NCBI RefSeq assembly: GCF_032062105.1
Contig: NW_026931249.1
Span: 186,001-250,000 of the forward strand
Length of the DNA: 64,000 bases
Direction of reading: 5' to 3'
DNA from: Saccostrea cucullata
Taxonomy: Eukaryota
Shown here: positions 1 through 64,000 of the stretch, piece by piece
Position numbering within the stretch: the first letter of the stretch is position 1
Layout of the letters: the number at the start of each line of letters is the position of its first letter
Notes under the pieces: generated by a model
What the model was told of the DNA's origin: nothing
Database searches by the model: none
What the model saw: only the letters and a program-made list of their open reading frames with translations
Made by a program: the position numbers and the translations under genes

Positions 1-1046
1 TTACTGTATATGAGTACCTTTAATTTACTATGCGAGAATATGAGGAAATATTTACAAACTCCATAGAAATGTTTCTGTGAATGTAGATGCTAAATAGTAC
101 ACTAGGGCCATCTTTAAAAAATGTTTGGTTGCTTTCCCGACCGACTGACTAAAAAAGACCCGATTAAAAAAAAGATTTTCACACCTACCTACCAACCCAA
201 ATAATTTTATCCTGAGTCAAGAGAGGGCAAGCAAAGTTAACATTATTTTAAAGACGGTCTAGACTAAAGAATTGTAATTTCAAAGTTCTCGAGTGCGTGT
301 CATTAATGACATAAAAATTATAACCATAAGAATGAAAATTACAATAACCTTTAGATAATCCAATATAACACATTATTAGTGAAAAATACGCACATATATT
401 TGAGCAAAAATTTCGAAGTGGCTTATATACCTCTACTTGAGGTTGATGAATGTCTCGGAGAAAGGGCGGTCCAAGACTGTCTGGGTGCGACAATGTGAAC
501 ACCGTTATTAAAATTAATACACACGTCGTCTCTTTACCTGCAGCCATTGTTTTACACATGTTAACACATGTACGGTGTTAACTTTAAACAATAATGAACC
601 AAGGTACTCACAAAACTATAGACATTTATAAATTTCTCAGACAAATTGACAGTTGACCTGTCAAGGGCGTCTGACCTTATAGTATATATATCCTCCCTAC
701 TTAGTCATCTTTAATTCAGTTTTTGGATTCAAACAGTTAAACAGGTATGTTTCAAAATGTATATGGGAGTCAAAAATGTTATATTCTTTATTTACTAAAT
801 TTTTTCTGTGTAGAATATTTCAAAGGAAAGTATTCAAGGTTCATATCCCCTATTTGCTTGTCTAAATGATACTTTAAAATGCATACAATTTCCCAAAAGA
901 ATTTTGTTCATACTTTAATTCTACCACGGTTGCAAAGGTTAGAGGAGAAGCTTTTATAAGTAAAATGCAAACAATTTTAGTATTACTTAGTTTCTACAAG
1001 AGAATCTTTATCTTGACAAAATGAAGAAATAATATAGGATTATCCC

Positions 1047-1184
1047 TTGAGTTATCTCTCTTATCAGAGTACCAGTGAACCTTAAAGCGTTTTCAAATTT
1101 ACTTATGTCACTTGCATTGAGTTATCTCTCTTCAGAGTACCAGTGAACCTTAAAGCGTTTTCAATTTTACTTATGTCACTTGCA
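1047..1184. repeat. Local tandem duplication, 2 x ~69 bp
   Basis: ttgagttatctctctt...agtaccagtgaaccttaaagcgttttcaa...atgtcacttgca occurs twice, head to tail. Confidence 0.9.
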
Positions 1185-1609
1185 ATTAAGTTTTACAATT
1201 TCGAAAAATTTGAAAATTTAAAAGCTGTCCTTTGTCGTTAAGATATAAAATTGAGAAATTTTTATTCAAATTGCTGTAATGATGAAAGTAAAATTTTCTA
1301 AGCTATTGTCTCAAAATGTTTTTTATCGTAAAAATTCTTTGTTTTGCTCCAGAGGAACAAGCTCTCTTTTTACACGCAAGTTTAATTTTTTTGACAATAT
1401 CCTTCGCATTTAAGGGCTGAAATCCTAATGAACATTAAAAACTGTAAATAATATTGACGTATTCGTATAGAACATCTATTGAGACCAGTCGTTGTATTTG
1501 TTTCCATATTAATCAAAGCAGTTCATATGTCTAAACTTTTTAGCAGGAATACAGAAAGGCATGCATCAAAAGGCTAATATACAGTTAAATTTATCGATTA
1601 CAGATAGAC

Positions 1610-1888
1610 ATGAGGACCTCCGTTGCTGTCGTTCTGGCCGTGATGTGCCTGTCCGGTTCGGTTCTGTCACAGACCGCCACTACAGGAACCAACATCTTCC
1701 AGCAGATTGGCTCCTTCATCAGCTCAAACCCAGCACTGGCTCTGTCCTTCGCCGCCCCATTCTTCGCCGCCAACAGTCTCGGACGTAACCCAAGCAGAAT
1801 CATCGTTCCACCGCCCCCACCTTTCATTGCTCCCTTCCCCATCGCCCAACCCCCAATCATGCCAATTGTTGTCCGTGGACACTATTGA
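1610..1888 (+). CDS. Small secreted Pro-rich protein (92 aa), shell-matrix/mantle-like
   Basis: Signal peptide MRTSVAVVLAVMCLSGSVLS|Q, Pro/Ile/Phe-rich C-half, ends RGHY. TATA at 683-690, non-coding exon donor CAG|gtatgt at 744/745, acceptor at 1603, 3'UTR intron 1903-2212, AATAAA at 2352. Confidence 0.85.
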   Translation: MRTSVAVVLAVMCLSGSVLSQTATTGTNIFQQIGSFISSNPALALSFAAPFFAANSLGRNPSRIIVPPPPPFIAPFPIAQPPIMPIVVRGHY

Positions 1889-4800
1889 AAACATCATAAA
1901 ATGTAAGTATTAATTATTATTAAATCAGTATGATATAACGAAAATTTCATTATATGCACTGTACATGATTTCTATGAAGTTTTCGTCAATTATATACTAA
2001 GGACAAATTCAATATTATATTCTAGTTATTAATTACTGGATGTTCAAAATGACACAATTTTTATAAAATCAACGCCATGTTTTTAGATTGAAGTAACTTG
2101 AACTCGAAATCCAAAGAATGTATACAAAACATACACATTATAATCTTTGTATTTACAATAAACTTTGTTATATTTCCCTCCATCTTGTAACATATATTTT
2201 TTTACGTTACAGGTAGTAATTTATTTCCATCATCGCCATCTATTTATTTCACACCAAAAGAAGAAGCGGTTGATCACGAAGTGAGGACGCACAGAACACA
2301 CACAGAATCATGTCCATTTCATCTTGTCCTTCATCTGTTGTTAATGTTTTCAATAAATATCATCATGAATTTTTTTGTCTTTTCTTTTCTTTATTAACAT
2401 GGATTTTTTAAGGTTCTAGATATCAAAATCTCATATTGATCAGGTGGTGCATAAGGGCATGGCAAGCTTAAATTTTGTAACTTAAGATTACAGAAGCCGG
2501 TATGTGCCAAGTATAGGATAATGTTACAGTTTATTATAGTTTATTAGAAGTTAGTTACTACAGTTATTATTATTATAGTTTTCTATTATTTTCAAATCTT
2601 GATCATTGTATGACACAGTTGATAAAGGATACTTAAATTACAAATAGAAAGAACTCTTATTTATGATCAAGATAGTGACGCAATAATGCCTATAGTACAG
2701 TGTCCGTTTCCTGGCTGTGACTATACCACCGCCGACCTAGATGCAGCAATAGAAATATTTTATCTGGCGTTCGCCAAAAAAATTCTATCTGGCACATTCA
2801 AGCTTCCGTTCGTAGTATAATTTTCAAGCCTCAATATTACATCTATCTGCTATATGCAAAACTACTAATTAATGTCATTTTTTAAAGGAGAAATTAAATG
2901 AACGAAAGGAAACTTTTACAAAACCCCCAAACCCGGCCCTAAAAAATATTAATTTTTACGAAAAGTTCAAGAATGAAGATTTATAAATCTGAGCTTGATT
3001 ACGATATCTTTTCCCTATTTCCTCATATTTCCTTGACGGGAAAATCCAGAAAACCAACAAGTCTAAACTTAGGACAGAAAACCTTCATAGATGCCAACGA
3101 AATAACTTTTGTACTAGCGATCGATGTCACCTGTCGATAATTTATAAAGCAGGCCTCGCCATTAGTAAAGATTGACAGATTTCTTCATATAAATCCCTCC
3201 GACGGTTTGGTCTAACCGATATTGTTCCTCCGTGGTTTATGTAGTGTGTGTGGGGCTCTCCGGTAAGTCTTTCGAACTCCCTGTAGAATGTCTCCCTCAC
3301 CCCCAGCCGCCTGCCTCCCACCCTGTGTTCATAACATGTCGTCTTCAATTAAAACTTCTTTTGTTATTAAAACTTTACATTTATACATTCATGAATTTGT
3401 CTTGTCATTTTTGTTGTTTCTTTAACTCCACTAACTCAGCTGTATAAACTATGTTTTTCACTAACTTTACTAACTGGGCTGTATACAATATGTTTTCACT
3501 AATTTTTGAGTAGATAAAAGTTATTTTGAAGATTTTTGCAAAAATTTATTATTTTATTTTTTAATTTTTAAAAAGAATTCCCATCCTAAGATACTGTAAT
3601 AAAGGTTTATTAAACTTTTAAAATTGATAAAATTAATCATTTGATTTCATGATCTAGCCAAAAAACACACAAAAAAGTCGAGTTTACATGTAGTATACTC
3701 TTTTAAAAGTTTCTTCCCTTATTCAAACGACTAAAAAGGTTTTCTGTGCAGCATAAACATAAATTGCAAGTAAATATCAGGGTACACAAATGCGTGTTTC
3801 CACAAAAAATATAGTAAAACAATGCATATAACATAAATTTTAAGAAAAGGCGTGGAACTTGGGCAATGAAAGCTTTTTTTTTGCAGAAAAACTTTTCTTT
3901 TAAAATAAAAATACGATACATGTGCCCTCTACAAAAAATTAGAATTCTTTAATTCAAATTAGCATATGACAAATTTAATGGAAGAATTCTAATTTATTGT
4001 AAAGAACAAATGTTGAGTGCGCTAAATAACATTTTGAATACGCTATTTTATTTTATTTTTTTAAATATTCAATACATGTATAAAGATAAATGCATTCACA
4101 TCATATAAAGATATGTTAGAGAGACAATGCACATATTATAATTACATGTATTTATGTATTACCCTTTATACAAATAGCAATTCAGTAATGAATGGGACAC
4201 TACATGTTTTTTTTTATTAACGACGTAGCAAGTTTTACATGTTACTTGTTGTATGTTGAACCAGGTCATCCAATGGTAAATTGATCGATGATATAGTATT
4301 AAATTTATAAAAACATATCTTTAAAATTAACATCTTGATGTACCTGTTGAAATTAATGAAAAAAATATTTCAGGAAGTTCATTTTTAACATACGATAATA
4401 ATATTTTTGGCTTTAATCTAAAAAATTACAAGCATTTTGCAAAATTACGGATACGTATTCTACACCTTTAAATTTTGTTAAATTTTGATTGATAACTTCC
4501 CTTTTTTAAATATCTCCGCGCCAAAAGAATTCCATTTGCTTTGATGATGTTTCTTTCCTCCTTTTTTGCGATCCTTTAGTTTGCCCATTTCTCATAATTT
4601 TTTTTTCAACAGGTTTCAATAAAACTAACAATTCTGAATTACCTGGGAATTTCAGAAAAGCACATTTAGCACATAATAAAACTATATTTTTATGTGATTT
4701 CATAAACAAATTAAGTGAAAATATAATAGATCTTATTTTTTTTTTCATTTTGCAAATAATTCATAAATAAAATTATATACTATGTCAAAAATTCCCTCTC

Positions 4801-4964
4801 CTTAAAAAAGAAAGAAATTATTGTTAAAATGTTTGCCAAAACTCCCACACATGCTATTTATATATCTAATTTTAATCAAATACTGATTATCTAATAATTC
4901 ATTAATAAAATCATATGAAATTTTGGATAAAGTTTCGCCTTAATATAAAAATATAAAAATAATG

Positions 4965-5060
4965 CCCTGTTCACACGACGAGTTTAATTCGCAGTAAACT
5001 AATGCGAAGTAAACTAATGCGAATCAAATTAATGCGAATTAAATTGCGTTCACACGACAG
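4965..5060. mobile_element. DNA-transposon end fragment with 14-bp subterminal repeats
   Basis: gccctgttcacacgac start, aaactaatgcgaa-type unit x3, then a second gttcacacgac. Confidence 0.45.
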
Positions 5061-6662
5061 CACGAAGTATGTCGAATTAAATTTACATGGCAGATATTAT
5101 TTGTAAAGCACGTCATGTATAAAAAGCCATCCTTTGATACAAAAATATTCATTGATTTTACAAGTATTTCTCAATTTTTAAAAATATACATGTAGCCCAA
5201 ATATATATAACCACCAAACTTTTTAATTCTGGACAACATGTCAAAAAATTGTTATCTTCTTAGCGTTCACACGGAAATCGTAATTTGATGAGTAAAAGAC
5301 AAAGCTGATGTCAATTATGATTTTCAAGTGGATAAAAATTCAGTAATTTTACGTTTAATTAAAAAGTGAACAGTGTAAAATAATTTGTTATAGTAATTTT
5401 TTCATGTATATTTAAAGTGTATTCAAAGAAATCACAATAATGAACGTCAGTTAAAACACTACACACGTCCTACAGCTATGTTGATTTTTTTTTATCAAGG
5501 CCATGATACTTAGAGGCCGTGGATTTTGCACGCGGCGTGGTAATACTACTTTTCAAGAAATGATTTTCAATCGATCAAATCTGATCATTTTTTTTATGAA
5601 AGAATAACAAATTGTATCAAATAGAGCTATTTCATATTATCTAATAGATATTCTTAGGAATATAATTGTCAAAAAAGTAGATATTACACTCAACATTCTA
5701 CATCTTATCACGTGACAAATAAAAAAATATAACAGTTTGGCAATACAAATATTTTTAAAATATTTTAATGATTTAATCATAATTAATGTCTCAATGGACT
5801 AAGAACACGGCCGTAATATAGAACTCTTTCTGGTCAGTGACAGCCGCCGTTAACCTATTTGTCAATGTCGCTTACCTGTCTATCGGAGGGGAGACACATT
5901 TATTGCTAACACCGTCAGGGATCGAATTACGACTTCACTGATCTCTGACCTACTTCTTTTAGTACTTGTAGTTAAACGTTACGACCTCGAAGTACTTATG
6001 AAAGGAATGTGACATCATAATCGGTTGAATTTTTTCTACGTTTTTCTTTTGCTGACGATTTCCTTGCAACAGAACAGTAGTCAAAAATCGTCTCGCAGTT
6101 TTAGACTTGAGTCGGAAATTGCATATTGTCCTAAACTTTTATCATAAAAATACAATTTTTGAAGTTTTTTTTCTTTGATATGTAAATTGTGTGCTAATAG
6201 ATTCAATTATTATTTTACAATAAATATTCATTTTATGAAGGACAAAAATTTTGACCCATGCTATCTGAGACTGCTGCATGATCTTGGGGTCAGAATTAAA
6301 ATGTTAGATATACTGAGTACATGTAAGGCGCGGATCAAGAATCTTATACCGGTACTAGAAAAGGCTGGAAAACTTTGAAGTTCAAAGCAGACCAAGCCCT
6401 GAGAGCCAATGTTCGTAGGAGGAGGGGGTGGAAGCAAAGACTCCATAAGTTTCTAAGAATTGGCAATATTTAGATATAAGAAACATAATGGACTGCAATG
6501 ATTTTAATTAACTTTTTGAAAATGGAACTGAAGTGAATATAATCACATTTAGAAAGTCTGTTAGTGTTATGCCATCTTTTAAAGAGGAGAGGGCAACCAA
6601 ACAGTCTTATTGTGTCTTTTGGATGTCATTCTTATACATGTAAATGTAGTAAGCTTTTTTTT

Positions 6663-6880
6663 TACTTTGAAATCACTAATTTTAGTGGGGGGTTAATTTT
6701 AGTGATTTTCAAGTTATGAGAAGACACACGAATTTATACCAACCACGAAATGCAATTTTTCACATATATATATATATACTACTGAACAATTCTTCAACCA
6801 CGAAATCAAATCCCAATGAACCAATATATTTTCATCACACCAAGAAGTGTGGCCCTTCGAAAATATGTGATTTTACAGTA
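6663..6880. mobile_element. MITE with imperfect terminal inverted repeats
   Basis: tactttgaaatcac at the left end versus gtgattttacagta at the right end. Confidence 0.55.
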
Positions 6881-7148
6881 TTACGCACAGCAATCTTTGT
6901 AGGATCTACGGTTTTGGATTTTAACATTTAGAAGAAATTCTGAAAACAGCCGTTTCAGTCAAATATTTATTTTTGATGCATGTCTTATATTTATTATATG
7001 AATACTCATTGACCCATTAATCTCATCTCCAGTTGTCTTGTATGCATTTTTTTTAAAAAACTTTCTTCTGCTTTTAAAATATGAACACTGAAAACTGAAT
7101 TTAAGATAAATTGTATTTTTTAAGTATTTTTTTTTCGTTTAGACCACC

Positions 7149-8270
7149 ATGTTGACAAAACAATTGTTGCTTGCTCTGATTTTTGCGGCCATGATGGCCC
7201 TCAGTTCAGCGCAGACTACAGCATTGGCCAACATTGGAACAGGGGGCGCTTTTCTGGCAGGACTAGCACTTCCGTTTATTTTTAATCAGTTCCGGCGACC
7301 ACCTCTTCCTGTGGTAGTTCCGTATCCGATACAGACCAACTTCCCACCTCAATTTTTCAACCCGTACCCTCGAGTACCTTTCCTCCCAGGTAAAATCGGC
7401 ATCAATTTACCTTTTATATATAGGATCTTCTTATCTCAAAATATATTAAGAATCATTGATAGTCTGAGAAGAAAGATAACTCTTAACAGGATAAAATTTG
7501 TCTATAGATGATAACTCTACAAATTGGAAAGTCTTTAATGATCATGTCCAGTTTTGACCCACAAGCTTTGCATTTTACTTATAAACTACGTGTTCATTTC
7601 TTTTGGAACATTATAAGCGTTAAAGCAAGATTTTAAACGAGTGAACATAATATTTATAAACCCTATTTTAAAGCTATATTAAGGGTTTAAAAAAAATATA
7701 ACAAAAGATAGAGTGTAGATATTTATTATAAAGTTTTATATTAAAATATAATCTAGGGTAAAATAATTTATATATTTCCCCTGGACATTGTATATGTATA
7801 CACTGATAATTATATTTTTTTCTCCAAAATTGACGATTTAGGTATAATAGTTTTTTTTATTCCATTCAAACCATTCTTTTCATGTTGACAAAATCTATGA
7901 GAATACGGTAAATGATCAAGTTATGTCATAAATTTGAATCCAGATTGGCCTATTTTGAAAAATAAGCAATTTTCTTCTTATCACCATGATCATAGGAAAA
8001 AATAGGATTGATTTACAGAGTTATGCCTCTTTTTCCTAGGTACATGTATTAGATATCATGCATGCCGAATCATTAGATTTTTCTAAACTATTTTCACTGT
8101 ATAGATAGTTTAAATAAACTTGAAAATTATTTTGCACAAAACAGTTTCATTGGTAGTTATTTTGAGGTCGGTCAAAATTGATTATACACATACGTGTACA
8201 ATTGTTTGATTGATTAATTAAATAATGTACTCTGTATTCTGTTGCAGGCGCCCCAGGGTTCTTTGGTTAA
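7149..8270 (+). CDS. Small secreted Pro/Phe-rich protein (87 aa; exons 7149-7389, 8248-8270)
   Basis: Acceptor ag at 7141-7142 followed by accaccATG; signal peptide ...LSSA|Q; phase-1 intron CCAG|gtaaaa...ttgcag|GC gives ...PFLPGAPGFFG*; AATAAA at ~8329. The ORF-track tail is intron read-through. Confidence 0.8.
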
Positions 8271-9443
8271 AGTGGAAAACCCTTTGAACTTCCTGTCTGC
8301 TGTTTTATTATTACATATTATAATAATTAATAAAAAAAAACATTATTGCACTGAGCCTCTTCATGTTTTCATATTTGTAAAGTTAAAGTAAAAAAATAAA
8401 CATGTGGTTAAAACAATATGAGCTGCATTTTTGTACAGATAAATTTGTATGTAATCTAAACCTTTTTGATCAATCAGACTATAAAATAAATAAAGTATTA
8501 AATTGTTTCAGAAGAAATACTTCTATACAATAGAATATACCGTATTATATGTAGATCATTATTGTACAGGACGACAATATATATGTGATTATTATTCAAA
8601 ACAGTTTTTGTTACATGTGTTTTAGTGCAAGTGTTTTATTCTAATATCTAATAAAAGGTCAACTGAAACAGTTCTCAAAATGCCATTAAACTACTTTCTA
8701 GGAGAAGTTGATATCTTAACAAAAAATTGCCGTAAACATGATTTTTTTTTTTTAAACCTATAACTGTGCTTCGAAATTCAGGTTCATATGAACTGAATTA
8801 TTCATCAATTTCAGTATTTAAGGTAATCAATTTATAACGACCATATTTTGTGCCTAATAAATGAATGATCCGATATTTTTAATCATGGTAGCATTTTGAA
8901 GATGCTGTCAAATAAAATGCTCCAGCAATGGAATTTATATAATTTTGATTAATGTCCAATGAATTGCACCTTGAATTTTACATTGATGTCGATGGACAGC
9001 GCATTTTTTACCAGGTATTGTTAAAGTAATTTGAATTTGAAACAAATCTCTTGGTGAAAATATGTATTAACTTCCACTTTATTAAATTATGAAATAAAAT
9101 AAATTATTTAGCACAGAAACTTTGAAAAATCAAAAATTTTCTTCTTTTCATCAAGGGAAGATAACTCTTCAGAAACCTTTAACGTGCAAAATTACTGTCT
9201 CCTTAGATGTTATCAGTCTTGTGAATTTGGTTCATTTCACTTTTATCTAAATCCCGGGCTTCATTATACATTGAAAATAGTACCTTAAGATCACATAAGT
9301 GACATAACTGCCCTTCAGTGGCATCGCTCATGGAATGGAGACTGCTAATGACGGGACACGGACGAAAGACTCGAAAATTTACCTGAAAAAAAACTTTAAA
9401 GTGACAGTGCAGATGATCAGTGACAAGAAAGAGCCCCCCCCCC

Positions 9444-9486
<43 letters not shown>

Positions 9487-9996
9487 TTTTGATTTTTTTT
9501 TCTGTCAACCTTTAATTGTAATACATGTATATATATTTCTTGCATTACACTGCACTAGTAAACTAATAATGATAATTTTATCACATTATGTTTTTGTTTT
9601 AAAATGCATTTATTTAATTTAAATTTTTGTTATTTTTGTAATGAAAAGAAATTTAGAACCAACCTTTTTGTTAGATGTTTGATATGTTTCTGGGTGTGTG
9701 TGTGTGTAGGGGGGGGGGGGGGGTGGGGGTGTTCAATTTGGTTTTTTTTTTGGACTTTACATGGCTATATAAAATTGTAAATCACAAGGGTGAATAACTC
9801 TCAAAGCTACTTCAAATACTATAGAACTAATTTACCATACATTTCCTTTTCATCGCATTCTCAAAGTCTCTGTTATCTGTTATAGACTGGGAAGGTTAAA
9901 TATTAGTCCAAATGTAGGTGAAAGTAGACCATATATAGCATATCTAGAACAATGTCAGGGCAGTGTGTTAAATAATCAAAATTTTTGGAATATTAA

Positions 9997-10266
9997 ACTA
10001 GAGGTACTGTGAGCAGTAAAAATATATTTAAATTTTTTTTTACCATAGAATATAAAGAGAATTTCCATGTTTTGCTCTGGAAAATCAAAAATATATGTCA
10101 GATCAAAAAGTAAAATAGGAGGTGCACAATGGCAATATGTAAATAAGAATCTGTGAAAGTTTCAATAAATTTCCTTCAGTGGTATGAGAGGAGTTGCGGA
10201 TAAGAGATGGGTACCCCAAAGCGTAACAGACGGACGGACGGACTCACTTTTCAAGCGGGGGTATAA
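9997..10266 (-). mobile_element. Non-autonomous Helentron-associated (HINE-like) fragment
   Basis: (GACG)n microsatellite next to gcgggggtataa end; internal segment resembles the satellite-bearing elements nearby. Confidence 0.5.
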
Positions 10267-10589
10267 TTACAAGTTATTGTTTTATTGACACCTAGGTGCC
10301 CCACATGTAATAATAATATACATATTTTTTTAAGAAATGAAAGAGTTTCTTTCACCTTTTTTGTATTTCTGTGTCATCTTGTGGCAATGAAAACCATGGG
10401 TGTTAAGAAAAGATTTGTCACCGGTAGGTGACTTTAGAATAAAATATGATTCCCATCAATGAAACGACGAACAAAATTATCCAAAGATTGCAAAAACTTA
10501 TACAAAAAATAACAAAACAGAACATAAACAAGTAAACAACCAGATGTAAAACAATTTCAAGCACAAAACAATTTCTTTTTTTATTTTTC

Positions 10590-11477
10590 ATGAAATATAT
10601 AGGAAAAATTAATATACCTCTTTCATACAAGAACTACTGGGCTTGAAAAGTGGGAGGGTATATGTGGAAGCATCCTGGGATAGTGTAGATTCTAAATTGT
10701 AAAAATCATGACCCCGTCTGTCCGTCCGTCTGTTACACAATGGGGAATCAAAGTTTTATCCGCAGAAATATATAGTGAAAAATTTGGAAAACTTTCACAG
10801 AATCTTTATTACATATTGAAATTTGTGCAAGCATTCTTGGGCTTTTTAATTCGTATATTTTGGATTGACCCCAGGGCAAAACATGGCCACAATGGAATGA
10901 CAGTTTTACATAGAAATATATAGGAAAAATCTTTGAAAATCTTCTTCTCAAGAACCACTGGGCCAGAAAAGTTTTGAAACTTATGTGGAAGCATCCTGGT
11001 ATAGTGTAGATTAAATTAAATCATGAGGGGTGATCAAAAAGTGGGGCCACAATTGGTAATTCAAAGTTTTACATAGAAATATATAGGAAAAATCTTTGAA
11101 AATCTTCTTCTAAGAACCACCGGGCAGTAGAAAAGTTGAAACTTATGTGGAAGCATTCTTGGGTAATGTAGATTTAAAATTGTTCAAATCATGACCCCCA
11201 GGGGAAGGGTGGAGCCTTAATGGGGGGATCAAAGTTTTACATAAAAATATATAGGAAAAATCTTTGAAAATCTTCTCAAGAACCACTGGGCCAGAAAAGC
11301 AGAAACTTATTTGCACATGGAAGGATCCTGGGGTAGTTGATTTCAAAATGTCTAAATTATGATCAGTGGGGTAGGGTGGGGATACATTATGTATTACAAG
11401 GGGGAAATCTGGTAAAGAAGTACAGAATGATAAACGTTCTCAGGTGAACAATATGTAATGAAAATGGGCCTCTTGTT
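10590..11477 (+). repeat. ~165-bp satellite array (Cg170-like, 4-5 units) within a HINE/Helentron-type element
   Basis: aaatatataggaaaaatctttgaaaatcttc recurs at ~10914, 11077 and 11245, with degenerate copies at 10593 and 10766; ends ctcaggtga...gggcctcttgtt. The family name is from recall, not a search. Confidence 0.7.
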
Positions 11478-14151
11478 TGTATATATTTCTGTGTCATCTT
11501 GTTGCAATGAAAACTATGGGTGTTAAGGAAAGATTTGTCACCGGTGGATGACTTTTGAATAAAATATGATTCCCATCAATAAAACGACAAACAAAATTAT
11601 GCAAAGATTGCAAAAACTTATACCAAAAAAAAAGTATAAAAAGAGAACATGTAGAACATAATAGAACAAAAACAGGTAAACAATCAGATGTAAAACAATT
11701 AGATAGATAGACATAAGTAAACAACAAAGTTCAATTTGAGAGTCCTTCCTCGCCATCACCATAAAAGCACGCGTAACCAACAGCAGGGAAGGTTATTGCA
11801 TATAAGTTTTCTGTGACATCAACCCGTTATTCTAAAATTATCACATGTTTACCACCCAAAAGTTGAGTTACTGGGGACTAAAAACTAGACAGTGTTATCT
11901 TATATTTCCATTTCATTGTGAAATAAAAGTAGACTTAAACATTAAGAATCCAGACTAATCGATTTAAATTACACGAGGACTTCCATGCCAATTTCAATAG
12001 TCCTCGAACACTGACGTCAAACACAAAAGCAGCTGCACGAGATTTACATGCATATTTGGCCTCCTTAGCGTCAGACACAGAGACAGATGCCCACGCCCAG
12101 ATTTGGCAATTTGTGCCTCTTTAGCTGCTATTTCCAGTTTTGACCTGATAATTTACATTCCGGGAGAAAAATTATCGGGAAATCAACTCCGCTTACTTTC
12201 AAAGGGTTATTATAGAGGAATAATTTAGAAATGGAAATATTAGAACATAAACAAGTAAACAACCAGATGTAAAACAATTTACAAGCATAAAACAATTTCC
12301 TTTTATTTTTCATGGCTCATATCATCAAATTAATATACCTCTTTCATACATTTATTTTGGGTTTGTTATTTTAATTCAAAATGCAATCGGAACATCACTA
12401 AGCTTTTTTCGTCAAGTCAACTTGACGGAAAATTCAAAATGGGTTATGTTTTAGGCATATAGGAAAATGGAAAAAAAAAAACTGCTCAATATTTGATTTA
12501 GTCGGAACTTAAAATCATCATATACATACAAATTGTTTGTATTAGCATTTCTTTGCCGTTGCATTGAAGAGTGCAATGCAGTTTAAAAAAAAAAGGGAGA
12601 TGGACGAATGGGGAGTGGAAAATGCCAAACTTCGAACCCGAAGGATTTCGCATTAATAAAATTTTAAAATAAATACAAATTTCTTTTGAGGTTTATATCA
12701 TTTTGTATTCCTTGTTCGCATTTATGTATCTGAAGATATGCATCATATGAAATTATTGGTAATATAATTATGGCTAATTATTTACGTTAAAGTGTTTTCT
12801 ACTTGAATTTGGCATGGGGAAACAATAAAAATACAACAAAAAATCATACAAGAAATATCTTTTATCCTCTTCACATTAGCTTTATCTCTGTTATATGAAA
12901 TGCCTTGTTTTGACTCTCATGTTTATAGACAAGAAAGATAAGGTTCTGGTCAAACGGCCGGCATTTTTAGGTCAAGAATTAGAATGGAGATAATTATATA
13001 TTTATCTTAGTTAACAAGGATTCTATACATTGATGATGTTTTACTATCACAATGTTTAGAGAAGTATTCAGAACATACAACCCTATAGTATAAGCATATT
13101 GAACCTACTTGATAAATGATAAAATGCTTGTTGTGGTAATGCTCCATTTGCCAAAGATGTCTCTCTTTTTTTCTAAGAAGGTTTTACAGGAAATTACAAC
13201 AAATATTTATACTTGTGCCCTTTCGCATGTAGTGAAAAGGGGAAAAAGCAATACTTGTTTATGATGAGTATTTAACGATTTTTAAACAAAAGTAAAAAGC
13301 AGGGACATTTTTTTCTTTACACTGCATTGCAATACTATTCTAAATCTTGGATCAACATTGCATGTAAAAGCAGTAGGTTTAATTGTAATCAATAAAACTA
13401 GAATAAATTGACGGAAATTTGCTCCATTTATCATTAGAATATTTTATACACTATTTGTCACGAATTAAGTAAGATTAGAGCTAATGCAAAAATAGTTCAA
13501 ATGCACGTTTAAGACGTAGTTCTAAGTAGGAGTTGCAAATCTAAATTCTATTTCGATAATAGAATAGATATGTAGGTCACGAAAAATTGCACACCTAAAC
13601 TATCAATTAATCATTTCAAAATCTGACAAGAATTGTGTTGATTTGGTCACCCTGCCTTTTTCATACACCCCAAAAGATTATACACATCAATCATAATTAA
13701 TAAAAAGGTTTTGATTCAGGTAGTACATTTGTCTTGAACATAATTCACAAGTAGTAAATTAGTGAGGAAAATAAGAATTTGTTATCGCAAAAACATGGCA
13801 AACATAATTTCTCTTGAATTGCTACATAATTGAAAAAGTTAAAAAAAAATATTTTTTTTTATTGAAACTGATATACTGACCACTGGAGTCAAATAATCCA
13901 AAATAATACTGAGGAAAATAAAACTTTTCTCGCCCTATGGACTAGAATGAAAATTACTAAATTCAATAAATCAAAACTTTTCAGTTTTTGTGAATAAAAA
14001 AATTATACTTCTCTTGAAAATATTATCAAAAAAGATAATAAACTTCGAGGCGACCCAATTATTAACATGAAAGTTTTGGAAGATATCTGAGCACTGACGA
14101 ATTCAGCACTGTCCTGAAAAGCCCCCATATGGCCTTGACAGACAAAACCAA

Positions 14152-14209
14152 TATAAAAGTCTGATCACACTGCATAAACAGCGAACAGATCATACAGCTT
14201 TTGAACAAG
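14152..14209 (+). promoter_or_regulatory. TATA box and non-coding exon 1 of thaumatin-like gene 1
   Basis: TATAAAA at 14152-14158; donor AAG|gtaggt at 14209/14210. Confidence 0.6.
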
Positions 14210-15573
14210 GTAGGTCCATTATTGTAACAATACAATAAATATAATTTTTAAAAAAAAACCCAAATATTGCATGATTGTGTTTATAAATATCGAATCTGAT
14301 AAAGGCAATCATGCAATAAAATACAGTGCAGCTGTTTACATGGACATCCCATAAAAATATATTTTAAAAAAATTGTTTCGATCTTATTTTTAAAAGAATA
14401 ACAGTTTAAATCATTTTTAACAATATGTTAATAAAATTCCATTTTCAGCTCCAAAAGGAATATTTTCGGAGATACTGTACTTAATTACAAAAATGTTTAA
14501 TATATTTAAAATTACAATAATAAAAAACTGTATAATGATGCAAAATTCGGAAACAAAGTTGACTCTGTACATTACTTAATAATTTATGCAAGTTCCGTTA
14601 TCACTCGAATTTAATTTGAAAGTAGTCTCAGGAACTTCAGCCTCGTTACCGATCCAAAAAAATAAGTCAAACGATTACCCATTTTCCCTTTCGGTAGGTC
14701 ATAAGTTATTTCATCTTTAACCTTCAGTTTTTATTTATACAAATAATTGTACATTGTCCTTTAGATGGGTAAAAAGGGTTTGAAATTTTTATGAGATCCT
14801 TCTCACTTTAAAATTTAAGGCGTAATTCCAAATTATAAGTCATTGGAACCCATCCTTTTAAAAACAGCTTGTAGTGATTTGCAATGTTAATTTATTTGAT
14901 CAGTATGACCAAATTCTCAAACGGATGTTATTCCACACAGTTACAGTGGCACTCAAAACATAACTTTTTTTTCTGTATTCACCAGGTAGAACGCTATATT
15001 CGGTGTGGCGGCCATCTGATGTCACGCATGGCCGCTTCATGTACCCTTCTACCCGGTGATATTGTCCAAACTTATATTGGATGTCCTTTGCGTACATGCA
15101 GGACATCCAATGCTTAATTTTTATGTAAAATAAATGGGACAATCAGAATTTAAGGCTCTATTGACAGTAAGCATCTCAAGTTAAAACATGTATAATGCAA
15201 GATTTGTCAAGACAGAAGTTGCAGTGTCTTAGAAAAATGGTCCGCTTCTTTAGAATAAAAAAACCCCCAATGCATCATTGATAATTCAACAAGAAAATAT
15301 GACAACAAGACAATATGACATACATATAGTATAGAGCATGATAGTTTTTTTTTGATACATGTAGGTTCCAATGACATGTTTCATTTGAAAGTACACTTTT
15401 TAAAGCGTAAAAGACCCCTTCGCAAAATCGAAATTTCAAACTCTTAAATTAAAGACGACATAACACACTGACCTAATGACAGGGAAAGTAGAAATGTTCT
15501 GATTTTTTTTATTTTTTAAAAAAAGGGGAATATGAGTGAAATGAAATAATTATGATATCTTTTTCAGATAAAT

Positions 15574-16407
15574 ATGAAGACTCTGCTTGTAGTCACCTTG
15601 TTCGCATTCTGCAGCGGACACAGAATCCACTTCCGTAACAACTGTAACAAGGAAGTGTGGGTAGGAATTCTGGGAAACACCATCCCAGATCAAGGTGAGA
15701 ACCATCTCTACTTCCATGATCAATTTTAAATGAAATATTTGTCTAAATAATTAGACGCATCTGGGCTAGATAATGTTGATTAACTTAATATGATATGATT
15801 TTAATTAGGGGGCTTTAAGCTTCACCATGGACAAAGTCACAGTGTTTATCTCGGACCTCATTGGTCCGGAAGGATGTGGGGAAGAACCGGATGTGGCGGA
15901 TCTCGTTGTGAGACTGGAGACTGTGGTGGTGGACGACTTCACTGCAGTGGCGCTGGTGGAGTTCCTCCTGTAACTCTCGCCGAAATCACGTTTGACGGTG
16001 CCGGAAACCAAGACTTTTACGATATCAGTTTGGTTGATGGTTTCAATCTACCTCTGAGCATGCGCCCAAGAGCCGGAACAACAGAAGGAGCATCAGGGTC
16101 ATACTATTGCCATTCTGCTGGATGCTATACAGATGTCAACAATATTTGTCCCAGTGGTATGAGAATGTACGGTACTGGCGGAGTTGTGGCCTGCAAGAGC
16201 GCCTGTCTTGCTTTCGGAAGACAAGAGTACTGCTGCAGCGGTGCTCACAACACACCGCAGACGTGTCCAAATTTCTCCTACGCCGAGACCTTTAAGAGAG
16301 CCTGTCCTCAGGCCTATAGTTACGCCTATGATGACCACAAGAGCACATTCACGTGTAGGGGAGCCGGAGGAAGACAGTCAGAATACGACGTTGTATTCTG
16401 TGGTTAA
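15574..16407 (+). CDS. Thaumatin-like protein (PR-5 family), 239 aa; exons 15574-15694, 15809-16407
   Basis: Signal peptide MKTLLVVTLFAFCSG; motifs WSGRMWGRTGC, TLAEIT, DFYDISLVDGFN, FKRACPQAYSYAYDD; 16 Cys in the mature chain; the phase-1 GT-AG intron keeps frame. Confidence 0.95.
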
Positions 16408-17009
16408 ACTATTTCATGCGATAGAACTTTAATTGTACTAAAATTGAATGTAAAATGGAATGTTTTGTTTGAATTGTCTTGATCTGATTAAGAAAACAAT
16501 ATCTTATATAATTTCTTCCTTATGTTATCATGATATTAAAATGTTTTTCTTGTTTAATAAATTTCCATTTTCCCTTTCTTTTGCATTTATAAATGGTATC
16601 AAATCTTATTTCCTGCTTGACTTTTTGCGGTTGCTGGAGTTCGAAAATTGAACACAAATGCTGCCAACACTGCAACTTTTTGATCCGCCCCTAAAATATG
16701 ACTGCCGATAAGGGAAACAAACTCCCAAGTGCTATAGAAGAAGATGGAGAAAGCACGGGTCTTGGGCATAAAAAAATCAAACCTTTGTCAATAAAATCTA
16801 TAACTGTGAATTGTTCATTCCATGGAAAAAATGAATACTTAAATTTGATCTCAGAAACAGCCGATCTTATCATTTGTGTGACAGAAATTCTCCTCCTCGA
16901 AGAAATGTCGAAACTTGATTATCAAACCTGTGGATTTGTTACAGTTATTAGTTCTGAGATTAATGCGACCAAACTCATATCGGTATAACCCTAACCTTAT
17001 CTAGCAAAG

Positions 17010-17190
17010 TTTTTTTGCGTCTCCTATCGGTGAAACCAGAGGGGACTATAGGTTTCTTCTGCGTCTGTCCTTCCGTCTGTCTCTCTAGCTGTCCCGGTGT
17101 CAGTCTGTTCCAGTTGGTTTTCCGCACTTTCTTTCCTAAACGCTTGCAGATAATGAGCTGATTTTTGGCATGTGAGTGAGTCTTGATATT
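17010..17190 (+). mobile_element. HINE-like 5' fragment
   Basis: T-run, ctcctatcggtgaaaccagaggggac hairpin, then a GTCY microsatellite. Confidence 0.5.
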
Positions 17191-17745
17191 TCAAAATATG
17201 TTAAAATTATGCAAAAATTATATTCATGATAGGATAAATATTTGTGAATAGTACATTGTGCATCTATCAATTAATCATATATTCTGATTACTAGTATTAG
17301 TCGTGTTCTGTAACCACAAAAATGATCTATCTACATAGGCGTTGGAACCGGGGGGGGGGGGGGTAGCCAAACCTTTTTTGCAAAGATAGACATAAGAGAC
17401 ATAATAAAGGCATTGAACATTGGGGCGTAGATTAAGCCTCCCATTTTCAGAAGGCACATTGAAGTTTAGGTCAGAAAAGGGTAAGTGGTGTGTTTGGAAA
17501 AAATTTGGTACTGAAAAAATGTTCGATTCTATACCCCCCCCCCCTTCCCAATAGAATTTTCGTATTTGGTTAATGAAAAAATTTCCTTCCTTTGGCTTGT
17601 CAAGTTTTTTTGTAGGTTTTGATTTTTTAATTTCTTCCACAATGATCTATCATTGAAAACCCCAATGAAACACAAACACTGGTAACTTTCTTCCATTTAA
17701 ATTGAGTTTATACATGCATGCACGCATATTTTTTTTCAGATAACC

Positions 17746-18559
17746 ATTAAAACTTTTTTAATTCTGGCAGTAGTCGCTCTATCTAGCGGACACAGAATTC
17801 ACTTCCGGAACAACTGCAACAAAGAAATCTGGGTAGGGATTCTTGGCAGCACTATTCCAGACCAAGGTAAGAAATATTCAATTTGTGTCATATGACTTGA
17901 ATTCAGACACTACATCGACATTCATGTTGAGTAATCCTGATCAATCCATTGTCTATGTAGGAGGGTTTAAGCTTTCCCATGGACAAAGTCACAATTCGTA
18001 CTTTCCGCCTCACTGGTCCGGAAGAATGTGGGGACGAACCGGATGTGGCGGATCTCACTGTGAGACTGGGGACTGGGGTGGTGGACGACTTCATTGTAGT
18101 GGCGCTGGTGGAATCCCTCCTGTTACTCTCGCTGAAATCACATTTGACGGTGCCGGAAACCAAGACTTTTACGACATCAGTTTAGTTGACGGCTTCAATA
18201 TTCCTTTGAGCATGCGCCCAAGGGCCGGAACAACAGAAGGAGCATCAGGGTCATACTATTGCCATTCTGCTGGATGCTATTTAAATGTTAATGCTGTTTG
18301 TCCCAGCGGTATGAGAATATACGGTACTGGCGGAGTTGTGGCCTGTAAGAGCGCTTGTCTTGCCTTCGGAAAACCAGAATACTGCTGCAGCGGTGCTCAC
18401 AATACGCCCCAGACGTGTCCGAATTTCCACTATGCTGATATCTTTAAGAGAGCCTGTCCCCAGGCTTACAGTTACGCCTATGACGACCACAAGAGCACAT
18501 TCACGTGTAGAGGCGCCGGAGGTAGACAGTCTGAATACGATGTTGTGTTCTGCGGTTAA
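17746..18559 (+). pseudogene. Thaumatin-like paralog 2, probable pseudogene (exons 17746-17866, 17961-18559)
   Basis: Colinear with copy 1 and free of stops, but ATT replaces ATG at 17746 and GDC is changed to GDW, removing a conserved Cys. Confidence 0.75.
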
Positions 18560-20919
18560 ACTATGTATGCATTTTTTTTTACCAAAATATAATATATTAT
18601 CAAGACATAATCAATCTTTTTTGTGTGGTATCACTATATATGTACATGTAATGAATTTTATCCTGTGAAAATTATTTAACCTAGCACTTAAACAGTTTGT
18701 GCTATGTTTAAGAAATTTTGGATTTGAAATAGTAAATTTCAATGTATTATTTATCATTAGATATTTTGAAATTACTGTTTTTAACGATTGAAACAGTGCA
18801 TATATACTGTATAAGTACTGTATAGTCAATAAAAATAATAGTGTAAAAGAGTATGGTTACCTATGATCTAAATAAAAATGACTGATTCGTTTATAAGGAT
18901 ATGCATGTAATTAAGGTAAAGTTTTAAGAACCGACAAGTTCAGAAATACAGCTCAAGTTCAGAAATATACTTTTTAAGTTCACATGGTTTTTTTGCACAA
19001 ATTAAGGTCACATTGTTATAATTCAAAATTGTGTAGCGTGAGAACAAAATATGGTTTAACAGTGATTTATAACTTAATTTTGATCTTATTCTATTACTTT
19101 AAACATAATTCACACCTAATAATTGGTAGGATTATATGTTCTTGGATGAAAGATCATGACAGTTACCAATTGGTTTTTAAAAGATTTCTCGACAAATGCA
19201 ACCATCTTTGTATCCGTTCATTTTAAAGCATACCTTTGCCTTGCCTAAATACAGAAACAGTGCAGATCATGTAACTTCTCTATTTTCTGTACATTAATAT
19301 GACACTAAGGCGCAAGATGATAGAAGTATTTTTCATCTGTTCGACTGTTTTCTATGTTAAAAAGATGAAAAATTCCCAAGTCAATTTTCTGAAATCTAGC
19401 ATCACGATAGATACCTTCCAACACAAAATTTAAAAGTTTCAGAACATAGATATCAAAGAATTTTCTTTTCAATAGTAACAATTTAATATATTGAAAAATA
19501 AACAATACTTTATTATCGTATCCTTTGACATGATTTCCTTATGCAGATACGTCATTTTTGGCTTTGCATTTCCACAAAACAAAGACAAGTATGTAAAATG
19601 TGCAAGGTACTTAGAAAAATACTCATCTGTAAGAAGTCAATTTGAACATTTCAACTAAATATTATTAAAGAAAGCTCGATTAATTAATTTGTAAACATCT
19701 ATGTTGAAATCATAAAAGTATAACATCCTACGCTTAAAAACAAATTCCCTTTTAAAATGTCGACTTTTAAAACTTAAGATAATTATTGTCGAGTGAATGC
19801 ACCTTTAAAATGAAATATTTTGTAAGGGTAATGTCTGGTACTGAAGCTCGATAAACTTAAGTTTTCTTGCACGAAAAATGTGACCTTAATTTGTACGAAA
19901 AACCATGTGAGCTTAAAAAGTTCATTGAGCTGTATATGGTCTTGATCATTATCATTATACAAAATCCGCGCTATCTTGGATGACCATTGACCAGATAATA
20001 GATAGGGCACACTGACGCTAGAGGTTATCTCTTACCAATAGTCTTCGGAAAAACAAGTTTGAAATAAGAAACAAGTGTAACTAAATTCTTTTCAGCCAAT
20101 AAGGGGTATAAGTATTTTCTAAGTTCCTTAATATTATACAGATTGAAGCTAATGAGTTTTAAATTAAGGTTCTTTGTTCTATACATTAAGGTTTATTGCT
20201 TTTTGTACATGCAAGAGGAATAACTCTATAATTTGTCATATTATAGTATTCCTATTTTTACCAGATTTTAAATTTCTTGTATAATGTACATCATCGTATA
20301 AAATAATGTTATTTGAAGGGGCTGGGGGTTGTGGCCATGTTCAGACTATTTTGACTTCCTTTAGAAGAAGAGATCCATATAAAGATATCCAAAAATGATA
20401 AAATTTTATAACTAAAATGTGTGAATTTTTTTCTTTGCCAAATGATAATTGACAGCATTAGTTATCAATAAGTTATATCTGGTGGTTAATTTGTTGACCC
20501 CCGGCCTCCTTAAAAGACTTTGTCAAGACTTACTGACAGCAATCCGAATGTATATGCGTCATTTGTATGTGAATGCAGCAGTTTCATAATTTTTTATGCT
20601 AATTTGCTGTCCTATTGAAATTGAGTTCAGGTTACTGTGATTTGTAGCATAACAATGGTTTTTAACCCCTATTTAGTTCAAAGAGTGATTAATTTATGAA
20701 AAGGGTACTCACAATCATATTCATAAATGATAAGGTGGCTACTGCCGTCGTTAGAGAAATTCAGGAAACAAGGTTTCTAAGATAACCCCGGATCGCTCCC
20801 ATGGTAAAAATAAGGATTTCCAAGACTTTATTGCACAACTATATATAGAGCAATTTCCTGTTAGATCGTATGATCGGCCAATCACCTATAGTTCCAGTTT
20901 AAATTGTAAGATGTACAAC

Positions 20920-21172
20920 AAACTGTAAAAATTTACAGATTCAAATGTAAATTTTACAGATTAAAGTATGAATTTTACACTTTAATGTGTACAATTTACA
21001 CATGAATGTGTATAATATTTACAGATTAAAGTGTAAATTTTACAGATTAATGTGTACAATTTACATTTTAATGCGTGAAATTTCAAATTAAAGTGTAAAG
21101 TCTACAGATTAAAGTGTAAAAGTATACTTTAATTTTTCTTTTTAAGTTAAGTGGCACTAATACGCTTCCGTA
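20920..21172. repeat. ~22-bp minisatellite, probably internal to a MITE
   Basis: Repeated aattttacagattaaagtgta-type units ending in aagtggcactaatacgcttccgta. Confidence 0.65.
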
Positions 21173-22012
21173 TCGAAGAAATGAGATTGCTACTGCTTGA
21201 AATGTGGCATCGTCTCAAGCCACGGTCTGGAGTCCGCATTATAGCTCTCTCCTAATGGGAGAGGATCGTACATTTTGGCCGTGGTTTGCGACGATGGAAA
21301 TGTGGTTGATTTGAATAAAACAGAGGGACGGATACGGATAACAATATATCCGGGGTATTTCTGTAGAGTGTGGGGGTATAAAAATGATAATATGTTTACT
21401 TTACAAAAAAGTAACTCTTCAGTAAAACTTATGACTTCTTACACGTGTATTGTGCAGGCGCCAAACCTTGGTTTTACATAGTTTCAAGTAAGCAAATTAA
21501 AGTTAAATGCAAGGTTGATTTAATGTTAATCAATTTTTTTTTTCAAACTGGTTTTGGTATATATAGAATGTCAGTAAAAAAAAATTATTTAAATTTCTAA
21601 ACACTTTTAAAATGTTAAATTTTTTATTAAATCTCTCCTTAAATATTTAAAATTCAAGTTTCTTAAAATGATTTTGGTATTTTTAACTTTTGAGTTTTCA
21701 ATCTATCGTTCGTATTGAGAGTTTGAAACAAGAAAATCGAAAGTTCAGTTCTATTTTACGTCATCTGATATGTCAAAATTTACTCCAAACTGCTAAATAG
21801 ACTAAAAACTCTAAAGTATCAAATACCAAGTCCGCTTTGCATAAAAAATTTGAATATTCAGGGTAAAAATCCTATACATGACACGATATGTAGATCTGTT
21901 AATATAATACACAGTTTCCACTCGTTGTTTTAAAATTTTATTTTGTATAATTGACAAACTGATGAGAATGGTTGAAGGTATTAGTTATCTAGATATAGTC
22001 TATACCGATTGT

Positions 22013-22516
22013 CTAATAACGTGGTCTTCGCCGCCTTCGTTGGGGTGTCGGGCGGAAGGATCCTTGATTAAAACCGCCGGAACCAGAGCCGAAGCTCGAA
22101 CGTCGGTTACCTCCGCTACTCCACTGAGATCCGCTAATGAAATCTTGCTGACCAAAACCGGAATCAAATCCGCCATTATCCCATGACGAAATTGAAGAGC
22201 GGGCAAAACTGTTGCCTTGACCGCCTAAACCTCCAAACCTGTCGGAAGAAATTCCATCAAACGTGGAAATTCCTAACTCTGAATTGTCAATCCCGAGGCT
22301 ATTGGCGGAAAGACCCGAACCTAATGCCGGAGCTCCGATGAAATCGGCCTGAAAACCACCGACATCTCCGAGCTGGTTCCCAAAATCAAAACCGTTGTTG
22401 AAATCACGCCCACCGTTGTTGAAGTCACCCCCAAAGAAGTCACTGCCCCCGAACCTGCCGTTTCTCTGGCAGTAGGAGAGCGTCAGGAAGCAAAGAGCTA
22501 TAAATACCCGCAGCAT
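22013..22516 (-). CDS. Secreted Gly/Phe/Asp/Asn-rich protein (167 aa) with basic RRRRRPRY tail, shematrin-like architecture
   Basis: Signal peptide ...LSYC|Q; DFNNG repeats; acceptor directly before the ATG; upstream donor at 22905/22904; TATA at 22965-22971; AATAAA at ~21937-21942. Confidence 0.9.
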   Translation of the reverse strand: MLRVFIALCFLTLSYCQRNGRFGGSDFFGGDFNNGGRDFNNGFDFGNQLGDVGGFQADFIGAPALGSGLSANSLGIDNSELGISTFDGISSDRFGGLGGQGNSFARSSISSWDNGGFDSGFGQQDFISGSQWSSGGNRRSSFGSGSGGFNQGSFRPTPQRRRRRPRY

Positions 22517-24326
22517 CTGTGTATAAAGGAATCAATTCATCAAAATTCAAATTTCAAAATGCTGTGTTTAAGTACAATGTAATTTAAAAAAATTAAATGG
22601 CTACATGTACAATCATACACACAAAAAGTTAAAAATGCATTGTAGTAATATATGTTATACTAGTATCAGATTATGTTCCTTTTATCAAAGTGAAAAAGGG
22701 TGTAAAACGACCATTATCAAAATCAATTCTTTTTTCACTTTTTTTAAATTTAATTTTTTTTCAAAATATTGTTTACAACTTTTTTTAAGGTTCATCATTA
22801 TATATAAAGATTGTTTTTTAAATTTATTTTTTGATAATTTTAAAGAAAATGTAGGGGGGAAAATTATAAAACGAATTATATATATAATTTTCAAATAAAC
22901 TTACCTTGGAAGTGAACTACACTGACAGAAGTCAACGGTATTGTGGAAAAAATCCCAATAAAGGTTTTATACCATTAACAACTATAAACAGCGAGTTGCA
23001 CTTCGCTCATCTGTTAACGAGGCGAACTGATTGATGACAAGTCGGAGTAAACACTTAAATGGGCTTCCATAAAACGCCCATTTTCCTTCTGTTGACCTGC
23101 AAGCAAAAAATCTGCAGAATTCTATTTCTGAAGTAATTATCGTAAACTATACTCACATAAATAATAAACAATGATGAATGGACTCGCCGACAAAGCGGTA
23201 CATCGTGTTCGGATGTTAATATTGTCGTAAAATGGAGGACAGGAAATCAGTTTTTCTGCATTTAACACGTGTTTGAATAATGTTCCTTATCAATATTGTT
23301 GTGAAATATCAGTAGGTCAGTTTTATGTTAATGAGTTGGTTTTAATTGTAATTAATTTTGTGTGTTACACAGCGACTTACGGGTATGAAAAAAATAACGA
23401 TAAATTATATTTTGGAATAATTCTAATTAATATATTTGCGATTACATGTTCTACTGAAGAGGATTAAAAATCCCTTGAGGGTTTTTTCTTCCTTTCTTTG
23501 GTCACAAATATTTGATTTCCATGCATTTTGATGTCTACATTTGCATAATTATACAACTTCTAAAATAGGAAATTATTACTTGGAAATCGGATATTGTTAG
23601 ACCAAAATTCAATAAAAGTAATGTTGCGAATACTTTTGTTTAGAGGTATGTAAAATAAAACCTGTTATTGGAAAAAAATATCTTAATTTGCCTAAAAATG
23701 CGTTAAGAACTTTCTAGTACAACTTATAATTATGTTTTTTTAATATTCCCCGAATTTATTCTACAATTATTATTATTTCTTTTGAACACAGCAAGCGGGA
23801 ACATAGCATCACTGTTGAAAGGTGGGAGGGGCAGCCATAGGAAAATAAAATTCAACCTACCTGAAAATTTTTAAACAAGAAAAAAGTATTATAATCATAA
23901 TTATTTCATAGAGGAATGGGGGTGATAACCTGGAAAGAACTGTGGGAAGACTGGTAGCCCCCTTCCATCTTGATATTACGTGACTGGCAAAATTAAAATC
24001 ATATCTGACTTGAAAAGGAGGCATACATTGCCACTGACAATGGTTTTCTTGGGGAGGTTCAAAATTTTCAATGTCATCGTCAACGACTCGTATATACAGC
24101 ATTTAAATGTATTACCAAAATTATCTTTATACTTTACTTACTTTTTCTTTTTTACTTCATATAATATCTGTCCTCTGAAAATTCAATCCTGGTAAAAACT
24201 GGCATAGAAACTCATAGATTAAGCCTGTTTCCTCATGTACTTTGTGAAAGTTGTAAGCTTTTTCTGCCATTGGAGTTGAATTTTAATATTGTGTGTTTTA
24301 AGGAAGGATCATTTGATGGGCATACA

Positions 24327-25503
24327 CATGGGCTGTTCAATAAACAATGTCCTGAACTCTATGACATACAACACGGATATCATATGTCATTAAGCTTGGC
24401 TTTCTCTTGTGGTTGAAACTAGAAAGAAATTAAACGCTTCATGAAAGCTGCTGTAAAACTTGTTAAGAATCCCCCAAAATATTGACTGATATTTGTGAAA
24501 TTTACAGCAACCAATGTCTGTCTTTTAGACACATGAGCAGGTGGATTTCAATAAAAAATAATGATGTAATGGTCATCAAAATTTGGCACCGTCCTTGGCA
24601 ACAAGGACCTACAATACCCAATGTTCTGTATGCCAAAATTCAACAAATTATCACTTATGATGTTTGATTGACTTTAAGACACCTTGCAAATTTGATAGAC
24701 ATCGATTTGGGGGCAGTTCACTCTATTTTAAAGAAACATTTGACAGTAAAAAAGCTGGAGTGGTCAATGGTCACCCCATGTTTTGAAAATTGAGTAAAAA
24801 ATCAGAAAATGTAGTTTGAAATTCAAACAGATAATGAAACTTGAATCCATTGCTTTAACACGTTTAAACCCTCAAAACAAAACAATAAGATACACTTGAC
24901 AAAAACATCAAAGGTCTGAAAAGAGTAAAGAATTGCAAGCGAAAAAAAAGACAGTTTTATATGCCATTTTCTTAAATATTAGTGGTTTTGATGTTCAAAT
25001 TCTTATTCGGGGAGGCAGTTTAATTTCTGGAGGAGTTTAGAAAGCAAAATGTTAGCGAAAAAATCAAAAGTTTTATGAAAGTAAGGAACCAGAATGAGGA
25101 ATTCACTAGATTAAATTTATTCTTGACAGCGTCCAAAGACTCCAAACCCACACTCCCTGAAGAGTAAAGGTGGTTTGGGGATAAACACTAAGTTAATGTT
25201 TTGTCACACCAACAATATTCACCAGATCTGTCACCCTTTGACTTGGTTCATTTTCCAAACTTGAAAGAGAAACACCATTCAGAAAGAAGAAACAAGTACA
25301 TAAAATCATAGGATCTGCCATATTCCACTTTACGAAGGGCCATATTCAAAAACGTGTTTTAAAAACAATCTGAAATTGTATAAAAATGTTTCGGGCATGT
25401 TGTTTAATTAAAAGAGAATATTTGAGTTAAACAATTAAGACTAAATCATTGAAAAGTGTCTTCTTTCCGAGCATCGAGGACATTATTTATTGAACAGCCC
25501 TCG
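24327..25503 (+). mobile_element. Degenerate mariner transposon
   Basis: TIRs gggctgttcaataaacaatgtcc / ggacattatttattgaacagccc; decayed motifs W-x-PH-x-L (~24768), TDNET*I (~24826) and QYSPDLSPFD (~25215, equivalent to YSPDLAP-D); no long ORF. Confidence 0.85.
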
Positions 25504-26014
25504 TACGTGTCTAACTCTCTGGCTTGTTTTTTTCTCTCTATCTCTGTATCAAAATTCTAGTAAGTTTAGGTTTTTTCTGTGTGACTGGTTTCTACTGTTA
25601 ATCAAAGCTTGATTTAATTCTATAAAAAGAAAGAAGTATTTCGATTGAAAAAAATGAAGGTAACATCAGGTATGATTTAACAGACAGACCTTGTTTCATG
25701 CAAGTGACGCAGGTATAGGCGTTAATGATAAAGAAGAATTTTCAGAGTCATGTCATTTATTTCTAAACAAAAAGCACACAAAGGTAAAGTCGTGATTGGG
25801 GGACCATCTCAACGTCAGGACCGGAAGCTGTTGGCGTCGGTTAATCTATAAATAGATACAGGTTTATATGATTAAAAAATGACATAAACAATGCATATTA
25901 GTTGATTAATAATTATTTTGTGTATCATTTAAAGAAATATAATCTATTTCCTATAGGAGCAAAAACTCACCAAAAATGGAGTAGGAGGCATCCAGTTTTT
26001 AGAGATCCGTGAGT

Positions 26015-27661
26015 TTAATACCCAGACCTCCTGCGGGAGGGGCGGCGTGGTCGTTGGCGCCGGTTGTTTCTACGCCTGGTAATGGCGGGCTGGGTAGCGA
26101 TATACTCATCCTGGTTTGGATCGGACACGACGGGCCTCCTGTACACTGGGCGGCGGGTGGGCTCCGGGTAGTCGTACTTTCTGGGGTACTTGGAGCTGTA
26201 ATCGTACTTCTTCTGGTACCTTCTTCTGTATTTACTGTTGTCGTATGACTTTTTGGAGGGGTACTTTTTGTCGTAGGAACCTTTCTGGTATTTATTTGGC
26301 ATGACCTGGTCGTATTTTGGCTGATACTTATCCATGGGTTTGTAATTGTCGGCCATTTTGTCGTATTTACCAGGCAAGATGTTCATGACTTTGTCGACCA
26401 TGGGATAATTTTCGTTCTTGTCATACCTATTGGGGAAAACATCCACCTTATTATCATAAGCCTTTTTGTCATTTTTGGCTGGGAAAGTATCTATACCTTT
26501 CTCAAACTTTGCTGGATAAATATCTGGGACTTTTTCATAATTTTGATACTTGTCGTATTTCCCTGGATCCAAGGTGTTGTCGTATTTTGGCTGATATTTG
26601 TCAACTGGGTATTTGTCGATTGGATATTTGTCTACTGGATATTTATCCAATGGTAATTTGTCTGCTGGATATTTATCCACTGGATACTTGTCCACTGGAT
26701 ATTTATCAACTGGGTACTTGTCGACTGGGTATTTGTCCACCTGATTCTTGTCGAGTGGATATTTATCAACTGGATATTTGTCGAGTGGATATTTATCAAC
26801 TGGATATTTGTCGACTGGATATTTATCCACTGGATACTTGTCTACTGGATATTTATCCACCGGGTACTTGTCTACTGGATATTTATCAACTGGATACTTG
26901 TCGACTGGGTATTTATCAACTGGATATTTGTCTACTGGATATTTATCAACTGGATATTTGTCCACTGGGTACTTGTCAACAGGATATTTATCAACTGGAT
27001 ATTTGTCCACTGGATACTTGTCAACAGGATATTTATCCATGGGATACTTGTCTACTGGATATTTGTCGTAATTGGATGGAAACTTGTCTTGAAACTTATT
27101 GTCAAGGAAGACATCCATTTTTTTGTCGAACTTACCAGGATACATGTCTACCTTTTTATCCATTTGTCCTGGGAAGACGTCCATTTTCTTGTCCATTTTT
27201 GGCTGGAAGTTTTGGACATTTTTGTTCGTCGGTCCTTGATCCATGGGTCTTCTGGGTTGGAAGTTAGGGTCAACAATGATGGTTTGGCTCTCATCATTAT
27301 CGAAAGCTCTGGTTTCAATGATACCAACACCCCTCTGAACTGTTCCAAAATCTGTCTGAACATCAAACGGTTGTCCCACAACGTCGAGGCCTTGGATCTG
27401 TGCAACTCCGCGACCAGTGTCGAATCCTGAAGGCATTCCGCTGTCGAATCCAACGACAGCGACTGTATCAAATGTGTTAGGAGCGTTTGAAAAACCACTC
27501 CCGCCCCCGGTAGCGAAGGGTATGTCAGAAGCCATGTTGGGACTAAAGCTGTTTCCGGGGACCTGGAACGTATTGGCACAGTTTGGGTCTCGAGGATCGC
27601 ATGGTTGCTGCTGACAAAGAGTTGAGGATAGGAACAAAAGGGAAACCACTATCGACAACAT
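26015..27661 (-). CDS. Secreted 548-aa protein with 32 tandem DKYPV-type pentapeptides and an Arg-rich tail
   Basis: Signal peptide ...STLC|QQQ; long open frame; acceptor directly before the ATG; donor at 27872/27871; TATA at 27928-27938; 3'UTR intron 25970-25846; AATAAA at ~25756-25761. Confidence 0.92.
   Translation of the reverse strand: MLSIVVSLLFLSSTLCQQQPCDPRDPNCANTFQVPGNSFSPNMASDIPFATGGGSGFSNAPNTFDTVAVVGFDSGMPSGFDTGRGVAQIQGLDVVGQPFDVQTDFGTVQRGVGIIETRAFDNDESQTIIVDPNFQPRRPMDQGPTNKNVQNFQPKMDKKMDVFPGQMDKKVDMYPGKFDKKMDVFLDNKFQDKFPSNYDKYPVDKYPMDKYPVDKYPVDKYPVDKYPVDKYPVDKYPVDKYPVDKYPVDKYPVDKYPVDKYPVDKYPVDKYPVDKYPVDKYPVDKYPVDKYPLDKYPVDKYPLDKNQVDKYPVDKYPVDKYPVDKYPVDKYPADKLPLDKYPVDKYPIDKYPVDKYQPKYDNTLDPGKYDKYQNYEKVPDIYPAKFEKGIDTFPAKNDKKAYDNKVDVFPNRYDKNENYPMVDKVMNILPGKYDKMADNYKPMDKYQPKYDQVMPNKYQKGSYDKKYPSKKSYDNSKYRRRYQKKYDYSSKYPRKYDYPEPTRRPVYRRPVVSDPNQDEYIATQPAITRRRNNRRQRPRRPSRRRSGY
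26588..27067 (-). repeat. Coding 15-bp tandem repeat (32 units) with 30-bp higher-order period
   Basis: 480 bp / 15 = 32 units; GAT AAA units alternate with GAC AAR units. Confidence 0.95.
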
Positions 27662-30294
27662 CTGGAAATAAAAAAATCAGTGGAATAGAATATATATCTA
27701 TAAAATATGACTACGGATTATTCAATTATCAGTAGCTCTCAGTATTAACGTGTTTATTATCCTACATCAAGAATCAGATTATATTTCAAATTTTAAAAAA
27801 ATATTGTAAAAATTAAGAATCTTTAAATCATAGATAAAAACGTTTCTGGTAGTTAATACACGAAATCTCACCTCTCTTCAGCTTGGTGATCTACTTTGCA
27901 ATAGATACCATATGCAAATGTCTCTCCTTTTATATATATTGTAAAACTATAAATATATACCATAATTCTGATATGCAAATAGAACAAATATCTGTAGAAA
28001 CCCAAAGATGACCGCCATTTTATTATCAATAATTAATAACAAACCTGATGTTTAAGAGCACAAGAGAATTAAATATGCATATAAGCAACCAAAGATATTT
28101 AACATGAAAAGTTAAGCCGTTAGACTGGAACCCTGCTGACCACCTGTGGCTCATGAAATATTGCTTATTAATTTTGTATGTCTAAATAAGGTTCACATGT
28201 CAATAAATTTATGAAAAGTATTCCTTCATAATAATATTTTTTCCTTCCAATTGAGAGACAGAGGATTGCCGAGTAATTCTGCAGGTGTATATGAGCAATG
28301 TACGCCTTTAATGTCTGGTCTAATGTGATTCATGGTGTTTTGTCGACTATATATCGGAGTTCTACAGATTTATCGCAGAAATTTGTCCGAAACTAAAAAA
28401 AAAAAAAAGTATCAATCGTGTGAGTAATGAAGTAATGTGCGAGCCATTCCCTATTTGAAAATTGATTTAAGATCGGAGGATGATAATATGTACATTTAAT
28501 TGTTTTTTTCCCTTTTAAAATAGATAACTTAAAGAAAAGAACCTATATGAAGATGTTTAGCGACAAAAAGGACTGTATTATTTAAAATGTGCTTTAATGT
28601 AGTGCATGCATCTCCAATATTTATAAAACTGACATTTTATACATTTTTACATGTAAAATTTCCCCCACTTATACATGTAGATCATCCAAAACCCAATGAA
28701 AATTTGTAATACACTTTGTTATTTTATAAATGAAAAAAAAAATTATGAAAGCTTCTATTTCTTTTTATTTTTGAGACGAGATGTAAATTTTTAACGTGTA
28801 ATTAATCAAATTAAATTAATAAGTAAAATTTTCATTAATGATCAAAATCGTTCAGGATTGAATCCACTTTTGTCTCTAAAGCATTTGGTGACATTTCTCC
28901 CTTGTATTTGAAAGGTGCATTTATCCTAACACGAATGATTTTTCAACAGAAATTAAAGGAGATGGGTGAACATGACGAGAGATAAGCCCAAAGCGCGACA
29001 AACATGAAAGTGAAAAATTAAATCTCAATTATATCAAAATTTTCCTTAATATTTCATCTAACATTAAAGTATACTTTATGTAAAACTTCTACAACTTGCA
29101 CAGATATCATGAAGATTGAAGTTATTTGCCTATGAAATATCATACACACAAGAAAGAGGACAAAATGTCATTTTTCCACACTGTAACACTATTTTTAGAT
29201 ATAAGTGGGTCTTCTCTCCATTTTTTTGAAAGTTAATCCTTAAAGTTTGTATACAAACATACATACTTTGTTTTCCAAAAATGGAGCAAAGACCCACTAT
29301 ACCTTAAAAATATAATTTTATGACATAACTTTCGTATCTTTTCGAGAAGTCCCTTAAGTCAATAGTCATATCACAAACATGATTGAATGCTACGCTTGAT
29401 CAGGACTTGTGTAGCGTAGTGGTTAGCTTGTAAATAAGAATGATATTTTAATTAATTACCATATTTATTTTTTTTATATAAAAAGAATAAATTTTAACGA
29501 AAATTTTTCCTCAGAACTTTTTGTTTCTCATGATTTACTTAAATACTAAATTAACAATTTGAATATGATTTTTATATATCTGAAGCTAGTGGGCTTTCTG
29601 CACGCTAAGTTCACCCATCTCCTTTCAATAAAAATATGTAATTCAACTATGGCTTGCAGGATTTATTTATGACAGAAATGGCTCATTAAATTTGAAAAAA
29701 ATTGCACATGTAAACATTTAGAATAAGGGCATATTTGATTTATCTAAGTGAATGTTATCTTCCTTATCAGAGGATCAATGTACCTTAAATTCCATTGTAA
29801 AATCATTAACAAATATTAATTTAAAATACAAATAAATAAATAAGGTTAATTCCTACCTTATAAGTAAATAATAATATTTATGTTCTCCTCATGGCTCATA
29901 ATCAAGTGATTTTAAGCGAGTGATTTCCTTATTTATAAGATAGCAAAATTTAAACCTTCAGATTTCGTAAGGAAAGGAAGATTAGTTAACATATCATTAG
30001 TTAATGACCAAAAATACGTTTATTTCCAAAATTAAGGAAAGTTACAGAGAGATTAGCTCCCTTGACAATTATAATAAAGAAATAGAGAAAAGATTCATTT
30101 TAAGACATAGATTTATACAAGCACATACAATGATTTCAATCGAAAACGATTTTCTTTGTCGATTATTTGCCAAATTTAGAAGCAGAATTTAGTGCTTATC
30201 AGTTGACATGGATATGATGATAAGTTTTAATAATAATATATTCCCGGCAACTAGTACATGTATATCTTAGCAAGGAAAGGTTAGCATAAAGAAC

Positions 30295-31638
30295 ATGTCT
30301 GAGACCATCTTCTTTTGTCTGCTTGCTAGTGTCTGGGGCGTGGCCTTAGGCGGGGATAAAATGTACACCGAACAGTTTGTTATAACTCTAATGGAGAAGA
30401 TAGATCGATTGGAGAAGGAATTTTCAATATTTAAGGAGGAAACTACCACCAAATTACAAGAATTCTAAACCAGATTGGAACATTCGGACCAAATGGTGAA
30501 GGACCTAGGAGATAGACTGCGGCTGTCTGACAAGAAGGTGGGTGAACTCACGAGAGATTTGGAGCACTCTGGAGTTGTTTTACAGGGACTGGTGAAGCAG
30601 CGCCATGATAAATCTGACAAGGAGTACCCCTTCCCCCCAGATGAACAGAGAACGAACAATACCAACCTAAATTATAACAAAGTACAGAAAAATGTTGTGC
30701 CTGGAGGAATAAGGGAGTCGCAAGGTATGTTACACACCATCATGTTTCTTGAATGCCGAACTAGCTGAAGAAAGTTTGTATCTTTATCAGTTACAAACTT
30801 CTTAATTATAATAGAGATACAAAATATAAAAAAAAATTTTAATGGCAAAAAAAAAACCTTTCAAAAAAATGGCAAAAAAAAAACAAACAAACAACAACAA
30901 CATTTTTAAAAAAAAAAAAATGTGTTTAAACTAAGACACATAAGTCACTTTAAGTGGAAAAAAATAATGATAGAAATGTATTTAAAAATTAAGAAGGAAA
31001 GAATTTAAAATTGTATGCATTCAGATTTCAGATACGTTTTTGAATTTACTTTCACTACAATCCATTTGGTTACTAGTACTACATGTAGAAAAAAGCTTAT
31101 TACAGTAATTAATAAAATAGCACTTATAGCAGCTTAGTGGTAAGTAAATGCAACAAATGTTTAGTGACTGTCAATTCAGTACATCTAAGTAAAAATACAT
31201 TGAAAAATGTTTAATACTTTCAGATCGTTTCCAAAGACTTTTAATTCCGGCGACACAACTTCCTTCGGTTGCTTTTTATGCACACGCAGCTGGTCATCAA
31301 AACGGGCTTGGCGCGGGACAGACCATCAAATACCCCACCGTCGTTACCAACGTTGGCAATGGATTCGATCCCAAAGTTGGAATATTTCGAGCACCCGTAG
31401 CAGGTGTTTACTTCTTTACTACAACACTGATCAGTGATCGTGGAGAGACTGTCCGAAGCACCATCGTCCATAATAATCAAAATATGGCATACGTTTTTGC
31501 GGGAAATGAAGGAACTCACGGATCCGGATCAAACTCTGTCGTGCTGCATTTGATGTCTGGACACTTGTTCACAACACAAACTCCCATGTGTTTGCTGATT
31601 CCTGGTGCACATTTTCTGGATTTCTGATCTCAAATTAA
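30295..31638 (+). pseudogene. C1q-domain-containing gene copy 1 (pseudogene)
   Basis: CAA changed to TAA at 30466-30468; intron 30725-31223; ~13-nt frameshift deletion near 31550; gC1q motifs AFYAH, GIFRAPVAGVYFF and FSGFLI. Confidence 0.9.
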
Positions 31639-32199
31639 AGTATTTGAAAATGAAATCTGTAATAGAAAGTCTATTCATTCCAAAGATACTTGCTCTTTGA
31701 ATTATAGATATTTTTAAGTAAAGAAAACGCAATAAAATATTGTTAAGGTGTGTTAGTGATGAAGCAATAAAGATTAATGATATGTGAGGGTGTGCGTTGT
31801 GTGTGTGTATGCACTTCGACTACATGGGGCCCGAGTAGGCCTAATTAACTCAGGCTCCTGGTAATCACATAGTTTACGGTATTAAAACGAAAAATTAAAC
31901 GTTTATACGTTAAAAAAAAATTAAAAGCTTTTCAATTTAATTTTACATTGCAAATATGTTGTATATGTATAATATATATCTAGTGGAATATTTTATAAAA
32001 TATCAAGTTTCAAATCTACATATCAACAAAGAACACAGTAATTTCTTATCAGTGTGTATGGGCTTGGTTACATACCACTTACTATCATTATCAAAGACCT
32101 GAAAACTAGTATTTTGTCAGAATAATTAAGGGAGAACTGAATAAATGGAAGAAAATGTAAAGAATTTATATATTTTAATATTTGTACGTGCTTGCATAT

Positions 32200-32445
32200 G
32201 ACTATGGGTGATGACAGATGGTATTCTAAGCAATCTGTAACGAATCTAATTCAAAAACAGGAATTTGTTCAGTATAAGAAGAAAATTAGCGCAAATAAAA
32301 TTTTAGGCCAAACTTCAGCAGTTGGGTAAGAGTGTGGATGAACTAGATGAAACACTAAAGCAAGGACAAACTGGTATTCAAATATGGCCATGTTTATACA
32401 ATGCATGGTGTACTTTTTTCTGGATTTCTAATCTCAAATTAAAAT
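32200..32445 (+). pseudogene. Remnant of an additional C1qDC 3' end
   Basis: gcatggtgtactttttctggatttctaatctcaaattaa and its downstream flank match the end of the copy at 35476. Confidence 0.65.
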
Positions 32446-32569
32446 ATTTTGAAACGTTATGTGAGTATCTCGTTTATTACCTGAAAAAAAGATGAACATA
32501 AAGAATATAATGGTCGCCTTCATAAGTCCTTAATAAATACATTAAAAATTGTTTATACTAGGGATAAAT

Positions 32570-33372
32570 AACGGGACCCTGGAATACAAAGATCGGTCGG
32601 ATCATGTCGAATGGGGAGTAAGGATTCTCTATTAACCGGATCACAGCCGTAGGCTATTGATCCGGTCAAAGGTTAATCTAGTCAAATTATAGCCTAACAA
32701 TTTGTATGTTAATCGATTCCGATAGGCACTTAAATTGTGCTCCATTTATAGGCGACCTATTTTGATATTCCTATGAAGCAGAATTTATTCAAAAACTTGC
32801 ACACAAGAAAAAGGAAAGACATTTACTTACTGTGGTCCTCAACTCGAGATTTACTAATATCGACGATGTTCATGTATTATAAAATAAAAAAAAATGGAAC
32901 TTGAAAAAAAAACACCACAGACTCTACCATATTTGTTTCAGATTCAGTTATCTTTTCCATGTTCAACTCTTCTGAATTGTGAAGAAATACAGTATTTCGC
33001 TACCACCTGCATATGATGTTTTTTAAAATTTCTGACTTACTAGCATTAATTCGATTCTCAAGAGCAAGTTCCAAGGATAATAAATTTTTAAACCGAGGAA
33101 TGTTACTAGCAACATAATTGTTAAAAGCAACCTTGTTAAAAGCCTGAATTCGTATATTCTACGGTCAGTATAAGAATTATTCGGATATAAAATCCATTAT
33201 TTTGTCTGTATATTTTTTGGTTGATTTGTTTCTTATGTTCAAGGTGAAGGTAATGACCAGTGATCGATCTATAAAAAAAATCAGTAAACAATACAAATAT
33301 GTGAAGGGGATATAAAACACGGACCCCTGACAGTTCCAAAGGAGGTGGGATCAGGCGTCTAAGAGGAGTAAG
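32570..33372. mobile_element. Decayed Penelope-like retroelement relic (duplicated at ~35600-36400 and ~41540-41790)
   Basis: ccgataggcac...tgtgctccatttataggcgaccta...tatgaagcagaatttattcaaaaactt translates roughly as PxG..CAP..ADL..YEAEFIQKL; flanked by the terminal motif seen at 61357-61432. Confidence 0.65.
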
Positions 33373-33913
33373 TTCAATTGTAAATCATTTTCAAAACTCA
33401 TATACAAATACTAGTAAATAAATAAAGTTAATTGCTACCTTGTTTATTCAATCCATGGCTCAAGTGATTTCGTTTTTTGTAAGATAGCAAAAACATTCGG
33501 ATTTCGTAAGGGGAGCAAGGTTAGTTAACTTGATGTTGTTTGCCAATTTTGACACGTTTGCATGCATATATGCACTATACAGTTGATGACCAACAATACG
33601 TTTATTTCCAAACCCAAAATTAAGGAAAATTACAGAGAGACTGGCTCCCTCGACAAATAATTTAAAGACAAACAAAGAAATATACATGAATTAAAGAAAT
33701 ATAGAAAAGCTTCTGTTTTTTAAAAAACATAGATTTACACAAGCACATATTAAATTCATTTGAAAGGAAAACGATTTTTCTTTGTCGATAATTTGCCATA
33801 TTTAGAAGCAGTAGGGATTAAGTGCTTATCAGTTGACATGGATATGATAAACAGTTTTAATAGTGCCCATCTTGATCTCGACAATAAAATTATAGCAAAG
33901 AAAGGGGACCATA

Positions 33914-35476
33914 ATGAACATGTTGGGAGCGATCTTCCTTTGTCTGCTTGCTAGTGTCTGGGGTGTGGCCTTAGGCGGGGATAAAATGTACACCGCACAG
34001 TTTGTTATAACTCTAATGGAGAAGATAGATCGCTTGGAGAAAGAATTCTCCCTGTTTAAGGAGGAAACTGCCACCAAATTACAGGAATTCCAAACCAAAT
34101 TGGAACATTCTGACCAAACGGTGAAGGAGCTAGAAGATAGACTGCAGCTGTCTGACAAGAAGGTGGGCGAACTCACGCGAGATTTGGAGCACTCTGAGTT
34201 TGTTTTACTGGAGCTGGTGAAGCAGCGCCAGGGTGGATCTAATAAGGATTACCCATTCCCTCCAGATGAACAGAAAACGAACGATACCAACCCAAATTAT
34301 AACGAAATACAGAAAGCTGCTGTTCCAATAGAAATAAAGCAGTCACAAGGTATGTTAGCTTCATTTACGTCCAACTGGTTTCTCGAAAGCCATACAAGCA
34401 GAGGAAAGCTTGTTTCTTTAAACTTCATAATTGGGATAAAATTCAAAAAAAAAAAAAATTATCAAGACTTTAAAAATATTGGCATTCAAATGTTCAACAC
34501 CTACATGTAGTAAAATGAGTTTCAAATTAAGAAATTATATATATCCCCTCGCTCAAAAAATCAAAGGTCGAACATTAAAAATCAAGTCTGGACCTTAGAA
34601 AAAGAGGATTCAGTAGAAGAAAATTCAAAAACCTCTGGAGATTAGTAGTTCATTGCATCAAAGTTCATTTCCTGCGTGACGCAGTGATAAATCTAGATTT
34701 GCTTAGTAAGGAATTTATTCTTACCTTGCGGGTTGGGACGTGGAGACGGGTCTTTTGGATGAGACCATATAAACTTAGGTCTCGTGTTGCAGAAGTTGCT
34801 TGCACGAAAAAGATCCCTCAGTGCTCAATGGCCCTTAGTTCAAAGAGATCAAAATGCAGCTCTCCACTGGCAAGTGATGGCGTCTCCACATGAGTGAAAA
34901 ATTCTCGAGAGGAACGTTAAACAACTAACAAAAAACAAAAACAAGCCGGCAAAAGTTTTATCGATTATGTATTTATAATGTATAACACAATAAAAGTTGA
35001 GTAAAACGTAAGGTCACAATGCTTTTTCAGGTATTTCAAAGAGACTTTCAATTTCTGAGGCTGCAACAGCAACACCGAAAGTCCATTCCTCGATTGCTTT
35101 TTATGCGCATGCATCTGGCAGCCAGACAGTTATAGGTATTGGACACACTATATACTACAAAACTGACATCACCAACGCTGGCAACGGGTTCGATTCCAAA
35201 ACTGGCGTTTTTCGGGCACCTGTCGCAGGCTATTATTACTTCAGCTCAACGTTGGTCAGTGGAGCTGCAGAAGCTATTATGGCCAGTATCGTCCATAACA
35301 GCAATGATGTGGCAAATATTTTCGCGGGAAATGAACAGACGTTTGGATCTGGGTCGAACTCTGTTGTGCTGTACCTTAATATTGATGATAATGTCTGGAT
35401 TCGGAGTCAAAATATGAATCCCCATTCTTATGTAGAAGCATGGTGTACTTTCTCAGGATTTCTTATCTCAAATTAA
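33914..35476 (+). CDS. C1q-domain-containing protein (signal peptide, coiled coil, gC1q), 293 aa; exons 33914-34349, 35031-35476
   Basis: Phase-1 intron AAG|gtatgt...tttcag|GT gives an uninterrupted frame: IAFYAH...GNGFDSKTGVFRAPVAGYYYFS...GSNSVVLYL...VWI...FSGFLISN*. Confidence 0.92.
34670..34945 (+). mobile_element. SINE-like element in the C1qDC intron
   Basis: gcacgaaaaagatccctcagtgctcaatggccct...gtctccacatgagtgaaaattctc matches 43814-44058; (AAAC)-rich tail. Confidence 0.7.
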
Positions 35477-36945
35477 AATATTTTGGAACGTTATGTTAGT
35501 ATTTCTATTATTTCCTGAAAAAAGATTGACTTATATTAACGAATAGTGGTAGTCTTCATCAGTCCTTGAACATTACAAATTGTTTAAAATAGGGATAGAC
35601 CACGGAGCCCTGGAATACAAAGACGGGATCATGTCGTAGGGGTGTTGGGGGGATGGGGGGGGGGGGGGGGTAAGCATTCTCTGTTAATCGGATCACAGTC
35701 ACAGTGCATTGATCAGGTGAAAGGGATATTCTAGTCAAAATTATAGCCTAACAATTGGTATGAAACGAAGTTTAATTTAATCGATTCCGATAGGTATTAA
35801 TTGTTCTCAATTTATATACCAGTCGACCTACATGTATATTAATATTTATATGAAGCAGTATCTGTTCAATAACTTACATACGAGAAAAAGAAAATACTTG
35901 TTGTGGCCCTTAACTCAAGATTTAGTAATTTCAACGATGTACTATAAAATAAAAATACCACAGACAACAGAGACTCTGCCATGTTTGTTTCATGTTTAGT
36001 CATGCAGCGTTTCCATCTTCAACTATTTCGCTATCACCTGCATACAATGTTTTTCTTCCTACCGTATTCGATTCTCAAGAACAAGTTTCAACGATAATAA
36101 ATTTTAAACCAATGAATGCTGCTAGCCGAAAAGTTAATACTATAGGAATTTCAACAACCTCATTTAAAGCCAGAATTTGTATATTCTATGGTGCGTATAA
36201 TAAAATTAATCGGATATAAAAACCCATAATTTTTTTTTCGTGTTTTAGCTGATTTGTTTCCTATGTATTAGGTGAAGGTTATGACCAGTGATCGATCTAT
36301 AAAAAAATCAGTAAGCAATACAAATACGTGAAGGGGACAAAAAACAAGGACCTCTGACAAATCCAGAGGTGGTGGGATCAGGCGGTTAAGAAGAGTAGGT
36401 TCAATTGTAAAATCAATTTCAAAACTCAAATACAAATAAATAAATAAAGTTAATTGCTACCTTGTTTATCCTCCTCGTGGCTCAAGTGATTTCAAGCAAG
36501 TGATTTCGTTTTTTATAAGATAGCAAAACATTTGGATTTCGTAAGGGGAGCAAGGTTAATTTACATGATGTTTGCCAATTTTGACAACTATGCATGCATA
36601 TATGGACTATACAATTGATGAACAACAATACGTTTATTTCCAAACCCAAAATTGAGGAAACTTCAGAGAGACTGACTCCCTTGACAACTAATTTAATGAC
36701 AAAACAAAAAAAATATACATGTATTAAAGAAATATAGTAAAAGCTTCTGTTTAAAGCATAGATTTACACAAGCACATACATTCATTTTAAAGGGAAACGA
36801 TTTTTCTGTGTCGATAATTTGCCATATTTAGAAGCAGTAGGAATTAAGTGCTTATCAGTTGACATGGATATCATAATCAGTTTTAATAGTGTCCATTTTG
36901 ATCTCGATAATAAAATTATAGCAAAGAAAGGTGACCGTACTGAAC

Positions 36946-38245
36946 ATGTTAGGGGCAATCTTCTTTTGTCTGCTTGCTAGTGTCTGGGGCGTGGCCTTAG
37001 GCGGGGACAAAATGTACACTGAACACTTTGTTATGTCGCTGGTGGAGAAGATAGATCGCTTGGAGAAGGAATTCTCCCTATTTAAGGTTCATAAACCCTT
37101 TGCTTATTCATATAAAATGTTTCTTTAACTTTTATAATTTTCCAAAAGAAAAGTACATGTATAGAATAGAATTCCAAACCAAATTGGAACATTCTGACCA
37201 AACGGTGAAGGAGCTAGGAGATAGACTGCAGCTGTCTGACAAGAAGGTGGACGAACTCATGAGGGATTTGGAGCACTCTGAGGTTGTTTTACAGGGGCTG
37301 GTGAAGCAGCGCCAGGGTGGATCTGATAGGGAGTACCCATTCCCTCCAGATGAACAGAAAACGAACAATATCAACCCAAATCATAACAAAGTACAGAGAG
37401 TTGCTGCTCCAGTAGAAATAAAGAATTTGCAAGGTACGTTGCTTTCATACGCCCATCCGTCATGTTACTCGAAAGCCGTACAAGGAGAATAAAGTTTGCA
37501 TCTTTGAACTATTATTTATAATAGGGATAAAAAGTTTTTAAAATTTATAGACTTCAATAAATGTGGCACCCAAATTTACAACAGCTCTTTGTAGTAAAAA
37601 ACGTTTTGAATTAAGACACATAAGTCACTTTTGAGAAGAGAGAAAATAATGCCAAAGAATTTGAATGCATACATTGAGAGTATAGTAGTTACGTTTTAGA
37701 ATATATTGATTTATAAAAAATTAAATGTTATTCATTATATGTATTAAGTAAAAGAAATGACGATTTGTGACGATTGAGTTAGTATTACTGATTAAAAATA
37801 CAGCAAGACTTTTTAAAACTTTCAGATCGTTTCCAAAGACTTTTAATTCCGGCGACACAATTTCCACAACTTTCTTCGGTTCTGATCATCAAACCGGGCT
37901 TGGCACGGGACAGACTATCAAATATCCCACGGTCATTACCAACGTGGCAATGGATTCGATCCCAAAGTCGGAACATTTCGAGCACCTTTGGCAGGTGTCT
38001 ACTTCTTTACTACAACACTTATCAGTGGTGCAGGAGAGACTGTCCGAAGTAGCATCGTCCGTGACAATCATGATATGGCACACGTTTTTGCGGGGAATGA
38101 AGGAACTTTTGGATCCGGATCAAATTCTGTTGTGCTGCACTTGGACGCCAACGATGATGTCTGGACACGTGTTTCCTATGACACAAACGCTCATGTTTAT
38201 GCTGATTCCTGGTGCACATTTTCTGGATTTTTGATCTCAAATTAA
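36946..38245 (+). pseudogene. C1qDC copy 3 (pseudogene)
   Basis: AT-rich ~82-nt replacement with an in-frame stop at 37087-37168; exon 2 (from 37826) is split over three frames by ~19-nt and 1-nt deletions. Confidence 0.88.
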
Positions 38246-39369
38246 AATATTTGAAAATGAAATCTGTAATATAGTCTTTTCATAATACAAAAGATATTGA
38301 CTAAAATGTGATATATTAAAAAAATTTTTTTTAAGATATAACAACGTAGAAAAACTGTGTGTTATTAAAAACACTGATTTGTATGATAATGTTTGTGTGT
38401 TGTGTGCGATTAATTGTGATGTGTGTGTGAATTTACATATAAGTGCTTATCAGTTGACATGAATATACTGTATGATAAAAAGTTTTAATATATTACTGGC
38501 TACTTGTATATCTTAGCAAGGAAAGGTTACCATAAAGAACTTTTGAACATTTTCTGCTTTCTAGTTTCTGCAACCGTGGCCAATTTCGGGGATAAATTTT
38601 GCACAAAACTTTGTTATGTCGCTGGTAGAGAAGGGAGAACAAAAATTGTGAATAAGGATCCCTGCCACCAAATTACAAGAATTCCAAACTAAATTGGATC
38701 ATTGGACCAAACGGTGAAGGGCCAAAACCAGCTGTCTGAAAATTAATGCAATCTTTAAAAACACTATCTGTTTTACAGCGGCTGGACATCAAGCAGTCAA
38801 GCTGGGTTTGCATGATTGTAATCAGCATTGAGTCCAGATTACCAAAATTGTGAAATTCATGGCCCAAATCATAACAAAGTACAGAAAGGTGCTGTTCCAA
38901 TAGAAATAAAGGATTCGCAAGGTATGCTGGTTCATACACGTCAATCATGTTTCAAGCCATACAAGCAGAGGAAAGCTTGTTTCTTTAAACTATTACTAGT
39001 AATTCATAATAGAGATAAAAATTTCCAAGAAATGATCAGGACTTTAAAAATATTGGCATTCAAATGTATAACAGCAACAGGAAATAAAATGCGTTTTAAA
39101 CTAAGAAATTATATAGTCAAAAATCAAATGAATTCATTAAAAATCTTCTTCACTGAAAAAGAGGATTTATTAAAGAAAGGTCAAAAGTACATAGTTATTC
39201 ATTGCAACAAAGTTCATTGCCTGCTACCAAAATTGTCTAGATTTTAGTGGCTTTCTTGCGTCGCGGGTTCTGGTGATGGGGGGGTTCTTTGATTATATAG
39301 TGAAAATACGTGTCGCAGTATTCTTTGAAAAAGATTCCTTACTGCTCAATAACCCTAAGTATTAAATAA

Positions 39370-50120: not shown

Positions 50121-53100
50121 CACCAGTGTAAATGACAGTAAAAAGTCAAAATGACTTGGTTCTGTATAACCATCATGTTAAAAAAATAAATATTATTCAA
50201 ATTGGTGTAAGCTTTGGATTACTCTCTATATTTATGAATGACCTATTCATTGATAAATCGGCTACTGCTTATAGTTAAAAAAATTATTTTCATTATTTCT
50301 TTTCAAAGAATTTTAAATAAAAAATACCTTTGTTGTAGAACGAGCATGAATATTGAGAATATGAGGGAAAATGTGATAATGTTATAAGTAAGAAGATTAG
50401 AAAGACTTGGTAAAATAAGTCAAATAGATTGTAAGCACAGCGTAAACACAAACAGAATTCATCATTTATTAACAAAAAAATCGTGGTCTTGTAGTGGGAT
50501 ACAATTTGTTAGCACAGATTCTGCATATTTTAGATAGAAAACTTAAATTCCATCCTATAATAAATAACATAACTTCTGTCTTCATAACGTTCAGCCAATA
50601 TGAATAAATTTAATGATCATATTTGTATAAATAAACCAATTTTTGTCTGTTACATAATAAACGTTGTTGACTTGCTGTCTTTACACGCAATGATTTGTAA
50701 TGTTTGACAGTTTAAGGTGATGGGAAGATTAATTACTGTATAGAATAGGGGTCAGGGGACGCTAAATTCAGGCGTTTAATGTTCTCTTTTTAAGACAAAA
50801 AATACAGAAATATAATACAAGTAATATTTCAAACCATAAATATTTATTATAATTAATTTATATATGCTTTTTATCGCAAGAATATCTTTCACAGCGACCG
50901 AAATTATATATCTTAATATTAATAAGTTCAAGGGATGACATAAAACATTTTTTTTTTTTTACAATTTACTTATTTTTAAAAAGTGATTATTTTTTTCAAT
51001 GCAGTAAATTTAATATCAAAAATATTTTAATAAAACAAGAAATAAAAGATGAATTAAAAAAAACGAATATAAAAAGTATATTAAAGATAAATAATTTGGT
51101 CATTGATTAATAAATAGTTGTAAATGGAAGGAAATTAAAATAAATAACTAAATTCGCATTAGTTAATTACATGTATATTAAAAAAAAGATTCGAGCCTCT
51201 GTTTCTGGTTAAGTTTTTTATGTCCTATTTTTCCTATATCAAACTTCTAAAGTTAGCTCAAGTTAGTTTGAAAGTAAACATTTAGATAGATATCACAAGA
51301 TTTTGAATATACACAATATATTGAACATACATCTCAAGATTTTGAAAATACATCACAAGATTTAGAACATACATCGCAAGATTATCGAATAAAGCAACGT
51401 TTCACACGCCAAACTGCTCTCTTTGGGGAAAATGCAAAATTAATGTTTATAATTAACGAGGAATTTATCAGGAAATCCTACTAGAAGTCCTTCGAAACAC
51501 TTTTCGAAAATCCTGGCAAACTTTTTTCAATACCAACTTCTTTCAGTAACAATTTATTTTTACATCCATTACTACATTTCCCTAATATCGACTTCCTGTA
51601 GTATCAAGTGGGGGCCAGCCAGCCTTTCAATGAGCATTTTAATAGTAAAATTAATGTTGGGAAAAAAGTGAGGGGGCCAGCCCCCCCCCCCCACCCCAAC
51701 TGGCCCCCTGTTGCTACATGCCTGTTATAGGTTAGTCGTGCAAGTAAAACTAACTCGTACTTTACTTTTTCTTGTAATTTTCTTTAAAATGGATACATGT
51801 ATATAGGATGTTGGTTTATCATGTTTTTCATTAAAAAAAATCTAATCGGAATCACATCTCGGAATACTTGTCACATTCTGAATTTCTTTTTTCTTTTCAT
51901 CGTTTGATTGACACGTCTAACAAATAATGTAAAAAATTTCATTAAAAAAATCTATGACACTTTGTATCATCAAAAATTTTCCATTGCCTCAGTTCATTTT
52001 TCATCGTTGAGGATTTACTAATTGCCATTTTGCCAGTTAGAAGTATCAAAACAAAGACTTAATGAACGTTGGATAGTTTGTTTTCGAAGTGAAATAGTAT
52101 AATATATTTTTCTAAAACCAACACGAAGTGATTGATTTTTTTTTAGATTATGTACATTTGTATTGGTACAATCATTTTTTCCCTTTTCAACAAAAGTCAA
52201 ATGGAGATACTATGCCATGAAGAAACTTGAATTAATAAAATAAAATGTTCAAAGAGTACATCCATCATGGCCATTTATTATGTAATTTTTTTTGTAAATG
52301 AAAATCTACTTGGAGGGGCACGCCAATCCCAATTGAAAATGAAATTGCTTTCTAGTAATTTTCACAATGCTTTTTAAAATCTATATATGTAATTATGTAT
52401 CTCTATTCGCTCAATCGTGTTCAGAAACTCAATTTACTTATTTTTTTTTAGCCTTGGCTCCTAAGGTCACCTGCACATACTTGGTGTCATTCTTTGACAG
52501 ATTAACATCAGCAATTAATCAGGTTCACGGATTGACCTCCGTTGTAATAATTATTTATATGCGGTTTTATTTCCTATAACGGTAAATACTTGTTCCGATA
52601 ATAAATTTCTTGACAGATTTGACTGTTCGACAGATGCATGTGCAAAGGTGTTTGCATTACATAACTGGCCTGCATATATAGAACTATTCGTCGAGACCTT
52701 TCAGTATATGACACATATAGCACTTACATAATCTTTTTATGATTATTGTAACCATCTAAGTTTATTTTTGATATATTATGAAACATAGTAAAGTCACAAT
52801 ACTGGAGAGAAAAATCAAGCATATGTAATATACTTGTGCATTTCTTTAAACTGAAGTTATTTAATTTTTAATGTATCACAAGGTTTCTTAGAATAACCAT
52901 TGTCCTTTATTTTTTGCCACATCATGTAATGTAATAAGCAGAGCCACGCTTTAGCATTATTACTGTACAGAAAAGGGTAATAACTATTTTCTGGTGAATA
53001 TCGATTCATAAATCGCACTCTGGTACATCAAACTCTGTAACTGGTTTTAGTTTAACAAGCTTTCAAAAATATTCATTTTTAAAAATGTTTCAAATAATTT

Positions 53101-53534
53101 ATTAAATAAATAAAACAGAATATACATAACATCAAAAAGGGGTTTCGAATAATAAAAAGAAGCCATCTTTTGTATTCTCGTCCAGAGTTCTCGCAGAAGT
53201 CTCGGCTGTTTGGAGATTTCTTGTGGACAGCTTCACTTTGCTTACCTGTATAGAGTAAATGTATAGTGTAACGTCTATCAATAAAAGAAAAAAAATATAG
53301 TCATAGAGAAAAATGTACCATGATCTTGAATTAGCCTGAAAGAAAAATAACTACTTGGAAAGAAAAGTAACTACTTGGTCATTTAAAATAGAATAACCGT
53401 ATATACGCGCCTATAAGTCGTTTTTAGTCAATATTTGGTCCAAAACGCTATGTCCGACTTATAGGCGAGTCATAAAAAAAGATTTTTTTTTGTCGAAAAT
53501 ACAAGCTTTAAACGATTTCCACTTACCAAATAAT

Positions 53535-54728
53535 TTAATATCCAGAGCCGATACGTCTGATAGGTCTCATTGGCATATTCTTAGGATAATTAGAAATTCT
53601 ACGATAAGGTCTTTGTAAGAATGAGACCGGACTTCGGATTCCATAACTAATGTGTGGTCTTTTGATGGGTAAAATGCTGGGTCGCCTATTCTTGAATATT
53701 GGACCCCCCTTTCTATAACGGAGTGGATACGATTTGCCGAATTTTGGTCCATGTCCAAGAGATCTTCTTTTACCGAATCCCTTTCCAATACCACCTCCGA
53801 TTCCTAAACCACCTCCAATGTGTTTTCTGCCGCCGCCGAATCTTAATCCACCTCTGATACCCTTTCCTCCTCCAATACCAATACCACTACCAATGCCTTT
53901 TCCAAATCCTATTCCCCGTCCTCCAGATCCCCACTTTTTGCCACCTCCAATTCCTTTTCCAAATCCACCACCAAGTCCAAAGTCTCTGTCTTTACCCAAA
54001 GCAGGACCTAAGGATCCGCCAATATTTCCTCCACCGATTCCTACATCAAATCCGTTATCCCGTCCGAAACCAGCACCACCAACAAAAGAGCCACCGTCGA
54101 TGCCTCTGCCTAAACCGATTCCTCCGTCAATTCCTCCTATGTCACCACCTCTTCCGCCATCGAATCCCCCAATTATACCGTCTTTTCCTCCAAACGATGG
54201 TCTACCTATAATTCCTCCCTTTCCGCCAAGACCCGGAGCTCCTCCTCCAATAAAGGATCCATCCACACCAGAGTTCACATCGAAACCAGCATCGAAACCA
54301 CCGCCAATGTCACCTCCAAGACCGGAATCCAGACCGCCACCGACTCCGATATTGGAGTCCAAACTCAGTCCTCTTGTGGCTAACGCAACACCGCCCAAGT
54401 CGTTCTGGAATCCATTGTCGAATCCAGTATCAACCAGTCCGACGTCTGTATTGAATCCAGAGTTTAAGTCGTTCACAACGCCTCCGTCAAATCCAAACTC
54501 CAATCTTGGCTCAACAAAACTGTTGAGATCGTTCCCGAACCCGACATTTGCGTTCTGTTCGAACCCGACAGGGTTGATGGAACCTCTTCCAGCGCCCCCT
54601 ACATCCAGGCGCCCACCGTTCCTTCTGTAGGCATCACACCCGAGGGGTCCCGGGTCTCCGGGCTCACACGGTAGGATGTGAAGTCCATAGCAGAAGGAAG
54701 CGCTCAGGAGAACCAGAAAAGCCTGCAT
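53535..54728 (-). CDS. Secreted Gly-rich protein (397 aa), acidic N-part and basic C-part, shematrin/Gly-rich matrix-like
   Basis: Signal peptide MQAFLVLLSASFCYG; acceptor at 54730; donor at 55017/55016; TATA at 55066-55074; 3'UTR intron 53526-53246; AATAAA at ~53098-53103; ends RRIGSGY. Confidence 0.92.
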   Translation of the reverse strand: MQAFLVLLSASFCYGLHILPCEPGDPGPLGCDAYRRNGGRLDVGGAGRGSINPVGFEQNANVGFGNDLNSFVEPRLEFGFDGGVVNDLNSGFNTDVGLVDTGFDNGFQNDLGGVALATRGLSLDSNIGVGGGLDSGLGGDIGGGFDAGFDVNSGVDGSFIGGGAPGLGGKGGIIGRPSFGGKDGIIGGFDGGRGGDIGGIDGGIGLGRGIDGGSFVGGAGFGRDNGFDVGIGGGNIGGSLGPALGKDRDFGLGGGFGKGIGGGKKWGSGGRGIGFGKGIGSGIGIGGGKGIRGGLRFGGGRKHIGGGLGIGGGIGKGFGKRRSLGHGPKFGKSYPLRYRKGGPIFKNRRPSILPIKRPHISYGIRSPVSFLQRPYRRISNYPKNMPMRPIRRIGSGY

Positions 54729-55418
54729 CCTGGAATGAGATTAAAAATCAACTCTGAAAAAAATTGGAAAATACGACCATTCAAGATTTTTTTTTTTTGG
54801 CTAAAAGCAGAATGATGTCGTTGTTAATTTCAAACGAAAAAAAAAATTCTGTGTGCTTGTTAATTCCCCCGATAATTAAGATAAATACACAATTACTATC
54901 CTTGAAGTTACGATTTGTACAAAAAATGATGTTGTTGTTAATTAATATTTTTTGCACAATTAATTAACGAGTCCTTAGATCTGATAGAACAGATGATATA
55001 TGTTCCCCTATCTTACCTTGTCCGTTTAACTTACTCCGGTCTGGGGACTGAGATTGGGAAACTTCTTTTATATACTTGTCAGGTGCAAATTGTCCGGAAA
55101 TTGTTGCGCCGATCAATCCTTCCGTTAATTCTGATTCATCACAGCAGTAACCATATTGTTATAAACGCTGATAACTCATATAACTATTATGTATTTAACC
55201 AAATGCTATATTTCTAGGTAGATGTGGACATTAATTATGCCAAGATGGACAATTAATTGGATATAATCCCTAGGAAGTATTGACATTATTATGGGGGTTT
55301 GCGGTAGTTTAACGACTCACTGTGACATAATAAACGCATATAGCTCTGTGTGTTTTATACGCTGCATCTGTCATTAGTATATAGAGATTAAAAACGGACA
55401 GGACTTTTAAAATAGTTG

Positions 55419-55450
<32 letters not shown>

Positions 55451-55923
55451 GGAATACAAACTGAATATTGAATCTTGCAAAATGTTGAATACTTCCCCTC
55501 CGCCCTATCTTTAGTTCTTATTTAAAATTGTGTAATACAATGCTGTTTTCACAATTTGGTTTTTTTTTTTTATTTATATGTTAATGTAAATTATATCAAT
55601 TATTGACTTTCTGTTTTATTTTTTATCGTTTTCAAATAAAAAGCTCACTTTTAATGATAATTATTTCTACAAAAAGAAATGTTTTTATTGAAATAATAAA
55701 ATGGTAAAATTATTGTTTTCTGAAGATTTAATATTAAGGTGAAAAATTGACTAAGTAAGGTGTAACAAACTATTGAAGAGCTATACCCATGATACCGGGT
55801 ATTTAGATGTTGCATCGAGTCGAGTCTCTAACTAGTGACCTTTTTAAACTTCCAGTACTGAGATTGTTGTCAACAAACAAGTCGCATTGACATTCACTTC
55901 TTTCTGTACCTTTGCATGCCGGA

Positions 55924-58900
55924 ATGGCAGGGGCAAAGCTTGTTTCAGTTGAATACGAAATATTTGGCAAAGTTCAAGGTAAGACTTTATGTTAATAGTC
56001 GGAAAACAATTGTGTTTAATGTTTTTCCAGTTCAGTCCGAATTATCTCCTTACAGGGCCCATCGTTTTCTGAATTTTGCTGCATGCAAAATAAAACATTA
56101 CAGAAGCAAGGCTAATACAAGTACACATAAATTAACCAAATCAGTGATTACAAGGTTGTAAGAGTTGCTTCAAGGAAGAAAAATAAAAACTGTGTGTAGC
56201 CACCGGGGGGTGGGGGTTGGTGGGGAGCGGAACATCTGACAACTTTAAGACTTGTCATACCCTTGAAATTGAATAAGGGATTTTCTAAATGAAATGTCTA
56301 GATACATACAGGTCCAATTGACAATAATTGATGTCAGACTATATACAATTGTACAAGTATAATGCTGTAGTATGGAAGTGATTTAACAAGCATTGAAAAT
56401 CAATAATTACATATACATATACATTATGTATAATAAATGGCTGGACAGGGAATCAAATGAAAGCCCCCGCATTACTAGTCAGGTCCTCTTACATTTTGTT
56501 CAGTCTTAAATTATATCACTGAATATCACAGAACTTATCAATGAAAAACTAATTATTAAAGAATATAGTCATATAACCAGTTTTACCACAATTTACAGTT
56601 TTTGCAGGTCTTTTTCAAAAGGATTTTAAAAAAATTCTTCTATAAAAAATTAATGACTTTCAATAACAAAAAGGGTCATATTTAATGAGGAATTTTCTAC
56701 AATCAGCAGGCAATCAACTGAATCAAGGAACAGTTGCTGCACAGCTCTGAATTCCACTGTGGAATATGGAGACCAGTCATTTCATGAAATTGTATAAACC
56801 AAGGTCCCTTCACTGAAATGTTTTATATGTTTATGCCCATTTTATAGTTTCTATATGAATAAATTTGTATGATGGATCAAAGTAGTAAAATTTAGTGAAA
56901 AGTAAGAGGAGTTCACAAGGACATTATTCAAGTTCAATTTTAAAGTTTGCAGTAAATGATTGTTTACAATGTTTGACATTTAAGTAAATATTTCCTTTGT
57001 TTCATTGTAATTTAAAAATATTTAACATCACTCATGATCATAATATAGATCAAGTGAATTCTGAACTTATATTTGTACTTTGTTTTCTTGAATGCTGCTT
57101 TATCAATTACTATGATCTCAAAATAGTTTTGAAGTCCCAGCTATACTTTTTCCTTAAATCTCAGTATCTTGATTAATCAGGTATCTTGAAGATTTTTCCA
57201 TCAAGTATAAAAAAGGTATATTTACATCCGCTGATTATTTTCTCCTTTATTTCTTAAGAAAACCCATTGCGGTTATCACTGCATGAACTACAGTCGGCAT
57301 GTCGCCAGTACAGATTTCTTGATCAGTGGCTGTTCCATCAATGAAACGTATAAAGACGTTCGCTTCATTAATACAATAATTAATCTTTTTAATCCTACTT
57401 TAAATGATTATTTAAACAGATATAAATATAAACAATAAAATGTCTTTCTTTGTTTGTTATTACTGGAATGAACGGGCGCAGCTATTGCAGAAAAAATTAA
57501 CATAACCCGCTTAAGCGGGTTATGTATCTTTTCTGCAACAGCTGCTTCCGTTCATTCCAGTAACAACAAACAAAGAAAGCATTTTATTGTTTAATTGATC
57601 ACAGGGGCATCTTCTACGCTCTTTTCTCTACTCCCATTTAAAAATACACCTTGTATTTTTTATTTCTAAAATGTATTCACCTTGTGTATTGGATAAGATG
57701 CCCTGTGGTTTGATCTGACTTATTAACAATATTTCAGTGCCTTTTGGCTATCCTCATTGTCTTGTCTTCTTATTCATGCACATGTACATGTTAATTTATG
57801 TACATGATATTTATTTAATATATTAATGAAGTGCACTATATATTATGATTGTGCAAATAAGTTGAAGAGGAATATTGCACAAATTTTGAGTGCACGAATA
57901 ATGCACGTTCACCAAAAAACTGCAATAATATTTTTTGTCATACATGAATTTAAAAAAAAAAGTTTTATGTTGCACTAACCTGAAAAAATGGAAATGCAGT
58001 TCATAGACATTTGCAACATGCATTTCTTACAATGTAGCTTTTATGTAGCATTAATTATCATTAAAATTAAGAATTATTAAAAAAAAAATATTAAATAAAG
58101 ATAGAGGACTCTTCTTGCTTAGATAATTTTGAAATGTTCATTAATACATATTTTAATTTTACTAATAGGAAATGCTTCTTTAATAAGAACAGGTGTTAAT
58201 TACAAAACTATAATGATTGAATAATCCATACATGCATAATGCCGTTTTAGTACATATTCATCAGTCTGATTACAATTAATTGTCTTTGCATGTTTCTAAT
58301 GAAGGCATATTTTGGGAAACTTTCTCATTAATTCACGGTCAGCCTAATTTGTTTTCCTTTATTAATATGCATGTTGGCCACTAGTGATCATAACCCTGAC
58401 CCTCATAACCAGGATAAATGGTTATTTTATTTTATCCTTGGCTTTAAATTCATTGATCTCCGCCAAAATAACTGTCTTTTCATTACTTTGTTTCTTTTTG
58501 AGTTTTCTAGCTTTTCATCAGCTGATCACTGTAAGAAATGTTTTCTAAATGTTATCAAGTTTCATTTGTTATACACTGAACCTGTACATTTCAGTAGAAA
58601 ATTTGATTAGACATCTTTAATTTAAGGAAAAAAAAAAATCACATTTTTTTCAATTCAGAAAAAAATCTTGTTCATTAATTAAAAGGAGTGCAATTATACT
58701 TCTTCATGTAGCATAAACAGTTACAAGAGTCTTAGATATGTCAAAATATAAATCTATTTAAATAAAAACCCACACAGTTATTAAGCAACAGCAAGATACT
58801 TTATTTCAGAAATAAATTCTAGGCTTCTGTAAAATATTTGATGAATCTATAACAACTTTGAAAGAATTGAATATTTTTATTTTCAGGTGTATTCTTTAGA

Positions 58901-60628
58901 AAGGTAAGATATGAAAATTTTTATATTTTCATCTTTATTCCTTAATGAAAGTAGTTTGCCTTTTCCCCAATTAAAAATAAAAAAAAAAAAACTATCGAGC
59001 TTTAGAAGATTTATAAAATCAGTAAGGCTAATCTTATAGTTAATATTTTCCAACTTTTAAATTGGTTAATATGTAAAACATCAAAAGAAGTTTTCGTACA
59101 TTGCACTTGCATGCCATGGTTACCGTAAAAAGACACGGGACAAAATTGTGATTTGCTGAAAATCAAAAGTATAAAAGATTAAAACACACGATATTAAAAG
59201 ATAGATTTGTGGCAAGCAAAGTTTTTACTAATAACGATTTTATAACATCCAACTGAAAGGCTCTAGCAATGCTTAATATTTTATCCAATATTAAAAAAAA
59301 TCAACTTCAAATTCAATTTGTGCCATGGGAACCTTTAAATTTGTTTAATAGCCATGTTTATCCATGCACTACCAGAAAAATATATATCAATTTTTGTCTG
59401 CAAAAAATTAATCTTTATAAAAAGTATAAAAGAAGGAGATATTTTATAGATCAATAAGCATTTCACTTTAACTCTACATTAAGTGTCAATAAAATAATTT
59501 TATGTTCTTTCTGTATATTTGAGAAACATTTGAATTTGATGGTGCAAAAAAAAAATAATCAGATGTCTGCATTTAATATATGCCTTTATCCCCAATTAAT
59601 CAGCACACCCAGAAGACGGCCAAGTCCCTAGGGTTAGTTGGCTGGGTCAGGAACACGAGCCACAAAACGGTAGAGGGTGAAGTCCAGGGGGCCGAGGACA
59701 AAGTCAAACAGATGTAAGTTATAATGATCATGGTACTTAATTTAGTTGTAATAATGATACATTTTATTTAAATCTAAGAAAAGTATATTCATTAATGTTT
59801 TACATTAAGTGGTACATAAATGAAATCATCATGCCCTTTTGAAAAAAAAAGACTTGCAAATGAAAACCTGCAAATGTATTTACTCTAGATATAAGGCTTT
59901 ATATTATACTTTCATGTAAATTACTTGAATCTGATTCATCGAGAAACATTTGATAAAAAACACTACTACCCGATGAATAATGAAGCCACGCCCTCCTGCG
60001 TAGAAACAGTCAACAATGCTTGACGACGGGTGGTATTACAAAAATAGTGACTGCGCGGAATTTATGCGCGCACGGTTCACTGTAATATGTATTTGTATAA
60101 AACATTCAGTATAATATAATAAATATTGCATGTAGTTGAGTATAACATTGAAAATTTTCACCCCTCGAAAACCATTGTCAACCTAGGCAAAAAATTTTCA
60201 ATATTACACTCAACTACATGCAATATTTATATAATATACCCCCCCCCCCCCCAAATAATAATAGTAATAAAAAAACATGAACATCATTAAAGTTCCTTAT
60301 CAGACACGCTTCCTTCTAATATTGTTTAAGTTTGTTTATTTCTTTATTTAGTTCAAGATAAATATTTGTGACAACTACATGTACATTTACTAAGTCAGTT
60401 TCTACTTTTTGATGGAGTGATAAGAATGACACGGTTGACCGTTATCATCCACTGCTTAATATTAAATTCAAATTATAAATTAATTTATTATCAAATTTTG
60501 ATTTGTTTTCTAGGAAAATCTGGTTACAAACAAAAGGAAGCCCAAGTTCCAGAATTGACCGTGCTGTGTTCAAAAATGAAAAGACAATTCCATCAGTGAA
60601 ATATCAGGATTTTTCAGTCAGACACTAG
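55924..60628 (+). CDS. ACYP: Acylphosphatase, 98 aa; exons 55924-55978, 58887-58903, 59604-59713, 60514-60628
   Basis: Spliced product [98 protein letters not shown]; both signatures (GKVQGVFFR, GWVRN) present; all introns are GT-AG and phase-consistent. Confidence 0.95.
57422..57595. mobile_element. Long hairpin element, probable non-autonomous Crypton-type
   Basis: ~80-bp imperfect arms centred on aacccgcttaagcgggtt. Confidence 0.65.
57599..57708. mobile_element. Small MITE-like element
   Basis: cacaggggcatctt at the left end and aagatgccctgtg at the right end. Confidence 0.45.
60119..60230. mobile_element. Hairpin element, probable non-autonomous Crypton-type
   Basis: 40-bp arms at 60119-60158 and 60191-60230. 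Confidence 0.6.
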
Positions 60629-60956
60629 CAATGTTTTTAGCACAGGAGGTCGCATGGTTATCAATTTCTCTAAATTTTTAGTAAATAGAAAATTTATGTC
60701 AAACCTTTTATAACAATACGTGTATTTTTAAAGGCATGACATATTTTTTTTTTATTTTGGTAAATTGATACGGTTGCGATCTCCTGTGTTTTTTGGTAAA
60801 CATTGTATTTCACAAATAGAAATGCTTTTAAATTATGAATTTTGATATATTTTATAATTGGTTGATGGTGTTGATAGATGGCCAGTTGTGAATTTATTTA
60901 ATTTTCAAATTTGAATTATTATTTTTATTTGTTTTAATCTTATCAAGTGTTGAAGA

Positions 60957-61040
60957 TTTATCCGAGATTCCTCTGACTCTAACCCCTGCTTTTACATTGT
61001 GACTTGTGCAGGGGTAAGAGTCAGAGGAATCTCGGATTAG
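60957..61040. mobile_element. Hairpin MITE with 7-8-bp target-site duplication
   Basis: atccgagattcctctgactctaacccctgc / gcaggggtaagagtcagaggaatctcggat; flanked by ttgaaga on both sides. Confidence 0.75.
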
Positions 61041-61289
61041 TTGAAGATATAAAGAGAAGGAATTGCATCTTAATTAATTCAAAGACAAAAATACAGAGGA
61101 AAAATTGTGTAGACATCTCTGTACATCAAATGAGTGTGCCTCTGTAATAGATATCTATAAACATTAAATTTATATATTTAAATCAATATAGAATGGACTA
61201 TTTCTGAAGATTGAAATTTATTTATATTTCATGTTCGAAAAGATATTTAGTACTTGTATACTATTGTTGTATATGAGGGAAAAAGAAGG

Positions 61290-62370
61290 ATATGGAGATA
61301 ACGAACAAAATTCAATATCAAAGTCCATAAAACAATACAAAATAGAAGTAGAGCAAACACGGACCTCCAGAGGTGTGGGATCAGGTGCCATGGAGGAGTG
61401 AGGATCCCCTGCTGACCGGTCACACCCGCTGTGTGCTCCTTGTCATGATCGAGAAATAACGAAAAATCCGTCGTCAATTCACTGTGTAAAAAAGCCGTGC
61501 ACTATTTTGGCATAGTATGTTTACGCTATATAAATCTTTAGACCACTATGCGAGAATAGTAGTGTATGGGTTATATAGAGACAAACTGACAGGAAGCTGA
61601 ATAATTCAGTGTATAAATAATGGACTAACAAATAGTATGAAAAACGCCAGTCAGCATTTGACTCAATGATAGATTGTATTTGCTGACAAGGTCATTGTAT
61701 CGACCATAGAACTTACGAAATGATGACTTTAAACGTGACTGTTGATATTCTTGTTTCATCAACTTGCTTGTCAATAATTTACCTCGTTTAAGAAATTGTT
61801 CATACGTAGAACATGCTCTTGTATATCGAATCAACTGAGATATATATACTCTGTATGCAGGTGATGAATGTATATTGCTGCATAAGTAAGAGAAGTTAAC
61901 GATAGAAAAGTTTAAGTCATCACGTTTATCATAAAGCTTAGTTGTTAGATAACCATTAACGTCTTTTTCAAGTAAAATATCCAAGTATGAAACAGATGTG
62001 TCAGACTCTGTGGTATCTTTTATCTCAAGCTCACCAGGATATATCGTATCAACGTAGGAATGGAAATTACCATTGTTAATTGACAATACGTCCTCGATAT
62101 TTCTAAATGTCGAGTTGAAGGCCACACCAAGTGTTTTCTAAGATTTTGCACAAATTCTGCTTCATATGAATATAAAAGTAGACCTGCTTATAACGGAGCG
62201 CAATTGGTACCCATGGGAATTCCAATAGATTGTTTGAATACCTGGTCTCCAAAAACCATAGAGATATTGTCAATCAGACACTCAAGCATCTTTTTTAAGT
62301 CAACTTCAGAGTACTTGTGTGTGCTATCATGCAGAATGTGTTTTAACAAAATAATTTTGCAAATGACCAA
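61290..62370 (-). mobile_element. 5'-truncated degenerate Penelope-like retroelement reverse transcriptase
   Basis: Motifs GIPMGTNCAPL, FRNIEDVLSINN (YIDD mutated), SYLDI, KLYDKRDD and YISQLIRY; frameshifts between the ORF pieces. Confidence 0.85.
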
Positions 62371-64000
62371 TGACCAGATACATGTAAGTAAATTAACGAA
62401 ACACTTCAGCCCAAAGGCTTCTTTATACGAAGAAAGGTTAAATTCTTTTCAGATATTCAGATTTCCTGAGCTAAAGGCTCAAATGAGCAAATATGATTTA
62501 AAAATCTTTTTTCTGTTGTTGCCGTTTCTGTTGTAAATTTTTCATATATATTATGTTAGTCTGCAGAATTGGCAATTTCATCCAAACTTTTTTTCACAAA
62601 ACGGTTTTTGGTTCAGAGGATTCAACTGTATTAAAATTAACGACCAGGTCTGATATACATGGAGATAATTCAAAAATTAGTTTGTTTTCTGGAATTCAAT
62701 AAAACGAATTGTTGAATTTATTGTTAAAAAAAAAAATAAATAAAAAAGATAATTCGCTATAACAAATTAAATTCATATTAAGCAATGTAAAAATTCTTTA
62801 TATCGAATTAAAATGTCACACGTTGAACAAAATTTAAAAGAAATCGTTTCAACAAAGTACATGTAAATTCGTTATTAAAATTTGTTGCATCAATTTTATA
62901 ACGAATTAAATCAATTATAATAAATCATTTTAAATTGTTACAATGAATTCAAAAGTTCGTTTTAACACACAAATTTTATAAGTTATAGATAATATCTAAA
63001 GAAATCCAAAATTTGTTATAACGATTTCAAAACGAAGTCTTAAATCTATCATAAAGAATGGTTTGTTCGGCAAATCGTTTTGTAGGAATTTTTGATATTG
63101 AGCTATTGTCTTTAAATATCTCAATTACTTAATAATAACAAATTTGATTCGTTATAACGACTTCAAAAAAAGAAATTTTAATTTAAAAAACACCACTAAC
63201 AACAAAGACACATTAAGAGCGATGACAGATCCCCAAGTCTTGATTCAATAAAACATAAAACTACGACTTGGGCAATTTTTCAAATGTACAGATGGACGGC
63301 CTAATGTATAACTATTGTAATATACGGCCATAAATTACTACATTTTTACGAGAAATATCCCGGCTTTTAGAAACGTATATGTATATATTTTAACTTCATT
63401 AAATACTCATAAAAGTAATCCATGCGTGTTTAATACATGTATCATTGCTCCGTAAAGTTCACAATATTTTTATACAATATTCTATTCTTAATCAGCTTTG
63501 CAGTTAGTCATTCGAAATATCTACATTTACGATCATGCAGAACAACTGTTTTTAAGAGGACAAAAAATCTTGTGAAGCACAACATGAGTTGTGAGTTAAT
63601 ATATAAAAACTACACTGAATGCTAAAAGAACTTTTGATTTACATGATTGTGTATTGCATGGATTTTAAGTCATAAATTTTTAAAGAGACATACGTAAGAT
63701 AGGTTCTTAATTTATGTGTATTCTTTTAACTGTTATGTATTGATTTTCACTTTTTCTTTTCTTTTCCCTTTTATAGCGTTCTTTTTTCCTGTAATTGTAG
63801 ATTACTGACATTATTGATAAATTGAGTTATGAAGACTTGAATTAAAAAAAATCCAACATAAAAGACACACAAAATGCCACACAAATTCTTATTAATGAAA
63901 ACAGACTTTTTTTTCATACTTTATACAGTTTAATATCATTCATAGAATATTTTGTTTATCTATTATGCTTTTTTGGGGCGTATCATCATTTTTGCAGACT

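What the first reader, a model, noticed from the sequence alone, without database searches (positions are those of the whole stretch)
1610..54728. Cluster of six secreted low-complexity proteins sharing one design: candidate shell-matrix/cement locus
Seen: the genes at 1610, 7149, 22516, 27661, 42951 and 54728 all encode signal peptides and lack folded domains. Five end in Tyr after basic residues (RGHY, RRRRRPRY, RRRSGY, KRKLGYY, RRIGSGY). Each has a splice acceptor 0-6 nt before the ATG, and five have a TATA box plus a short upstream exon. Their cores differ (Pro, GFD, DKYPV, PVY, Gly). Known: pearl-oyster shematrins are Gly-rich matrix proteins with basic Tyr-ending tails. Inference: this is an old, diverged, co-regulated family building one extracellular material, with defence genes (TLP, C1qDC) interleaved.
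Basis: partly seen in the sequence, partly recalled or inferred. Interest (0 to 1): 0.85.

Follow-up and report, generated by a model that had tools for sequence, protein, structure and literature searches.

The report
Oyster secreted structural-protein gene cluster
A rock oyster has about twelve neighbouring genes for secreted, unstructured proteins, with blocks of them kept in order in other oysters; they are mostly unrelated to each other and probably supply the organic framework of the shell, but no tissue or protein data confirm that yet.

Summary
The six genes are real (Saccostrea cucullata). All have signal peptides, no folded domain and an acceptor 0-6 nt before the ATG. Five end in Tyr. 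They are the right-hand half of a cluster of about 12 coding units over 81 kb, between a C2-domain gene and ACYP. Blocks at both ends keep their order in Crassostrea/Magallana. RNA from a related oyster confirms one 5' intron and finds g3 and g4 together.

'One family, one design' is not supported. g1 belongs to a four-member Pro-rich family lying mostly upstream. g2-g6 are single-copy and not alignable. The acceptor-at-ATG layout also occurs in the thaumatin gene, and no shared promoter motif convincingly beat the null.

What g3-g6 share is an acidic N-third and a basic, Tyr-ended C-third. In g6 this polarity and a two-Cys N-terminal motif persist in Mytilus. An upstream pair looks like mutually exclusive exons, each coding nearly a whole protein.

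Best reading: mantle-secreted shell or periostracum framework proteins, shematrin-like in design but not shematrins. The tissue is unproven. The scan reported similar clusters elsewhere in this genome, but not this locus.

The parts
683..744 (+). g1 TATA box (683) and short non-coding first exon ending at donor 745 (predicted)
1610..1888 (+). g1: 92-aa secreted Pro-rich protein (signal peptide, conserved amphipathic segment, poly-Pro, ends RGHY); member of a 4-unit family whose other members lie upstream (contig 182228-, 166388+, 165862+)
7149..7389 (+). g2 main coding exon: secreted Pro/aromatic-rich protein, single copy; relation to the g1 family not significant (hhalign probability 1.9)
8248..8270 (+). 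g2 probable terminal coding micro-exon (phase 1; ends GAPGFFG, no Tyr), inferred from sequence only
15574..18559 (+). two interleaved thaumatin-like genes; the first has the same TATA/short exon/acceptor-near-ATG layout
22013..22516 (-). g3: 167-aa Gly/Ser/Phe/Asp-rich secreted protein with acidic start and basic tail ending RRRRRPRY; single copy; transcribed in a related oyster
22905..23021 (-). g3 non-coding first exon (RNA-confirmed joint 22905 to 22516); TATA at 22971
26015..27661 (-). g4: 548-aa secreted protein; N-terminal Cys pair, acidic third, about 30 DKYP(V) repeats (26593-27067), Lys/Tyr/Arg-rich tail ending RRRSGY; single copy; transcribed in a related oyster
27872..27938 (-). g4 TATA box (27938) and short first exon (predicted)
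30295..41399 (+). four interleaved C1qDC copies, some frameshifted
42580..42951 (-). g5: 123-aa secreted protein; CPGC motif, acidic then basic, ends KLGYY; orthologue (42%) 5 kb downstream of g6 in M. gigas
45729..46961 (-). tyrosine-recombinase (Crypton-like, DUF3504) ORF inserted between g5 and g6; not part of the system
53535..54728 (-). g6: 397-aa Gly-rich secreted protein; N-terminal LHILPCEPG.PGPLGCD motif conserved in Mytilus; net charge -11/-1/+29 by thirds; ends RRIGSGY
55017..55400 (-). g6 first exon, TATA (55074) and a promoter block conserved in S. echinata and M. gigas
55916..60582 (+). acylphosphatase (ACYP), head-to-head with g6; right-hand landmark of the cluster, same in S. 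echinata and M. gigas

Best explanation
The locus is an old oyster gene complex of about 12 secreted, intrinsically disordered structural proteins of at least two unrelated designs, most likely secreted by the mantle into the organic framework of the shell (periostracum or prismatic-layer matrix). Class A (g3, g4, g5, g6 and upstream u0, u3) are block polyampholytes with an acidic N-third, a Gly- or repeat-rich middle and a Lys/Arg-rich tail that usually carries the Tyr. Class B (g1, u1, u2, u5; perhaps g2) are short proteins with an amphipathic segment and poly-Pro. SHOWN: genes, secretion signals, charge polarity and its conservation to mussels, block synteny, and transcription of g3/g4. INFERRED: opposite-charge blocks let the chains condense with each other or with acidic matrix and Ca2+ after secretion; the N-terminal Cys pair (g4-g6) forms a small disulfide knot for assembly or sorting; tail Tyr/Lys are cross-linked by tyrosinases or peroxidases encoded elsewhere. 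New members arise easily because nearly the whole protein sits in one exon that begins at a splice acceptor; the u1/u2 pair appears to show such an exon duplicated under one promoter.
For: Enrichment over flanks and simulations. Charge thirds, conserved in g6 orthologues of Saccostrea, Magallana and Mytilus although the middles do not align. 17 of 23 listed RNA differences in g3/g4 fall at third codon positions, p about 8e-5. Synteny. Basic Tyr-ended tails are the signature of shematrins and KRMPs, which are shell proteins (PMC3896809). Shell-protein genes are tandemly clustered in Pinctada (PMC4759782). Runs of consecutive low-complexity genes are prominent among M. gigas mantle-expressed genes (supplement of PMC11464482). 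The C. virginica u1 orthologue LOC111127865 is expressed in 14-day larvae and differs 9-fold between pCO2 treatments (PMC9498863).
Against: No tissue label for any RNA run. No peptide or accession of these genes was found in the shell-proteome supplements searched, though those files may hold no sequences. No tyrosinase match on this contig among those scored. No convincing shared promoter motif. Co-expression rests on two genes and four runs. Collinearity of the two halves in one other genome was not shown. g3 and g6 have under 2% Tyr, little for tanning substrates.
Confidence: 0.55

Rival explanations
1. The proteins build another extracellular material (hinge ligament, gill or mantle cuticle, mucus, egg or larval coat), or the cluster serves several materials and is held together by linkage rather than shared regulation.
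For: Two unrelated designs; no shared promoter motif; low-level presence in an unlabelled RNA run. Gly/Tyr/basic low-complexity proteins occur in many secreted materials (general knowledge).
Against: The tail signature matches known shell proteins; the larval acidification response of one member; g3 and g4 co-occur. None is Met-rich, unlike known ligament proteins (from memory).
Confidence: 0.22
2. Adhesive or cement locus: the Lys-Tyr-rich g4 and the basic tails act as DOPA adhesives of the larval foot or the adult cementing mantle lobe.
For: g4 has 42 KY dipeptides, 10.9% Tyr and about 30 DKYP(V) repeats, which recalls byssal proteins (resemblance from memory). Charge-complementary chains fit coacervate adhesives.
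Against: g6 relatives exist in non-cementing Mytilus. The u1 orthologue is expressed in 114-129-um larvae, before the pediveliger stage (stage size from general knowledge). Most members are Tyr-poor.
Confidence: 0.12
3. All members descend from one ancestral gene.
For: Shared gene layout, terminal Tyr in 7 of 12, similar charge polarity in six. g4 and g6 share PC(D/E)PxDP right after the signal peptide (hhalign probability 53, mostly signal peptide).
Against: No significant alignment outside the g1 family. Own-genome profile searches with g2, g3, g5, g6 and the g6 alignment return only the query gene. The layout is shared with the unrelated thaumatin gene. Fast evolution could have erased homology, so this is unproven rather than excluded; it is most plausible for g4-g6.
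Confidence: 0.12
4. Defence locus: cationic or Pro-rich secreted peptides acting with the interleaved thaumatin and C1qDC genes.
For: Thaumatin-like and C1qDC genes lie inside the cluster; the tails are cationic and Arg-rich.
Against: Members are single-copy and conserved (g6 N-terminal motif nearly invariant to mussels; u0-u4 63-77% to C. virginica), unlike fast-turnover immune effectors. C1qDC was not seen beside g5 in M. gigas.
Confidence: 0.08

Closest known systems
Shematrins (Pinctada; Yano 2006, as described in PMC3896809 and PMC4759782)
   Same: Secreted, Gly-rich low-complexity chains with a basic Tyr-ended C-terminus, in tandem gene clusters. u3 (upstream) and g6/g3 come closest.
   Different: No sequence hit. 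No RKKKY-type pentapeptide. g6 and g3 use GGF/GIGG/GFD rather than GnY repeats (Tyr under 2%). Strong acidic N-block. Shematrin homologues were reported absent from C. gigas (PMC4759782). The cluster mixes unrelated designs.
KRMPs (lysine-rich matrix proteins)
   Same: Small secreted proteins with basic and Tyr-bearing regions and an R/K..Y end.
   Different: No Lys/Trp/Cys N-terminal domain; here the basic block is C-terminal.
Runs of low-complexity mantle genes in Magallana gigas (e.g. LOC105323064-66, LOC105324951-63, LOC105330462-66 in the supplement of PMC11464482)
   Same: Neighbouring secreted low-complexity genes with arbitrary database names. [quoted passage not shown]
   Different: Different loci; this one was not found in that list or in any paper searched.
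Lys-Tyr repeat byssal foot proteins (Mytilus mfp-1, Dreissena fp; from memory)
   Same: g4's tandem K-Y-P repeats.
   Different: No homologue found for g4; each repeat carries an Asp and is net neutral; oysters have no adult byssus; DOPA untested.

Membership tests
Shematrin | Signal peptide and no folded domain | tested here: met
Shematrin | Gly-rich GnY repeat domain | tested here: not met
   g3 and g6 are 23-32% Gly but 0.7-1.8% Tyr; g1, g2, g4 and g5 are not Gly-rich. Only upstream u3 has a GY-rich last exon.
Shematrin | C-terminal RKKKY/RRKKY/RRRKY-type signature (PMC3896809) | tested here: not met
   Tails are basic and end in Tyr in g3-g6, but none matches the signature; nearest is g3 RRRRRPRY.
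Shematrin | Sequence homology to Pinctada shematrins | tested here: not met
   Searches with g6, g4 and the g1 profile returned only oyster and Mytilus uncharacterised proteins. g2, g3 and g5 were not searched against the large databases.
Shematrin | Mantle-edge expression and presence in shell matrix | not testable with these tools
   RNA runs carry no tissue label.
KRMP | Lys/Trp/Cys-rich domain right after the signal peptide | tested here: not met
   Mature N-termini are acidic or neutral, with 0-2 Cys.
DOPA adhesive (byssal or cement) proteins | Tandem Lys-Tyr-rich repeats | tested here: met
   g4 only: about 30 repeats, 42 KY.
DOPA adhesive (byssal or cement) proteins | Tyr converted to DOPA; made in foot or cement gland | not testable with these tools
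   Needs protein and tissue data.
   Only g1/u1/u2/u5 align; g4-g6 N-termini borderline.
Co-regulated gene complex | Correlated expression and shared cis-elements | tested here: inconclusive
   g3 and g4 co-occur in 3 runs and are both absent in 1; best shared k-mer empirical p 0.13, 0.21 and 0.027 for k = 6, 7, 8.
Co-regulated gene complex | Conserved linkage across species | tested here: met
   u0-u4 in C. virginica and ACYP-g6-g5 in M. gigas; the middle (g1-g4) and the join of the two blocks were not tested.

The most novel reading that the evidence does not exclude
The locus is a co-regulated mollusc analogue of the vertebrate epidermal differentiation complex: unrelated secreted polyampholytes gathered under shared control to build one shell layer. 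It grows by duplication of a 'whole protein in one exon' cassette, first as a mutually exclusive exon (u1/u2) and later as a separate gene. A two-Cys N-terminal motif kept from mussels to oysters marks a conserved assembly or sorting step in periostracum or shell formation.
Probability: 0.2. Interest if true: 0.7.

Novelty: new member of a known kind. Interest (0 to 1): 0.42.

Why it matters
Oyster shell and periostracum framework proteins are mostly unannotated, and four of these six exact ORFs are not in a 15-billion-protein collection (one search tested five of the six plus the recombinase; g1, g4 and g5 were absent, g2 was not tested). A bounded, syntenic parts list with a conserved charge-block grammar and one motif conserved to mussels gives specific targets for proteomics, in situ work and recombinant condensation tests. 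The kind of locus is already known in bivalves and recurs elsewhere in this genome, so the surprise is moderate.

Tried and rejected
Searches that gave nothing usable:
- Whole-protein homologue search for g4 returned nothing. The tool only sees proteins of 0.55-1.75 times the query length, and repeats dominate the words, so this is not evidence of absence.
- Atlas searches gave no usable hit.
- The metagenome scan with the g6 motif gave two weak hits. The one checked was a bacterial polyketide-synthase-like ORF, a chance match.
- Own-genome matches to g4 at about 20% identity are compositional or come from its antisense frame.
- Literature searches for accessions and short motifs found only LOC111127865 in one table.
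- Three shell or mantle supplements had no matching peptide or accession; one paper had none held.

Leads considered and dropped:
- M. gigas LOC105319423 (mantle, flat valve) as a cluster member. Accession neighbours place XP_019918888 near LOC10531835x and not near it, so I did not use it.
- TGTCAA(TA) and octamer sites stand out in the g6 and u1 promoter footprints, but they were picked after the fact and are not convincingly shared.

Limits observed:
- The g4 repeat array was left out of the read-laying stretch from the start.
Full report
SETTING. The window is contig C13386:186,001-250,000 of a 1.17-Gb assembly. A paralogue from the same 460,241-nt contig is named Saccostrea cucullata LOC134231962. 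I also fetched 100 kb on each side.

OBSERVATION. All six ORFs exist, have a hydrophobic signal region, and have an AG 0-6 nt before the ATG. Pfam finds no domain over cut-off, and the Atlas models of g4 and g6 are disordered. Five end in Tyr. g2 probably splices to a micro-exon at 8248 and ends in Gly. A TATA box with a donor 56-65 nt downstream is clear for g1, g3, g4 and g6; g5 has the TATA box without a consensus donor, and g2 has neither nearby. RNA from a related oyster (species label coded) joins 22905 to 22516, so the g3 intron ends exactly at the ATG. g3 and g4 are both present in three runs and both absent in a fourth, which comes from the same study as one positive run; tissues are not given, and absence in assembled contigs is weak evidence. 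Seventeen of 23 listed differences in g3/g4 are at third codon positions, so both are constrained as protein. A hand-tuned filter finds 10 such ORFs in contig 160-241 kb, 1 spurious one in 183 kb of flank and none in twenty simulated 81-kb sequences.

THE CLUSTER IS LARGER. Six more coding units lie upstream: u0 (contig 160,292+; Trp/Asp then Arg/His/Tyr), u1 (165,862+), u2 (166,388+), u3 (170,585+; acidic DDGFF block, Gly block, KKY block, and a GY-rich last exon ending in Tyr), u4 (172,528-; Gly/Pro/Phe) and u5 (182,228-; 78% identical to g1). A C2-domain (synaptotagmin-like) gene bounds the left side and ACYP the right. Seven of the twelve end in Tyr.

CONSERVATION. In C. virginica, u0, u1, u2, u3 and u4 occur in the same order and orientation at 63-77% identity. 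The u1-u2 pair is adjacent in two further oyster data sets. ACYP is head-to-head with g6 in S. echinata and M. gigas, and a g5 orthologue (42%) lies 5 kb past g6 in M. gigas. I could not reach orthologues of g1-g4, so collinearity of the whole interval is inferred from its two ends. g6 also has relatives in Mytilus coruscus (CAC5394136.1) and a second, unnamed lineage that I take for a mussel. They share the motif LHILPCEPG.PGPLGCD right after the signal peptide, and little else aligns. No other cluster member was seen within 10 kb of them.

NOT ONE FAMILY. Against composition shuffles only u1, u2, u5 and g1 align with each other (z 11-35). Among g2-g6 nothing is convincing (one short u0-g2 match of score 41 is unexplained). 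Own-genome searches return only the query for g2, g3, g5, g6 and the g6 profile. g4 and g6 share PC(D/E)PxDP after the signal peptide and g5 has CPGC; the profile comparison is borderline. The gene layout is no family mark: the thaumatin gene has the same TATA, short exon and acceptor 6 nt before the ATG, and a flanking TRIM gene starts at AG|ATG. Ten promoters share no k-mer that convincingly beats random sets, although the g6 and u1 promoters are each well conserved between species.

WHAT IS SHARED. u0, u3, g3, g4, g5 and g6 have an acidic first third and a basic later part. Net charge by thirds is -6/0/+23 for g4, -6/0/+13 for g5, -11/-1/+29 for g6 and -3/-3/+7 for g3. The g6 pattern holds in M. 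gigas (-16/+4/+30) and in the two Mytilus-type relatives (-5/0/+27 and -10/+2/+24), with most Tyr in the last third, although their middles are different repeats. Charge grammar, not sequence, appears to be what is conserved. The g1 family is a separate design: an amphipathic segment followed by poly-Pro.

A HINT ON HOW MEMBERS ARISE. The RefSeq protein for u1 ends in a micro-exon at contig 166,733 that lies beyond u2, so u2 sits inside u1's last intron. Both exons begin at an acceptor just before an ATG and end in a phase-1 G|GTAAG donor. No TATA box lies between them, and a u1-to-u2 splice would stop after three codons. Both are conserved as coding in other oysters. The simplest reading is a tandemly duplicated, mutually exclusive exon, each copy coding signal peptide and mature chain. 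This is inferred; no junction reads were seen.

FUNCTION. Direct evidence is thin. The C. virginica u1 orthologue LOC111127865 is expressed in 14-day larvae of 114-129 um and differs between pCO2 treatments, 105 against 11.5 counts (PMC9498863). That is before the cementing stage (general knowledge). Basic Tyr-ended tails define shematrins and KRMPs (PMC3896809). Shell-protein genes cluster in Pinctada, and shematrin homologues were reported absent from C. gigas (PMC4759782). Shematrin-like but unalignable proteins are mantle-specific in zebra mussel (PMC9210306). Runs of neighbouring low-complexity genes are prominent among M. gigas mantle genes (PMC11464482 supplement). I therefore favour mantle-secreted framework proteins that condense through opposite charges and are cross-linked through Tyr/Lys by enzymes encoded elsewhere; no tyrosinase match was listed on this contig. 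Confidence 0.55. Another material or mixed use: 0.22. Cement: 0.12, most plausible for g4. Defence: 0.08.

COMPARISON AND NOVELTY. The proteins work like shematrins or KRMPs by design but fail membership on repeat type, terminal signature and homology. No paper searched describes this locus or the g6 motif. The scan has noted several comparable clusters on other pieces of this genome; these are unchecked notes and show only that the kind recurs. Verdict: a real, larger than reported, syntenic cluster and a new member of a known kind. Interest 0.42.

Noticed in passing
G000:C13386:165,862-166,762 (L012/L013), upstream of the window: u1 and u2 look like tandem mutually exclusive exons, each coding a signal peptide and mature protein, sharing a first exon and a terminal micro-exon; conserved in other oysters.
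   Followed up: partly
G000:C13386:170,585-171,305 (L013): u3 is the most shematrin-like member: acidic DDGFF block, Gly block, KKY block and a GY-rich last exon ending in Tyr, all conserved in C. virginica.
   Followed up: partly
window:54520-54728 (-): The mature N-terminal motif of g6 with two Cys is nearly invariant between oysters and Mytilus while the rest of the protein has turned over; no Pfam family covers it.
   Followed up: partly
window:17736-18559 (+): The second thaumatin-like copy (92% identical in its main exon) has ATT where the first has its ATG and Trp at one conserved Cys; possibly decaying or started from another exon.
   Followed up: no
window:45729-46961 (-): Intact tyrosine-recombinase/DUF3504 (Crypton-like) ORF between g5 and g6.
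   Followed up: no
window:30295-41399 (+): Four C1qDC copies, at least two with frameshifts in the C1q exon; none seen within 4.5 kb beyond g5 in M. gigas.
   Followed up: partly
window:55131-55372 and G000:C13386:164,763-165,067: The promoters of g6 and u1/u2 are conserved across genera and both contain an invariant TGTCAATA; u1 also has an octamer site beside it. Sharing across the whole cluster was not significant.
   Followed up: partly
window:42951-43240 (-): The M. gigas g5 orthologue has no ATG after its acceptor, so its start codon may lie in the first exon; an in-frame ATG also lies downstream of the g5 TATA box here.
   Followed up: no
L054:10001-10909, L057:10001-10900: The Mytilus-type relatives of g6 carry F(L/I/V)DP repeats in the acidic part and GYPK repeats in the basic part; a link to the scan's 'FDPN' cluster was not tested.
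   Followed up: no
window:23900-25520 and 21200-21380: Stretches with high, unstranded read depth from many other loci: transcribed interspersed repeats between g3 and g4.
   Followed up: no
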